Assembly: GCA_964432435.1 (NCBI GenBank)
Contig: CAYSNL010000004.1
Coordinates: forward strand, 1-41,792
DNA length: 41,792 nt
Reading direction: 5' to 3'
Source of the DNA: Candidatus Woesearchaeota archaeon
Lineage (GTDB): Archaea; Nanobdellota; Nanobdellia; SCGC-AAA011-G17; JACPIM01
The translations under genes and the position numbers were made by a program. How positions within the stretch are numbered: position 1 is the stretch's first letter; the number at the start of each line of letters is the position of its first letter. Under the pieces are notes generated by a model, which was given only the letters and a program-made list of their open reading frames with translations, ran no database searches and was not told the origin of the DNA. Positions 1 through 41,792 of the stretch are shown here, piece by piece.

Positions 1-170
1 GGCTTATAAGGAGATGTACCAGAACCAATGTCTAGTAATATGCCAGAAGCTAAATGAGAATTTTTCTTGATGTCTTCAGATAATGTAGAAAAATGAAGAT
101 ATATATCACTAGTTATTTTTGGATTTCTTATACTTTCCGGTGTTCTGTCTAAACCTGTCCATTTATCCAT
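1..170 (-). CDS. Class I SAM-dependent methyltransferase, N-terminal part (runs off the window edge; not in ORF track)
   Basis: Manual translation from ATG at 170: MDKWTGLDRTPESIRNPKITSDIYLHFSTLSEDIKKNSHLASGILLDIGSGTSPYK. It contains SAM motif I (LLDIGSG) and starts immediately after the TAG of the upstream GT2. Confidence 0.75.
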   Translation of the reverse strand, partial: MDKWTGLDRTPESIRNPKITSDIYLHFSTLSEDIKKNSHLASGILLDIGSGTSPYK

Positions 171-854
171 CTAGTCTATAAACCTATACTTGATAAGATA
201 GTACATATGTTTGATACCATCTTTCCAAGTTATTTTTTTACCTTCTTTAAATGATCTCGGGATGAATTTTACTGGTATCTCTTGGATTTTATAACCTTTT
301 TTTAATATTTTTGCTGTTATTTCTGGTTCAAAATCAAATCTTCTTGCTCTTAACTTCATATCATTGATTACATTAGACCTAAATACTTTGTAACAGGTTT
401 CCATGTCTGAAATTTTTGAGCCAAATAATGTATTTGTAATAAAAGTTAAAAGTTTATTTCCAAAGTAATGCAAGGTATGCATATCTTTATTAGATAAGGA
501 ATGCATTCTTGTTCCATAAACTACGTGTGTTTTTTCTTCTAATATTGGCTGGATAAGTTTAGGATAGTCTTCTGGATCATACTCTAAATCTGCATCTTGG
601 ATTAAGATTATATCACTGTTTGCAGCTTTTAAACCAGTCCTAATTGCTGCTCCTTTTCCTTGATTTTTATCATGAAGCAGTAAAGTAATAATATTTTCAT
701 CTGCATATTTTTTGAGAATTTTTCTTGATTTATCAGTAGAACAATCATCTACTACTATGATATCTTTTTCTATTTTAGAGATCAGTATTTTATTTAAAAT
801 TTCTTTAATTGTCTTCTCTTCGTTATAAACTGGTACTATTACTGCGGTCTTCAT
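171..854 (-). CDS. Family 2 glycosyltransferase (DPM/polyprenol-phosphate sugar synthase-like)
   Basis: VIVPVYNEE, VVDDCSTD, NQGKGAAIR, IQDADLEYDP, DMETCYK and RFDFEPEIT motifs. Likely start is the ATG at 854 (MKTAVIV), overlapping the upstream gene; the track start is 866. Confidence 0.92.
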   Translation of the reverse strand: MKTAVIVPVYNEEKTIKEILNKILISKIEKDIIVVDDCSTDKSRKILKKYADENIITLLLHDKNQGKGAAIRTGLKAANSDIILIQDADLEYDPEDYPKLIQPILEEKTHVVYGTRMHSLSNKDMHTLHYFGNKLLTFITNTLFGSKISDMETCYKVFRSNVINDMKLRARRFDFEPEITAKILKKGYKIQEIPVKFIPRSFKEGKKITWKDGIKHMYYLIKYRFID

Positions 855-2625
855 TATTGCTTTCACTTTGATTAGATTTTTTAAATGTTTCGTATAATTT
901 ATAGACTATGAATATTGGTGATAATAATGCTATTAAGATGGCTAAATATAGCATTAAATGGGCCAGTATATCAATGCTATTGTCTATTACTCCTTTAGGA
1001 GCATAGCTATCGTAAATCTGGTTTTTTAAAGCCCACCTTACAGGATAAAAAAAGAACATATGAGTTTGGTCTACCAAATTTAAAATTTGTGGTTTTTGCG
1101 AAATTGTGGTTTGATATATTTTAAAATATAGGTTTGATGGGTTTCCATCACCACCACCACTAAAGATAGTTTTAATTGGCTCACCAAATTGTAGAATCAA
1201 TTTCTCCATTGATTCATTTAAGTTTTGATTTACAGAAACCCCACCACAATTGTCAGTTGCACATTCTATAAAGAAGGTTTTTATGTTTTCTTCTTGCATG
1301 CCTAATTTTTTTGTTTCATCAAGCACTGCTGGCAACAAAGAGGCATCAATATAATGTTTATCATTCATAGACCAGGATGTTAGACCAATATAGATCCTAG
1401 AATCCATGATTACTAAAGAATTGTCATCTATTTGTGAATTTGCAAATTTTCTTAGCTGTCCTGTTGGTGATTTGCTAAAAATTGAATCTGAAATAGAATA
1501 TAAGTTTACTATAAGAATTAATAATATTGTTATTGATATTAAATATTGAAATTTTATTTTTTTGGATAACCAGGCTAATGGAATCGCTGCAAAAATTACG
1601 TATAGTGGTGGGATGAAAACAAAATGATTTGAAAGTACAGAGGTTCCTGTCAAAAATATATATGTAAAGATGAATATGGAAATTAACATCAGGTTGTATG
1701 GATATTTCTTTTTAAGAGAAATGAAAAAACCAACTACGCTTAAGAGGAAAATTATTGGATCAAATTTCAAGAAAAAATAAATTATAGTGGTTCTTAAGCC
1801 TTCAAAAAATCTTTCAAAGGAGAAAGAAGGCAAGGTTGCTTGTATGGAAGCAAAGTTTTCCATTCCGATGTCAAAAAATCTAGCAAACATCACATCTGTC
1901 AAGCCCTTTTCTTTAAAAAGTAAATAATTGTAACTAATTAAAGGAAGAAGCAAGAGTAATAAGACTACAATTCCTAGCAGAATATTTTTTTGATTTTGTT
2001 TTTCGATCAATATTTTTCTATTTTCTTTATTATGAAAATAAAATATTACAAAAGCTAATATAAACCCAGGAATTGTTGTTATTGGTATTGATTTAGATAA
2101 TATGGCTAAACCTAAAAATAAAAAAGCCAATATTGAAATTTTATTTTCATTCTTTAGCTTTTCTAAGAAAAAATAAGCAGCTAATATGGTAAAAAATGCA
2201 AAAGTCATGTCCATTTCCATGACTTGGTGTTTTATATGAAATGATGAAATTGCTAGTAAAAAGGAGGAGATAATTGCAATTTTTTTATCAAAAATCAAAT
2301 TTGCTATTAAAAAAACAACTAATACTGTTAAAGAACCAAAAAGTATTGATGTTAACCTTCCGCTTATTAAGGTAACTCCGAATATTCTATAAAAAATGTC
2401 TGCCAAAGCGAACCATAAAGGACTTTGATTTTGATTACTTGTAGCGCCTGTAGATAACCAATTAATTGCATGAGTTCCATAGACTAAATCATCTGCAAAT
2501 GGTTGTATTGTAGCTGCTGCCCAGAGTCTTAAAAGAAAAGCCAAAATTAAGGCAAGAATCAGTAAAATTTTAGTTTTATCTTTATCAAAAAAGAAGTCCA
2601 ATATTATGTCTAATGGTGATTTCAT
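823..2625 (-). CDS. GT-C fold membrane glycosyltransferase (ArnT/PMT, GT39/GT83-like)
   Basis: Multi-TM protein with an acidic first loop (FADDLVY), QSPLWF, GRLTSILFG, LGLAILSK and a C-terminal soluble domain. Located among GT2 and flippase genes. Confidence 0.8.
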   Translation of the reverse strand: MKSPLDIILDFFFDKDKTKILLILALILAFLLRLWAAATIQPFADDLVYGTHAINWLSTGATSNQNQSPLWFALADIFYRIFGVTLISGRLTSILFGSLTVLVVFLIANLIFDKKIAIISSFLLAISSFHIKHQVMEMDMTFAFFTILAAYFFLEKLKNENKISILAFLFLGLAILSKSIPITTIPGFILAFVIFYFHNKENRKILIEKQNQKNILLGIVVLLLLLLPLISYNYLLFKEKGLTDVMFARFFDIGMENFASIQATLPSFSFERFFEGLRTTIIYFFLKFDPIIFLLSVVGFFISLKKKYPYNLMLISIFIFTYIFLTGTSVLSNHFVFIPPLYVIFAAIPLAWLSKKIKFQYLISITILLILIVNLYSISDSIFSKSPTGQLRKFANSQIDDNSLVIMDSRIYIGLTSWSMNDKHYIDASLLPAVLDETKKLGMQEENIKTFFIECATDNCGGVSVNQNLNESMEKLILQFGEPIKTIFSGGGDGNPSNLYFKIYQTTISQKPQILNLVDQTHMFFFYPVRWALKNQIYDSYAPKGVIDNSIDILAHLMLYLAILIALLSPIFIVYKLYETFKKSNQSESNNEDRSNSTSL

Positions 2626-3392
2626 AGTTTGTGATATATTTTTATTTTTTCTGGTAAAAGATCATAGGCTTTAATGATAAAGTTAAGTGGAGAGTATATT
2701 AATCTTAGTCTTATCAAAGCTAAGAACATTTCAAAAGATGCTATTGGTATATTCAATTTAGAACCTATTGTATCATTCCATTCAATGGGAATCTCTTTTA
2801 TTTTATAATTACTTTTTTTCATTAAGTATAACAAATCTATGTCAAAGGCCCATTTTGTAATACCTAAATTAGAGTATATTTTTTTAATTGCCTCTTTTTT
2901 GAATATTTTAGCACCACATTGAGTATCATAAAATTTTAATCCTAAGAGTAGTCTTACTAAAAAATTAAAACACCTACCGGCGATTACCCTCTGTAGAGGC
3001 TGTTTAATGTCTACTATGGCTTCTTTCATCCATCTTGATGCTATTGCACCATCATAACCATTAATATTTTGTATTAATCTATAAAACTCTTTGGGACTTG
3101 TACTATTATCTGCATCAACAAAACCTATTATATTCCCATTTGCAAGTTTAAATCCTTCAATCAGGGCTATACCTTTTCCACCAATTTCTAACCCTTTATA
3201 ACTAACAGAATTATTTTTCTTTGAAAAATCAGAAACAATTTTTACGGTATTATCTTTGCAACCATTTGGTATTACAATTATTTTATAATCATTTTTTAAT
3301 TTTGTATTAAAAAAAGTAGTATAATCTTTTAGTGTCTTCATAATCCTAGTTTCTTCATTATGTGCTGGTATTATGATTGATACTTTTACCAT
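2622..3392 (-). CDS. Family 2 glycosyltransferase (dolichyl-phosphate beta-glucosyltransferase/ALG5-like)
   Basis: SIIIPAHNEE, GKGIALIEG, GFVDADNST, IASRW, DTQCGAKIF and WAFDIDLL motifs. Confidence 0.9.
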   Translation of the reverse strand: MVKVSIIIPAHNEETRIMKTLKDYTTFFNTKLKNDYKIIVIPNGCKDNTVKIVSDFSKKNNSVSYKGLEIGGKGIALIEGFKLANGNIIGFVDADNSTSPKEFYRLIQNINGYDGAIASRWMKEAIVDIKQPLQRVIAGRCFNFLVRLLLGLKFYDTQCGAKIFKKEAIKKIYSNLGITKWAFDIDLLYLMKKSNYKIKEIPIEWNDTIGSKLNIPIASFEMFLALIRLRLIYSPLNFIIKAYDLLPEKIKIYHKL

Positions 3393-4629
3393 TTAGACTT
3401 TTAATAGTATACCCTCCGAGATATAATAATAATATTAGTGTTATTATATTTAAAATAATTACTACTTCCCTAAGTGACGAATGAAACATGTATATCGCTA
3501 TAGTCTCGATTAGATTCAGTAATAACAAGCCATAGATAAAGGAGTATTTATTAACAGAAAGATTATAGAATGCTAAAGTGTAAGATAATGTAAAAAAAGT
3601 CATGGCTAAGCCAAAAAGACCGAGAATGCTAGAAATCGGTAGGTATTCTTTGCCTCCTAACAGAAGAATTACATAGTTTGGCAATAAAAAATAGATTAAT
3701 AATATCGGAAGAGAAATTAAGATTATAAAGATAAGGGATTTTACTAGAACTTTTGAACTAGGTTTGTTAGTTGTAAAAAGCTCTGTTGTTTTTGGGAACA
3801 TTACTAAGACTATTGCGAGAGAAGCAAAATAAACTATTTTTCCTAATAGGGAAGCGGTTGCATAAAAACCAGCTTCTGCTGCTGGAAAATAATGTTTAAC
3901 TAGAAAAAGATCTATTGTGTAAAAAAAAGTAAGCGTTAATAATGCAAATAAAATAGAGTATGAATTACGGTAAATTTCCTTTATGTCCAAGCTTATTTGT
4001 TTTTCCTCTTTTAAATATTTTTTTAATTTATTGTATAACCACAAGAGTGGAAAAATAAAAGATAGAATGATAGCTAGGATTGCTCCATTAACTGCTAGAC
4101 CTATTAAGACCAGGAGTACGCCAAAGATTAATTTTAGAAAGGCTTCCAGAATTATGTTATATCCTAGGATTTTAAACTCTTGCAATCCTTGCAGAGCCCC
4201 TCTTCCAATTGGAATTATGGTTGCTAGGAAAATAAGCGGAGATAAAACCAGGAAATTTATCTTTGGTATATGGAAAAAACTAGATAGTAAAGGTATTAAT
4301 GCTAAATTTAAAATGAAAAAGAGCGCGCTATATTTAACAAATTTGATAGAGCTCTTTCTTAACAAAGCATTAATTTTTTCATATTCTTTTTTAGCCTTGT
4401 ATTGAGAAGTAAATTTTGAAATGACTGTTTGAATCACTAACAAGGGAACACTCATTACATAGATTATTGATAATAGCACACCTAAAACACCGTAATCTAC
4501 TGAACCTAGAACCCTTGCCATGAAAATATGAAATAAAAAAGCAGCTACGTTCCCAAACATAGAAGCACTGACTAAAATAAAATTGTCTCTAAATAGACTA
4601 TCTTTCCTATCAAATAATTCTTTAAACAT
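3358..4629 (-). CDS. Oligosaccharide flippase (Wzx/MATE-like polysaccharide biosynthesis protein)
   Basis: About 12 hydrophobic segments; ARVLGSVDYG, RGALQGLQEF and AGFYATAS motifs typical of Wzx-like flippases. Confidence 0.88.
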   Translation of the reverse strand: MFKELFDRKDSLFRDNFILVSASMFGNVAAFLFHIFMARVLGSVDYGVLGVLLSIIYVMSVPLLVIQTVISKFTSQYKAKKEYEKINALLRKSSIKFVKYSALFFILNLALIPLLSSFFHIPKINFLVLSPLIFLATIIPIGRGALQGLQEFKILGYNIILEAFLKLIFGVLLVLIGLAVNGAILAIILSFIFPLLWLYNKLKKYLKEEKQISLDIKEIYRNSYSILFALLTLTFFYTIDLFLVKHYFPAAEAGFYATASLLGKIVYFASLAIVLVMFPKTTELFTTNKPSSKVLVKSLIFIILISLPILLIYFLLPNYVILLLGGKEYLPISSILGLFGLAMTFFTLSYTLAFYNLSVNKYSFIYGLLLLNLIETIAIYMFHSSLREVVIILNIITLILLLYLGGYTIKSLNGKSINHNTST

Positions 4630-4630
4630 T

Positions 4631-5620
4631 TTATATCAACCAAATTAAACTTGAAATAATTAACATTATGAAAATGAAGGTATATGTAATCTGCTTTTCA
4701 GTAAATTTTGGTTTTATTGTCATTAAATGAATTAATGAATATATCCCATTTGGATATAAAGATTGTATTTTTCCATTTACATAAGTCCCGTAACTCTGTG
4801 CCTTAAATTTACTTCTAGCCTTAAGGAAAAACTCAATTACAAATGGTATTGATATGATTATGGCAGCCCTTTCTATATTCCCCACTATTGCCACAACGGC
4901 AATTGATGCGCCCAAGAGATAAGTTAATGAATCGCCAGGCAGTATTTTTGCTGGAAACTTGTTATAGTAATAAAATGCTATTAATGCGCCAACTATTATT
5001 ATTGAAATGGCTGCTGCTTCAAATCGTATATTGAAATAAGCGTAAAGACCCAGCATGGCAAAATAAATTATACCCATCCCGGTCTCTAGTCCGTTAATAC
5101 CTGCTAGCATGTTTACCATATTAGAGGCACCTACTACACCAATTGGTATTAACAATAAAGGGTACAATAAACCAAAGTCGATTAAACCAAACAACGGAAC
5201 TGATATCTTAGATGTACCGGCATTTATTACCACGAGCGGTATAGCTGCAATTAATGTCAAAAATGGTTTTTGCCACTGTTTTAAACCTATTGACGAATCT
5301 TTTGATTTATGAATAATTACATCATCCATAAAGCCGATAAAGGTTATCAGTAATATAGTGGTTAAAGAAGCAAATATTAATGCAAATTGGGATTGGTCTT
5401 TGTAAATAAATGTCAGGATAAAAATATAGAACATTATACCAACCAAGATACCAGAAATAACTGCTAAACCACCTGAGATTGGTATTAATGGTTTATTCTC
5501 TTTATTTTGATCTTTAACTTGTAAACCAATCTTATTTAGATATCTGATTAGTATTGGAGTAGCGATTAAAGTAACAATGAAACTTAGTACTGGACTTAAG
5601 TATAAAAGTTTAAATGCCAT
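4631..5620 (-). CDS. MraY/GPT-family polyprenyl-phosphate HexNAc-1-phosphate transferase (AglH/ALG7-like)
   Basis: PISGGLAV, GFMDD, NMVNMLAGINGLE and KILPGDSLTYLLG motifs of glycosyltransferase family 4 (MraY-like). Confidence 0.9.
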   Translation of the reverse strand: MAFKLLYLSPVLSFIVTLIATPILIRYLNKIGLQVKDQNKENKPLIPISGGLAVISGILVGIMFYIFILTFIYKDQSQFALIFASLTTILLITFIGFMDDVIIHKSKDSSIGLKQWQKPFLTLIAAIPLVVINAGTSKISVPLFGLIDFGLLYPLLLIPIGVVGASNMVNMLAGINGLETGMGIIYFAMLGLYAYFNIRFEAAAISIIIVGALIAFYYYNKFPAKILPGDSLTYLLGASIAVVAIVGNIERAAIIISIPFVIEFFLKARSKFKAQSYGTYVNGKIQSLYPNGIYSLIHLMTIKPKFTEKQITYTFIFIMLIISSLIWLI

Positions 5621-5644
5621 TACTCAAGTTTTGTAATAACTGCC

Positions 5645-5652
5645 TTTATAAA
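5645..5652 (-). promoter_or_regulatory. Putative TATA box for the GPT-flippase-GT operon (leaderless)
   Basis: TTTATAAA about 25 nt upstream of the ATG at 5620, with no SD sequence. Confidence 0.5.
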
Positions 5653-5659
5653 TTTGTCT

Positions 5660-6541
5660 TTAGAATATTAGTGGTGTTACATACACTTCTAATAGAGCAG
5701 CTACTAATAATAATAAAATAGATAAGATTATTAGATCTGTTGAATCCAGCATTATTTTTCTAAAATATTTTGAGTCTAAATCATGTTTTATTATGGCTAC
5801 TGAGATAATGCCGCCGGCTAATCCGGCCATAAAATAAGCTAAGATTTCAGGAATCCCATGTATTGCATATCTTAACAACCCTAAGGAATATACACCAAAA
5901 TAACTTCCTACTCTTAGGAATCCGTTTTCTACGGCAATTACAGCTATATTAGATCTTATGTAATTACCTATTGCTGTGCCTATAACAGACGCATTCCAGG
6001 TCAAAATAAATATTGCGCCGGCGCCATAGAAAAAAGAAAAGAATATACAGAATAATAATACTTTAACGTTATTAGTAAAAATTTGTAGAAAAATACCACT
6101 TTGATTAAAATTTGTATCAATATTCATATTTGACTGAATAGGTATGCCAAAAATATTCCCGTTAATACTTCTGATAGTCTCTATCTGTGAATGAAACGTA
6201 GATTGCACCATTGTTTCTGGTAATAAAATATACCAAGAAGAAAAAGCTATTACAAAACCAAAAAATAAAAAAATAAAAGCCAATAAAGCCTTTGAATGTG
6301 CTCCTAATAATTTAATCTCGCCTTTAAGATACATTGCTTTTTTTTCTTCAAGTATGTTGGTTCTAAAAACTAAAGGAATAGCCGCCATGACAGTAAGAAA
6401 AACTAAAACTAGGCTAGCTTGATTTTTAAAAATCCATAATCCTAAGAATAAAGCTATAGATGCGTATAAAACACCCAACAAAAAAAGGCTTGTTGGTTTT
6501 CGTTCAGCTCTTTTTGGGCCAAGTAAAGATTCCAAGACCAT
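5660..6541 (-). CDS. Stage II sporulation protein M (SpoIIM)-family membrane protein
   Basis: Multi-TM; IFTNNVKV, ILTWNASVIG and HGIPEILAY..AG motifs; C-terminal AALLEVYVTP. Confidence 0.85.
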   Translation of the reverse strand: MVLESLLGPKRAERKPTSLFLLGVLYASIALFLGLWIFKNQASLVLVFLTVMAAIPLVFRTNILEEKKAMYLKGEIKLLGAHSKALLAFIFLFFGFVIAFSSWYILLPETMVQSTFHSQIETIRSINGNIFGIPIQSNMNIDTNFNQSGIFLQIFTNNVKVLLFCIFFSFFYGAGAIFILTWNASVIGTAIGNYIRSNIAVIAVENGFLRVGSYFGVYSLGLLRYAIHGIPEILAYFMAGLAGGIISVAIIKHDLDSKYFRKIMLDSTDLIILSILLLLVAALLEVYVTPLIF

Positions 6542-6621
6542 TATATTAACTTACTTTATTTTTGTTTATATAGTTTTCGTTGTTATACTTAAAATATGAT
6601 TAATCACAAAATAAAAAAAGT

Positions 6622-6629
6622 TTATATAA
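6622..6629 (+). promoter_or_regulatory. Putative BRE/TATA promoter of the R15P isomerase-RuBisCO operon
   Basis: AAAAAG-TTTATATAAA about 25-30 nt upstream of the ATG at 6652. Confidence 0.55.
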
Positions 6630-6651
6630 ACCTTTAATTTTGATAATTGAT

Positions 6652-7452
6652 ATGAAAGCAAAAGAGGTTTACAGGAAAATTAAAAATTTAGAGATACAAG
6701 GGGCTGAGAGCATTGCTATTGCTGGTGTTAAAGCTCTGTCCTTAAAAGATATTTCTATTAAAAAATTATTAAGTTTGAGGTCAACTGAGCCAATGTTATA
6801 TAATGCTTTGAAATATGCACAAGAAAATGGAGCTAAGAAAACGTTAAATTATATCAAAGAAAGTAAAGAGAAAATAATTAAGTTGGGATATAAAAAAGTA
6901 AAAAAAGTTGTTTTTACTCACTGTCATTCTTCTACCGTAGTTGATACTTTAATTTATGCAAAGAAAAATAGGAAGAAATTTAAAGTTTTTAACACAGAGA
7001 CTAGACCTCTGTTCCAGGGTAGAAAAACTGCGGAAGAGCTTTCAAGTGCTGGAATTAAAGTTACAACTTTTGTTGATTCTGCAGCAAAGGTTTTTATTGA
7101 AAAATCAAAAGTAGTTATGTTGGGAACGGATGCTATTATTACTGATAATAAAGGTAAAATTACCGGTGTTGTAAATAAGATAGGGAGTAGTATGTTTGCC
7201 GAGATTGCTTATGATAACAAGATTCCGGTTTATATACTGGGAAATAGTTGGAAGGTTGCTCCAAAAAAAATGCAAATAGAAGAAAGAGATCTAAAAGAAA
7301 TATGGAAAAGAACCCCAAAAAAGATAAAAATTAAAAATTTAGCGTTTGACATTATTGAACCCAAACATATCACTGGTATTATTACTGAATTAGGGACTTT
7401 AAGCCCTGAAAAATTAGCAAAAAAAGTTGGTGAAAAATATAAATGGACCTAA
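6652..7452 (+). CDS. Ribose-1,5-bisphosphate isomerase (eIF-2B alpha/beta/delta family)
   Basis: IQGAESIA, RSTEPML, THCHSSTV (catalytic Cys), TETRPLFQG, GTDAI (catalytic Asp), NKIGS and FDIIEP motifs. In an operon with RuBisCO. ATG at 6652 preferred over the track TTG at 6640 because of TATA spacing. Confidence 0.9.
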   Translation: MKAKEVYRKIKNLEIQGAESIAIAGVKALSLKDISIKKLLSLRSTEPMLYNALKYAQENGAKKTLNYIKESKEKIIKLGYKKVKKVVFTHCHSSTVVDTLIYAKKNRKKFKVFNTETRPLFQGRKTAEELSSAGIKVTTFVDSAAKVFIEKSKVVMLGTDAIITDNKGKITGVVNKIGSSMFAEIAYDNKIPVYILGNSWKVAPKKMQIEERDLKEIWKRTPKKIKIKNLAFDIIEPKHITGIITELGTLSPEKLAKKVGEKYKWT

Positions 7453-8078
7453 TTTGTTTTGATTTAGACAACACTTTAGTAGACTCCGTTAAAGCACATG
7501 CTAAATCTTACAATAGGGCATTAAAAATATTTGGGTTTAAAACTGTATCACAAAAAGGTTACTTTAGTTTGTTAGGAAGACCCAAGGAAGAACTTATAAA
7601 ATTATTAGTACCAAACGCGAGTAATAAAGTTAGAGAAGAAATAAAAAGATTACATGATAAGTACCTAGCTAATGAATATTACATTTATGCTAGGAGATTT
7701 AACTATTCTCTGAACATATTAAGTTTTTTAAGGAGAAAGAGGTATAAAGTTGTTATTACTTCAAATTGTTCTCGAGATAATATTTATGTTATATTGAAAG
7801 GTACTGGTATTGGTAAAAAATATTTTGACGGTTTAATCGGGAATGATGATGTTAAACGTTCAAAACCGTATCCAGATGAAATATTAAAAGCAGGTAAACT
7901 TTTCAATACCAAACCAAAGTTTGTTGTTGGTGATTCTATCTTTGATATTATTGCTGCTAAGAGAGCTAAAGTAAAGACTATTGCTGTTACTACCGGTTAT
8001 TATAAAACAAAAGAATTAAAAAAGTATAAACCAAATTATATTATTAAAAATTTGAAAGAGTTGGAAAAGATATTATGA
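7443..8078 (+). CDS. HAD-superfamily phosphatase (phosphoglycolate phosphatase/CbbY-like)
   Basis: Motif I FDLDNTLVDS, motif II ITS, motif III KPYPD, motif IV VGDSIFDI. Confidence 0.88.
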   Translation: MDLICFDLDNTLVDSVKAHAKSYNRALKIFGFKTVSQKGYFSLLGRPKEELIKLLVPNASNKVREEIKRLHDKYLANEYYIYARRFNYSLNILSFLRRKRYKVVITSNCSRDNIYVILKGTGIGKKYFDGLIGNDDVKRSKPYPDEILKAGKLFNTKPKFVVGDSIFDIIAAKRAKVKTIAVTTGYYKTKELKKYKPNYIIKNLKELEKIL

Positions 8079-8809
8079 AAATAGGTATTTTTTTAATATT
8101 GGGTTTATTAATTTTAATAAATTTAGTTCTTGCAGATACTTTAAGTAAAGGCGGACAAATTGAGATTGGTGGTAAAAAATTAACTGTCAAGGGAATATCT
8201 CAGGGCTCTGCGGTTATTGATGTTGGTGGTGTTTCTAACATAGTAAAATTGGATGAAGCAAAGACAATAAATGGTGTTAAAGTAAGCGTTAGCAATATAT
8301 TTTATTCTGGTTCTGAAGGAAGCCAAGTTGATGTAACTGCCGAATCGCTCTACGCCTGTGGTGATGGCAATTGTGATGAAAGTGAAACTTCTGATAACTG
8401 TTGTAAAGATTGTGGTTGTAAAAATGAGCTAGAATGTGACGATAATAAATGTAGGGAAAAACCAATTAATAAATGTAATAGTGACGCTGAATGTAATGAC
8501 AATGATCCTAGCACTGAAGATAGGTGTACTGGTTCACCAAAAGAATGTAAGCATATTGGTGGAAAATTATGTGAAAAAAATGATGATTGTAATGATGGGG
8601 ATGAATGTACAAAAGACGAATGTAAAAGCTTTGATTGTTTTAATACAAAAATAGAAGGATGTATTTCTAATAACGCTGTTCAATGGGATAATAATAAAAA
8701 TGAAAGCGAATTAAATAATGTTACTGATGAAAAAAAAGATGATGAGAAAGAGTCTTTTATGAGAAAAATAATTGACTTTTTTAAAAAAATATTTTTTAAA
8801 GGTGATTAA
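8075..8809 (+). CDS. Secreted Cys-rich protein with an N-terminal S-layer-like beta domain
   Basis: Signal peptide (..LVLA/DT). Residues ~22-78 align by eye with an internal S-layer segment in this window. Repeats CGDGNC..CCKDC and C-x-D-x3-[CS]-T-x-D-x-C; C-terminal amphipathic FMRKIIDFFKKIFF. Confidence 0.75.
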   Translation: MKIGIFLILGLLILINLVLADTLSKGGQIEIGGKKLTVKGISQGSAVIDVGGVSNIVKLDEAKTINGVKVSVSNIFYSGSEGSQVDVTAESLYACGDGNCDESETSDNCCKDCGCKNELECDDNKCREKPINKCNSDAECNDNDPSTEDRCTGSPKECKHIGGKLCEKNDDCNDGDECTKDECKSFDCFNTKIEGCISNNAVQWDNNKNESELNNVTDEKKDDEKESFMRKIIDFFKKIFFKGD

Positions 8810-10099
8810 ATGAGCCAATATCTCGATTTTGTTAATTTTAAATATAAACCTAAGAAAAATGATATAACTTGTTTATTTAGAGTTGAACCTGCTAAAGGTA
8901 TTTCTATGAAAGAAGCAATTGCAAGGGTTGCTTCTGAGAGCTCTTCTGGAACTTGGACTAAGCTAACGCAAGAACCAAGATTGTTAAGCAAAGTGAAAGC
9001 TTATGCATTTGATTGTAACAAAGAATATGTGAAAGTTGCTTACCCTAGGATTATTACTGAAGATGGGTCTGTTCCTGGTTTAATGTCTGGAATTGGCGGA
9101 AACATTTTTGGAATGAAAGCTGTGAAAAATTTAAAATTGTTAGATGCTGAACTCCCATTAGATTATGTGAAATATTTTAAAGGTTGTGTTTATGGAAGAG
9201 AGGCTATTAAAAAAATATTCAAAAGAAAAAATGGTCCTATAACTTCTGTAGTTCCTAAACCAAAACTAGGATATACTGCTAGACAACATGCAGAAAAAGT
9301 AGCTTATCCTGTTTGGAAAGGTGGGATAGATTGTGTTAAAGACGATGAAAATTTAACTAGTCAAAAATTTAATAAATTTGAAGAGAGAGTTAAATTACTT
9401 TCAAAATTTAGGGATAAGGCTGAAAAAGAAACTGGTGATGTGAAAGATGCTTTTATTAATGTAACTTCTCCAAACTTAAAAGAACTTGAGAGAAGAGTGA
9501 AGATCATTTATGAACATGATTTTAAGTATTTTATGTTGGATGTTGTTGTTTCTGGATTTACTGCGGTTGGAACTGCTTGTGAACTTGCTCATGATTACAA
9601 AATGGCTATTCATGGTCATAGGGCAATGCATGCGATGTTTACAAAAAATCCAAGACATGGCATGAGTATGCTATTTTTATCTAAACTATTAAGATTGATT
9701 GGAATAGATCAAATACATACTGGAACCGTGATTGGAAAATTAGAAGGGAATGAAAGAGAGATTATAGCTATGAAAGAAATGTTAACTGAAAAAGAAGTTT
9801 CTGAGATTAAGAATCTAAGATTAAAACAAAAATGGGGGAAAATTAAGCCAGCTTTACCTGTTGCTAGTGGCGGATTACATGCAGGTTTACTGCCAGATAT
9901 TTTTAAGATTTACGGAACAACTGATATAGTCATTCAAGTAGGTGGTGGAACTTTAGCACTGGGTCCCTTTGATGGTGCTAAATCAATAGTTCAATCAATT
10001 GAAGCATATAACCAAGGAATAAGTTTGAAAGAATATGCTAAAAACCATTTAGAACTTAAAAAAGCCTTAGATAAATTTGGTTATTTAAGACCTATTTGA
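8810..10099 (+). CDS. rbcL: Form III RuBisCO large subunit (III-b-like)
   Basis: All core active-site motifs present: ESSSGTW, GNIFGM, VVPKPK, KDDE (carbamylated Lys), HGHRAMH, HTGTVIGKLEG (loop 6), SGG and GGG. Confidence 0.96.
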   Translation: MSQYLDFVNFKYKPKKNDITCLFRVEPAKGISMKEAIARVASESSSGTWTKLTQEPRLLSKVKAYAFDCNKEYVKVAYPRIITEDGSVPGLMSGIGGNIFGMKAVKNLKLLDAELPLDYVKYFKGCVYGREAIKKIFKRKNGPITSVVPKPKLGYTARQHAEKVAYPVWKGGIDCVKDDENLTSQKFNKFEERVKLLSKFRDKAEKETGDVKDAFINVTSPNLKELERRVKIIYEHDFKYFMLDVVVSGFTAVGTACELAHDYKMAIHGHRAMHAMFTKNPRHGMSMLFLSKLLRLIGIDQIHTGTVIGKLEGNEREIIAMKEMLTEKEVSEIKNLRLKQKWGKIKPALPVASGGLHAGLLPDIFKIYGTTDIVIQVGGGTLALGPFDGAKSIVQSIEAYNQGISLKEYAKNHLELKKALDKFGYLRPI

Positions 10100-11468
10100 T
10101 TTTTTTAAAAACATTCAAAACTTTATATGATTTCATAAGTTTAAAATTTTTTAATGATGTTGTATTCTTTGATGAAATTAAATAATTTACATCTTCATAA
10201 GTCCTAGTGTCGACTCTTGAAACCCCAAATTCAAACCAAACATTCCTTGTTTCATTTATTTTAGAATTACTCTGATATTTATACTCTTGAAAATTTGTTT
10301 TATTATTTAATACTAGTTGAAGATCCTGCCAGCTTATTAGTTCGTTGATGTCTTTTCCCCAGTAAATTAATGAATATTCTAAATATGCATCAGATTGATT
10401 TTCGTTTCCCGCAAAGAAAGTTTCATGAGGGAAATCTTTTGCTATCTGGTTTAAATCTTGTTGAATTAATTTTTCAGAATTATCTGCAAAACTTGGAGAT
10501 AACAAGAAAATTATTAGAATTATCGAGATTGTTGAATTTATGATTAATTCTTTTTTTGTAATAACTTTAGTTAACAATAAAACAGCAATAGGTGCTAAAA
10601 TTAAAACATACCTTAATTGATTACTTGATGAAAAAAACATTAAGGTTGTTAGTAATAAAAAGATTAATTCTTTTTTATACTCTTTTAAATTTAATTTATA
10701 GATTCTAAATAAAAATGGTGAAATAATTACTAAATACAAAACATAGTTTATTATCGGGTTTGTAATATATGTATAGTTTCCTTGTCTCAAATAAACAAGG
10801 AGTGAACCGCCAAAAAATCTGAATAAAGAAAAGAAAGGGAAGTTGAATAAGGAATAATCTACTATTAATCTTATTGAAAAAGCGATTAAGTAAAACAAAG
10901 CAAAGAATAGACTTTCCTTTAAAGTTCTATTAAAGAAAAAAACTATAATAAAAATGATTGAAATTGGGATCATAGAGTCCCATAATATTGATGATAGACC
11001 TAAGGGTAAAGAGGAATAGACTAAATACTTCAATTTTTCTTTTGATTCATACTCTTTTATGAATTTATATGAAAGTAATAATAGGAAAGCAGAAGGTAAT
11101 ATTGGGCTTATCTGAGGGATCATATACCAGACAATTGGCGATAATACCCAAAGAAATAATGATTTTTTATCTTTTGTTATATTATACAATAATAAAGCTG
11201 TAAACACCAAGAAAGAACTATTTACTAATCTAGCAAAAAATAATGATGGATATATTTTTAAAAATTGAGCTAAAAATAGACCATAAACCCATGAGTGCGT
11301 GCTTCTTATATGAGAAACTATATTATTTGAGAAGTATTTTGCTACAGCTAAATAATCACCTACATCAGTAAATAGGACTTTTTTTAATAATATATCTAAT
11401 ATTACTACAGCTAGTGAAAACCCTAGTATTATCAAGATTATGCCTTTGTTTTTAATTTTTTGGATCAA
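10092..11468 (-). CDS. Multi-pass membrane protein, probable GT-C fold glycosyltransferase
   Basis: About 10-11 TM segments; first loop TDVGDY, late NQLRYVL motif and soluble C-terminal domain. Divergent from the methyltransferase-asnB-GT2 operon; TTG start. Confidence 0.6.
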   Translation of the reverse strand: MIQKIKNKGIILIILGFSLAVVILDILLKKVLFTDVGDYLAVAKYFSNNIVSHIRSTHSWVYGLFLAQFLKIYPSLFFARLVNSSFLVFTALLLYNITKDKKSLFLWVLSPIVWYMIPQISPILPSAFLLLLSYKFIKEYESKEKLKYLVYSSLPLGLSSILWDSMIPISIIFIIVFFFNRTLKESLFFALFYLIAFSIRLIVDYSLFNFPFFSLFRFFGGSLLVYLRQGNYTYITNPIINYVLYLVIISPFLFRIYKLNLKEYKKELIFLLLTTLMFFSSSNQLRYVLILAPIAVLLLTKVITKKELIINSTISIILIIFLLSPSFADNSEKLIQQDLNQIAKDFPHETFFAGNENQSDAYLEYSLIYWGKDINELISWQDLQLVLNNKTNFQEYKYQSNSKINETRNVWFEFGVSRVDTRTYEDVNYLISSKNTTSLKNFKLMKSYKVLNVFKKIK

Positions 11469-11523
11469 TTTGATAAAATATGGTTTAAAAAGGTTTAAAA
11501 GGTTTTAGGATACTGGGGGCATT

Positions 11524-12258
11524 ATGGATATAGAAAACTATAAACTATTGAATGAAAGGGTTTCATATAATTGGTATAATGTTTCTAGGGGGTTTTTAAT
11601 TAAAAAATTAGTAAAACAACTAAAAATTAGGTTTGAAAGTCCATTAGATGTTGGTTGTAATGTAGGACAAAATTCATTCATTTTAAAAGGATTAAGTGAA
11701 TCAAATAAAGTTATAGGCATTGATTTCATGGAAGAAGCAATTAAAATTTGTAAAAGTAAGTGGATTGAATGTTATAAATCTGATATTGAAAAAAAAGAAA
11801 CATTGCCAAAAGGAAGTTTTGATTTTATTTTATTATCTGACGTCTTAGAGCATACTCAAAATGACGATTTGGCTATAAAAAATTCAATTTCTTTATTACA
11901 AAGAAAGGGATATATTTTTATTGTAGTGCCTGTTTTTAATTTTTTATGGGGGGATATTGATTATAGTTCTCATCACAAAAGAAGATATACAAAAAGTTCA
12001 ATAATAAACCTTTTAAAGAAAAATAATTTAAAAATAGAGTATGTAAATTATTGTAATTTTTTTGCATTTTTTCCAGATTTAGTTTTAACCTTTTTTCAGA
12101 GATTAATGTATAAAGAAGATAAAAAGGTCTCAATTGGAACAGGCCCTAAGCTTTTAAATGGTTTGTTTTTATTAATTGCTAAATTAGAAATAATTTTGAT
12201 GAGTTTTATGAAATATCCGTTTGGAGTTGAAATAGTAGTAATTGCACAAAAAGAGTAG
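11524..12258 (+). CDS. Class I SAM-dependent methyltransferase (type 11, glycan-cluster type)
   Basis: LDVGCNVG, GIDF, FDFILLSDVLEH, GYIFIVVP and HHKRRYTK motifs. Confidence 0.88.
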   Translation: MDIENYKLLNERVSYNWYNVSRGFLIKKLVKQLKIRFESPLDVGCNVGQNSFILKGLSESNKVIGIDFMEEAIKICKSKWIECYKSDIEKKETLPKGSFDFILLSDVLEHTQNDDLAIKNSISLLQRKGYIFIVVPVFNFLWGDIDYSSHHKRRYTKSSIINLLKKNNLKIEYVNYCNFFAFFPDLVLTFFQRLMYKEDKKVSIGTGPKLLNGLFLLIAKLEIILMSFMKYPFGVEIVVIAQKE

Positions 12259-12267
12259 GGGGTAAAA

Positions 12268-14190
12268 TTGTGCGGTATAACAGGTATAATTGGAAGAGAA
12301 GATAAAGAATTGGTTAAAGAGATGACTGATTTACTCTCCCACAGAGGACCTGATAACCATGGTTTTTTTAATGATAAAGATGTAAGCCTAGGTCATAGAA
12401 GATTAAGCATAATTGATTTAAGTGAGAAAGGAAAACAACCTTTGTTTAATGAAAATAAAGACGTATTAGTTATTTGCAATGGCGAAATATATAATTACCT
12501 TGAATTGAGAAAAGAATTAGAAAAACAAGGACATAGATTTTATTCAAATTCTGATTCTGAAGTTCTGGTCCATTTATATGAAGAGTATGGAGAAGAATTT
12601 TTATCAAAATTGATTGGGATGTTTACTTTTTGTTTATGGGATATCAAGAATAAAAAAGGTATGATTGTTAGGGATAGACTTGGGATTAAACCATTGTATT
12701 ATCATTATAAAAATGGAGTTTTAATGTTTGCTTCTGAGATTAAATCTTTGTTAATTGATAAAGAGATAAGCAAAGAATTAGATTTACAAGCATTGAGTTA
12801 TTACTTATCCTTAAGGTTTATCCCAGGACCAAAGACAATTATTAAAGAAATAAATAAACTTCAGCCAGGGCATTATATAAGATACGAAAAAAAAGAAATT
12901 AAAATTGTAAAATATTGGGATTTTAGTTTTAGTGAAGAAAGGAATGATATTAATCGTTTAAGCAAAGAACTTTATGAATTATTGGAAGATAGCGTTAAAA
13001 AAAGATTGATAAGTGATGTTCCTGTTGGGGTATTTTTATCTGGAGGAATAGATTCTAGTACTATAGTTCAAATAGCAAGCAGTTTAAAAAAAGAACCCGT
13101 TTCTACATTTTCTGTTGGTTTTGGAAACGAAAAAGATTTAGAAAATGCTAGACTAGTTTCTAATGCTTTTAATACTGATCATACTGAAATTATTATAGAA
13201 CCCAATTCAATAGAGTTATTACCTAAAGTTGTCTGGCATTTTGATGAACCTTTAGCTGATCCTGCCGCGATTCCAACTTATGTTCTATCTGAGAAATCAA
13301 AGAAAAAAGCTACTGTTTGCCTAGTTGGAGAGGGTGCTGACGAAGTTTTTGGTGGTTATGAACAATATAAAATAATGAAACTAGGAAAAAATATTGGTTC
13401 TAAAACTCCTTTGTTTTTTAGAAAAATTATGCTGTCTCTTGCAAAAAATGCACCTAGTGTTTTGTTAAATAAATTCTTTAAGTATAGTGAAAGTTTGGGT
13501 GAAAGAGGAATTGAAAGATTTGGAAGGTATCTTGAAAATTTAAATGATGACACTTTATCCTACCTGAATTTAGTAACTTTATTTGATAAAGATGATTTAA
13601 ATGAATTTGGAAATGAAAAAATAAATATGTATTATCAAGATTTAATAAAAGATTTTAGATTTCATTTTAATGATAATAACAGTTTATTGAACAGAACTCT
13701 TAAATGTGAAATAAAAATTCCATTATGTGACAATCTATTGATGAAAGTTGATAAAATGACCATGGCTCATGCTGTTGAAGCGAGAGTTCCTTTTTTAGAT
13801 CATAGGATGGTTGAATTTATGGCTAAAATCAATAATAATCTAAAATTAAAAGGATTAAAAGATAAGTATTTACTAAGAAAAGCTATGATCAATAAATTAC
13901 CAAAGGGGATAGTATACGCTAAAAAGGAGAGATTTTTTGTTCCAATAGATGGTTGGATTAACAAGGATTTAAAAGAATTAACTAACCAAATTTTAGAAAA
14001 TTCTGTTTTAGTGAAAAAAGGACTTGGAAAAAAGAATTATTTTGAAAAGATGCTAAAATTTAGAGATAAATCTAAACTGTATTATGCAAGACAAATGTGG
14101 AGTATCTTAAATTTTGAACTTTGGCATAGAATATTTATTGATAATGAAAATATTAATAAAGCAAGGCTAAGGCTTGATTACTTGATTTAA
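12268..14190 (+). CDS. asnB: Asparagine synthase (glutamine-hydrolysing)-family amidotransferase
   Basis: N-terminal MCGI (Ntn nucleophile), HRGPD, GHRRLSIID, NGEIYN, RDRLGIKPLYY, LSGGIDSS, GEGADEVFGGY and RVPFLD. TTG start with a GGGGT SD. Confidence 0.95.
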   Translation: MCGITGIIGREDKELVKEMTDLLSHRGPDNHGFFNDKDVSLGHRRLSIIDLSEKGKQPLFNENKDVLVICNGEIYNYLELRKELEKQGHRFYSNSDSEVLVHLYEEYGEEFLSKLIGMFTFCLWDIKNKKGMIVRDRLGIKPLYYHYKNGVLMFASEIKSLLIDKEISKELDLQALSYYLSLRFIPGPKTIIKEINKLQPGHYIRYEKKEIKIVKYWDFSFSEERNDINRLSKELYELLEDSVKKRLISDVPVGVFLSGGIDSSTIVQIASSLKKEPVSTFSVGFGNEKDLENARLVSNAFNTDHTEIIIEPNSIELLPKVVWHFDEPLADPAAIPTYVLSEKSKKKATVCLVGEGADEVFGGYEQYKIMKLGKNIGSKTPLFFRKIMLSLAKNAPSVLLNKFFKYSESLGERGIERFGRYLENLNDDTLSYLNLVTLFDKDDLNEFGNEKINMYYQDLIKDFRFHFNDNNSLLNRTLKCEIKIPLCDNLLMKVDKMTMAHAVEARVPFLDHRMVEFMAKINNNLKLKGLKDKYLLRKAMINKLPKGIVYAKKERFFVPIDGWINKDLKELTNQILENSVLVKKGLGKKNYFEKMLKFRDKSKLYYARQMWSILNFELWHRIFIDNENINKARLRLDYLI

Positions 14191-15129
14191 ATGGAAACTG
14201 ATATTTCAGTCATTATAGCGGCTTATAATGAACAGGATAATATAGGACCTTTGTATAGAGAGTTAATGGGTGTTTTAGAAAAGATAACTAATTCTTTCGA
14301 GATTATATTCGTTGATGATGGTAGCAAAGATAATACCTTTGTTATATTAAAAAAACTTCATGATGAAGACAATAGGGTTAAAGTTATAAGGTTTAGCAGA
14401 AATTCTGGACAAACTGCAGCATGGAGGGCAGGTTTTAAATATTTTAATGGCAAGATTGCTATAACTATGGATGCTGACTTGCAAAACGATCCTAAAGACA
14501 TACCATTATTATTGAATGAACTAAAAAGAGGCTATGATGTAGTTTCAGGATGGAGATGGAATAGGAAGGATAAATTTAGTAAAAAAATATATTCAAAAAT
14601 TGCAAACTTTGTTAGAAGATCTTTAGTTAAGGAAAAGATACATGATGCAGGTTGCTCTTTAAAAATTTATAAAAGAGAAACTGTAAAAGATTTAAATATT
14701 TTTGGTGAGATGCACAGATATATAACAACTATTTTATTGTTAGGAGGTTTTAAAATTGGTGAAATTAAAGTTAACCATCGGGAGAGAATTAGGGGAAAAA
14801 CTAAATATGGTACTGCAAGATTATTTAAGGGTTTTTTAGATTTATTATATATAAAATTTTGGTCAAGTTATTCTAATCGGCCTTTACATTTTTTTGGTGG
14901 ATTAGGATTTGTTCAATATTTTTTGGCATTATTAATTTTAGTAGAACAAATTATTAAATCTGTTATATTAGGGACATTTGCTGTAGGACCTTTATTAATA
15001 CTAATTGTTTTATTAATCATTACTGGTAGCTTATCGATTATGTTTGGTTTTCTTAGTGAAATATTAACAAGGGTATATTTCAAAGCTTATGAAGAAGATA
15101 ATTTGAATATTAAGGAGATGCTGTTTTGA
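14191..15129 (+). CDS. Family 2 glycosyltransferase with C-terminal TM hairpin (ArnC/GtrB-like)
   Basis: IIAAYNEQ, VDDGSKD, RNSGQTAA, MDADLQNDPKDIP, DAGCSLK and GEMHRYI motifs plus two C-terminal TM helices. Confidence 0.92.
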   Translation: METDISVIIAAYNEQDNIGPLYRELMGVLEKITNSFEIIFVDDGSKDNTFVILKKLHDEDNRVKVIRFSRNSGQTAAWRAGFKYFNGKIAITMDADLQNDPKDIPLLLNELKRGYDVVSGWRWNRKDKFSKKIYSKIANFVRRSLVKEKIHDAGCSLKIYKRETVKDLNIFGEMHRYITTILLLGGFKIGEIKVNHRERIRGKTKYGTARLFKGFLDLLYIKFWSSYSNRPLHFFGGLGFVQYFLALLILVEQIIKSVILGTFAVGPLLILIVLLIITGSLSIMFGFLSEILTRVYFKAYEEDNLNIKEMLF

Positions 15130-15200
15130 AAATAATATTTGGATATATAGTTTAATTCATCAATATATTTATAAATATTAAGCATTTTAAAGTAGTAACT

Positions 15201-15395
15201 ATGGAGTATGAAATCAAAGACGGGAAAGGTAAAGTGAAAAGATATGAAGTTAGTTATAGTCAAGTATTGCAACAAAAAACAAATAATTTGTTAACTGCTT
15301 TGATTATCCTATTATTTGTACTTTTATTAATTATTGGATTTACATTATATATGATAGATGCGTTAAATATACCAACAAGACTAATAGGCAGTTAA
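15201..15395 (+). CDS. Small single-pass membrane protein (64 aa), unknown function
   Basis: ORF with one TM helix, preceded about 26 nt upstream by TTTATAAA (15168-15175). Confidence 0.65.
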   Translation: MEYEIKDGKGKVKRYEVSYSQVLQQKTNNLLTALIILLFVLLLIIGFTLYMIDALNIPTRLIGS

Positions 15396-15464
15396 CGGTA
15401 TTAGTCAAATAATCCTCCGAAAGTTTTTTAAATAATGAAACTGTATAGATTTATAGATTTTAAA

Positions 15465-15471
15465 GGAGGTG
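15465..15471 (+). promoter_or_regulatory. Shine-Dalgarno GGAGGTG for the first array gene
   Basis: GGAGGTG 5 nt upstream of the ATG at 15477. Similar SD sites precede 15914 (AGGTGA), 16376 (AGGAGG) and 17236 (GAGGTGA). Confidence 0.7.
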
Positions 15472-15476
15472 TGTTA

Positions 15477-15908
15477 ATGCAACAAGAGAATAAAATACTA
15501 TTAAGTGCTATTTTAATTCTCGGGATTGCTATGCTGTCTTCTAGTTTCTTGAGTCTTACAGGTAATGTTGCAAATTGTGTAAAAAGTAATGCTGTTACCT
15601 CTCCTAATGAGATTAATAGTGGCGAAACTGTTACGATCAAAGCTAGTGGTGGGGATGGTTTTTATGAAGAAGCAAGAGTTTACAAAAGGGGTCTAGATAG
15701 AAATGGTAAAGTACGTGACTCTAGGATAAGTCAAGCTATAATGGGTGCTTGTGGTGGTAAATACAGATGTAAAGAAGGCGAATTTATAATACAAACTTTT
15801 TCTTCTGATGTTAATAACGCATGGATTAGTAATCAAGATTATGTTGTTAAATTAAAAGATGTATGTACTGGAGACTTCACAATTGAGGCTCCTTTTAGGA
15901 TAAGGTGA
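15477..15908 (+). CDS. Membrane-anchored Ig-like surface protein, array paralog 1
   Basis: N-terminal TM, LTGNVA motif, SP..I..GETVTI strand, Cys pair CGGKYRC and W..xDYVVK. Start moved to 15477 on SD evidence. Confidence 0.75.
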   Translation: MQQENKILLSAILILGIAMLSSSFLSLTGNVANCVKSNAVTSPNEINSGETVTIKASGGDGFYEEARVYKRGLDRNGKVRDSRISQAIMGACGGKYRCKEGEFIIQTFSSDVNNAWISNQDYVVKLKDVCTGDFTIEAPFRIR

Positions 15909-15913
15909 TAAAT

Positions 15914-16360
15914 ATGAATGAAAGAAAAACAATGTTTTTGGCGGTTGGTATATTGCTAGTGGCTATGTTGGCTAGTAGTTTTAGAGCTCCATTATCTGGA
16001 TATCAGATTAAAGATAGTGGTGGAACTGTAATTGATGTTAGTCCTAACCCTGTAGGACGAAATCAAATTATTGAAGTGACTGTTTATCCTGGTCCTAGTG
16101 GTGTAAAAAATGAATGGATGTGGATAGAAAGGAATGGGGTAAGAATGCAAGGAACTCTTAAACAAGTATGTCCTCAAGAGGGAACAAAGGAAGCTGTTTG
16201 TTATGATATGTCAAATGTTAAATATTTAGTAGGTACTAATGATAATGCTTGGCCTTCTGATGCTACCTATACAGTAAAAGCAGAGGAAAATGTAGAGTCA
16301 AGATCAGCAGGAGGCATAAGACAAAATGTTTATGCTACAGCAGATTTTAATATAATTTAA
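15914..16360 (+). CDS. Membrane-anchored Ig-like surface protein, array paralog 2
   Basis: N-terminal TM, LSGYQI, VSPNPV..IEVTVYPGPSG, Cys pair and AWPSDATYTVK. Confidence 0.75.
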   Translation: MNERKTMFLAVGILLVAMLASSFRAPLSGYQIKDSGGTVIDVSPNPVGRNQIIEVTVYPGPSGVKNEWMWIERNGVRMQGTLKQVCPQEGTKEAVCYDMSNVKYLVGTNDNAWPSDATYTVKAEENVESRSAGGIRQNVYATADFNII

Positions 16361-16375
16361 AGGAGGTTTAAATTT

Positions 16376-16816
16376 ATGGAACAAAATAATAAAACACTTT
16401 TGATTGCAGTATTAATAATTTTGTTAGCTTTGGTAGCTTTTAACTTTAATAAGATCAGTGGTAAGGTTGTAGATGATGGAAGTGATGTTAGTGTTGTAGT
16501 TTCTCCTTCATTGGTTACTTTTAGTGGAAATGAAGTCGTGAAACAAGTTACTGTAACCGTTGATACTGGGTCTGTTGGTGTTGATAACCAATTGGATTTA
16601 TATTCTGTAAAAGAAGGATATACTAATAGAGTTGGGAGTGGAGTAAGTGACAAACTATGCGGCACAAAAAGTATTTGTACTGGTGTAATCAGTAAACAAT
16701 TCCTTATCCCTTCAAGCGTTGATACTGGTGACTATTTAATAAGAGTTGAAAGAGATAATCCTTCATACAACTTTAAAGTAGATTCCAACATAATTACTGT
16801 AAATCATGTTGGTTAA
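16376..16816 (+). CDS. Membrane-anchored Ig-like surface protein, array paralog 3
   Basis: N-terminal TM, ISGKVV, VSPSLV..VTVTVDTGSVG, LCGTKSIC and TGDYLIRV. Confidence 0.75.
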   Translation: MEQNNKTLLIAVLIILLALVAFNFNKISGKVVDDGSDVSVVVSPSLVTFSGNEVVKQVTVTVDTGSVGVDNQLDLYSVKEGYTNRVGSGVSDKLCGTKSICTGVISKQFLIPSSVDTGDYLIRVERDNPSYNFKVDSNIITVNHVG

Positions 16817-16834
16817 TTTTTTATTTTTTTTATT

Positions 16835-17236
16835 ATGGAAAATGAATCAAAAATATTATTGGGTGCAATACTTATAATAGTAATAGCTATTTTTTCTTTT
16901 AATTCTAGTATAACTGGTTTTGGTATGAAAAATGTTTATACCTCCACTATAAAAATAAGTCCTAAGGTAGTTCTGAATAATGATAAAATTTTCATTACAG
17001 TATATCCTGGACCAGAAGGGGCAAATAACAATCTTAATTTTTATAATGCTGAAGATGATTTAAGAAAATCCTCGATTGAACTTTGTGGGGGTGATTATAA
17101 GTGTATGGATGAAACTACTGTTAGTTATTGGATTCCTAATGGATGGAAACCAGGAGTTTACCATGTTAAAGTGTACGATTATGACCGAAAGGATTTTATA
17201 ATTGAAGATTTTACAATTAAGAGAGGTGAAATATAA
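16835..17236 (+). CDS. Membrane-anchored Ig-like surface protein, array paralog 4
   Basis: N-terminal TM, ITGFGM, ISPKVV..FITVYPGPEG, LCGGDYKC and WKPGVYHVKV. Confidence 0.75.
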   Translation: MENESKILLGAILIIVIAIFSFNSSITGFGMKNVYTSTIKISPKVVLNNDKIFITVYPGPEGANNNLNFYNAEDDLRKSSIELCGGDYKCMDETTVSYWIPNGWKPGVYHVKVYDYDRKDFIIEDFTIKRGEI

Positions 17237-17709
17237 TGGATGAAAAAAAAGTGATTTTAGTTAGTCTAATTATACTTTTGATTGGTTTTATTAGTTATAA
17301 GTTTGCACCAGATCTTACTGGGCATTCTGTTGGTAATCAAGCGAGTCTAATTTTTATAGATGAAGATAAAGTAATGGAAGGTGGTACTATAAAAGTTACT
17401 ATAAGACCGGGTAGTAAAGGTATAATAAATGAAGGAGCATATCCTACTTCTCCTGTTTATTTAGATTTGTACAGGGTAAGTAGTGTGGGGGATGGTGAGC
17501 GTACTGCCTATAGGTTAAAAGTTTGCAATCATAACAGGTGTAAGAATAAGGTTACAACCTATTTTAGGGTACATTCTAATATAATTTCTGATTTTTCACC
17601 AACACAAAGGTTTTACTTAAGAGGTATTGATGGTAGTACCGGAAATGAAATTAGAGCTTATTTCTTAGTTGAAAACAATGATAAGATAACTTATGATGCT
17701 CATCGTTAA
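17236..17709 (+). CDS. Membrane-anchored Ig-like surface protein, array paralog 5
   Basis: N-terminal TM, LTGHSV, GGTIKVTIRPGSKG, VCNHNRC and RFYLRGID. Confidence 0.72.
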   Translation: MDEKKVILVSLIILLIGFISYKFAPDLTGHSVGNQASLIFIDEDKVMEGGTIKVTIRPGSKGIINEGAYPTSPVYLDLYRVSSVGDGERTAYRLKVCNHNRCKNKVTTYFRVHSNIISDFSPTQRFYLRGIDGSTGNEIRAYFLVENNDKITYDAHR

Positions 17710-18803
17710 TCTTTCTTTTTAATTTCTTGTTTTGTTATTTTTATTTCCCCTTTTTTTGATTCTATTAAAACTTCATCGTCCGGGTTAAATTTACTTATAT
17801 CTGTAACTATCTTAGGCAATTTAATAATCCCTGCTTTAATATCTAAACTTGTAAGAACTTCTTTTTTGTTAGAATGAATTGATTCTATTTCAATTTCTTT
17901 TAATATATTACTCATATGAAGAGACGTCTTTTTATTTTTGAATTCTCTTGTTTTATCGAAAAGAAATTTTGCTATTTCTTTGGCTACATTTTTTTTGGTT
18001 GCTTTTGTAATACCTTCTAGGCCTGGTGAAAGATTAACTTCTATGACTAAGGGTTTGCCATTACTTTCAAGAATATCTACCGCTGCAATATCTGCTCCAA
18101 TTGCCTTTGCCGCTTTTATTGCTACTTGCTCTGTATCATAATCTAATTCAAAATTGATTCCTTCACCGCCCGCATGAATATTTGCTCTCAATTCTAATTT
18201 TGATGCCTTTCTTTTCATCGAAGCAGCTACTTTATCACCTAATACGATGACCCTTATATCTGTTGAGTTTGTTTCAATAAACTCCTGGATCATGTATGGT
18301 TGATGAAAAACATCTAGTGCATCTAACATAGATCTTGCGGAACTAATTGAATCTGCAAACATAACTCCTTTTCCTTGGGTACCTGATGGGATTTTCATTA
18401 TTATTGGATAATTTACTTGTTCCAAAAGCTTTTTTGCTGCATCAACATTGGCTACAAAATAAGTTTGTGGTATCGAAACTTTATTTTTCTGCAACTCTAA
18501 TAATGTTAAAAATTTATTGTGGCCTAATGTAAAAGATGAAGGTTCTAGGGGGAGGTAAATATCTGAATGTAGTGCTCTTGTTAAAGACTGTTGTAATAAG
18601 GCATATTTAAAAGAGCCCCTTATGTAAATACAATCGTACTCTTTTATTGGTTTGCCTTGATATAATACGTCTAACCTTTTTGAATTCGCTCTGACTTCAA
18701 GGTCTTTGATATTTAAATGATCAACCGTATCGAAAAAGCTTTTTGCTTCCTCTAATATCTTTTTGCTACTTTTGCCACCTAAACTTATTAATGCAAAATT
18801 CAT
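17706..18803 (-). CDS. rimK: RimK-family ATP-grasp alpha-L-glutamate ligase with C-terminal AbrB/SpoVT-like domain
   Basis: NKFLT, YPIIMKIPSGTQGKGV, IQEFI, DIRVIVLG, RANIHAGG, AAVDIL and IEVNLSPG motifs. The C-terminal GIIKLPK..FNPDDEVLI..GEIKIT resembles an AbrB swapped hairpin. Confidence 0.88.
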   Translation of the reverse strand: MNFALISLGGKSSKKILEEAKSFFDTVDHLNIKDLEVRANSKRLDVLYQGKPIKEYDCIYIRGSFKYALLQQSLTRALHSDIYLPLEPSSFTLGHNKFLTLLELQKNKVSIPQTYFVANVDAAKKLLEQVNYPIIMKIPSGTQGKGVMFADSISSARSMLDALDVFHQPYMIQEFIETNSTDIRVIVLGDKVAASMKRKASKLELRANIHAGGEGINFELDYDTEQVAIKAAKAIGADIAAVDILESNGKPLVIEVNLSPGLEGITKATKKNVAKEIAKFLFDKTREFKNKKTSLHMSNILKEIEIESIHSNKKEVLTSLDIKAGIIKLPKIVTDISKFNPDDEVLIESKKGEIKITKQEIKKKD

Positions 18804-19126
18804 TTTGATGGATCGATTAAAAAATCGTTATTCTTTAAAGTGTTTTTACCTATTAAGACAGTGTAATTTAGATGATTCCTGTCAATAACATTAAAATCTG
18901 TTATGATCTTTTTGCTTTTTATTTCTAATTCCGCAGTGTATATATTTCTTAATGTAAAACCATGGGATGATTTAGTTTTAACCTTTTTTCCAGTCGGTGT
19001 AAGATTCAATTTTTTGATTAAAGATCTACAGATAGAATTTCTATCCGCACCTGTATCAATTTTAGCATTGACTTCTATACCATTAATTTTAACTTTTTCA
19101 ATTAAACCTAAGATTGTTTTTTCCAT
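18800..19126 (-). CDS. Retropepsin-like aspartyl protease (RimK-associated, RimB/'ATP-dependent Zn protease' family)
   Basis: AKIDTGADRNSI (DTG catalytic motif), DR..LNYTVLIGKN; 4-nt overlap with rimK. Confidence 0.85.
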   Translation of the reverse strand: MEKTILGLIEKVKINGIEVNAKIDTGADRNSICRSLIKKLNLTPTGKKVKTKSSHGFTLRNIYTAELEIKSKKIITDFNVIDRNHLNYTVLIGKNTLKNNDFLIDPSK

Positions 19127-19253
19127 AATTGTTAAGTATTTAAACTGGCAATTATGTTTTTAAAAGTTTCGTGTCCCTTAATATGTGATAAACTTTACAG
19201 TCACAAAAAAATGCATAGAAACAATTATAAATAAAAAAACAAATATTTTGTTT

Positions 19254-20273
19254 ATGGAAGAAGGATTTGAATTAAAAAAACACTCAAATTATTTTTTTGT
19301 TGGTAGTTTTGTTATTATTATACTTGCTTCAATTATTACTGTTTGGCCCTTTCTTGGTGCAATTGTTGGAGCAATAGTACTTACATATATTGTTTATCCC
19401 ATCTATGATCTCATATTGAGATATTTAAAAAATGAAACTATTAGTTCTCTTATCACTTCTCTACTTGTGTTCATCTTAATGTTATTACCTTTTGTATTTT
19501 TGGGGACTTCAATTTTAAATGAAACTACTACTTTTTTTTATAGTGTAAGAACTATAAATTTTGATACATTAGGGCTAGACTATATAAATAGTTATTTTGG
19601 TGGTAATATTGATGTTGGTTCATTTATTAAAGATGCTTTAAATAAACTGTCTACTACTTTAGTGCAAAATGCACATGACTTTATTATTGACATACCAAAA
19701 AAAATATTGGCGTTGTTTGTGCTTTTCTTTTTAATGTTTTATTTATTAAAAGATGGAAAAAGACTAATGAACAATATAAAAGAGGCCTTGCCTTTAAAGA
19801 GAAGATATAAAGAAGATATTGCTAAAAAATTTAATGATACTATATCTGCTACTTTATACGGCGTTGTTTTAACCGGTATAATACAAGGTATAATTGGAAC
19901 AATAGGGCTGTTAATTTTTAAGGTTAATTCACCATTTTTATGGGGTTTTGTAATGATAATATTAGCCATGATTCCTTTAGTAGGGGCGGCTTTTGTTTGG
20001 TTTCCTGCCTCTTTAATAAAGCTTGCCTCTGGGGATATAACTAATGGTATAGGCCTATTGTTATATGGTATTTTAATTGTGAGTACTATTGATAACATTA
20101 TAAGACCTAAATTAATTGGAAGCAAAGGAAAAATTCATCCTGGTTTGGTTTTTTTAGGTGTTTTGGGGGGGTTACAGGTTTTTGGTTTAATGGGCGTTTT
20201 TATCGGTCCTTTGATACTAGCTATATTAACTGTATTTTTTGAGATTTATACAAGTGAAGAATATGAATCTTAG
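19254..20273 (+). CDS. AI-2E family transporter
   Basis: Multi-TM; FYLLKDG, QGIIG, IPLVGA..VW.P, IDNIIRPKLIG, HP..VFLGVLGG and GVFIGPLILA. ATG at 19254 preferred over the track start 19185. Confidence 0.9.
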   Translation: MEEGFELKKHSNYFFVGSFVIIILASIITVWPFLGAIVGAIVLTYIVYPIYDLILRYLKNETISSLITSLLVFILMLLPFVFLGTSILNETTTFFYSVRTINFDTLGLDYINSYFGGNIDVGSFIKDALNKLSTTLVQNAHDFIIDIPKKILALFVLFFLMFYLLKDGKRLMNNIKEALPLKRRYKEDIAKKFNDTISATLYGVVLTGIIQGIIGTIGLLIFKVNSPFLWGFVMIILAMIPLVGAAFVWFPASLIKLASGDITNGIGLLLYGILIVSTIDNIIRPKLIGSKGKIHPGLVFLGVLGGLQVFGLMGVFIGPLILAILTVFFEIYTSEEYES

Positions 20274-21741
20274 AGTTAAAAGGGTGGGCCTTTCTAGTGG
20301 CGGTCCTTTAATAGTAATAATTAATTACTTAGATGCTATAAAAACAGGGTTAAATGCTCTTGATAGAGTTAGAATTTTATACAAGAAAAGAGAAATGGTT
20401 TGTGTTGTTAACATAGCTGCTAATCATAATGTTGGCAGTAGTGAGATTGGATTATTCGATGAAGTAATTGACAGTATAAAGGTAAAGGAAGGGGATTTTG
20501 TTGATGTTGAATATGAAAATAAACCCATATCTATTAGTTATATAAAAGACAAACTTTCAGGAAAAAGATTAAATGAAAAACAGATAAAAGAAATAATAGA
20601 TGATATAGTAAAAAATAAATTAAGTGAGGTGGAAGCTTCTTACTTTATAGCTGGTATTTATGTTCATGGTTTAGATGAAATAGAGACTCTAGCAATGATA
20701 AATTCTATTGCTAGTGAAGGTAAACCAATGAGTTGGGGTAAAAAAATTGTAGTTGATAAACACTCAAGTGGTGGGACGGCTGGGAATAGAACTACAATGA
20801 TAATTGTTCCAATTGTGGCTGCTGCTGGCGTTTGTATTCCAAAGACTAGTTCAAGGGCTATTACTAGCCCAGCTGGTACTGCAGATTCTATGGAAGTCTT
20901 GGCCAATGTTTCTTTTTCAGCAGATGAAATAAAAAAAATTGTAAGTAAAACAAATGGTTGTATAGTTTGGGGTGGTACTTTAGATTTAGCGAGTGCTGAT
21001 GATAAGTTAATAAAAATTGAAAAGACCCTCGGGTTAGATCCGGAAGGCACTTTATTGAGTAGTGTTCTTGCAAAGAAAAAAGCTGTTGGTGCAACACATG
21101 TTTTAATAGATATTCCTTACGGGGATGGCGCAAAGATAGGTAATAAAATTAAAGCTAAAAACCTAAAAAGGAGGTTTATCAAACTTGGAAGGAAATTGGG
21201 TATGAATATAAAAGTGATTTTAACAGACGGAAGTGAACCTATTGGAGATGGAATTGGTCCTAGTTTAGAAGCAATAGATATATTAAAAGTATTAAGATGT
21301 GAGGAAGATGCTCCGCAAGATCTTAAAGATAAAGCAGTTATGATGGCTGGTTTGATATTAAAGATGGCTGGTAAAGGTAATGAAAGAACTGCATTAGAAA
21401 TATTAGAATCTGGTAAAGCTTATTCGAAAATGAAAGAGATCATCGAGGTGCAAGGGGGAAATGAAAATATAAAACCAAGAGATATTAAACTTGGAAGATA
21501 CTCTTATGTTTTTGAATCAAAAAAAACAGGCATAGTAAAAAGAGTTGATAATTTAATGATAAATAAAATAGCAAGATTTTCAGGAGCTCCTGGTGATAAA
21601 TGTGCTGGTATATATTTATTTGTACATAAAGGGGATTATGTAAAAAATGGAGATAAGCTGTTTGCAATCTACTCTGAAGATAGTAACAAATTAAAACATA
21701 GTTTAAACTTATTAAAAGAAGAAGTAATAACTATTGTATAG
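20263..21741 (+). CDS. deoA: AMP phosphorylase (thymidine phosphorylase family)
   Basis: N-terminal double-psi barrel-like region, DKHSSGG..GNRTT, PKTSSRAITSPAGTAD, WGG..LASADD, QGG and GAP.DK.AG motifs. ATG at 20263 overlaps the transporter stop. Confidence 0.95.
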   Translation: MNLRVKRVGLSSGGPLIVIINYLDAIKTGLNALDRVRILYKKREMVCVVNIAANHNVGSSEIGLFDEVIDSIKVKEGDFVDVEYENKPISISYIKDKLSGKRLNEKQIKEIIDDIVKNKLSEVEASYFIAGIYVHGLDEIETLAMINSIASEGKPMSWGKKIVVDKHSSGGTAGNRTTMIIVPIVAAAGVCIPKTSSRAITSPAGTADSMEVLANVSFSADEIKKIVSKTNGCIVWGGTLDLASADDKLIKIEKTLGLDPEGTLLSSVLAKKKAVGATHVLIDIPYGDGAKIGNKIKAKNLKRRFIKLGRKLGMNIKVILTDGSEPIGDGIGPSLEAIDILKVLRCEEDAPQDLKDKAVMMAGLILKMAGKGNERTALEILESGKAYSKMKEIIEVQGGNENIKPRDIKLGRYSYVFESKKTGIVKRVDNLMINKIARFSGAPGDKCAGIYLFVHKGDYVKNGDKLFAIYSEDSNKLKHSLNLLKEEVITIV

Positions 21742-21776
21742 AAAAACTTTTAAACAGAGTATATTAATCAATTTAT

Positions 21777-22301
21777 ATGAAGAAATATTTTCTATTAATC
21801 TTTATATTTTTGTTAGTTAGTACTGTTCTTGCTAATAACAAAATAAAGCTAGATTTGAATTTAGAAAAGGAGATGCTTGTGCCAGTATTAGAAGGAGACA
21901 TGATTGAATTTTATTTGAACAATTCTAGACATGTTATAAACGTTGAGAAAGTTATGCCAGAATCATTAGATTTGGATATCTTTTTATTTGTTGATGAAGA
22001 TCAAAGAGTAAGTTATCTTACTGCTTCTAAAGGTAAAACTATTAAGATTGATGTGAACAAGGATGGAAAGAGTGAATTATATCTAGGATATGCTGGTCAT
22101 TTTAGTAATAAAAGTTTAATATTTTTTTATACTCCTGATAGTGAAAATACTTTAAGTGATATAACTGGGAATGTTATTGCCGAGAATCAAAAAACTGAAG
22201 AAAAAAGTTATAAACTATACTATCTAGGTGGCATATTAATATTAGTTATAGTATTAATATCTATATTATTGTATATAAATACTAGAAAAAAAGAGATATA
22301 G
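21777..22301 (+). CDS. Exported protein with C-terminal membrane anchor, unknown function
   Basis: Signal peptide (..TVLA/NN), beta-rich domain, ITGNVI motif, C-terminal TM followed by RKK. Confidence 0.75.
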   Translation: MKKYFLLIFIFLLVSTVLANNKIKLDLNLEKEMLVPVLEGDMIEFYLNNSRHVINVEKVMPESLDLDIFLFVDEDQRVSYLTASKGKTIKIDVNKDGKSELYLGYAGHFSNKSLIFFYTPDSENTLSDITGNVIAENQKTEEKSYKLYYLGGILILVIVLISILLYINTRKKEI

Positions 22302-22389
22302 TTGTTCGAAAGCTTTATATATTAGCAATTGTTGTTTAAATACAATAATTTATAGATTAATTTTTAACAAGAGGCGAGGTGGAACTCAA

Positions 22390-23934
22390 ATGAATAATAA
22401 ACGTTGGTATATTCTTTTTAGTGTTTTAATTCTTTTAATGGTGATATATGTTTTTGCTGAACAATTACCTGGAAATAGAAATAGTGGTGGTATTGGTTTT
22501 AATTTTACTGTTACCACATATAGAGGTGGTCTAATCAATTGGACTGGTGGTAATGGTGGTCAACAACCAGCTTTAGCAAATAATTCTGAAATAATGGCTG
22601 GAGTGTTAAATCTATCTATAACTCTTGATGTTGCTAATGGTACAACAAATGTTTCTTGGTATATTGCTAATGCGTCTGATGATTCTCAAAAATGGATATT
22701 TATAACTGATTTAAATGTTTCAAATGCAACAGGGTTTATTGGCTATGATTTATCAACAAATCTTGATTTTGCTGCTATAACAAGAGATAACGCAAGAACT
22801 TATAGAATTAGGATAAATGCAACAAACTTATCAACTTATAATGGAAGTCTATACGGATATGGTGGTGCTGGTGGTACAAGTAATGGCAACCAAACGATTA
22901 GGATATTAACTATAAAGATTTATCCAAATCAATTGAATAGAGGGCATAGTAATGGTACTGTTATTCCTAATGGTTATTATAAAAAGGCAGATGGTACTGC
23001 TGTTAATAATATAACTCAATTTGCTAATGTTACTGGAACTGTTAGATTTAATGCTAGTATAGCCGCTGGTAATAATATGACTTCAAACGTAACTTGGTAT
23101 GCAATTAAAGGAGCTACAGAGGTAGTTCTTGGATCAAATCATACGATAGGTGGTACTGACTTGGTATTTGATACAGCTAATGGTTCATTACCTGATGGTT
23201 GGTATAATATAACTTTAGCAGTTACTAATTTAACTAATGGAAGTGGTATTGCAGGAAAAAATTATTTATTTAATATGGCAAATACCAGAAACATAACTAT
23301 CTTAAATATACATATAGATAATATTGCGCCCGCGGTGAGTGTTACAACTAGTGATACAAATAGTGTAGTATACACTAGAGGAGAACAGACTGTTACATGT
23401 GAATATTCAGATCCTACTGGTGGTGCTGGTTTAGTTTCCTCTTCGAGGCAATTAGAATTAGTAAAACCAAATGGTGATGTTATAACTTATACTGATACTG
23501 ATGCGCTAGAACATACATTTAGTGAAACTGATACTGCTTCAACTGGTACATATACAGCCAAATGTAGGGTTACTGATGGGGTAGGCAAAGAAACTGTGGC
23601 AGAAAAAACATTTGATGTATGGGCTAGAGGTGGTGTTTCAAGTGCAACTGCTGCTGGAAAGAAAGCTAAAGCTATAGAAGAAATAGAAGGTGGAGAAGCA
23701 GCTGGAGAAGAGGTTGCACCTACTGGACCAACTGGTGCTGCTGCAGCTGGCGGAGAAGGAGCTGTTCCTAGTGGAGCTGGTACTACCGGTAAAGCCGGCG
23801 CAGGTACAACTGTTGCAGTGATAGTAGGTATAGTAGTAATTGCAGGGGGCATTATTTACTTCCTAGTAAAGGGAAAACCAGGAAAGAAAGGACAAATAAA
23901 ATTCAGTAGAGCTGAATTAATGCCTAAAAGATAA
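22390..23934 (+). CDS. Heavily N-glycosylated cell-surface protein with C-terminal TM anchor
   Basis: Signal peptide; about 25 N-x-S/T sequons in the first ~305 aa; Ig-like ID..AP.V..YT..C.VTD..G domain; Gly/Ala/Thr linker; TM and basic tail. SD GAGGTG upstream. Confidence 0.8.
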   Translation: MNNKRWYILFSVLILLMVIYVFAEQLPGNRNSGGIGFNFTVTTYRGGLINWTGGNGGQQPALANNSEIMAGVLNLSITLDVANGTTNVSWYIANASDDSQKWIFITDLNVSNATGFIGYDLSTNLDFAAITRDNARTYRIRINATNLSTYNGSLYGYGGAGGTSNGNQTIRILTIKIYPNQLNRGHSNGTVIPNGYYKKADGTAVNNITQFANVTGTVRFNASIAAGNNMTSNVTWYAIKGATEVVLGSNHTIGGTDLVFDTANGSLPDGWYNITLAVTNLTNGSGIAGKNYLFNMANTRNITILNIHIDNIAPAVSVTTSDTNSVVYTRGEQTVTCEYSDPTGGAGLVSSSRQLELVKPNGDVITYTDTDALEHTFSETDTASTGTYTAKCRVTDGVGKETVAEKTFDVWARGGVSSATAAGKKAKAIEEIEGGEAAGEEVAPTGPTGAAAAGGEGAVPSGAGTTGKAGAGTTVAVIVGIVVIAGGIIYFLVKGKPGKKGQIKFSRAELMPKR

Positions 23935-23960
23935 ATATTAGTTTATCTTTTTCTTTTTTA
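23926..23960 (+). terminator. Hairpin plus T-tract terminator
   Basis: AAAAGATAAA (23926-35) / TTTATCTTTT (23942-51) forms a 10-bp stem followed by T-runs, at the stop of the 22390 gene. Confidence 0.6.
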
Positions 23961-24004
23961 TTTTAGCGTAATCTTTAAAAAGCTATTACTATTTTTTTAT
24001 TAGT

Positions 24005-24547
24005 ATGCAAGAAAGAATTAAAAAAAGAAGATTAATTTTACCAATATTTATAATTATTATAATGTCTTTTAGTATACTAAGTTTTAGTTTTCTTGATAGA
24101 AATTCTAATGAAAAAACAACTAAATACAAAGATAAAAAATTTACTCTTGTAAACAATTTATGGGTTACTTATATTGATGGAAAAGAGCTAGTATTAGTAA
24201 ATGACCCAAATTCCTTAAATGACATAAATCTTGATGGATATAATTTAAAATATGTTAATAAGGTTTATTTATCCAGGGACCCTGAATATAGCCTAAATAA
24301 TGAACTTGGGATATTAAGGAGTAATTTAAATATAATCTTTGTCGATAGCTGTTTTGAAGATTTGGAAGGATGTAAAGACTTGCCGTTAAAGAAATGTGAA
24401 GATGCTACATATAACATTGGTGTTATTGAAATTATCATAGATGATAAAAATTCTGTTTATAAGAATGGATCTTGTTTAAAAATTAATGGAGATTACAACT
24501 TTATATCTAGAGTAACAGATAAAATAATTTTGAATACATTAATATGA
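24005..24547 (+). CDS. Membrane-anchored hypothetical protein (paralog of the next gene)
   Basis: N-terminal TM; PLKKC..IGVIEI, CLKING and RVTDKII motifs shared with 24544..25167. Confidence 0.7.
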   Translation: MQERIKKRRLILPIFIIIIMSFSILSFSFLDRNSNEKTTKYKDKKFTLVNNLWVTYIDGKELVLVNDPNSLNDINLDGYNLKYVNKVYLSRDPEYSLNNELGILRSNLNIIFVDSCFEDLEGCKDLPLKKCEDATYNIGVIEIIIDDKNSVYKNGSCLKINGDYNFISRVTDKIILNTLI

Positions 24548-25167
24548 AAAAAGCTAATTTGAGACAAATTAATATTTTTTTGATAGTTACAATAGTCTTG
24601 TTAGTTATTGGTGGGATTATTCTATATGCTTATCAAAAAGAAAGATATTCTGATGTATTCTTTAATTATAATGGTTTTGATGTACATAAAGTTCTTGATA
24701 GGGGTTATGTTGTGTATAAGATAAGTTTGGTTTCACTAGTCGACAATAAGCTCTATGCTATAGAAAGTAGATATAACCCAAAAGAATTAGAGAAAATACC
24801 CACTAGATTTAATCTAAACGATATTTATGATAAAAAGGCTTTGTTTATTACGATGGATCCTAATGCAACAGGTGTAAGTGTTTTAGCTGCTACTGAAATT
24901 AGTAAAATTACTGGAAATGGCCTTGTATTTAAGTATCCAAAAGAAACCTTTGGCGCACTAATGGGTCCTGTTGAAGGAAAAAATGTGACTATAATAACTT
25001 GTGATAATGTAAACAAAGATATAGGAGTTATCTCTTTTGAAATTGGGGATAAATCCGAGATTTATTCTAAAAACGGTTGTGTAATTGTTGTAGGTAAAAA
25101 TGAGATGGACTTAGTTCGGGTTGCTGATAGATTAATGCTTATTTTATTAGGTATTATGAAACCCTAA
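24544..25167 (+). CDS. Membrane-anchored hypothetical protein (paralog of the previous gene)
   Basis: N-terminal TM; IITC..IGVISF, GCVIVVG and RVADRL motifs; 4-nt overlap with the upstream gene. Confidence 0.7.
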   Translation: MKKANLRQINIFLIVTIVLLVIGGIILYAYQKERYSDVFFNYNGFDVHKVLDRGYVVYKISLVSLVDNKLYAIESRYNPKELEKIPTRFNLNDIYDKKALFITMDPNATGVSVLAATEISKITGNGLVFKYPKETFGALMGPVEGKNVTIITCDNVNKDIGVISFEIGDKSEIYSKNGCVIVVGKNEMDLVRVADRLMLILLGIMKP

Positions 25168-25199
25168 TACTTATAAATTAGACCATTCTATTGTTTTAT

Positions 25200-25340
25200 A
25201 TGATAGATAATGATATTTTAAAGATAATTGCTTGTCCTAGATGTAAAAATGACCTTATTTTGGATAAAAATATCTTAACTTGTGCTAAATGTGGTAAAGA
25301 ATATAAAATAAAAGGTGGTATACCTATATTATTGGAATGA
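25200..25340 (+). CDS. trm112: Trm112-family zinc-ribbon protein (46 aa, missed by ORF track)
   Basis: Manual translation MIDNDILKIIACPRCKNDLILDKNILTCAKCGKEYKIKGGIPILLE matches the Trm112 pattern (L.I.ACP.CK..L...L.C..C...Y.I..GIP.LL). Confidence 0.85.
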   Translation: MIDNDILKIIACPRCKNDLILDKNILTCAKCGKEYKIKGGIPILLE

Positions 25341-25380
25341 AATTATATCTCTTGGTTATTATATAAATATTTTAGTTAAG

Positions 25381-25390
25381 TTTATATAAA
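25381..25390 (+). promoter_or_regulatory. TATA box of the tRNA-Ser gene
   Basis: TTTATATAAA about 30 nt upstream of tRNA G1 (25417). Confidence 0.65.
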
Positions 25391-25416
25391 TACAAAAAAT
25401 AATTATTTTTAGATAT

Positions 25417-25578
25417 GCCGCGATCGCATAACCTGGTACAACCCTTTTTATAAAAAAGCGTTGATGAAAAAAAGTGTTGCAGGAGATTGCACAGGCCTTG
25501 AGAGCCTGGCCCTTCTTGGGCATCCCGGTTCAAAGAGCCTTTCTTGAAAAGAAGACTATGAAAATCCGGGTCGCGGCG
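25417..25578 (+). tRNA. trnS: tRNA-Ser(UGA) with two non-canonical BHB introns (20/21: 25438-25485; 59/60: 25535-25564)
   Basis: Acceptor stem GCCGCGA/TCGCGGC plus G73; anticodon stem CAGGC/GCCTG with TGA at 25499-25501; long variable arm GCCC-TTCTT-GGGC; T stem CCCGG/CCGGG. Removing both introns gives an 84-nt type II tRNA. CCA is not encoded. Confidence 0.93.
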
Positions 25579-25674
25579 ATATTAGCTTTTTAGAACTACT
25601 TTTGGTAATAGTATGTGATATACTATCATATAGTGATTATAAACGTTTAAATATGTAAAAAATAAAATATTGTT

Positions 25675-25977
25675 GTGGAAACATCTAAAATTATATTGGT
25701 TGTTATTAGCATTATTTTTATCCTTTCTTTATTTTCAAATGTTTTTGGTAAAAAAACTAATAATGTAGAAGTTGGGGCATATGTTGCTAATGTGGATGCC
25801 GGTGGTTGTTGGAAAGCTCCTGCTAACCCTTTTGTTACCCCTATGGACTGCTTTGATGCAAATGTTATCTCATATCGAGAGTGTATTGATTGTTGTGGAG
25901 AGAGGGAAGGTTGTAAGCAAGGATGTTGGAATAAAAGAATAGGATCAGATCATATTTGTTTTAGACTGTTAAGGTAA
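25675..25977 (+). CDS. Small secreted or membrane-anchored Cys-rich protein (8 Cys)
   Basis: GTG start, N-terminal hydrophobic helix, and a C-terminal ~58 aa with 8 Cys including CIDCC..C..GC. Confidence 0.65.
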   Translation: METSKIILVVISIIFILSLFSNVFGKKTNNVEVGAYVANVDAGGCWKAPANPFVTPMDCFDANVISYRECIDCCGEREGCKQGCWNKRIGSDHICFRLLR

Positions 25978-26152
25978 AATTGTATTTCGAACATCTTTTA
26001 TTAATATGAAATTATTTAATATTGCTTCTTAAGAAACTGTTATAACTATGGAAGATACTAGTTTAAGCATATTTTTTGCTGTTTTATAAATAAATTACCT
26101 ATACCGAAGCACAATAAAAATTAAAAAGCTAGAAAGTAGTAATTTTACTAAA

Positions 26153-26452
26153 ATGGGATTTTGGGCATGGTTGTTGGGATATGAAAAAAAAGAGGATTTA
26201 GATGAAAACATCGGAAATATTCAACCTCAAAATTTAGATATTAACATAGAAAAGGCAGAACCTGAAATCGTTAAAAAACCACTATATAAACCAAGACCGA
26301 TGAGTAAAGAAGATATTGCCTTTGTCCAGGAGATGAATGTTAAGGCAAAAAGTCCAGATCCTAAAATAGTCCCTTTTATAGATAAAACTAATCCGAAGGA
26401 TATTGAGAGAATAACTAATGAATTAAAGGATAAATTGGCTAAAAGGAGATAA
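26153..26452 (+). CDS. Hypothetical protein (99 aa)
   Basis: Open ORF with codon usage like its neighbours; N-terminal GFWAWLLG then a charged, Pro-rich body. Confidence 0.6.
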   Translation: MGFWAWLLGYEKKEDLDENIGNIQPQNLDINIEKAEPEIVKKPLYKPRPMSKEDIAFVQEMNVKAKSPDPKIVPFIDKTNPKDIERITNELKDKLAKRR

Positions 26453-26573
26453 TTTCTATTCTGTTTTCTACATATCAGAGAATATTAGAAAAGCTAAAAG
26501 CTTAAAAATAGATTTTAGGGTTTTTATTTAAAAATTAAAGATATAACATAAGCTGACTAATTAGGACCTAAAG

Positions 26574-27761
26574 ATGAAAAAAATAATTTTAATGTATGAC
26601 TTTTTATCTGAGTTTGGTGGTTTAGAAAGGATGATGTTTATACATGCTAATTGGTTAAGTGATAGTTATCAATCAGCTTTAGCTTTTGCTTCAGTTAATA
26701 AAAAAACAGAAGAAACATTAAGAAAAGATTTTGACTTAAAAAACAACATACCAATAATGGAGTTTTCTAAATTAAAATTTAGTGAAATTTTCAAGATATT
26801 ATCTTTGATTTTTAGTAAAAAAGAAGTATTAAAACAAAAACCAGACTCATTAATTAGTTATAGTTTTTTGTGTTCATACTTATGCTACTTAATAAAGAAA
26901 AAATATAAAATACCCTATTCTATAGTGTTATGTCATCCACCAAACTTCTTGTATTTTGATAGTCTAAAAGATAGGATAGCCTACACCAATAATCTAAAAA
27001 GGGCAATTGCGGTAATCTTAGGTTTATTATTTAATCCAATATTAAAAAGAATGGATGTAAAGGCGATCAAAAATGCAGATCTTGTTTTCCCTATCAGCGA
27101 TTATACAAGAAAAAGGGCGATAAAAATTTATGGAAATAGAGATTATACCATATTATACCCACCATTAGCTGACATTTTTAAAGTTAAAAATAAAGAAAAT
27201 TTAAGACACATTAGAGAAAAATATGCTTTAAAAAAACCATTTATTTATGCTGCTGGTCGTATAATCCCAGATAAAAAGTTCGAATGGGTAGTAGAAGCCT
27301 TTGACAGATTACAAGATAAAAACTATGATTTGGTAATCTCGGGTATGATATCAGAGAGTTATAAATCTAAATTGTTAGAACTAATAAAAAAATTAAACCT
27401 AGAAGATAGAGCGAGAATATTGGGGCCAATACCAAAGGAAGATTTAATTGCATTATATAATTTGGCTTCGGTTTTTGTTTTGTCAGCACCAAAGGAGGAT
27501 TTTGGTTTAACACCTATCGAGTCTATTGCTTGTGGAACACCAGTTGCTGCATGGAATGATAATGCGGGTCCAAATGAAACAATAACAAACAATATAACGG
27601 GTTTGTTTGCAAAACCCTATGATGTTGATAATTTAACAAGTGTTATATTAAAAACAGCAGAATTAAAGAAAAACAATAAAAATTTTGAAGAACATATTAA
27701 AAAATTCAGGACAGAATCGGTAAAAAGAATATTACTTGCTTCATTAAAATGGGAGATTTAG
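26574..27761 (+). CDS. Family 4 (GT-B) glycosyltransferase
   Basis: GGLERMM, AGRIIPDKKFE and EDFGLTPIESIACGTPV (E-x7-E) motifs. Confidence 0.92.
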   Translation: MKKIILMYDFLSEFGGLERMMFIHANWLSDSYQSALAFASVNKKTEETLRKDFDLKNNIPIMEFSKLKFSEIFKILSLIFSKKEVLKQKPDSLISYSFLCSYLCYLIKKKYKIPYSIVLCHPPNFLYFDSLKDRIAYTNNLKRAIAVILGLLFNPILKRMDVKAIKNADLVFPISDYTRKRAIKIYGNRDYTILYPPLADIFKVKNKENLRHIREKYALKKPFIYAAGRIIPDKKFEWVVEAFDRLQDKNYDLVISGMISESYKSKLLELIKKLNLEDRARILGPIPKEDLIALYNLASVFVLSAPKEDFGLTPIESIACGTPVAAWNDNAGPNETITNNITGLFAKPYDVDNLTSVILKTAELKKNNKNFEEHIKKFRTESVKRILLASLKWEI

Positions 27762-27859
27762 TATTGTTCGCTTTAATAACACTTGCTTAATAGAGGGTAT
27801 TTTCATCCTATTCTAGAGTTACATAAAATTTATAATACTAATTTTATTGCTGATTCTAC

Positions 27860-28810
27860 ATGACAAGGGCCTTAATCACTGGAATTACTGGTTTTGTTGG
27901 AAGTCACTTATCTGAATTATTATTATCTAAGGGTATTGAAGTTTATGGTACTGTTAGACATAGAAGTAACTTAAGTAATATTAAACACATTTTAAAAGAT
28001 ATTAAATTGATAGAGGCGGATATAACAGATTTGGCCTCTGTAAGAAGTGCACTTAACACATCTAAACCAGATTATGTGTTTCATTTAGCAGCACAAAGTT
28101 ATGTACCACAAAGCTGGAGTGCACCTCATCATACTTTAACTAATAATATTTTAGGAACTTGTAATATTTTAGAAGCTATAAGAGACTATCCAGATACTAT
28201 AATTCATATAGCTGGCTCTTCTGAGGAATATGGTTTTGTGAAAGAGGAGGAAGTTCCAATAAAAGAAACTAATCCACTGCGGCCGTTGAGTCCTTATGGT
28301 GTCAGTAAAGTAGCTTGTGATTTATTAAGTATGCAGTACTTTAAATCTTATGGAACAAAAGTTATAGTTACTAGAGCTTTTAATCATTCTGGTCCAAGAA
28401 GAACAGATGTGTTTGTTGATAGCAATTTTGCTAAACAAATTGTTGAAATTGAAAAAGGACTTAAAGAACCAATTATATATGTTGGGAATTTAGATGCCCA
28501 AAGAGATTTTAGTGATGTTAGAGACATTGTAAAAGCTTATTTATTAGCTGTTGAAAAAGGAATTCCCGGTGAGGTATACAATATCTGTTCTGGAAAAGGT
28601 ATAGTTATTAAAGAAATGTTAAACAAATTGATTGAGTTGGGTGGAGTAAAAGTTGAAATAAAACAAGATCCTAAAAGAATGAGACCATCGGATGTTCTAG
28701 TATTAAGAGGAGATTATAACAAATTCAAGAAACAAACTGGATGGGAACCAGTAATAGAATATGAACAAACCTTGAAGGATATGTTAGAGTATTGGAGAAA
28801 AAATATCTAA
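27860..28810 (+). CDS. GDP-mannose 4,6-dehydratase / GDP-6-deoxy-4-keto-hexose reductase (Rmd-like) extended SDR
   Basis: LITGITGFVG, HLAAQS, GSSEEYG, SPYGVSK, RAFNH.GPRR, GNLDAQRDFSDVRD and RPSD motifs. Confidence 0.88.
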   Translation: MTRALITGITGFVGSHLSELLLSKGIEVYGTVRHRSNLSNIKHILKDIKLIEADITDLASVRSALNTSKPDYVFHLAAQSYVPQSWSAPHHTLTNNILGTCNILEAIRDYPDTIIHIAGSSEEYGFVKEEEVPIKETNPLRPLSPYGVSKVACDLLSMQYFKSYGTKVIVTRAFNHSGPRRTDVFVDSNFAKQIVEIEKGLKEPIIYVGNLDAQRDFSDVRDIVKAYLLAVEKGIPGEVYNICSGKGIVIKEMLNKLIELGGVKVEIKQDPKRMRPSDVLVLRGDYNKFKKQTGWEPVIEYEQTLKDMLEYWRKNI

Positions 28811-28814
28811 TTCT

Positions 28815-28858
28815 GATTAAGACTTAAAAACAAAATAAAAAAGAAAAAGAACAGCTGT
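28815..28858 (-). terminator. T-rich terminator downstream of the S-layer gene
   Basis: The minus strand reads ...CTGTTCTTTTTCTTTTTTATTTTGTTTTT directly after the S-layer stop. Confidence 0.5.
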
Positions 28859-31150
28859 TTAAGCTGTTACAGCGGCAACTACAGGTTCATTTATTGTACC
28901 TGTAACCTTAACTTCCTTTCCACTTAGTTTACCTGCGTAGTTTTCGTAGTTTGCAAGTACTTTAGCTGCCATTCTTGTTTCTGTTGCTTCATAACCTGCT
29001 ACTAATAATGCTACATGTTCTCCATTCTTAGCCATTTGAATAATAGCTTCTCCTGGAGATAACTGTTGCCTTGCACTTTCACAAGTCATTAGACCTGCTG
29101 CAGCAACTGCATTGTTAGCACATGGTCCACCAACTAAGATTAAATCGTAGTTAGCTTCTGAACCAGAAACTTCTGTATCTAGTCTTGTGTTGATTGAAAT
29201 ATCTGCAGGTATGTATGAAACTGCACCACCAGATACTTTTGTTGTTGGTCCTTTAACTACAACGTTAGCTTGGACTTCATCAGATGGTATTAACAATACA
29301 ACCTGGTCTGAAGCACCATTTGACTTAGGGTCTTTTATAATAATGCCATAAGAGGTTCTATGGTCTTCATCTTTACTACCAATGTTATGATGTGTTGTTG
29401 CTAACAATCTATTAAACCAAGTTACTTCGCTTACTTCTTCAGTAGAAGCTGTAGCACCTAATGATGTTACTAAATCACTAGCCAAGGTCCAGTTTGTTCT
29501 GATTACATCTTCCTCATTACCTAATTCTGATGATGAATCACCTGTAGTGTTCACTACTATTTGTACCTTGTTCTGGTCTAAATCTATAGTTGAAACGTTA
29601 CTTAAGCTAAAGATGACATTACTTTGCTTAGTGTCTCCAAAGTTAAGTTCTGCAAATTTAGCTGATCCTAACAAATCTGGTGTAATGTTTCCTGCATAAA
29701 CTACATTTGGGTTCTTATTTGAGTCTTTGTAGAAAAGCATAGCGCTTTTCTCATTTTTAACATCAACATAGAACTGTAACCAGATCTGACTTGTTTTAGC
29801 GTCTGACGGACTATTTGAAGAATTTGTGAAATTAAGGTCAGCTGTTTTGATCACAAATCTATCTGTTCCTGGGGCACTAATATCTATTACTTTAGCACTT
29901 GTTAAACTACCTAGTGCTCCAGATTTAGCAGTATCAATACTAGACGAATACTTCATGGTTACTTCCAAATAATCGTTGTCAGGCACAGTTAAGCTATCTA
30001 AACAAAGAGATACATATTCATTTGGTAGATCATAACATTCTCCAATACCTGGCGGATTATCTGTATCATCGTCTTTTGTAAATGCATTTTGAATACCTAG
30101 TGTAGGACCTGCTGGCGATTGTTGTGGAAATTCAGATTGTGTAGAGTTTATAGTTGTTGATGCGTCGGCTCTTAAATTAGCTATTGTCCATTCCCAATCT
30201 GGATCGTTTTCATCTTCTCCAACATAAGCATCTCCATCTTCATAAGTGGCTTGTGAATCTTCACCAATTATTAATGATGCTGATCTTTCTGACATTTCAT
30301 TTGTGTAGAAAGTATCATCATTGCTTATTTCAATGCCATTAACAGTTCTAGTGGATCCTGACGAAATAGTTTCTCTTGTTCCATCAACATCTACTAAAAT
30401 AGAACCACCTTCACCTACATTTTGCAAGGTAATTTTTTTACCATTAACTGTAACTACATCACCTACGTCCATGAAATACTCGCCACCTACATAAGCTGTA
30501 AACTTTGTGGCTGAGCCAACACTTGTAATTTTTAAAGTTTTTCCAAGAAACTTTAGTTCTAATGGATCTGATGCTGTTGCTTTAGATACGTTTATTTTGT
30601 CATCAAACGCATAGTAATACTTAATTCCTTTTGATACTGCTTCTAAGAATACATTACTTTCATAGTCATCATCTCCACTTGTAAGACTCGTTTCTACTGA
30701 TGGTGATGCTTTAGATAAAACTAACTCATCATGCATATCATAGTCTTTACCTTGGAAATTTATTTGTGTGTCTTGAAAACTTTCTATGTCTGTATCATCT
30801 AGGCTCCAATCAAAACCAAAGCCTGTTGTATTAGCAATAGCTTTGCCTAGTGGAATATCTTCTGTTACTCCACCTGAGACTTGTAACCCACCACCACCAG
30901 ATGTTACTGGAGTTTTTGCATCAAATTGTAGTTTTGTAGCAATGTTTACCGCTCCTAATGTATCAGAAGCTGCTGCATTTGCACCAACTACTATTGTTGT
31001 TGCGTCATTAAAAACTCCCTCTTTGCTGATAAATGGCTGTGGGTAAGTTGCTAAGTCTTGAGCTACTGCACCAGCCATTGTTGCACCTAACATTGCAACA
31101 CCTGCGCCGATAGCGGCCATTCTTTTAATGGCTTTTCTAAATCTTTGCAT
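28859..31150 (-). CDS. S-layer protein (Methanococcales-type S_layer_N/S_layer_C architecture)
   Basis: Signal with basic N-region KAIKRMAAI; N-terminal DLATYPQPF..IVVGANAAASD; C-terminal LILVGGPCAN..ALLVAGY...T..AA.VL; several N-x-S/T sequons; strong SD GGAGGTG at 31159-31165. Confidence 0.92.
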   Translation of the reverse strand: MQRFRKAIKRMAAIGAGVAMLGATMAGAVAQDLATYPQPFISKEGVFNDATTIVVGANAAASDTLGAVNIATKLQFDAKTPVTSGGGGLQVSGGVTEDIPLGKAIANTTGFGFDWSLDDTDIESFQDTQINFQGKDYDMHDELVLSKASPSVETSLTSGDDDYESNVFLEAVSKGIKYYYAFDDKINVSKATASDPLELKFLGKTLKITSVGSATKFTAYVGGEYFMDVGDVVTVNGKKITLQNVGEGGSILVDVDGTRETISSGSTRTVNGIEISNDDTFYTNEMSERSASLIIGEDSQATYEDGDAYVGEDENDPDWEWTIANLRADASTTINSTQSEFPQQSPAGPTLGIQNAFTKDDDTDNPPGIGECYDLPNEYVSLCLDSLTVPDNDYLEVTMKYSSSIDTAKSGALGSLTSAKVIDISAPGTDRFVIKTADLNFTNSSNSPSDAKTSQIWLQFYVDVKNEKSAMLFYKDSNKNPNVVYAGNITPDLLGSAKFAELNFGDTKQSNVIFSLSNVSTIDLDQNKVQIVVNTTGDSSSELGNEEDVIRTNWTLASDLVTSLGATASTEEVSEVTWFNRLLATTHHNIGSKDEDHRTSYGIIIKDPKSNGASDQVVLLIPSDEVQANVVVKGPTTKVSGGAVSYIPADISINTRLDTEVSGSEANYDLILVGGPCANNAVAAAGLMTCESARQQLSPGEAIIQMAKNGEHVALLVAGYEATETRMAAKVLANYENYAGKLSGKEVKVTGTINEPVVAAVTA

Positions 31151-31263
31151 TTATAAAACACCTCCGTGTTTTTTCCTGTTAATATCAGGATTATACCTTC
31201 TTGTTTTTTTAATAATCCTATTTTATAATAGGTTAAAATTATAGAGTTTTAGGTTGTTATGGC

Positions 31264-31271
31264 TTTATAAA
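31264..31271 (-). promoter_or_regulatory. Putative TATA box of the S-layer gene (implies a ~90-nt leader)
   Basis: TTTATAAA with a purine-rich upstream segment. The SD at 31159-31165 shows the transcript is leadered. Confidence 0.45.
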
Positions 31272-31492
31272 TATTTCTGCTCTCTACACTATATTTGTAT
31301 TAGAAATTTGTTATTTTAAAGTGGTTAGGAATGAAATTAAAGGCTTTATTCGTAATTATCTAGTTGTAGTGAAAAAAATAAAGTATATAAATATTACTGG
31401 TATAGAAAATATATGTTAAATTGGCACTATCAATAAATCCGTCAGTTGAATAGAGCTGTCGTATTATCGTTAGTTGGGCTATTCTTTCTATT

Positions 31493-31792
31493 TTATCTAA
31501 AAATGCCTCTTTTTAAAGTACATTCATTTAATGCTTCTTTAGGAAATAAAAAAACATTGCTTGGATTTGAATAACAACTAAACCCATTATTATCAAAAAC
31601 GGTGTATAGTAAATTGTTTGGGTCTAATTCTTTACAATACTTATTTCCTACCTCCTCTAAACAACGAGTATCTATCCCATCTTTTTCATAATGATAATAA
31701 TAGTATCCTATAACTAAAAAAGCAATAAATCCTATTAATAAAAACCATATAATTTTTGGGATAGGTTCAGTATTAATATACCCTTCATTCAT
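31493..31792 (-). CDS. Single-pass membrane protein with a small Cys-containing domain
   Basis: One TM helix then C-x7-C..C..C. The ATG at 31792 overlaps the TGA of the methyltransferase (ATGA coupling). Confidence 0.65.
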   Translation of the reverse strand: MNEGYINTEPIPKIIWFLLIGFIAFLVIGYYYYHYEKDGIDTRCLEEVGNKYCKELDPNNLLYTVFDNNGFSCYSNPSNVFLFPKEALNECTLKRGIFR

Positions 31793-32556
31793 TTTTTTCT
31801 CCCTATAATAGTCCATGAATTATTATTTACTCTATAAATCTCTATATCTTTTAATTTATTATTATTAAATATCTCTAAAACTTCTTCTTTTGTCCAATAA
31901 TTTGCAATTTTTGGTATTAATTGGTCTAATATAATATTATGAATCACCCAAAATCTAAACTTTGAAAGCTGGATAAAATACTCTTTTTGTTGCTTGATTA
32001 GATGAAGATAAGAATAAAGGATTATGGCCAATATGCCACTTAATACATTAACTAAAAATACAGGTAAACGAGAGGTAATTTTTCTTATTGGATTAACATA
32101 TCTTACAATCCATTCATTACCTTCATAGGCATAAACCCAGATTAAAACCAAGCCACCTTTTTTTGTTGCTTCAACTAGGGAATTTATTGCTCTTTCTGGG
32201 TATTCTAGATGTTGTATGACTCCTATAGCAATAGAAATATCAAATTCTTCTTTATAAGTCAGGTCATAAATTGAGTTATATCCAACACTGCAGGTTTTAA
32301 AATCATGTAAATTATTCTTTGCTATATTTACTGTATTTTTATCATAATCAAAAGCAACTACTTTTTTAGCACCATATTTTAATATCCAATAAGTATTTCT
32401 TCCATTCCCACAACCTGCATCTAAGATTGTTTTATTAATAAAATCTTTCTTAGCTAATGGATATACCCATTTATTAAATTGTTCTTCATGTTCTGGCATG
32501 ATGGAATTAAATTTACTCCATTGCTTCCCAAATCTATCAGACGAACCCTTATCTAT
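31789..32556 (-). CDS. Class I SAM-dependent methyltransferase (start uncertain: ATG 32499 or ATA 32556)
   Basis: ILDAGCGNGR, VVAFD, FDISIAIGVIQHL and KGG.VLIWVY motifs. The frame stays open upstream of 32499 (DKGSSDRFGKQWSKF). Confidence 0.85.
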   Translation of the reverse strand: MDKGSSDRFGKQWSKFNSIMPEHEEQFNKWVYPLAKKDFINKTILDAGCGNGRNTYWILKYGAKKVVAFDYDKNTVNIAKNNLHDFKTCSVGYNSIYDLTYKEEFDISIAIGVIQHLEYPERAINSLVEATKKGGLVLIWVYAYEGNEWIVRYVNPIRKITSRLPVFLVNVLSGILAIILYSYLHLIKQQKEYFIQLSKFRFWVIHNIILDQLIPKIANYWTKEEVLEIFNNNKLKDIEIYRVNNNSWTIIGRKK

Positions 32557-32747
32557 TTTATTAACAATAAAGACATCACCCCTAGTATTGTTGAAAACAA
32601 AAAAATAAAAATGATTGGAAAAAGCTCTAAATTATTTTCATTTCCTTTTATTTTATCATAAATAATACAAATAAGGAGATATAAACTAGCTATGCTTAAG
32701 ATTCCTAAAAAAAATAATCCGTTTGTATTAGTAACGCTTCCTACCAT
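32553..32747 (-). CDS. Small two-TM membrane protein (64 aa)
   Basis: Two hydrophobic helices; TAATG coupling with the upstream ORF. Confidence 0.55.
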   Translation of the reverse strand: MVGSVTNTNGLFFLGILSIASLYLLICIIYDKIKGNENNLELFPIIFIFLFSTILGVMSLLLIK

Positions 32748-32920
32748 TATGGACTCCCTATTATCTTATATTTAATTGGAACATTATAATTATACGATAT
32801 TATGATAGCAAATATAATATCAATAATTAACATCAAAACTAATAATAAATATATTTTCTTGTCTTCATTATTAAAGATGAAATATATTGACTTGCCTATT
32901 TTGTTAATTATTTTTTCCAT
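32747..32920 (-). CDS. Small single-TM membrane protein
   Basis: SD AAGGAGTG upstream of the ATG at 32920; one hydrophobic helix. Confidence 0.5.
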   Translation of the reverse strand: MEKIINKIGKSIYFIFNNEDKKIYLLLVLMLIIDIIFAIIISYNYNVPIKYKIIGSP

Positions 32921-32922
32921 TC

Positions 32923-33185
32923 TCAACACTCCTTTTTAATAATTCCGGCCATCTGATTCCCACCTAAACCTAGATCTACCTATGCCCTCTGTAAAAGAGT
33001 TAATCCGTTCAAAGTCATATTCTTCCTTATCACATTATTATGGATAATCTATAACCATCATTCCATTCTTGAGTAATTTCCATATTTCCAAATCCTTTTC
33101 TTGTTTTATCAAATTCTCTAAACTTATTATGGTATCTTTCTATGTTATTAGTATTAATCTCGTCTTTAAAACCTTTACTTTTTAA
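32923..33185 (-). pseudogene. Decayed C-terminal fragment of an IS6/IS240-like DDE transposase
   Basis: KGFKDEINTNNIERYHNKFREFDKTRKGF..GYRL, then after a frameshift near 33043 HNNVIRKNMTLNGLT..QRA*VDLGLG. This matches the NN.IER.H..F..R..RGF / HN.IR.H..L.G.TP..AG.DL pattern; in-frame TAG at 32982-32980. Confidence 0.7.
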
Positions 33186-33192
33186 ATAATCA

Positions 33193-33750
33193 TTAAATTG
33201 ATTCTTGTGGTTGTACACATAATGTAATTTTAGCTGTTATTTGTGGTGAAACACTAACTGTAGCTGAGCCTGTAATTGATGCTTGATTTAGTGATTCACA
33301 ATTTGTACTTGGGTTGTAGATTGGTAATGGATTAGTGCCATGAGCTGTAAATTCAAGCTTATATTTTTTATTTTGGAATGTTCTTCTTAATATATCCCTA
33401 ATAAAACTTGGTTTTGAATCACATAACTCCCCTTGTGAAGTTATCGGTTCGCAGCTAGATGGTCTTGCAGGTGAATCTTGGCAACAATTTTTCATAAATT
33501 TACATTGGTCAGACTCTATTTTAGCTGAATTATAGCATTCCACTATTTTTTTAGCTATTGTTGAACCATCTTCTGTATTTGATCTTAAAATAGCATTTAA
33601 CATATTGCTCGCTTGAATACTTTGCCTTTGTAATTCTACTGAGTCAGTTTTAGGCACTATGAGGAATTTTATAGCCATTAAAATAACAAATACTAGTATA
33701 AGGACTATTACCATAAGCCCTATTATCTCTATTTGGGCTTTTTTAGTCAA
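33193..33750 (-). CDS. Type IV pilin-like protein (class III signal peptide)
   Basis: MTKKA/QIEIIGLMVIVLIL.. followed by a Cys-rich head domain. Confidence 0.75.
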   Translation of the reverse strand: MTKKAQIEIIGLMVIVLILVFVILMAIKFLIVPKTDSVELQRQSIQASNMLNAILRSNTEDGSTIAKKIVECYNSAKIESDQCKFMKNCCQDSPARPSSCEPITSQGELCDSKPSFIRDILRRTFQNKKYKLEFTAHGTNPLPIYNPSTNCESLNQASITGSATVSVSPQITAKITLCVQPQESI

Positions 33751-34303
33751 GTTTAAACACCTCTATACTTAAAATGCCAATTTTATATTCGTTTTTTAAA
33801 GGATAATAGACTGAAATGGGGTTTTTTCTTACTTCTTTATTTGTATTTGATGAAGGAATACCTGGGTCATAGATTGTGAACTTTTGACACTTGTTGTCTG
33901 GATAATCATTACTAAAATGACTAGCTATGTCACCTATTGTACAATCTGTCTTTTTGTCTTCCTCTTTGACTGGCGGGTATATTATTTCTAAAATAACTTT
34001 TTTATCATTTCCAAAAAAACCACTATAATACTCTTTGTAATTTTGGTCGTTAGAATTTAAAATATTTGCCAAGGAGAATATCTTAATTGAGTTAATAACT
34101 CCTGTTTCATGAGTTAATTCTGCCATTGAAGAAACAGAATCAGTTAATATTATCGCATCTACATCTGTAAATCTTTCACCAGTTTCTTTTAATCCTTTAT
34201 TTAGGAAAGAATAATAAATAACCATCCCTATAAAGATTATTACTATTAGTATTAATAATACAAAAATCATTTCCATAAACTGGACTTGGGCTCTTTTTTT
34301 CAT
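33743..34303 (-). CDS. Type IV pilin-like protein (class III signal peptide)
   Basis: MKKRA/QVQFMEMIFVLLIL..; Cys pair in the head; C-terminal Y.IGILSIEV strand. Confidence 0.75.
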   Translation of the reverse strand: MKKRAQVQFMEMIFVLLILIVIIFIGMVIYYSFLNKGLKETGERFTDVDAIILTDSVSSMAELTHETGVINSIKIFSLANILNSNDQNYKEYYSGFFGNDKKVILEIIYPPVKEEDKKTDCTIGDIASHFSNDYPDNKCQKFTIYDPGIPSSNTNKEVRKNPISVYYPLKNEYKIGILSIEVFKLD

Positions 34304-35262
34304 ATTAACAACCTTGTAGTTTCAGTACCTTTATATAAAACAGGACAATTAGTTGTTTTTAGGGCTTCATTATCTGTTTTAATATTCTTGGCAGCATCTA
34401 TACTTTGGGTTGTGCTTAGAATTTTTAGTTGTTCTTCGAAATTATAGGAACTATCACAGCCTTCTGCTTTTTCTAGTCTTCCTAGGGTATCTTGGTAAAT
34501 TTCAACAATGTTGCTTATCCTTTGTTTTGCTAGTCCCTTAATGATACAGTTAAACTGATCGTAATCTGCTGAAAAAATAGCTGCATAAACCATTGTGTCA
34601 CCCCAAACTGGAAGTTCATTTCCTTGTTTAAATTTAACTTTTGGGTTTTCACTGTCTAAACCAATAAACTGAACTGTTTTAACATTATTCGGTAAATTTG
34701 CAGGCGGGTTGCTATCAAAATAAACTAATACTGTTTTATCTAAAAAATTTGGTAAAGCAGTGACCTTTTGTGGGTTAAATCTTTTTGGGAATTTATCAAA
34801 AAAATACTTAGGTAAATCTCCTGTTGGGTTAACAAAATAAAACCTGGTGTTTTGGTCTGCTACAAAGTATAGATTATCAATTTTAAATGGATAATTCCAG
34901 GCTAAAGTCCAAGCTTGAACTGATTTTCCTTCGATATCAAACGGCACGAAAATTAATTTTTTTGTTTCTCTTTTATCTTTTTCATTTTTTGGTATCTTTA
35001 AATAAATCTTTTTATCTGTATTATCGCACTCTATTCTAATCTTTGAGTCTTCTGAAAATTGGATTACTTTTTCTGAATTTGATGCTAGGGCGAAAGAAGC
35101 CAAGTTTTTTTCTAAAACCAATATGTTTTCTGTTTTTGTTAATTTTTCTGAAAAACCTAATAAATCCTTTCCAAAACTAAAAAAGAAAACCAAGATGATA
35201 GCACCAGCAATTATAGTAAACATAATAGTAAAAACAAAAATAGATACTCCTCTTTTTTCCAT
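34300..35262 (-). CDS. Large pilin-like protein (class III signal peptide)
   Basis: MEKRG/VSIFVFTIMFTIIAGAIILVFF; WTLAWNYPFKIDNLYF motif; C-terminal Cys cluster. Confidence 0.7.
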   Translation of the reverse strand: MEKRGVSIFVFTIMFTIIAGAIILVFFFSFGKDLLGFSEKLTKTENILVLEKNLASFALASNSEKVIQFSEDSKIRIECDNTDKKIYLKIPKNEKDKRETKKLIFVPFDIEGKSVQAWTLAWNYPFKIDNLYFVADQNTRFYFVNPTGDLPKYFFDKFPKRFNPQKVTALPNFLDKTVLVYFDSNPPANLPNNVKTVQFIGLDSENPKVKFKQGNELPVWGDTMVYAAIFSADYDQFNCIIKGLAKQRISNIVEIYQDTLGRLEKAEGCDSSYNFEEQLKILSTTQSIDAAKNIKTDNEALKTTNCPVLYKGTETTRLLI

Positions 35263-35285
35263 AAAATTAATATTGAATTAGAAAG

Positions 35286-35294
35286 TTTATATAA
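35286..35294 (-). promoter_or_regulatory. Putative internal TATA box for the 35262-33193 pilin genes
   Basis: TTATATAAA on the minus strand about 25-30 nt upstream of the ATG at 35262. Confidence 0.45.
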
Positions 35295-35302
35295 TTTTTT
35301 GT

Positions 35303-35839
35303 TTATATTTTTTCTATTAGTACTTCATTTCCTTTACTTTCTAGCCTAATATTTAATTTATATCTGGAAGCTGCTAAATCAATGCATAAAGGATTACTAG
35401 GAGCAACTGTAAATTTGCTGTTTATATTTGCTTTTTCTGGCAAAGAAGCTGGATTTTCTCCTTTTGTCTTTTTTTCACTATATTTCCAAAAGACAACGTT
35501 ACTAGTACCTACTGAACCTAATAGTTTGCTCTTAAAGCTTGGATCATTACATTTACCTGTTAAACTACCAAAATCTTTATTTTGGGAATCAATAAAACAA
35601 AAACATTCTACGGAGTTTGGAAATGTGAAAGTGAATTTATTACTTGAGCCTTCTTCTAGATTATAAAAAGTTGTAACATCCTCATTTATTCTTTTGGCTA
35701 TATCTGCTATCTGAGCAAAATTAGCTCTTTCACTTAAATCATAATAAATTTTAATACCAAAAACAAGAACCATAGCTGCTACAACTATGGCAAAGATAAA
35801 AATGAATGGTTCACCGAAAATTTGGGCTCTTTTTTTCAT
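35303..35839 (-). CDS. Type IV pilin-like protein (class III signal peptide)
   Basis: True start at 35839: MKKRA/QIFGEPFIFIFAIVVAAMVLVFG; CFCF motif; C-terminal LESKG..VLI. Confidence 0.75.
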   Translation of the reverse strand: MKKRAQIFGEPFIFIFAIVVAAMVLVFGIKIYYDLSERANFAQIADIAKRINEDVTTFYNLEEGSSNKFTFTFPNSVECFCFIDSQNKDFGSLTGKCNDPSFKSKLLGSVGTSNVVFWKYSEKKTKGENPASLPEKANINSKFTVAPSNPLCIDLAASRYKLNIRLESKGNEVLIEKI

Positions 35840-35855
35840 GTTCTTGTTAAATTTT

Positions 35856-36122
35856 TTAGATATAAATCTTATCATGATGATCGAAATCATCAAAATAAAT
35901 AGTATCAGTATTTTTATTATATTGAAAAATTAAAACAAAGTGTCCGAGATGGACACTTTTTGAATCCTTCATAGAATATCTTAAATTTTTGTAATGATCT
36001 ATATCGATACAGTTTACTATTTCATTAATCTTTTTTATTAGTTGCTCATATAACCTTTTATCTTTTTTGGACAGTTTTTTAAGTATTTCTTGTAGATTCT
36101 CGCTTAGTTCAAAATTATGCAT
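35856..36122 (-). CDS. relE: RelE/ParE-superfamily (RelE/StbE-like) toxin
   Basis: LKKL.KKD..YEQL.KKI.EI, HYKNLRY, VHLGHFVLIF and FDDFDHHDKIY motifs; directly downstream of the antitoxin. Confidence 0.82.
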   Translation of the reverse strand: MHNFELSENLQEILKKLSKKDKRLYEQLIKKINEIVNCIDIDHYKNLRYSMKDSKSVHLGHFVLIFQYNKNTDTIYFDDFDHHDKIYI

Positions 36123-36130
36123 ATTGCCCC

Positions 36131-36367
36131 TTAACTCGTAGCTTTCCTTAATTCTTCTACTGAACTAAATTTAATATACTTGCCTTTTCTTATTTTTTCA
36201 AGCTTCTCCAAATATTCTGGCCTTAATTCTGGTTCCAATACTTCTTCCTCGTATTTTTCAATAATAATGCCTATTGCTTCTGATTTATCTTTTAAACCAT
36301 ATTTTGCTTTAACAATGTTTAAAATCCTATTCTTGTTTTCATCTAAATTTATCAATGCTTGTACCAT
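36131..36367 (-). CDS. Antitoxin (DUF2683-like)
   Basis: MVQALINLDE..NRILNIVKAKYGLKDKSEAI, LEPELRPEY and a C-terminal F.SVEELR; 78 aa, upstream of the toxin. Confidence 0.78.
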   Translation of the reverse strand: MVQALINLDENKNRILNIVKAKYGLKDKSEAIGIIIEKYEEEVLEPELRPEYLEKLEKIRKGKYIKFSSVEELRKATS

Positions 36368-36388
36368 ATTATTTCACCTTATTTTAAC

Positions 36389-36409
36389 TAAGCTAGACTT
36401 ATTTATAAA
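36389..36409 (-). promoter_or_regulatory. TA promoter: TATA (36402-36409) with adjacent inverted repeat TAAG-N5-CTTA (36389-36401)
   Basis: Minus strand reads GCAAAG-TTTATAAA-TAAGTCTAGCTTA-G..AAGGTGAAATAAT-ATG, giving BRE/TATA, a palindrome and an SD. Confidence 0.55.
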
Positions 36410-36430
36410 CTTTGCTATGCTTTTAAAATA

Positions 36431-39400
36431 TTAAGGATAAACTGTAAATGTAGATGGTGGATTATTAAACTCATCTGTACACTTTATTATATAAATTTGA
36501 TTTATTAAAGTAGCTTCATGGGTTATTGAATTTGGATTTGACATATCTGAACCAGAACCAAAGCTAAAGTCACTATCTGAATATTGACATGTTGAAGGTT
36601 CATCTGTTGTTATATGTAACGTGCCTGATTCTTTGTAAACTGAGACTAATTTGGGTGGTTCTTTATCGGCTTTTATAGAAAATTCTATGATATCTTTAGC
36701 CTCATTACCAGCTTTATCTACACAAGTTATATAGAACTTGTAGTTCCCTTCTTTTAAAGGAGATAAAGGTTGTGTACTTTCTGTTGATAAAGTATTTACG
36801 AAAGCAGGCATATTAGTGAATGGCATATTTTCTTGCTGTGAATAACCACAAATTGCCCTCCCTGATTCTGCTCCTTTTGATGTAGTAACTGATAAAACTA
36901 TATCACTGCCTGTTTTTAGTTCGCCTTGTGGTGACTTATCTACTATTTCCAATTTATTAGTTGAAATTAAAGTGTAAGGGTAGCCTTGAATGTTCTTGTT
37001 TCCTGCTTTATCTTTACATCTGAAATAATAAACATTTCTTATATTCCCTGGTGTTGGTGTTGGTTCTGATGAAGTTGATTCAGATGATGATGTAGACTGA
37101 GCTTTTTCTAAATTTAAAGTTGTTGAACATTGATAAGCCATATTAGACGAGATATCAATTCCTGAAGAAGCACAGTTAAATTGGTTTTGCATTGCATCAA
37201 AATCTATGTCTCTATTTGGTTCCCATTTACAAACCGCTGGTTCATTAACAAATATTGAAATAGGTGCTTCATTTATATTTTCTTGCATATACGTACCTGA
37301 AGTTATTGAAGTGCTCGTAATTTCTGGAGGGGATAAATCTGGACCTGCTTCAATTGCAAATTTAATGTAATAATCTTTACCATTTGCATTACCTGTTGAA
37401 TCTTTACATCTTAGATAAATAGTGTATTGGCCTCCATTTGTTAATTGCAAAGCTTGTTGGGTTGCTAAATCTGAAGGTAACATGAAGGTCATATTATGTT
37501 TTATTAAGAAATAGCTTGATCCAAAATCAAATTCCATTGCATCAAATGCATCTTTTGAATTTACTTTTTCAGAAGGTTTGGTTGTGAACTTGCATTGGGC
37601 AGCTTCATCTGTTATTAATCCTAATTTTACTGGTGTGAATGGTGGTATTTTATTTACAACTGTGAAACCATTATTTGAATCTTCCTGGATTTGATAAGCT
37701 TTCATATAATCTTTGTCTGGTCTTATTCTTGGTGAGGCAGCATCATTTGGTTGAATATTTGTACAAATTTCATGATCTGTTCCAGCATTTACAATTGAAC
37801 ATAATTTTCCTAATGATTTACATCTATATTCTGAACACGGTTTTGTTTCATCATTACATTTTTCACAATCAGAACCGCCATCTGGCGCTTCCCATGCCTT
37901 ACAAATAAACCCTACTTTTCCTTTTTGAGTATCTGCAGCTAACCAATCAACTAATTCATAAATTGTCCAGATCCAAGCTATTGCATTTGCTATACCCAAA
38001 GCATAACCTGCGTATGTTGGTGCAGGTGCTGCTGTGGCTGTGCTTGTTATGCTATTTTCTGTTACAACATTATTTCCGGTAACTCTAAATAAATCTTTTG
38101 ATCCTTCAACAGCTGAAATACCTGCAGGAGGAGTTTGAACTGTTGTCGGGGTTAAAATTTTTTGGCTTATTAATGTCTGAGCTTGTGGAGAGTTGATAGA
38201 ATACACACCTGGTGTAACACCTAAAGAAGGATTTACAATGGAAGGATTTACAATAACCTGATCACCACTAACTATAGCTGTTGGATTTATTGATGTATAA
38301 GTTTGCGTCTCTGTAAATTTAAATCCTCCTTTTATAAGTTCGCTTTGTGTAAATACTGTACGTGTTGGAATTGTCTGTCTCGCTGCAAAAGTTTGTGGTA
38401 GGGTAGTTAATTTCCCAAATCCTGCTGATTGTAACGAGCTTGCCATTGATGCTCTTCCAGCACCAGCAACACCACCAATACCGGCAAATGGTGCTATCAA
38501 AGTCATTGGACCAAGTAAAAATCCACCTGCCAATCCTGAAAGGCTGTTGGAAGCTAGTCCTATCAAACTGGTACCCCCAATTATAGTTAAGGGTAAAGCT
38601 GATTTTTTAAAGAAATCAGAAAATCCTGGTTTTTTAGGACCACCACCTGTTTTTGGTGGTTTTTCTAGAGCATATTTCAATAAATTTGGTCTTGCCCTTT
38701 CCATTAATTTTTCTCTAATTCTATCTGGAATTGCCAAAGCACCTTTAGGACCTTCTGCTTTTACATCAAAACCACCTTCTGTAAACACACCAACATAATT
38801 GAAGTAAGCACCACAATCTCCTATTGATCTACAAACAGAATGTGCTGCTGTAAATGCATCATCTGTTAAACATTGAGGATTATAGGTAACTTTCCAAGAA
38901 CTTTTACCTAATATATGATCCCAACCTGTTCTTGTAAATCCAACTTCACAATCAACATTAGCTTGAGAACAAATATCATTGCCTACTGAATCACCAGTAT
39001 AAACTCCACCCCCTTGGTTGGTAGGATTAGATGTACCTAAATTTAAATTTTGATTTCCTCTGATTTGTGGTGTATCTGCTGGTGAACCTGACGGTTGGCC
39101 GGGTGTTGCTGGTGTATTTATGATCGGTTGTTGATTTGGTTGGTTTGTAATTACTGGATTAGGATTCGGGTTAACTACCTGAGCGCCTGTTATTTCTAAA
39201 ATAGCACTACCCGTTGGATTATTTGTTGTTGATTGTCTGGATGAAATTAAATTATTATCAGCCCAAAATCTTAATCCCGGCTTTACTAAAGGAACACAAA
39301 TGCCTCCTTTATTTGAGATCCCGGAATTGAGGAAAGAACAATCTCTCGTAGAAATATCTTCACAACAAGATTGGACTTGTGATTGGGAAGATAAAGTATT

Positions 39401-40951
39401 GCATTGCGCGCATGTATCAAACCTATTTTGACGGCAAGCTGCTTCTGAATAACCTGAATCTGAGGATCCGAGATTATTTTTAGAAGGATCAAAAATATTA
39501 CCTAAAGGAGAAGATGAAAATGGAAGTTGAGGCAAATTCTTTGTAATTTCAAGAAATAAAGATGTTCCTTCGCCTGTAGTTGATTGATCATTTGAATACG
39601 ATTGGGTGCAAAGCTCTTCCCTAAAATCCTTACATGGTTCAATTATTTGTTCACCATTAATACAAGAAGCCCTAAAATGACGTGAACCTGCTCTATCTTG
39701 TGGGGCCCCGTATTCATCTGGGCCTATTGGACCATCATAAAGACACCAAGACTCGCCTAATTCCTTGCTGCCACCAGAGGCATCTGGAGAATTATTATCT
39801 TTTGTGGTGTCTTTACAATTAAGATCCTCGCAAATAAATTCACCATCTTTTTCCCCACAGAGAGTACCTTGAGTATAATCACAGTTTCCACAATTTTCAT
39901 CGTTTGGAGAAGCTGTACATAAAGAATCAGGATCTTGTAAAACTCTACCTTGACTATAGGATAAGGATTTTTTTTCTTGAGAGTTTCCTAGGAAAACATT
40001 TTCAGGATTATTACCTGAATCAAACCAGTAAACGTCTTCATTATAACAACTTAAATGATGTAATTTTGCAACTTCACATGGAAGTTCGTCATTGCTGCAT
40101 AAATAACCTTCAAAAAAACCCGTTTTTTCTTGTACTTCGGTGTTTTGATTAAAATTGGCTACTGCTTGGCCTGAAATTTGATTACTTTGTGATGTTGAAG
40201 AGGATGTTGGAGAGGTTGTTGTTTCTGTGCTTGATTTCTTGCAAACCGGCTTAGCATTTGGATCAGTGCTTATTTGAACTGGCTCTAAACCAGAGCAACA
40301 CTGTTGATTTAGGGAAGTATCAACAATTGAATTTTTAGGTATGCAATTTTCAAATCCAGGAGATTGCTGTTCTGGAGATGGCGGTAAAGTTTTTTGGATT
40401 CCACATTCTTCTGCTGTTGTAAATGAACATTGACCACGAGCTTGAACACAGCAACCTTTAACCCCTGACTTTACTGAAGATAAACAAGTATATTCATCTT
40501 GAATTCCTGGATCAAATTTCATTTCAACATTTGGATATTGGGAGGTTACTTGTTTACATTTTGTTAATGTTGAAATAAAAGCTTGATTACTTAACTGACA
40601 GCAACCCACTGAACATTGGGCTATTTGAGAACAATCACCTTTTTGGAAAGTTCTTTCTCCGGCGCTTTTACATTCTGAATTAGCAACATTATTAAAACAT
40701 TCACCGGAATCAGAATCAAAACAACAACCTAAACTACAATAGTCGGTGTTTTCACAGGTTGTAAGAGCATGTTGCTTTGTTTGATCACATTGAGACGAAT
40801 CTGTATAAACACAAAAATCTCCTGATGTTGTTTTTTCACAACATTCTTTATTTTCTTGAGCTTTTACTTTTGGTGCAAAGGATGGAAATGATAAAGTAGA
40901 AAAGACTATTAAAAATATCATAAGAATAGCTTTTTGCTTTACCTTGATCAT
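36431..40951 (-). CDS. Giant (1506 aa) secreted Cys-rich surface protein with internal hydrophobic segments and C-terminal Ig-like repeats
   Basis: Signal peptide (..KVKA/QE); GCC-type Cys repeats in the N-terminal half; Ser/Thr/Pro/Gln linkers; a Cys-free central region with two hydrophobic segments; repeated D..PP.I / T.E.A.C / Y.I.C.D..GN Ig-like units. Confidence 0.8.
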   Translation of the reverse strand: MIKVKQKAILMIFLIVFSTLSFPSFAPKVKAQENKECCEKTTSGDFCVYTDSSQCDQTKQHALTTCENTDYCSLGCCFDSDSGECFNNVANSECKSAGERTFQKGDCSQIAQCSVGCCQLSNQAFISTLTKCKQVTSQYPNVEMKFDPGIQDEYTCLSSVKSGVKGCCVQARGQCSFTTAEECGIQKTLPPSPEQQSPGFENCIPKNSIVDTSLNQQCCSGLEPVQISTDPNAKPVCKKSSTETTTSPTSSSTSQSNQISGQAVANFNQNTEVQEKTGFFEGYLCSNDELPCEVAKLHHLSCYNEDVYWFDSGNNPENVFLGNSQEKKSLSYSQGRVLQDPDSLCTASPNDENCGNCDYTQGTLCGEKDGEFICEDLNCKDTTKDNNSPDASGGSKELGESWCLYDGPIGPDEYGAPQDRAGSRHFRASCINGEQIIEPCKDFREELCTQSYSNDQSTTGEGTSLFLEITKNLPQLPFSSSPLGNIFDPSKNNLGSSDSGYSEAACRQNRFDTCAQCNTLSSQSQVQSCCEDISTRDCSFLNSGISNKGGICVPLVKPGLRFWADNNLISSRQSTTNNPTGSAILEITGAQVVNPNPNPVITNQPNQQPIINTPATPGQPSGSPADTPQIRGNQNLNLGTSNPTNQGGGVYTGDSVGNDICSQANVDCEVGFTRTGWDHILGKSSWKVTYNPQCLTDDAFTAAHSVCRSIGDCGAYFNYVGVFTEGGFDVKAEGPKGALAIPDRIREKLMERARPNLLKYALEKPPKTGGGPKKPGFSDFFKKSALPLTIIGGTSLIGLASNSLSGLAGGFLLGPMTLIAPFAGIGGVAGAGRASMASSLQSAGFGKLTTLPQTFAARQTIPTRTVFTQSELIKGGFKFTETQTYTSINPTAIVSGDQVIVNPSIVNPSLGVTPGVYSINSPQAQTLISQKILTPTTVQTPPAGISAVEGSKDLFRVTGNNVVTENSITSTATAAPAPTYAGYALGIANAIAWIWTIYELVDWLAADTQKGKVGFICKAWEAPDGGSDCEKCNDETKPCSEYRCKSLGKLCSIVNAGTDHEICTNIQPNDAASPRIRPDKDYMKAYQIQEDSNNGFTVVNKIPPFTPVKLGLITDEAAQCKFTTKPSEKVNSKDAFDAMEFDFGSSYFLIKHNMTFMLPSDLATQQALQLTNGGQYTIYLRCKDSTGNANGKDYYIKFAIEAGPDLSPPEITSTSITSGTYMQENINEAPISIFVNEPAVCKWEPNRDIDFDAMQNQFNCASSGIDISSNMAYQCSTTLNLEKAQSTSSSESTSSEPTPTPGNIRNVYYFRCKDKAGNKNIQGYPYTLISTNKLEIVDKSPQGELKTGSDIVLSVTTSKGAESGRAICGYSQQENMPFTNMPAFVNTLSTESTQPLSPLKEGNYKFYITCVDKAGNEAKDIIEFSIKADKEPPKLVSVYKESGTLHITTDEPSTCQYSDSDFSFGSGSDMSNPNSITHEATLINQIYIIKCTDEFNNPPSTFTVYP

Positions 40952-41752
40952 TTAAAGTCCTCTTCTTGGCTCGTCTTCAATGGCAAATTGAAATAGGAAT
41001 TCATCATCTGGACTAGGAATATCTTTAATTTTACAAATGTATAATTTATCGGGATATGGTTGAAGTTTTTGACAAATATATGGTTTATTTGTAATTTGAG
41101 TTTTTGCTACATTAAAGAGTAAAGTATCAAAAAAACCAGAGATACATTCTTCATTTACGATATCATGAGATGCTTCAAATAATCTTCCAAATGGTAAGTT
41201 TACATTAGTTGTGAATTTATCGTTTTCTACAAAGTTACCTCCTTTTGATATCCTAATTTTTTGATTTGCTGTTAATGCTGTTGTATCTTCACCTATATCA
41301 ACGTCAATTGATAAGTCACCTATCTCTTGTATATCCCAACCAATTTTTTTAAATGAAAGTATGTTTAAACACTGTGTTTTTAAATCATCTTTTAGTTTTA
41401 AAGAGAGCTCTTTTTCCATATCACTTTCTGTTAATATTCTGGTTCTACAATTTCTTTGATCTTGAATATTCCATCCGCGATAAGAAACTTTATTATTGAG
41501 ATAATTTATGTAAGTACCTTCTGTTGGATTTAAGTAACCACCTTGTAAAGCCATTTCTCTTATTCTTTGATCTCCTTTTTGGATCAAACAGTTTTGTATA
41601 TGTTCTTCTATTGGTGGGAATTCGTCTTGTAAACTTTTTTCAGTAGCTGTCCCAAAATAAACTTTTTCTCTTAAAAATAAAAATAAAGCAATTAGTACAA
41701 TTAATAATATCCCGATTATGGCAAAAGTAGAGACTTGTCCTCTTTTATTCAT
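40952..41752 (-). CDS. Type IV pilin-like protein (class III signal peptide)
   Basis: MNKRG/QVSTFAIIGILLIVLIALFLFL; conserved-looking IQNCL..MALQGGY motif; SD GAGGT upstream; stop abuts the start of the giant gene. Confidence 0.78.
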   Translation of the reverse strand: MNKRGQVSTFAIIGILLIVLIALFLFLREKVYFGTATEKSLQDEFPPIEEHIQNCLIQKGDQRIREMALQGGYLNPTEGTYINYLNNKVSYRGWNIQDQRNCRTRILTESDMEKELSLKLKDDLKTQCLNILSFKKIGWDIQEIGDLSIDVDIGEDTTALTANQKIRISKGGNFVENDKFTTNVNLPFGRLFEASHDIVNEECISGFFDTLLFNVAKTQITNKPYICQKLQPYPDKLYICKIKDIPSPDDEFLFQFAIEDEPRRGL

Positions 41753-41792
41753 ATTTTTATACCTCTTGTTTTTAAATTAATAAATGTTTCTA

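Follow-up and report, generated by a model that had tools for sequence, protein, structure and literature searches.

A conserved hydrophobic-[T/S]-G motif beside the N-terminal membrane helix of a family of small Ig-like surface proteins in DPANN archaea

A short linear motif adjoining a transmembrane (TM) helix is, as judged from sequence conservation, under strong selection in a family of small Ig-like proteins, which are DPANN-specific, uncharacterised and membrane-anchored surface proteins of Woesearchaeota. We tentatively favour reading this motif, which centres on a [T/S]-G dipeptide, as the mark of an N-terminal anchor-and-stalk module that is conserved within this one family; the module probably stays uncleaved, and a recognition or processing role for its TG is possible. 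Five tandem paralogues are encoded in the window, by which we mean the whole stretch of DNA that was analysed, a 41.8-kb Woesearchaeota (DPANN archaea) contig in which 41 proteins were scanned:

15477..15908, + strand: paralogue 1 of the small Ig-like family, motif LTGNVA at 15555-15572
15905..16360, + strand: paralogue 2, motif LSGYQI at 15992-16009
16376..16816, + strand: paralogue 3, motif ISGKVV at 16454-16471
16835..17236, + strand: paralogue 4, motif ITGFGM at 16910-16927; used for the AF2 model
17236..17709, + strand: paralogue 5, motif LTGHSV at 17314-17331

The reading frame of paralogue 1 opens at 15435, and the Met at 15477 fits the family N-terminus (the orthologue in L001 begins MMQQENK). 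Pairwise identities among the five paralogues were 24-34%. A profile search with the family returned 263 representative clusters, mostly of 120-170 aa and with full-length matches, a word-indexed homologue search with the family profile 14 proteins, and a narrower family alignment run against metagenome contigs 4 short loci. One profile hit, the repetitive P0016 (3501 aa), was discarded; its match, to the hydrophobic segment, is spurious. The family proteins are thus small surface proteins of about 130-165 aa, for which neither Pfam nor NCBIfam holds a model, and our literature searches found neither the motif nor the family described. The lifestyle of DPANN archaea is one of attachment to other cells, and most of their surface proteins lack annotation; a widespread family, defined here by its conserved anchor module and invariant [T/S]-G, therefore offers, together with that module, a tangible starting point for annotation and for experimental work on the display or release of surface domains.

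The [T/S]-G dipeptide was the most conserved feature of the family. In a 43-member alignment with a mean column identity of 26%, G was invariant and T was present in at least 90% of the members, and when 134 members were anchored on the dipeptide, all carried the G, preceded by T in 109 and by S in 25. The residue ahead of T/S was I in 47 and L in 42 of these 134 proteins and one of I/L/V/F/M in 113, while P, T, S, A, Y, W and K also occurred there; the position after G was most often K (32), followed by Q (18), R (13), N (12), E (10), I (7) and S (7). The motif lies 1-7 residues past the hydrophobic core and at a constant 22-23 residues from the n-region (measured from the last charge of that region to T: mode 22 in 71 of 132 members, mostly 20-25). 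A reading of N-[IL]-T as an N-glycosylation sequon was rejected, since N stands at that position in only 22 of the 134 members.

Conservation extended through the whole N-terminal segment. The short n-region, M-[ED]-K-[DN]-N-K, leads into a TM helix whose conserved residues are position-specific (L+2, A+5, I+8, A+12, S+15); then come an S-F-N-F belt at the interface, a pair of variable residues, hydrophobic-[T/S]-G and x-[A/V]-[T/V]; a disulfide-containing Ig-like (macroglobulin-like) sandwich begins 6-10 residues beyond the motif. Among 58 members, the counts were K0 53, L+2 47, A+5 52, I+8 52, S+15 42, F+16 45 and N+17 42. Identity across the family was 28% in the N-terminal segment versus 23% in the ectodomain. 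As a control, the family of the giant surface protein described below showed 15-22% identity in the signal-peptide core, close to the composition level of 16%, versus 45% in the mature protein. Conservation of the TM by position, together with an N-terminal identity at least as high as that of the ectodomain, speaks against the TM being an ordinary signal peptide that is cut off and lost.

The AF2 model of paralogue 4 (mean pLDDT 90) consists of a TM helix (residues 4-23), a low-confidence linker (24-37) containing the TG, and an Ig-like sandwich (38-128), whose fold resembles macroglobulin and Ig domains; pLDDT fell below 50 at residues 27-29, which include the TG, and was about 98 in the sandwich. 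Among relatives that have a canonical AxA signal peptide ahead of their first domain, TG was found in 0 of 9 cases, and junctions between tandem domains carried x-G in 21 of 28 cases and [TS]G in only 8 of 28 (all counted by eye). This distribution of G fits a hinge. The invariant T/S, in turn, is specific to the membrane-anchored form of the family, and a plain hinge therefore accounts for the invariant G but not for the invariant T/S. In the anchor-and-stalk reading, the N-terminal helix would remain in the membrane as a signal anchor, and the [T/S]-G would mark the exit of the chain from the membrane interface and serve as the flexible start of a stalk bearing the Ig-like domain. The helix might also pack against those of the paralogues, although a helical-moment test at 100 degrees per residue gave no significant sign of a conserved face (P=0.37) and so does not show such packing. 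The same helical-moment analysis contained a period-3 signal (P=0.005).

A rather unlikely alternative is that the N-terminal segment is a specialised, conserved Sec signal peptide with hydrophobic-[T/S]-G as its c-region, in which case a type I (Sec11/SipW-type) signal peptidase would cut after the Gly and free the Ig-like domain with an N-terminal tail of 6-10 residues. Indeed, an invariant G at the would-be -1 (134/134) and I/L/V/F/M at -3 (113/134), at a fixed distance from the n-region, are also compatible with a signal-peptidase site; the site falls within the low-confidence segment of the AF2 model, multi-domain relatives carry a canonical AxA at almost the same place, 2-6 residues before the same domain, and type I signal peptidases are present in related genomes (L053 2584-3174 and L057 3862-4434, motif V-[SV]-[SG]-S-M-E-H). 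Yet the (-3,-1) rule leaves -2 free, which is where T/S is invariant, and -3 tolerates the seven further residues listed above. The n- and h-regions are conserved by position and no less strongly than the mature domain, which sets them apart from ordinary signal peptides in these lineages, and cleavage would release a single 100-aa domain without evident retention on a cell that has no outer membrane. In P0136 and P0139, moreover, the motif lies 15 to about 60 residues past a canonical signal peptide or lipobox and hence is not a signal-peptidase site there.

We also considered, and judge very improbable, that the five paralogues are filament subunits of a pilin-like kind, with the N-terminal helix as the filament core or the tail after the TG as a donor strand, and with TG as the joint between helix and globular domain. 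A conserved hydrophobic N-terminal helix joined to a variable Ig-like sandwich in tandem arrays is the architecture of archaeal pilins, paralogue 1 weakly matches Pilin_N (E=0.009), and genuine pilin-like genes are present in the window (33193-35893 and 40952-41752). However, the family has no [KR]-[GA] prepilin-peptidase site (the residue after K was I in 27, V in 19 and T in 7 of 58 members, and never G or A), whereas the true pilin-like proteins of the window carry KRAQ, KKAQ or KRGQ. For one paralogue, Pfam Pilin_N (PF07790) reached 17.3 bits, short of the 25.2 cut-off, and the model matched only 2 of 43 members at E<0.01, below the gathering score, and neither an assembly ATPase nor a platform gene lies beside the family. 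In addition, the seven-strand sandwich is complete in the model (pLDDT 98) and thus leaves no open groove for a donor strand.

Beyond the anchor module of the small Ig-like family, similar hexamers occur in other surface proteins of the window:

21777..22301, + strand: 174-aa protein with signal peptide, beta-rich domain and C-terminal TM; ITGNVI at 22161-22178
22390..23934, + strand: 514-aa surface protein, rich in N-x-S/T sequons, with C-terminal TM; PTGAAA at 23728-23745
33259..33276, - strand: ITGSAT, an extra high-scoring match to the family-derived matrix, absent from the initial annotation
36431..40951, - strand: 1506-aa Cys-rich giant surface protein within a pilin-like gene cluster
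40177-40160, - strand: ISGQAV of the giant protein, at the end of a low-complexity linker
39217-39200 and 39193-39176, - strand: PTGSAI and ITGAQV, a tandem pair in the giant protein, at the ends of low-complexity linkers

The initial annotation had taken such hexamers as a recurring, membrane-proximal sorting or modification signal, [ILP]-[TS]-G-x-x-[AVIM], shared by unrelated exported proteins, and all ten instances it cited were found in place when the coordinates were checked. The recurrence is real: the pattern, which was fitted post hoc including the P at its first position, matched 18 times in the 41 window proteins versus 5.5 expected from composition (Poisson P=2e-5), and 8 times versus 2.8 in the exported proteins of the window alone. 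It is, however, mainly the signature of one family, as the five N-terminal instances belong to tandem paralogues and amount to one observation, not five; with four of the five paralogues removed, 14 matches remained versus 5.2 expected (P=0.001). Eight of the window matches had not been reported before and are found in proteins with several TMs, in cytoplasmic ones or in otherwise unremarkable settings; the extra matches include a PMT_2 glycosyltransferase, a GT4, a retropepsin-like protease, a GT1, the C-terminus of an S-layer protein and the TM of a methyltransferase as hosts, as well as PSGSPA. A matrix derived from the family gave 4 matches in the window's exported proteins versus 0.97 expected. 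The ITGSAT match lies near the C-terminus of a pilin-like protein (33193-33750) and is followed by VSVSP. Proximity to the membrane applied to the small Ig-like family only, whereas ITGNVI lies in a linker about 16 residues ahead of the TM of its own protein, PTGAAA about 19 residues ahead of that of the 514-aa protein, and the giant-protein sites in linkers more than 200 residues from any TM.

Conservation of these other instances was local. ITGxV was present in all 8 of the close homologues of the 174-aa protein, where it forms the sole invariant island of a variable linker, and was gone in homologues at 36-37% identity, even though architecture and gene context were unchanged. In the AF2 model of this protein the motif falls within a low-confidence stretch, and with a mean pLDDT of 51 the model shows no more than that placement. 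Among 72 homologues of the giant protein most lack the motif; I[ST]G-[QNA]-x recurred at the same linker position in P0158-161, P0168, P0170 and P0182-183, down to 29% identity, and the tandem pair reads PTGxAIxE-ITGxQV. The PTGAAA of the 514-aa protein stands in low-complexity sequence made up of G/A/T/P and is best explained by composition. Along with the anchor-and-stalk reading of the family, ITGxV and the I[ST]G of the giant-protein linkers would then be separate short islands kept only in this lineage and its close relatives, and the PTG matches in the window would be low-complexity sequence, with no general sorting signal at work.

Independent loci gave the same picture. The comparison set comprised about 21 DPANN loci, some of them with family members of their own, which had been gathered via AMP phosphorylase and the giant protein. 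In the non-family exported proteins of the 21 other loci (85 proteins, 32.5 k residues), the pattern occurred 9 times versus 11.4 expected, and a stricter [IL][TS]G..[AVI] 6 times versus 8.6 expected. Beside N-terminal TMs, [ILVMF][TS]G was found in none of 13 window proteins outside the family and in 3 of 71 proteins of the other loci versus 2.4 expected, one of the three being a family member that had escaped the filter; ahead of C-terminal TMs the counts were 1 of 4 for the window and 0 of 10 for the other loci. Other window proteins with a signal peptide have ordinary sites of the VLA/VFA/AVA/VKA type, without the motif. Absence of enrichment and absence of TM bias were among the outcomes that the initial annotation had itself named as refuting it, and their occurrence in independent DPANN loci, together with the loss of the motif in distant homologues of the C-anchored and giant proteins, leaves the claim of a general signal in unrelated exported proteins unsupported. 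That a general sorting signal is without support from independent sequence data guards against over-interpreting the motif.

A dedicated enzyme reading the motif had likewise been suggested, with a GT-C glycosyltransferase as the possible modifier. The window does encode a PMT_2 GT-C enzyme (823-2625), but this lies 13 kb from the family array and was absent from the neighbourhoods of family members elsewhere; in the family neighbourhoods examined, no peptidase, sortase or glycosyltransferase was conserved beside the family. We regard as improbable a dedicated, lineage-restricted enzyme, such as a transpeptidase, a sheddase or an O-glycosyltransferase (e.g. the PMT_2 GT-C), whose recognition site would be hydrophobic-[T/S]-G-x-[A/V]-[V/T/I] within the disordered linkers of several surface proteins, with the small Ig-like family, the 174-aa protein and the giant protein as substrates. 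The invariant Thr/Ser of the family would suit such an enzyme, as would the recurrence of I[ST]G-[QNA]-x among giant-protein homologues, the tandem pair and the presence of a Dpm1-like GT2 alongside PMT_2 in the window, and the 4 matrix matches versus 0.97 expected, together with ITGxV as the only invariant island of the 174-aa linker, hint that the lineage may reuse the motif. Against this, the window enrichment depends on 3-4 sites and a pattern fitted post hoc, the 21 other loci showed neither enrichment nor positional bias although several carry the family, the motif disappears from the more distant 174-aa homologues and from most giant-protein homologues, in the C-anchored protein its distance to the TM varies, and other genomes show no candidate enzyme linked to the family. 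Just as improbable is a version confined to a Woesearchaeota sub-lineage, in which a short linear motif for an envelope enzyme would have spread from the family into the linkers of other surface proteins, namely the 174-aa and giant proteins; that enzyme might be a sheddase, or an O-glycosyltransferase of the GT-C/PMT type working at a set height over the membrane.

We compared the motif-bearing proteins with the defining criteria of pilins, lipoboxes, sortase and archaeosortase substrates and SipW-cognate signal peptides, and rejected each of these readings. With archaeal type IV pilins (class III signal peptide) the family shares a conserved hydrophobic N-terminal helix, a variable beta-sandwich and tandem paralogues, but it differs in having no prepilin-peptidase site, no above-threshold Pilin_N match and no linked assembly genes. 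LPxTG and PGF-CTERM signals resemble it as short motifs with a conserved T-G beside a membrane anchor, and the 174-aa protein even shares the order of motif, TM and basic tail (S-D-I-T-G, a spacer, the TM, then NTRKKEI). However, neither the family, with x-x-[IL] rather than L-P-x ahead of T, nor the 174-aa protein contains L-P or PGF, the family anchor is N-terminal and thus of the wrong topology, and the spacer of the 174-aa protein varies between 16 and 19 residues; no sortase or archaeosortase gene was seen, in the case of sortase across the 41.8-kb contig and parts of a relative's genome. The NCBIfam model EF0750_LPXTG gave E=0.23 (12 bits versus a cut-off of 47), GG_III-CTERM remained sub-threshold (14.5 bits versus 22), and no PGF, PEF or VPXXXP tripartite C-terminal signal was found in the two C-anchored proteins.

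The lipobox, [LVI][ASTVI][GAS]-C, comes close in that the I/L, T/S and G of the family match its first three positions at the same place after the hydrophobic core, but it needs a Cys at +1, which the family does not have and which is not among its common residues there; a real lipobox, ALSGC, occurs in another protein of a related genome (L051 1658-2410). A type I signal-peptidase site likewise has a small G at a fixed distance after the hydrophobic core and an aliphatic residue two positions before it, but pairs -3 with -1, whereas the invariant pair of the family is -2/-1 (T/S and G) and its h-region is conserved by position. When the five window paralogues, P0015, P0048 and three other window proteins were scanned, none matched the NCBIfam/TIGRFAM models for the YSIRK-G/S, KxYKxGKxW and SipW-cognate classes at E<=1; the sequences of these classes are unrelated to that of the family, whose module is found only in DPANN archaea and is a putative anchor. 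What these classes do have in common with the small Ig-like family is a conserved N-terminal targeting module with invariant residues near its end, joined to mature parts that diverge.

Every motif instance cited in the initial annotation was found in the window where it had been placed. Across the 41 window proteins, the pattern [ILP][TS]G..[AVIM] matched 18 times versus 5.5 matches expected from per-protein composition (P=2e-5), and 14 versus 5.2 times (P=0.001) after removal of four of five tandem paralogues (15477-17709, forward strand), these P values being optimistic because the pattern had been fitted to the data. Eight further matches, absent from the original list, belong to multi-TM enzymes or cytoplasmic proteins or fall in low-complexity sequence, and the PTG matches were located in low-complexity sequence rich in G/A/T/P or N/P.

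The five N-terminal motif cases proved to be one family of small, Ig-like surface proteins, as those encoded at 15435-17709 can be aligned end to end at 24-34% identity. Among 1.84 billion representatives, a profile matched 263 clusters (E<=0.001); almost all are 120-170 aa long and match over their full length. Members are labelled Woesearchaeota or Nanoarchaeota in the sources. No covering model was present in Pfam or NCBIfam, and no description of family or motif was found in the searchable literature. In a 43-member alignment (26% mean column identity), the motif Gly was the sole invariant column and the motif Thr was among five columns conserved at 90% or more. Among 134 members anchored on the dipeptide, Gly was present in all, preceded by Thr (109) or Ser (25); the residue before [T/S]-G was most often hydrophobic (I 47, L 42, F 10, V 8, M 6), and x-[V44/A38]-[V42/T37/I17] followed. 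The spacing between the last charged n-region residue and the dipeptide is fixed (mode 22, 71 of 132 members).

An AF2 model built from the 43-member alignment (mean pLDDT 90) comprised a helix at residues 4-23 and, after a segment spanning 24-37, a seven-stranded sandwich (pLDDT about 98) with only a generic match to macroglobulin and Ig-like domains. The segment was least confident, with pLDDT below 50, exactly at the motif residues 27-29; the motif is therefore, as modelled, a conserved linear element of a flexible juxtamembrane segment outside the fold. Conservation of the helix was position-specific: among 58 members with modal spacing, K0 was kept in 53, L+2 in 47, A+5 and I+8 in 52 each, A+12 in 40, S+15 and N+17 in 42 each and F+16 in 45. 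Mean pairwise identity was 28% in the N-terminal 26 residues versus 23% in the ectodomain. In the giant-protein family (see below) of the same lineages, the signal-peptide core was 15-22% identical, near the composition-only level of 16%, and the mature protein 45%. Judged from these alignments, the N-terminal helix seems to be more than a disposable signal peptide. No significant signal emerged when we tested for one conserved face of the helix, and we therefore only infer helix packing.

We tentatively favour an N-terminus that would be kept as an uncleaved, functionally constrained membrane anchor, with hydrophobic-[T/S]-G marking the exit of the chain from the membrane interface and [T/S]-G onward forming a short flexible stalk that carries the Ig-like domain. 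This arrangement would explain the position-specific helix conservation, the fixed spacing between n-region and motif, the distribution of Gly across architectures and how cells lacking an outer membrane hold on to a lone 100-residue domain; it leaves the invariant Thr/Ser unexplained. Cleavage after Gly by type I signal peptidase, the main rival and in our view a doubtful one, accounts for the spacing and for a small residue at -1 with an aliphatic one at -3, but fails to account for the invariant -2 position and the conserved helix.

The Ig-like domain also occurs in tandem within larger secreted proteins; the counts that follow were made by eye. Where the first domain directly follows a canonical AxA signal peptide, TG was found in 0 of 9 relatives. 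Of 28 tandem-domain junctions, 21 have x-G after the final strand (F-x-V) and only 8 have [TS]G. The motif sometimes lies away from the membrane: the homologous protein P0136 carries ITGKVL 15 residues downstream of a canonical VSA site, and in another, P0139, ITGKVT stands ahead of the first domain, after a lipobox-like signal and about 60 linker residues. The motif is thus not always membrane-adjacent, and Gly behaves, in these sequences, like a hinge or domain-boundary residue, one that would be required whenever the chain extends upstream of the domain. Strict T/S is a feature of the membrane-anchored form only. The interfacial belt and motif of the anchored proteins (S-F-N-F-x-x-I-T-G; P0001-P0150) resemble the domain end and junction Y-F-N-V-T-G of the tandem-domain relatives P0021 and P0126. 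The anchored form could derive from a tandem-domain ancestor.

In the C-anchored 174-aa protein (21777-22301, forward strand), ITGxV is invariant in eight homologues at 50-68% identity and forms the only invariant island from domain to TM, at a motif-TM distance that varies by three residues. Homologues at 36-37% identity have no such motif, although they share its architecture and its gene context, being likewise encoded after an AI-2E permease. The AF2 model of this protein was poor and shows only that the motif lies in a low-confidence stretch. We compared the giant 1506-aa Cys-rich protein (36431-40951, reverse strand) with 72 homologues. The three closest retain both I[ST]G sites. P0168, P0170, P0182 and P0183 have similar I/L-[ST]-G-[QNA] tetrapeptides at the first linker position, where most homologues have nothing, and the second linker is found in the closest four only, as an insertion absent from every more distant one. 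In this second linker (39176-39217, reverse strand), the motif forms a tandem 8-residue unit, PTGSAILE-ITGAQVVN, kept as PTGKAITE-ITG[EK]QV in the three closest homologues. A 514-aa surface protein (22390-23934, forward strand) has about 20 N-x-S/T sequons and, past its C-terminal TM, a strongly conserved cytoplasmic tail, KGKPGKKGQIKFSRAEL, identical in the related locus L001, whose conservation suggests an intracellular interaction.

The motif had been proposed as a sorting or modification signal, to be tested by its enrichment in the secretome and its position relative to TM helices. For this test, genes were predicted in 21 other DPANN loci and family members were left out. In the 85 remaining exported proteins (32.5 k residues), the pattern matched 9 times versus 11.4 expected and a stricter pattern 6 versus 8.6; cytoplasmic and multi-TM classes were likewise at expectation. 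Directly past N-terminal TM helices, the motif occurred in 0 of 13 non-family window proteins and in 3 of 71 elsewhere versus 2.4 expected, one being a missed family member; ahead of C-terminal TM helices it occurred in 1 of 4 in the window and 0 of 10 in the other loci. Other secreted window proteins have ordinary sites (e.g. VLA/D, VLA/N, VFA/E, AVA/Q and VKA/Q, cleavage at the slash). Outside the family, neither enrichment nor a TM bias was thus seen, the outcome that the initial annotation itself had named as speaking against its proposal. The observation holds in part, and its interpretation is only partly supported. A modest excess persists, confined to the window's lineage; a family-derived matrix gave 4 matches versus 0.97 expected in the window and 5 versus 3.0 in the exported non-family proteins of the other loci. 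A lineage-restricted modification or shedding signal, the reduced form of the original idea, appears improbable; no peptidase, sortase or glycosyltransferase travelled with the family across the neighbourhoods examined. The PMT_2 glycosyltransferase (823-2625) suggested to act on the motif Thr/Ser is real and encoded in the window, but lies 13 kb off and is unlinked to the family elsewhere.

The window (G+C about 30%), an entire contig of 41,792 bases according to the database record of the giant protein, encodes the following neighbours:
171-5620, 10092-15129 and 26574-28810: dense set of glycan-biosynthesis genes
6640-7452: ribose-1,5-bisphosphate isomerase-like protein (IF-2B family)
8810-10099: form III RuBisCO
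20239-21741: AMP phosphorylase
17706-19126, reverse strand: RimK-like ATP-grasp ligase overlapping a 108-aa retropepsin-like (RimB/Zn_protease-type) aspartic protease
33193-41752, reverse strand: surface cluster, several class III signal-peptide (pilin-like) genes around the giant protein
35856-36122, reverse strand: ParE/RelE-like toxin gene, 88 aa (ParE_toxin E=6e-4, below the Pfam cut-off)

The order of the five-gene array is conserved in L001 and L059; elsewhere, family genes are paired amid unrelated housekeeping genes. After the array come the ligase, protease, AI-2E permease, AMP phosphorylase and 174-aa protein, and the ligase/protease pair directly following it is conserved in L059 and L060. 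The AMP phosphorylase shares 77% identity with its counterpart in a 'Candidatus Woesearchaeota archaeon' groundwater MAG, whose locus, L001, is syntenic with the window. Close homologues of this archaeal-type enzyme (46-47% identity) lie on L007 and L009, contigs labelled Gracilibacteria and Patescibacteria, reflecting either mis-binning or DPANN-CPR transfer. Together with the isomerase and RuBisCO, it completes a DPANN-typical AMP/nucleotide-salvage trio, which in L053 is also near a pilin/S-layer cluster. The glycan genes encode two GT2 (Dpm1-like), PMT_2, a second multi-TM GT-C-like protein without Pfam match, GT4 (GPT family), a flippase-like Polysacc_synt protein, GT1, an NDP-sugar epimerase/dehydratase and asparagine synthase, consistent with heavy surface glycosylation. 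The window also encodes an archaeal S-layer protein (S_layer_C match) and several proteins with class III signal peptides (KRAQ or KRGQ). The surface cluster has counterparts in L053, L054, L055 and L057 and adjoins PCNA and an S-layer gene across Woesearchaeota and Nanoarchaeota. Its giant protein, 1100-1500 aa long and Cys-rich, is hydrophobic in a central region and has Big_13/Y_Y_Y-like Ig domains at the C-terminus; the stretches read showed neither an ATPase nor a platform gene. The toxin gene sits within this pilin-like cluster, and a ParE-like toxin is comparably placed in L055 (19881-20135) and L056.

The family, with its conserved anchor-stalk module, is a new, unannotated DPANN family. 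When tested, the module lacked the defining features of sortase and archaeosortase signals and those of class III signal peptides; a pilin-like role for the family is unlikely. The motif mimics the first three positions of a lipobox but has no Cys. While a member of none of them, the module comes nearest in its working, as a specialised and conserved signal or anchor, to the YSIRK, KxYKxGKxW and SipW-cognate classes.

Follow-up and report, generated by a model that had tools for sequence, protein, structure and literature searches.

The window, the whole 41,792-nucleotide stretch of DNA that was analysed, comes from a groundwater Woesearchaeota-type DPANN archaeon and carries a prepilin-like gene set in the order A, giant, B, C, D, E, all on the minus strand. 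Sequencing runs containing the window sequence are of groundwater DNA only. The features are listed below; a slash marks the putative cleavage junction.

24005-25167, plus strand: two small N-terminally anchored proteins, 180 and 207 aa
28859-31150, minus strand: S-layer protein, 763 aa, with a Sec signal and no membrane anchor (S_layer_C, TIGR01564)
33193-33750, minus strand: E, prepilin-like, 185 aa, TTG start, MTKKA/QIEIIG
33743-34303, minus strand: D, prepilin-like, 186 aa, MKKRA/QVQFME
34300-35262, minus strand: C, prepilin-like, 320 aa, MEKRG/VSIF
35303-35839, minus strand: B, prepilin-like, 178 aa, MKKRA/QIFGEPF
35856-36122, minus strand: YafQ/ParE-RelE-like toxin gene (TIGR00053 E = 9e-15, ParE_toxin E = 6e-4)
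36131-36367, minus strand: DUF2683 antitoxin-like gene (Pfam DUF2683 E = 4e-10, 40.2 against a cut-off of 27)
36431-40951, minus strand: giant surface protein, 1506 aa, 66 Cys, its ATG abutting the stop of A
40952-41752, minus strand: A, prepilin-like, 266 aa, MNKRG/QVSTF, putative partner or adaptor of the giant

The layout recurs in Woesearchaeota and Nanoarchaeota genomes as PCNA ... (giant paralogs) – A – giant – B – C – D – E – S-layer gene, and the order B-C-D-E followed by the S-layer gene is fixed in 15 loci. The preliminary description of this DNA had noted that A abuts the giant and that the downstream pilin genes overlap by 4 to 8 nt. Both points hold: the ATG of the giant sits directly at the stop of A, and the overlaps are 4 nt for C/D and 8 nt for D/E. 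In relatives with correct start calls the gap from A to the giant lies between −4 and +13 nt; 4-nt-type overlaps recur in related B-C-D-E loci. A–E are conserved across relatives as a translationally coupled prepilin-like set. The surroundings are housekeeping genes (PCNA, ribosomal genes) and the module is near-universal in the lineage.

The gene at 28859-31150 encodes a Methanococcales-type S-layer protein (PF05124 E = 7.5e-15, 55.5 bits against a cut-off of 23.9; TIGR01564 42.2 bits against 25). In each of the 15 loci extending far enough it comes after E, and in 12 of them the gap is a constant 235-310 nt; in the window an insertion of around 2 kb parts the two genes. A C-terminal transmembrane anchor was sought in ten S-layer orthologues and found in none. 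The genes for the 180- and 207-aa anchored proteins lie directly after the S-layer gene in relatives and are relocated in the window. The constant S-layer adjacency did not feature in the preliminary description. Nor did the toxin-antitoxin pair (35856-36367) between the giant and B, a candidate type II system although the toxin scores are under the curated cut-offs (TIGR00053 55 against 87; ParE_toxin 20.8 against 23); it is an inserted mobile pair outside the module core. We read the region as the central part of a Woesearchaeal cell-surface operon that occurs throughout the lineage, A-giant-B-C-D-E and then the S-layer gene.

All five genes A–E begin with a short basic leader ending in [KR]-[GA], then Q or V at +1, followed by at least 20 hydrophobic residues. 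When the window was scanned for the motif from end to end, A–E came up together with just two look-alikes, one being a SpoIIM protein and the other a Sec signal peptide. Of 41 A-family genes, 38 keep the [KR]-[GAS]/Q junction, as do most orthologues of B, D and E across about 35 species-level genomes, and the cleavage-type motif is conserved within each of the five families. These class III-type junctions are therefore not chance. When the families were aligned to each other with hhalign, the alignment was restricted to the first 35-58 residues, the heads being unrelated, and every head contains conserved paired Cys. The earlier account of five co-directional genes with class III-type signals and dissimilar, Cys-containing heads is thereby upheld, and A–E are five non-homologous families sharing only a prepilin-type N-terminus (basic residues, Gly/Ala, Gln, about 20 hydrophobic residues).

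Each family has features of its own. B carries the motif G/Q..xQPF.YIFAL and conserved Cys81 and Cys152; its best start is the ATG at 35839 (the open reading frame list runs to a TTG at 35893) and its orthologues start MKKGQ. C shows the motif KKG/xS..FKWIF, conserves Cys269 and Cys306 and has no N-terminal Glu. In D, Glu at +6 (E11) is invariant, as are Glu at +3 (E8) and Gly at +6 in E, which also conserves four Cys. Searches of A–E at E ≤ 1 and of ten orthologues at E ≤ 0.05 gave no match to Pilin_N (PF07790), Class_IIIsignal (PF04021) or arch_flag_Nterm, and no pilin family model in Pfam or NCBIfam matches A–E, the giant or the ten orthologues. The B–E profiles gave no significant PDB or Pfam match, one archaeal pilin N-domain appearing at E = 2.7. 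Assignment of E as a DUF7288 protein was weak (7e-4, under the cut-off) and as a BasB-like protein weaker still (E = 0.03); orthologues reproduced neither.

One search with A gave 30 homologues, and the family as a whole comprises 8,754 cluster representatives at E ≤ 1e-3, around 6,100 of them at E ≤ 1e-10 (50% identity clusters), with no Pfam model. The preliminary description had anticipated a pilin N-terminal helix with an alpha/beta head. The AF2 model of A (pLDDT 87) has both, the helix spanning residues 3-30 (28 residues), but the helix stops at residue 30, whereas in classical pilins it runs on into the head, and Foldseek against the PDB returned no fold match (best E 0.03, TM < 0.2). 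A also lacks the N-terminal Glu, as do the cap pilins GspK and PilX.

The giant starts with a Sec-type signal peptide and an N-terminal ectodomain beginning ‘CCEKT’, which contains knottin-like GCC repeats and a beta-rich domain. Its middle holds a Gly-rich hydrophobic segment (786-831), a Ser/Thr/Pro-rich insert and an amphipathic stretch (983-1001); the C-terminal part has the motif C..W.AP.GG.DC..CN...CSEY.C.SLG and four Ig-like repeats. The Cys residues, about 66 in number, are conserved. The Sec signal, Cys content, knottin-like modules and Ig-like repeats are as would be expected of an extracellular adhesin. No PilY1/PilC beta-propeller or vWA domain was found by Pfam, the short Ig-like matches (Y_Y_Y, Big_13, DUF4625) being under cut-offs; the sequence gave nothing significant against the PDB, and Foldseek with the N-terminal part found no fold match, only local likeness to knottin toxins over 35-39 residues. 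We note that the giant family has an internal hydrophobic hairpin, absent from the preliminary description, which in the upstream paralogs is a strong transmembrane segment but is no more than amphipathic or borderline in the orthologue group of the window. Such segments fit a membrane-anchored protein better than the tip subunit of a long fibre. The upstream paralogs mostly lack an A of their own.

Among the 150 best A-family representatives, 46 are 670-1350 aa, long enough for fusions. Eight long representatives were examined and all eight consist of an N-terminal A module followed by block 2 and the C-domain of the giant. The N-terminal helix is the sole hydrophobic segment in seven of these; the eighth, P0277, bears two further ones in an N-terminal extension. 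The fusion genes stand alone, away from the S-layer gene and assembly machinery genes. In the window A and the giant are separate genes; since many relatives carry A joined to the giant core, we suggest that the two act jointly, as a split “giant modular pilin”. The A-giant cassette is also duplicated in relatives (L005, L006, L022, L030 and L038), and this duplication and the fusions in many relatives support a functional tie between the two proteins. The fusion is our strongest new result, as it links a prepilin-type anchor to the putative giant adhesin.

Neither a T4P ATPase, TadC nor an A24 peptidase is encoded in the 41.8-kb window (open reading frame lists; Pfam on membrane and ATP-binding frames), and the P-loop GxxG[SAT]GK[TS] occurs in none of its open reading frames, in agreement with what had been stated at the outset. 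A search of 42 related loci by P-loop motif and multi-TM proteins, with candidates checked by Pfam, found no PilB/FlaI, TadC/FlaJ or A24 peptidase within 10 kb either side of the module; the multi-TM candidates for a platform were a Na/H exchanger, a DUF2238 protein and a 268-aa frame with no Pfam match. With no machinery linked to the module and no head matching a known pilin by sequence (the fold comparison concerns the head of A only), filament formation is something we infer. The literature on DPANN is contradictory: one preprint describes T4P components as missing from DPANN genomes, other papers report them for some DPANN, and TFF ‘system 1’ has also been reported in some. Archaeal T4P loci are described as containing minor pilins, large adhesins, S-layer-like proteins and many Cys (PMC4858521). 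A ‘putative secretion system’ with MoxR, vWA and DUF4350 has been described in a DPANN family beside S-layer-like proteins; we rejected it here, as no component is present. No comparable module appears in the literature searched.

We consider that the module is probably a pilin-based device displaying the giant adhesin on the cell surface. More specifically, we assign a probability of about one half to A–E forming a pilin assembly, either a minor-pilin complex or a short pseudopilus, that presents the giant via A as a contact or adhesion surface. A class III signal peptidase of the EppA/PibD type, encoded elsewhere, would remove the short leaders, and the freed hydrophobic helices would bundle into a small heteromeric assembly. 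This could be a minor-pilin priming or tip complex, or a short pseudopilus perhaps extended by a T4P-type ATPase and platform. A, Glu-less like cap pilins, would hold the disulfide-rich giant, whose knottin-like N-terminal modules and Ig-like stalk would be presented at or beyond the S-layer; the upstream paralogs would be held instead by their own transmembrane hairpin. The preliminary description had proposed a minor-pilin/tip-adhesin module. The conserved prepilin-like set, the tie between the giant and A and the Glu pattern favour this proposal, but the pilus itself, with no linked machinery, remains conjectural. The role in host attachment that it also proposed is pure inference.

Known systems offer partial parallels. 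One is the T4aP minor-pilin/PilY1 priming complex of P. aeruginosa (fimU-pilVWXY1E), whose operon likewise has about five dissimilar pilin-like genes and one Sec-exported non-pilin of over 1000 aa, lies apart from ATPase and platform genes and includes one pilin with no N-terminal Glu; the giant is, in the same manner, a large Sec-exported non-pilin inside a minor-pilin operon. There is, however, no homology of sequence or fold: the giant has neither vWA nor beta-propeller, is Cys-rich and has internal hydrophobic segments, and the module belongs to an archaeon that bears an S-layer but lacks a secretin, its gene order taking in the S-layer gene. The modular pilins PilB and PilC of Streptococcus sanguinis pair a pilin with a bulky module, much as the A module is fused to an ectodomain of around 800-1100 aa in relatives, but here there are two genes, a far larger module and no homology, and filament incorporation would be by analogy. 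Methanococcus Epd pili, or archaeal TFF ‘system 1’ (EppA-processed, Class_IIIsignal/DUF361), share the [KR]-G/Q junction followed within a few residues by Glu, and several minor pilins with adhesin-like large proteins. Epd pilins have Gln at +1. They differ in that A–E have no PF04021 or PF07790 match, no adjacent eppA, ATPase or two-platform genes, and unrelated heads.

The alternative that fares best, possible though we do not favour it, is an S-layer-associated anchoring complex with no filament, in which processed pilin-like subunits and giants tether or organise the anchor-less S-layer protein. The membrane-retained subunits would be likened to ArlF/ArlG, which with S-layer-like proteins of archaeal TFF loci provide a precedent for N-terminally anchored pilin-like proteins tied to an S-layer and for an S-layer(-like) gene in the locus, or to Sulfolobus bindosome proteins. 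The invariant S-layer neighbour with its constant spacer, the lack of anchors in all ten orthologues, the near-universal housekeeping setting, the genuine hairpin of the giant paralogs and the failure to find an assembly ATPase nearby are all consistent with it. The adjacency may, however, reflect clustering of envelope genes alone, and the fusion forms lie away from any S-layer gene. The invariant N-terminal Glu of D and E is what the packing of helix against helix in a pilin polymer would call for. Nor does sequence connect A–E to ArlF/G or Bas proteins, and the locus differs in having no archaellum genes and, as neighbour, apparently the main S-layer protein (S_layer_C family).

It is improbable that the KRG-Q N-termini are merely uncleaved type II signal anchors of unrelated envelope proteins with no pilin biology. 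Positive-inside residues ahead of a transmembrane helix are common, and the silent pilin family models, the lack of a pilin-like fold match for A and the lack of linked machinery would all accord with such a reading, yet five unrelated families conserve Gly/Ala at −1 and Gln at +1 across deep divergence, a charged Glu is conserved inside the start of the hydrophobic helix, and the other N-terminally anchored proteins of the window lack the class III-type motif. A T2SS-like pseudopilus, an A–E piston pushing giants and/or S-layer subunits out through the envelope, is very improbable: five co-transcribed pilin-like genes of graded size with one large and Glu-less recall GspG-K (in both sets the largest ones lack Glu), and the candidate cargo genes lie in the same cluster, but there is no homology, no outer membrane or secretin to cross and no linked ATPase (no GspE/F nearby), the giant and S-layer protein have their own Sec signals, and the fusions argue for permanent attachment over transient export.

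A pilin assembly presenting the giant through A thus remains our preferred reading. A bolder form of it, which we regard as unlikely, is that A, the giant and their fused relatives make up a very large, unnamed family of “giant modular pilins” that with B–E would form the principal cell-contact organelle of Woesearchaeota-type DPANN. The pilin-helix bundle would then carry an adhesin, disulfide-rich and non-glycosylated, across the S-layer to the host, and might be assembled by machinery unlike canonical archaeal TFF loci or with no dedicated ATPase. In groundwater and sediments, Woesearchaeota rank with the most abundant of the uncultured DPANN archaea. The module bears on the dispute over whether Woesearchaeota-type DPANN use type IV filament biology, flags A as a very large protein family with no family model, and provides a defined target for experimental study in the form of a conserved, syntenic gene set tied to the S-layer.

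The window, 41,792 bp long, is a complete contig, given that the longest one on record for its 1506-aa protein has precisely this length. It has a G+C content of about 30%, and its DNA occurs in groundwater metagenomes. It carries an AMP salvage set of DPANN type (e2b2, form III RuBisCO and AMP phosphorylase), together with glycosylation genes and the gene for a Methanococcales-type S-layer protein. Its proteins are closest to ones that carry the label Candidatus Woesearchaeota or Nanoarchaeota. The ORF list and a motif scan confirmed the five co-directional genes with class III-type N-termini (A to E) that had been described around a 1506-aa Cys-rich protein (the giant). The module is laid out as follows, a slash marking the predicted leader junction.

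40952-41752, minus strand: A, 266 aa, MNKRG/QVSTF
36431-40951, minus strand: giant, 1506 aa, 66 Cys
36131-36367, minus strand: DUF2683 antitoxin-like gene
35856-36122, minus strand: YafQ/ParE-like toxin gene
35303-35839, minus strand: B, MKKRA/QIFGEPF
34300-35262, minus strand: C, MEKRG/VSIF
33743-34303, minus strand: D, MKKRA/QVQF
33193-33750, minus strand: E, TTG start, MTKKA/QIEII

The stop codon of A abuts the start of the giant gene, C and D overlap by 4 nt and D and E by 8 nt, all in agreement with the preliminary description. Its statement that the window holds no gene for a secretion ATPase, TadC or prepilin (A24) peptidase was also borne out. The toxin-antitoxin pair between the giant gene and B is a feature that it had not included. 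The motif scan covered all frames of the whole window with Met starts only, and therefore missed E; it recovered the other four genes and just two obvious non-examples. The best-supported reading is that the module would be a pilin-based display device; what is demonstrated is limited to its anatomy and genetic linkage.

A Sec-type signal is common to all giant paralogs, as is a Cys framework (about 57-69 Cys) that is highly conserved; they are ordered as N-ectodomain, hydrophobic region and C-domain. AlphaFold2 (AF2) modelling of residues 31-750 gave two confident parts, a set of four beta-hairpin/helix ‘GCC’ modules and a beta-rich domain. Among PDB entries the ‘GCC’ modules resemble only cystine-knot toxins, along a stretch of 35-39 residues. 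The C-domain begins C..W.AP.GG.DC..CN...CSEY.C.SLG. Read by eye from the sequence, it then runs through four Ig-like repeats that all end ‘Y.h.C.D..GN’; Pfam matches this motif in the third repeat only (short Y_Y_Y/Big_13/DUF4625 matches). The upstream paralogs (giant1) have a strong TM helix (Kyte-Doolittle 2.3-3.5) immediately ahead of the C-domain. It follows a second, Gly-zipper-rich helix, and the two therefore make up a TM hairpin that leaves both large domains on the outside. The equivalent segment in orthologues of the A-linked giant (giant2) is a conserved amphipathic ‘N..AWIWTIY.L.D’ (1.0-1.9), which may serve for docking instead of spanning the membrane; residues 786-831 of the giant in the window are merely borderline hydrophobic (1.68). 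One related locus (L006 9177-23496, on a 1.36-Mb contig) carries the giant as two genes, one for the N-half (569 aa) and one for the C-half (708 aa, with its own signal).

Homologues of A (n = 30) and of the giant (n = 72) were found exclusively in metagenomes and Woesearchaeota/Nanoarchaeota MAGs. Iterated HMMs were applied to seven protein-index neighbourhoods, 35 species-representative loci and two more. The recurring order is PCNA ... (A′)–giant1 (0-3 paralogs)–A–giant2–B–C–D–E–S-layer gene–two small anchored proteins. Synteny across relatives had been proposed as a check, and the order B–C–D–E followed by the S-layer gene indeed recurs in 15 loci, the window included; the majority of the remaining loci stop at a contig edge. 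Gene junctions are of translational-coupling type (-4 to a few nt), and 12 loci keep a constant distance of 235-310 nt from E to the S-layer gene. The window is an exception, with an insertion of about 2 kb at this point (31493-33218, minus strand). It encodes a class I methyltransferase (31789-32499) and has three small membrane ORFs and, overlapping the 3′ end of E, an ORF of 62 aa. Two small N-terminally anchored 4-Cys proteins lie directly 3′ of the S-layer gene in relatives (L005, L007, L015, L037 and others). Their counterparts in the window are 4 kb away on the opposite strand (24005-25167, plus strand), which indicates a local rearrangement. The position after giant2 is occupied by the YafQ-like pair in the window, PIN_2/RHH in L004, MNT/HEPN in L002 and L003, and other small ORFs in several further loci, which marks it as a hot spot for repeated insertion within an otherwise tight operon. 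The invariable adjacency of the S-layer gene, S-layer proteins that lack an anchor and the TM hairpins of the giant paralogs would all suit a complex that anchors the S-layer and forms no filament, an explanation we consider possible but rather unlikely.

Sequons for N-glycosylation (N-x-S/T) are strongly depleted in the giant (2 observed, 17.8 expected) and in A to E (0 observed, about 9 expected); the S-layer protein (28859-31150) is at expectation (9 against 8.2) and a 514-aa protein (22390-23934) has 25 against 7.8. The depletion in the module is common to the closest relatives (L001, L002) and not to distant ones. A 244-aa protein with 18 Cys (8075-8809, plus strand), encoded between the HAD hydrolase and RuBisCO genes, is matched by the S-layer HMM and has no Pfam hit; by eye, its G-K-x-L/I-T-V/L near the N-terminus resembles a segment of the S-layer protein.

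The N-termini of A to E are conserved across species. In the A genes the last basic residue is followed by G, A or S in 38 of 41 and then by Q in 37 of 41, and B, D and E behave in the same way; the C family retains KKG/xS..FKWIF. Glu at +6 is invariant in D, as are Glu at +3 and Gly at +6 in E, and A and C have no N-terminal Glu. Profile-profile alignment between the families covers the first 35-58 residues only. The proteins thus share an N-terminal module on heads that are unrelated, as the preliminary description had noted, and paired Cys are kept in every head. In the AlphaFold2 model of A (23 sequences, pLDDT 87) a short linker joins a helix (residues 3-30) to an alpha/beta head of three helix-plus-three-strand units; Foldseek returned no neighbour in the PDB. 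Profile searches of Pfam, NCBIfam and the PDB gave no pilin family match for A to E. A further profile search, with E as query, stayed within the same lineage. The five proteins therefore have the N-terminal signature of prepilins and no homology to a named pilin family in these searches. That they are plain signal anchors is improbable, given that the -1/+1 residues are conserved and the Glu is buried. Elsewhere in the window (15435-17709, plus strand) is a tandem set of five small paralogous proteins (133-157 aa). Behind an N-terminal hydrophobic helix, every one has an [LI][ST]G motif and a domain that contains Cys and was judged from sequence to be beta-rich. The first has a weak Pfam Pilin_N match below cut-off (E = 0.009), and the KRG/Q junction is absent from all five.

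The A alignment was used for an exhaustive profile search, which gave 8,754 cluster representatives (6,133 at E ≤ 1e-10 and 462 at E ≤ 1e-30). Among the best 150, 46 are proteins of 670-1350 aa with the A module at residues ~1-260. All eight long proteins inspected begin with a KRG/Q or KKA/Q leader, and the A head runs on into block 2 and the C-domain of the giant (BLASTP E 1e-16 to 1e-28). The N-terminal helix is the sole hydrophobic segment in seven of these fusions; in the other, P0277, two further ones lie in an N-terminal extension. Those bearing a name come from Woesearchaeota/Nanoarchaeota MAGs. The fusion genes are free-standing in three neighbourhoods. We note that a gene for LGT (prolipoprotein diacylglyceryl transferase), an unexpected neighbour in an archaeon, twice adjoins a stand-alone fusion gene on unrelated contigs (L043 5638-6417 and L045 8744-9511). 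A and the giant also duplicate as one cassette. Gene fusion and cassette behaviour together are strong evidence that A and the giant are one functional unit, with the prepilin-type helix of A as its anchor. L006 has four A-like genes, and after two of these comes, in each case, an unrelated signal-bearing protein of about 570-630 aa, which suggests that A-type pilins can partner different cargo. A T2SS-like piston is very improbable in view of the covalent A-giant fusions.

No published description of the A–giant–B–C–D–E module was found in the literature searched. The nearest item, compared by description only, is a family of secreted proteins specific to DPANN, ‘often next to S-layer-like proteins’ (PMC6393860). 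The chief weakness of the display-device reading is that no linked assembly machinery was found within 10 kb of the module in 42 related loci. Published work on type IV pilus (T4P) machinery in DPANN disagrees: one preprint reports missing parts, while other work describes, for some DPANN, FlaI/TadC loci whose pilins are unrecognisable and, for Nanoarchaeota proper, two T4P systems. Our picture of a display device draws on the bacterial minor-pilin/PilY1 complex, modular pilins and T2SS pseudopilins, and on archaeal TFF loci with adhesins, S-layer-like proteins and Cys-rich components (PMC4858521; bioRxiv 10.64898/2026.04.22.720090). A to E would be processed by a class III peptidase, and their N-terminal helices would pack together to give a heteromeric complex of the minor-pilin/tip or short pseudopilus type, in which Glu-less A may be the cap bearing the giant as adhesin. 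By the same analogies, the complex might extend into a fibre and might have a role in host contact. The adjacent S-layer gene suggests a device that is integrated in the S-layer or passes through it.

Follow-up and report, generated by a model that had tools for sequence, protein, structure and literature searches.

Bacterial PilY1 is encoded in a minor-pilin operon, fimU-pilVWXY1E, and class III signals consist of a short basic leader, a (K/R)(G/A) cleavage motif and about 20 hydrophobic residues. Cultivated members of the DPANN archaea are described as episymbionts. In archaea, type IV pilus loci encode large signal-peptide proteins that have been read as 'adhesin or minor pilin' (Makarova et al. 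2016, PMC4858521), and Nanobdella aerobiophila carries Ig-like surface proteins with a C-terminal transmembrane (TM) helix and 13-52 sequon sites (bioRxiv 10.1101/2023.10.27.564410). The Woese-, Pace- and Nanoarchaeota are abundant, uncultivated and small in genome. With the protein P0001 we define a large family of uncharacterised Nanoarchaeia proteins, of which we found no description in the literature.

P0001, its family and its pilin-like neighbours

The P0001 gene lies at 36431..40951 of the window, i.e., the whole 41,792-nucleotide stretch of DNA that was analysed, and its open reading frame translates into a Cys-rich surface protein with 66 Cys in 1506 aa; this gene and all features below are on the minus strand. 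The Sec-type signal peptide (aa 1-31; 40859..40951) has a K-rich n-region, a 19-aa h-region and a cleavage site, VKA/QE (slashes mark cleavage), that was read off the sequence by eye; its Kyte-Doolittle (KD) 19-aa peak is 2.16 and its simple Hessa sum +0.35 kcal/mol, and a Sec signal peptide is kept in the family consensus. The extracellular Cys-rich N-domain that follows (aa 32-735; 38747..40858; 49 Cys), supported by the AF2 model and by invariant Cys, contains four ~40-aa GCC...C...C repeats and a conserved core with the motifs EDVYWFDSxGN, GESWCLYD, VGSRHYR and IEPCxDFREE. Its pLDDT exceeds 90 over aa 35-240, 278-455 and 500-560, and aa 243-267 and 565-653 form disordered linkers. For Foldseek, the N-part (aa 1-790) and the C-part (aa 655-1506) were modelled with AF2, and the N-part was additionally searched against BFVD. 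Neither the PDB (best E 1.1) nor BFVD gave a structural match for the N-domain, which as modelled is a fold without a known relative.

The C-domain (aa 1005-1506; 36434..37939), supported by AF2, Foldseek and invariant Cys, begins with a 7-Cys module (C..W.AP.GG.DC..C) and continues into tandem Ig-like domains; in each of these, two invariant Cys lie as a pair in beta-strands, accompanied by a C-x-D-x-x-G-N motif. It was modelled at pLDDT >90 and matched tandem Ig/FN3 chains of the PDB at E 1e-14 to 1e-9; since this C-part search was swamped by generic Ig chains, it is silent on the central helices themselves. Scans of whole P0001 against Pfam and NCBIfam (E<=0.1) returned only sub-threshold Ig-like/OmpL47-type fragments, searches against PDB sequences and profiles gave no match, and with Big_13/DUF4625/Y_Y_Y the C-domain scored 25.2, 23.4 and 23.2 bits against Pfam cut-offs of 26.6, 27 and 27, thus below threshold.

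A word-indexed search retrieved 72 homologues of P0001, and a profile search retrieved 2,423 cluster representatives at E<=1e-30 (clusters at 50% identity). At least 556 family loci occur in species-representative genomes, and the best 80 genome loci all belong to Woese-, Pace- or Nanoarchaeota; we count the family among the most conserved lineage-specific proteins of these archaea. Its architecture consists of a signal peptide, a Cys-rich N-domain, a Cys-free hydrophobic centre and an Ig-like C-domain, and all 72 first-pass homologues contain some 60-70 Cys together with hydrophobic peaks in a Cys-free central gap. Core genes surround the family gene, with PCNA on one side and S-layer or ribosomal genes on the other. 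The P0001 gene was present in no RNA run searched.

Directly upstream of P0001 lies the gene of partner A (266 aa; 40952..41752), in which a motif scan identified the class-III signal MNKRG/QVSTFAIIGILLIVLIALFL. On the other side lie the genes of the pilin-like proteins B (178 aa; 35303..35839; MKKRA/QIFGEPFIFIFAIVVAAMVL; the TTG start of a longer ORF, reaching 35893, is probably not the real one), C (320 aa; 34300..35262; MEKRG/VSIFVFTIMFTIIAGAIILV), D (186 aa; 33743..34303; MKKRA/QVQFMEMIFVLLILIVIIFI) and E (185 aa; 33193..33750; TTG start, then TKKA/QIEIIGLMVIVLILVFVILMAI). All five carry a class-III signal, and elsewhere in the window one internal false positive was obtained. The gene of an S-layer protein (763 aa; 28859..31150; Pfam S_layer_C, 7.5e-15) forms the downstream end of the conserved neighbourhood and holds the same place at loci L003 and L007; the gene order of the window recurs at L003, L006 and L007.

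Partner A, whose gene always stands directly ahead of that of a family member, has same-strand matches of its HMM at 70 of the 80 best genome loci, as compared with 22 of the 80 for B (also found at L003 and L007), 25 for C, 14 for D and 12 for E. Of the 102 matches to the partner A HMM, 83 are followed at a distance of at most 400 nt by a long ORF (median 1205 aa, 64 Cys), and tandem paralogues of the family each have a partner A of their own. Against curated pilin and archaellin families of Pfam and NCBIfam, A-E gave no match above threshold (E has a weak match to DUF7288 and one to BasB on its N-terminal helix, both sub-threshold), and ten neighbour orthologues from L003, L006 and L007 gave no pilin match in the same two databases. 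An assembly ATPase, a platform protein and a prepilin peptidase were found neither in the 32 window ORFs scanned with Pfam (about a dozen smaller ORFs stood outside this set) nor among the called genes of L001, L003, L005, L006 and L007; their genes may lie in another part of the genome.

The cysteine-free centre

The first-pass annotation had singled out 37940..38597, which does correspond to aa 786-1004 of P0001, with the two segments that it quoted at aa 786-832 (38456..38596) and aa 980-1004 (37940..38014). Its description of a Cys-free stretch of about 300 aa between Cys-dense flanks was also accurate: the largest gap, from C713 to C1017, spans 304 aa, and there are 49 Cys among the 713 aa N-terminal to it and 17 among the 490 aa C-terminal to it. 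When 66 Cys were placed at random in 1506 positions 200,000 times, the median largest gap was 101 and a gap of 304 aa arose at a frequency of 1e-5. Across the family, the centre is 119-489 aa long (n=132 members) and is devoid of Cys in 100 of the 132. The second-largest gap of P0001, from C552 to C661, is a disordered low-complexity linker too; therefore, a Cys-free stretch alone is no marker of a reducing compartment.

The hydrophobic segments had been counted as two. Their presence was borne out, whereas the AF2 model resolves them into three helices (aa 777-800, 804-825 and 980-1004), each of 22-25 residues and with pLDDT 60-80. Ahead of them stands a basic juxtamembrane segment (aa 736-784; 38600..38746), composed of an AF2 helix at aa 745-761 and a K-rich stretch, KPPKTGGGPKKPGFSDFFKKS, and conserved across the close clade; so strongly basic a stretch ahead of H1 would lie on the cytoplasmic side by the positive-inside rule, a point against the hairpin anchor proposed below. 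H1 (aa 785-803; 38543..38599; ALPLTIIGGTSLIGLASNS), supported by AF2, KD and Hessa values, has an AF2 pLDDT of about 67-78, <H> 0.51, muH 0.12 and a Hessa sum of +5.5, and the Gly/Ala-rich H2 (aa 804-832; 38456..38542), supported by AF2 and KD, has a conserved GGxxxGP, <H> 0.70 and KD 1.68. Together they contain no charged residue over 48 aa, with <H> 0.5-0.7 and muH 0.1-0.2. The Trp/Tyr-rich H3 (aa 980-1004; 37940..38014), supported by AF2 and motif conservation, abuts the C-domain and has <H> 0.6 and pLDDT 75-80; no other helix of the centre is so well conserved, and it shows a conserved WxWTIYxxxD motif and, ahead of it, a P-x-G-W turn that recurs in the family. KD 19-aa peaks reach 1.27 at aa 786, 1.68 at aa 811 and 1.29 at aa 983, and no hydrophobic peak occurs after aa 1004, in agreement with the earlier remark that there is no C-terminal TM anchor. 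Simple Hessa sums of H1-H3 are +4.1 to +5.5 kcal/mol, and the rest of mature P0001 never falls below +10.3. With KD 1.3-1.7 and Hessa sums of +4 to +5.5, the hydrophobicity of P0001 is marginal and belongs to the weakest quartile of the family.

Several candidate motifs within the centre were discarded. In H1/H2, GxxxG occurs 3 times against 2.6 expected by composition (P=0.50) and small-xxx-small 8 times against 9.9, and because these counts equal the composition-based expectation a glycine zipper was rejected; in H3, small-xxx-small occurs 4 times against 1.5 expected, a marginal excess (P=0.02). G810 of H2 is conserved in at least 90% of the sequences of alignment A1, where the alignment is uncertain, and its pairing with 'YGVYGG' of distant clades was set aside as probably a Gly-rich artefact. 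An internal class-III (prepilin) cleavage site ahead of H1 (FFKKS/A) was likewise rejected, as its leader would be the exported 785-aa domain, and so was one ahead of H3 (P-x-G/W), a site from which the basic residue is missing.

The relatives are frequently more hydrophobic. The highest KD19 in the centre has a median of 2.26 among 132 members, the H3-zone Hessa sum is <0 in 46% of them, and the segments are clearly TM-grade (KD 2-4) in about half of the family. H3 of the clade comprising P0023, P0025-27 and P0033 contains R/Q/D and has KD <1, and hence not every member can be anchored this way. In P0054 and P0063, the sole hydrophobic element is a 41-45-aa block with a polar TQS/TSS centre, and the two domains can then share a side of the membrane only if this block forms a hairpin. 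At L005 the protein is naturally split into a 569-aa N-domain protein and, after it, a 708-aa protein that combines a signal peptide with the hydrophobic block and the C-domain, which shows that the hydrophobic block goes with the C-domain. Hydrophobic-segment counts across the family are a mixture of odd and even, with many odd, and such crude counting does not settle their parity.

Between H2 and H3 lies a disordered, hypervariable, Thr/Ser-rich insert (aa 833-979, 147 aa; 38015..38455), modelled by AF2 at pLDDT 30-45 with helices of just 6-11 residues. It had been called Thr/Pro-rich, which is apt for Thr (16% vs 8.5% in the whole protein) and barely so for Pro (8.2% vs 6.3%). Within clade P0001-P0013 the insert ranges from 36 to 181 aa and is unalignable; thus the ortholog comparison that had been proposed, for a hypervariable insert between conserved hydrophobic segments, came out positive in the close clade. 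Population data revealed zero variation in the P0001 region across four groundwater samples, and consequently no hypervariability of the insert within the population.

Topology of the centre and competing readings

The best explanation, in our judgement evenly poised between right and wrong, is that the hydrophobic centre anchors a two-lobed extracellular protein mid-chain, as a helical hairpin in the membrane of the very cell that makes it. The Cys-rich N-domain would first be exported in a Sec-dependent manner, after which the uncharged H1-H2 block (aa 785-832) would enter the membrane as a helical hairpin; the insert would serve as a hypervariable disordered extracellular spacer, and H3 would lie in or on the membrane and lead straight to the Ig-like C-domain. 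Such an arrangement would leave both large disulfide-type domains outside, where both lobes look to be, judging indirectly from the Sec signal, the 49 + 17 mostly invariant Cys, the Cys pair and DxxGN motif of each Ig-like domain and the net acidic flank after H3 (112 K/R vs 151 D/E). A three-pass topology with a cytoplasmic C-domain was set aside as improbable, the invariant Cys pair of each Ig-like domain and the acidic H3 flank standing against it. Membrane embedding of P0001 itself and the hairpin topology are what the helices suggest; three helices being an odd count, the hairpin model requires H3 to be interfacial or re-entrant in the P0001 clade. P0001 would act with the five pilin-like, class-III-signal proteins that its operon encodes, chiefly with partner A (~260 aa), and the product of this presumed cooperation may be an envelope or adhesion structure characteristic of Woese-, Pace- and Nanoarchaeota.

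The inserts of clade P0001-P0013 contain 1 N-glycosylation sequon vs 13.0 expected and show no K/R excess (K+R 79 vs D+E 82); that of P0001 has K+R 9, D+E 6, no sequon and 3 'blocked' N-P-S/T, and its composition resembles two extracellular linkers within P0001. Family-wide, the observed/expected ratio of sequons is 0.28, in the centre and the N-domain alike, with 'blocked' N-P-S/T at 21-22%, and the cytoplasmic proteins of the window have sequons at expectation. We read this avoidance as a likely sign of extracellular exposure. Family-wide C-domain sequons are near expectation (0.90), and so the sequon argument cannot place the C-domain. As the insert is hypervariable, avoids sequons like the N-domain and lacks a positive-charge excess, it is, on these sequence features, probably extracellular and not on the reducing side. 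The first-pass annotation had the segment anchor the protein with the insert on the reducing side; its membrane-type helices are supported, being uncharged, helical and positionally conserved, and its placement of the insert is not, in view of the sequon count, the charge balance and the linker-like composition.

That placement returns in a two-pass topology, which we regard as unlikely: H1-H2 would in sum traverse the membrane once (out to in), leading to a cytoplasmic insert, from which H3 would return (in to out). The first 40 aa after H2, with +4 charges and no acidic residue, fit such a course, as do the Cys-free insert, the homology of H3 to clear TM helices with an acidic C-terminal flank that suits the outside, and the clade P0014-P0022, in which H1 is a good 23-aa TM and H2 has just about 12 aa. 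It has to contend, however, with sequon avoidance in the insert as strong as in the extracellular N-domain, with the 3 blocked sites of the P0001 insert, with K+R equal to D+E overall and a composition like that of the two extracellular linkers, and with H1 and H2 being two full-length helices in AF2.

Somewhat less likely still is the view that in the P0001 clade the helices make protein-protein contacts instead of contacts with the lipid bilayer, in a bundle with the N-terminal hydrophobic helices of A-E. Until assembly this bundle would reside in the membrane; alternatively, it would belong to the core of a type-IV-like short filament or pseudopilus, which would carry P0001 like a tip or adaptor subunit. 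The strict co-occurrence with a dedicated ~260-aa class-III partner, one per tandem paralogue, speaks for this view, and hydrophobicity is marginal in P0001 and nearly absent in P0023 and its relatives while the operon is unchanged; a precedent exists in archaeal pilin loci, where proteins of this kind, large and with a signal peptide, have been interpreted as adhesins or minor pilins (PMC4858521). Nevertheless, strongly hydrophobic relatives would stay in the membrane, the neighbours lack a Pfam/NCBIfam pilin match, and neither the window nor the flanks examined showed an assembly ATPase, a platform protein or a prepilin peptidase. A further and more speculative step, which we consider improbable, would make the operon a Nanoarchaeia-type DPANN contact apparatus, whose hairpins join the pilin helices in a filament core or enter the partner membrane. 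If true, the family would be a long-sought attachment or bridge component of Woese- and Pacearchaeota.

Very improbable, in our estimation, is a host-directed function in which the Gly/Ala-rich helices, as a fusion peptide or pore hairpin, would insert into a host membrane and open a cytoplasmic bridge. The resemblance is compositional only, consisting of an uncharged Gly/Ala/Leu/Phe-rich segment after a basic site (FFKKS/A), joined by a Trp-rich H3 like membrane-proximal regions with its small-xxx-small excess (P=0.02), and membership of the DPANN, episymbiotic where cultivated, is a matter of the lineage alone. H1/H2 show no GxxxG enrichment, Foldseek against the PDB, and for the N-part also against BFVD, revealed no structural likeness to fusexins, viral fusion proteins or pore-formers, a C-terminal anchor is missing, and the hydrophobic block, being followed by the disordered insert, has no long heptad-type helices after it. 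Furthermore, the segments of relatives that reach KD 2.5-4 would act as stop-transfer sequences in the membrane of the producing cell, and a locus amid core housekeeping genes in a family near-universal in its clade suits an envelope component. The 'host channel' idea, attractive as it is, is unsupported and is kept separate here from the facts shown. Least probable of all is burial of the helices in a soluble globular core, or a low-complexity linker without membrane role, for although the helices are Ala/Gly-rich, reach a pLDDT of just 60-80 and have polar versions in some clades, they comprise 48 aa without charge and with a near-zero hydrophobic moment, are modelled less confidently than the neighbouring domains (pLDDT >90), and have strong TM-grade counterparts at the same position in about half of the family.

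The defined parts, the testable topology and the sequon-avoidance signature offer targets for antibodies, cryo-ET labelling and metaproteomics.

Comparison with known systems

The analogies drawn at first to TraN, fusexin/HAP2, viral fusion proteins and pore-formers were not upheld, as Foldseek, Pfam, NCBIfam and PDB sequence searches gave no match to any of them. Specifically, neither the N-part nor the C-part matched a fusexin/HAP2/class II structure in the PDB by Foldseek, and there is no C-terminal TM; likeness to class I viral fusion proteins is lacking in that no heptad-repeat helices follow H2 and, again, no C-terminal TM is present; and scans of whole P0001 with Pfam and NCBIfam (E<=0.1) gave no match to a TraN family profile. 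What P0001 has in common with fusion peptides and membrane-proximal regions, fusexins, TraN and zippers is a Gly/Ala-rich uncharged segment, a Trp-rich helix and Cys-rich ectodomains, whereas the element is an ordinary TM-grade anchor in family relatives.

With the bacterial Ig-like families Big_13, DUF4625 and Y_Y_Y, the C-domain shares a beta-sandwich and a DxAGN-type motif, but its scores stay below their cut-offs and its domains each have an invariant Cys pair. Like the S-layer anchor SlaB and the Ig-like proteins of N. aerobiophila, P0001 combines a signal peptide and tandem Ig-like domains with a putative membrane anchor, and an S-layer gene adjoins its own; unlike them, it would carry the anchor internally, is very Cys-rich and is strongly depleted in sequons.

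As regards archaeal adhesins and PilY1, no Pfam match to a PilY1-type vWA, a beta-propeller or DUF2341 was obtained, and the N-domain has no PDB fold match. P0001 thus differs from these proteins in lacking DUF2341, vWA and beta-propeller domains and in having a putative central hydrophobic hairpin between two ectodomains, and its locus differs in the missing ATPase and platform gene, the dedicated ~260-aa partner and a confinement to Nanoarchaeia-type DPANN. P0001 resembles them in being a large non-pilin that contains Cys, is exported by Sec and is presumed to act at the surface or in adhesion, and in that its gene stands among four to five consecutive pilin-like genes.

A cysteine-free hydrophobic centre in a giant protein family

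The centre of the giant protein, i.e., the hydrophobic stretch and insert lying between its two lobes, is best explained as a mid-chain helical-hairpin anchor that would tether a surface protein to the membrane of the producing cell. The region falls wholly inside one long gene (36431..40951, minus strand; 1506 aa), which is overlapped by two short antisense ORFs on the plus strand (38547..38798 and 37675..37908), neither of which has a counterpart among the homologues recovered. The two hydrophobic segments singled out by the first-pass annotation occupy aa 786-832 (38456..38596, minus strand) and aa 980-1004 (37940..38014, minus strand). Its observation of a stretch of about 300 aa devoid of cysteine around these segments is right and far exceeds chance: the widest gap among the 66 Cys spans 304 aa, from C713 to C1017, and arises in 1e-5 of trials when 66 Cys are placed at random. 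The absence of a C-terminal transmembrane anchor was also borne out, with Kyte-Doolittle peaks limited to the signal peptide (2.16), aa 786 (1.27), aa 811 (1.68), and aa 983 (1.29) and none at the C-terminus. The 147-aa insert, described as Thr/Pro-rich, is indeed rich in Thr (16%, with 11% Ser), but Pro is only mildly raised. Because the second largest Cys gap (C552 to C661) is a disordered linker too, the Cys-free stretches of this protein track low-complexity linkers generally.

A word-indexed search returned 72 homologues of 1058-1560 aa. In every one the Cys number about 60-70 and hydrophobic peaks lie in a central gap devoid of Cys; those bearing a name are labelled Woesearchaeota or Nanoarchaeota and are annotated as 'hypothetical' or, in one case, 'PT domain-containing'. 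Among 1.84 billion cluster representatives, a profile search matched 2,423 at E<=1e-30 (the top 150 all full length). In GTDB's species-representative genomes at least 556 loci were confirmed, and the top 80 all come from Woese-, Pace- or Nanoarchaeota (Nanoarchaeia) or from MAGs labelled just 'archaeon'. Our literature search found no published account of this family. In 132 members the centre, bounded by the motifs [GAS]DC[GD] and C..W..P.GG..C, is 119-489 aa long (median 220), Cys-free in 100, and reaches a median highest KD19 of 2.26. By a plain 19-residue sum on the Hessa 2005 scale, H1 (aa 785-803), H2 (aa 804-832), and H3 (aa 980-1004) of the giant protein score +5.5, +4.1, and +4.1 kcal/mol, compared with +0.35 for its own signal peptide and a minimum of +10.3 elsewhere; the H3 zone falls below 0 in 46% of the family. 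Judging from these KD19 and Hessa values, about half of the members have a centre that is a real anchor of transmembrane grade. In the window's protein the element is among the weakest, and one clade (P0023, P0025-27, P0033) has R/Q/D within H3 and KD <1. Within the close clade (P0001-P0013, P0001 being the giant protein itself), the insert varies from 36 to 181 aa and is unalignable, while H3 is strongly conserved (WxWTIYxxxD...GKVxFxCKxWEAPxGG) and H1 (FFKKSAxPL...) and H2 (GGxxxGP) moderately so; the proposed pattern of a hypervariable insert between conserved hydrophobic segments thus holds in this alignment.

Membrane topology and sequon avoidance

Both lobes look extracellular: the Sec signal is conserved, their 49 plus 17 Cys are largely invariant, an invariant pair of Cys lies in the beta-strands of every Ig-like domain, within a C-x-D-x-x-G-N motif, and the flank following H3 is net acidic. 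With both lobes outside, an even number of crossings is required, yet AF2 (aa 655-1506, alignment with 71 homologues, mean pLDDT 80) predicts three helices, at aa 777-800, 804-825, and 980-1004 (pLDDT ~60-80), around a disordered insert (pLDDT 30-45). We lean towards hydrophobic blocks that would form hairpins without net crossing, all the remainder staying outside. This preference rests on several observations. P0054 and P0063 possess one hydrophobic block of 41-45 aa with a polar middle, for which a hairpin is the sole possibility. Close-clade inserts contain a single N-x-S/T sequon where 13.0 are expected, their charges balance (K+R 79, D+E 82), and the insert resembles in composition the two extracellular linkers of the giant protein. 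Family-wide, the observed/expected sequon ratio is 0.28 in the centre, 0.28 in the N-domain (aa 32-735), and 0.90 in the C-domain (aa 1005-1506). Furthermore, a P-x-G-W turn ahead of H3 recurs in the family. Against such hairpins, a very basic stretch precedes H1, and H3 would have to be interfacial or re-entrant in the window's clade. The competing model, in which the chain has one net crossing at the H1-H2 block and returns through H3, leaving the insert in the cytoplasm, is disfavoured by the same sequon, charge, and composition data. The idea of a membrane element is supported in part, and the placement of the insert on the reducing side is disfavoured. Nothing in the analysis backs a mechanism by pore formation, fusion or host insertion, which is a remote possibility, and none of the suggested analogies (TraN, fusexin/HAP2, viral fusion proteins, pore-formers) was recovered by structure or sequence searches.

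Under the hairpin reading, a two-lobed, disulfide-rich, sequon-poor surface protein would be anchored through hydrophobic blocks separated by a hypervariable extracellular spacer, and would act together with pilin-like proteins dedicated to it. Proline-blocked N-P-S/T sites make up 21-22% in the centre and N-domain family-wide, against a Pro frequency of 3%, and 2% in the C-domain. The giant protein has 2 sequons (17.9 expected) and its five pilin-like neighbours 0 (9.4 expected; operon 33193..41752); the window's cytoplasmic proteins are at expectation, the S-layer protein has 9 (8.1 expected), and two unknown proteins of 514 aa (22390..23934; 25 against 7.7) and 458 aa (10092..11468; 9 against 3.8) are enriched. 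The window also encodes a protein-glycosylation cluster (823..5620) of PMT_2, GT2, a Polysacc_synt-family protein (putative flippase), and GT4.

Predicted structure and strain variation of the lobes

The N-domain begins with four tandem Cys-rich repeats of ~40 aa (GCC-x5-G-x-C-x6-8-C; aa 36-185, 40396..40846, minus strand). An AF2 model of aa 1-790 exceeds pLDDT 90 across aa 35-240, 278-455, and 500-560, and structure comparison gave no significant match in PDB (best E 1.1) or BFVD; the N-domain may therefore comprise new folds. Pfam and NCBIfam scans and PDB sequence and profile searches of the giant protein returned only sub-threshold Ig-like fragments. Aa 1007-1506 are predicted to be beta-rich with very high confidence (pLDDT >90), and Foldseek matched them in PDB solely to chains with Ig/FN3-like domains (E 1e-14 to 1e-9), including PTP-delta, NCAM2, cadherins, and the GhpA grappling hook.

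The window derives from a population in a groundwater metagenome. Across four groundwater metagenomes the centre is invariant, as is the rest of the gene outside ~39980..40430 (aa ~175-325 of the N-domain), where the assembly breaks and alternative contigs bear clustered SNVs, e.g., 17 in 150 nt. Strain-level diversification is therefore that of the N-terminal ectodomain.

The pilin-like operon

The five flanking proteins have N-termini fitting an archaeal class III (prepilin) signal (MNKRG|Q..., MKKRA|Q..., MEKRG|V..., MKKRA|Q..., (TTG)TKKA|Q...), each followed by ~20 hydrophobic residues. An ATG-based motif scan of the window recovered four of the five, plus one internal false positive elsewhere; the fifth has a TTG start and hence lay outside the scan. 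For pilin-like B (35303..35893, minus strand), the mechanical ORF runs from a TTG, and the true start is probably the internal ATG at 35839, from which the signal MKKRA|Q is read. None of the five matched curated pilin families in Pfam or NCBIfam, and genes for a pilus ATPase, platform or peptidase are missing from the 32 window ORFs scanned against Pfam and from the flanks of five relatives' loci (L001, L003, L005, L006, L007).

Distant relatives keep the order A (~260 aa), giant, B (~170), C (~320-350), D (~180-195), E (~145-185 aa), followed by an S-layer gene (28859..31150 in the window) or a ribosomal-protein operon, as read in those same five loci, and PCNA is often found upstream; the upstream genes of L001, L003, L005, and L006 also include RpoL/TFS. 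This synteny with core genes speaks for vertical inheritance and against a mobile element. A partner A HMM matched in 70 of the 80 best genome loci, on the same strand every time, and 83 of its 102 matches have a large ORF within 400 nt after (median 1205 aa, 64 Cys). L003 (6710..17798) has tandem modules of partner A plus giant protein, and L001 (5078..8440) and L006 (5933..9175) have paralogous giant-family genes upstream. The centre of a reduced 813-aa paralogue consists of 'GWAGCAAGAYLGPVGCGAGRLVVLLSGWG' alone, and two Cys flank its GP turn. L005 (14509..18341) is a natural split: a 569-aa N-domain protein, then one of 708 aa that has a separate signal peptide, the hydrophobic block, and the C-domain.

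Between the giant gene and pilin-like B two minus-strand ORFs are inserted, of 88 aa (35856..36122; match to ParE_toxin at E 5.8e-4 and 20.8 bits, below the cut-off of 23) and, upstream of it, 78 aa (36131..36367). They look like a candidate toxin-antitoxin pair, and the insertion is absent from L003, L006, and L007. Elsewhere the gene content is typical of DPANN: genes for a form III RuBisCO, an e2b2-type (IF-2B family) isomerase, and an AMP-phosphorylase-like protein (6640..10099 and 20239..21741) together form the CO2-fixing shunt of archaeal nucleotide salvage, which is common in that group.

In archaeal pilin loci, large Cys-containing proteins with signal peptides are regarded as putative adhesins or minor pilins (Makarova et al. 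2016, PMC4858521).
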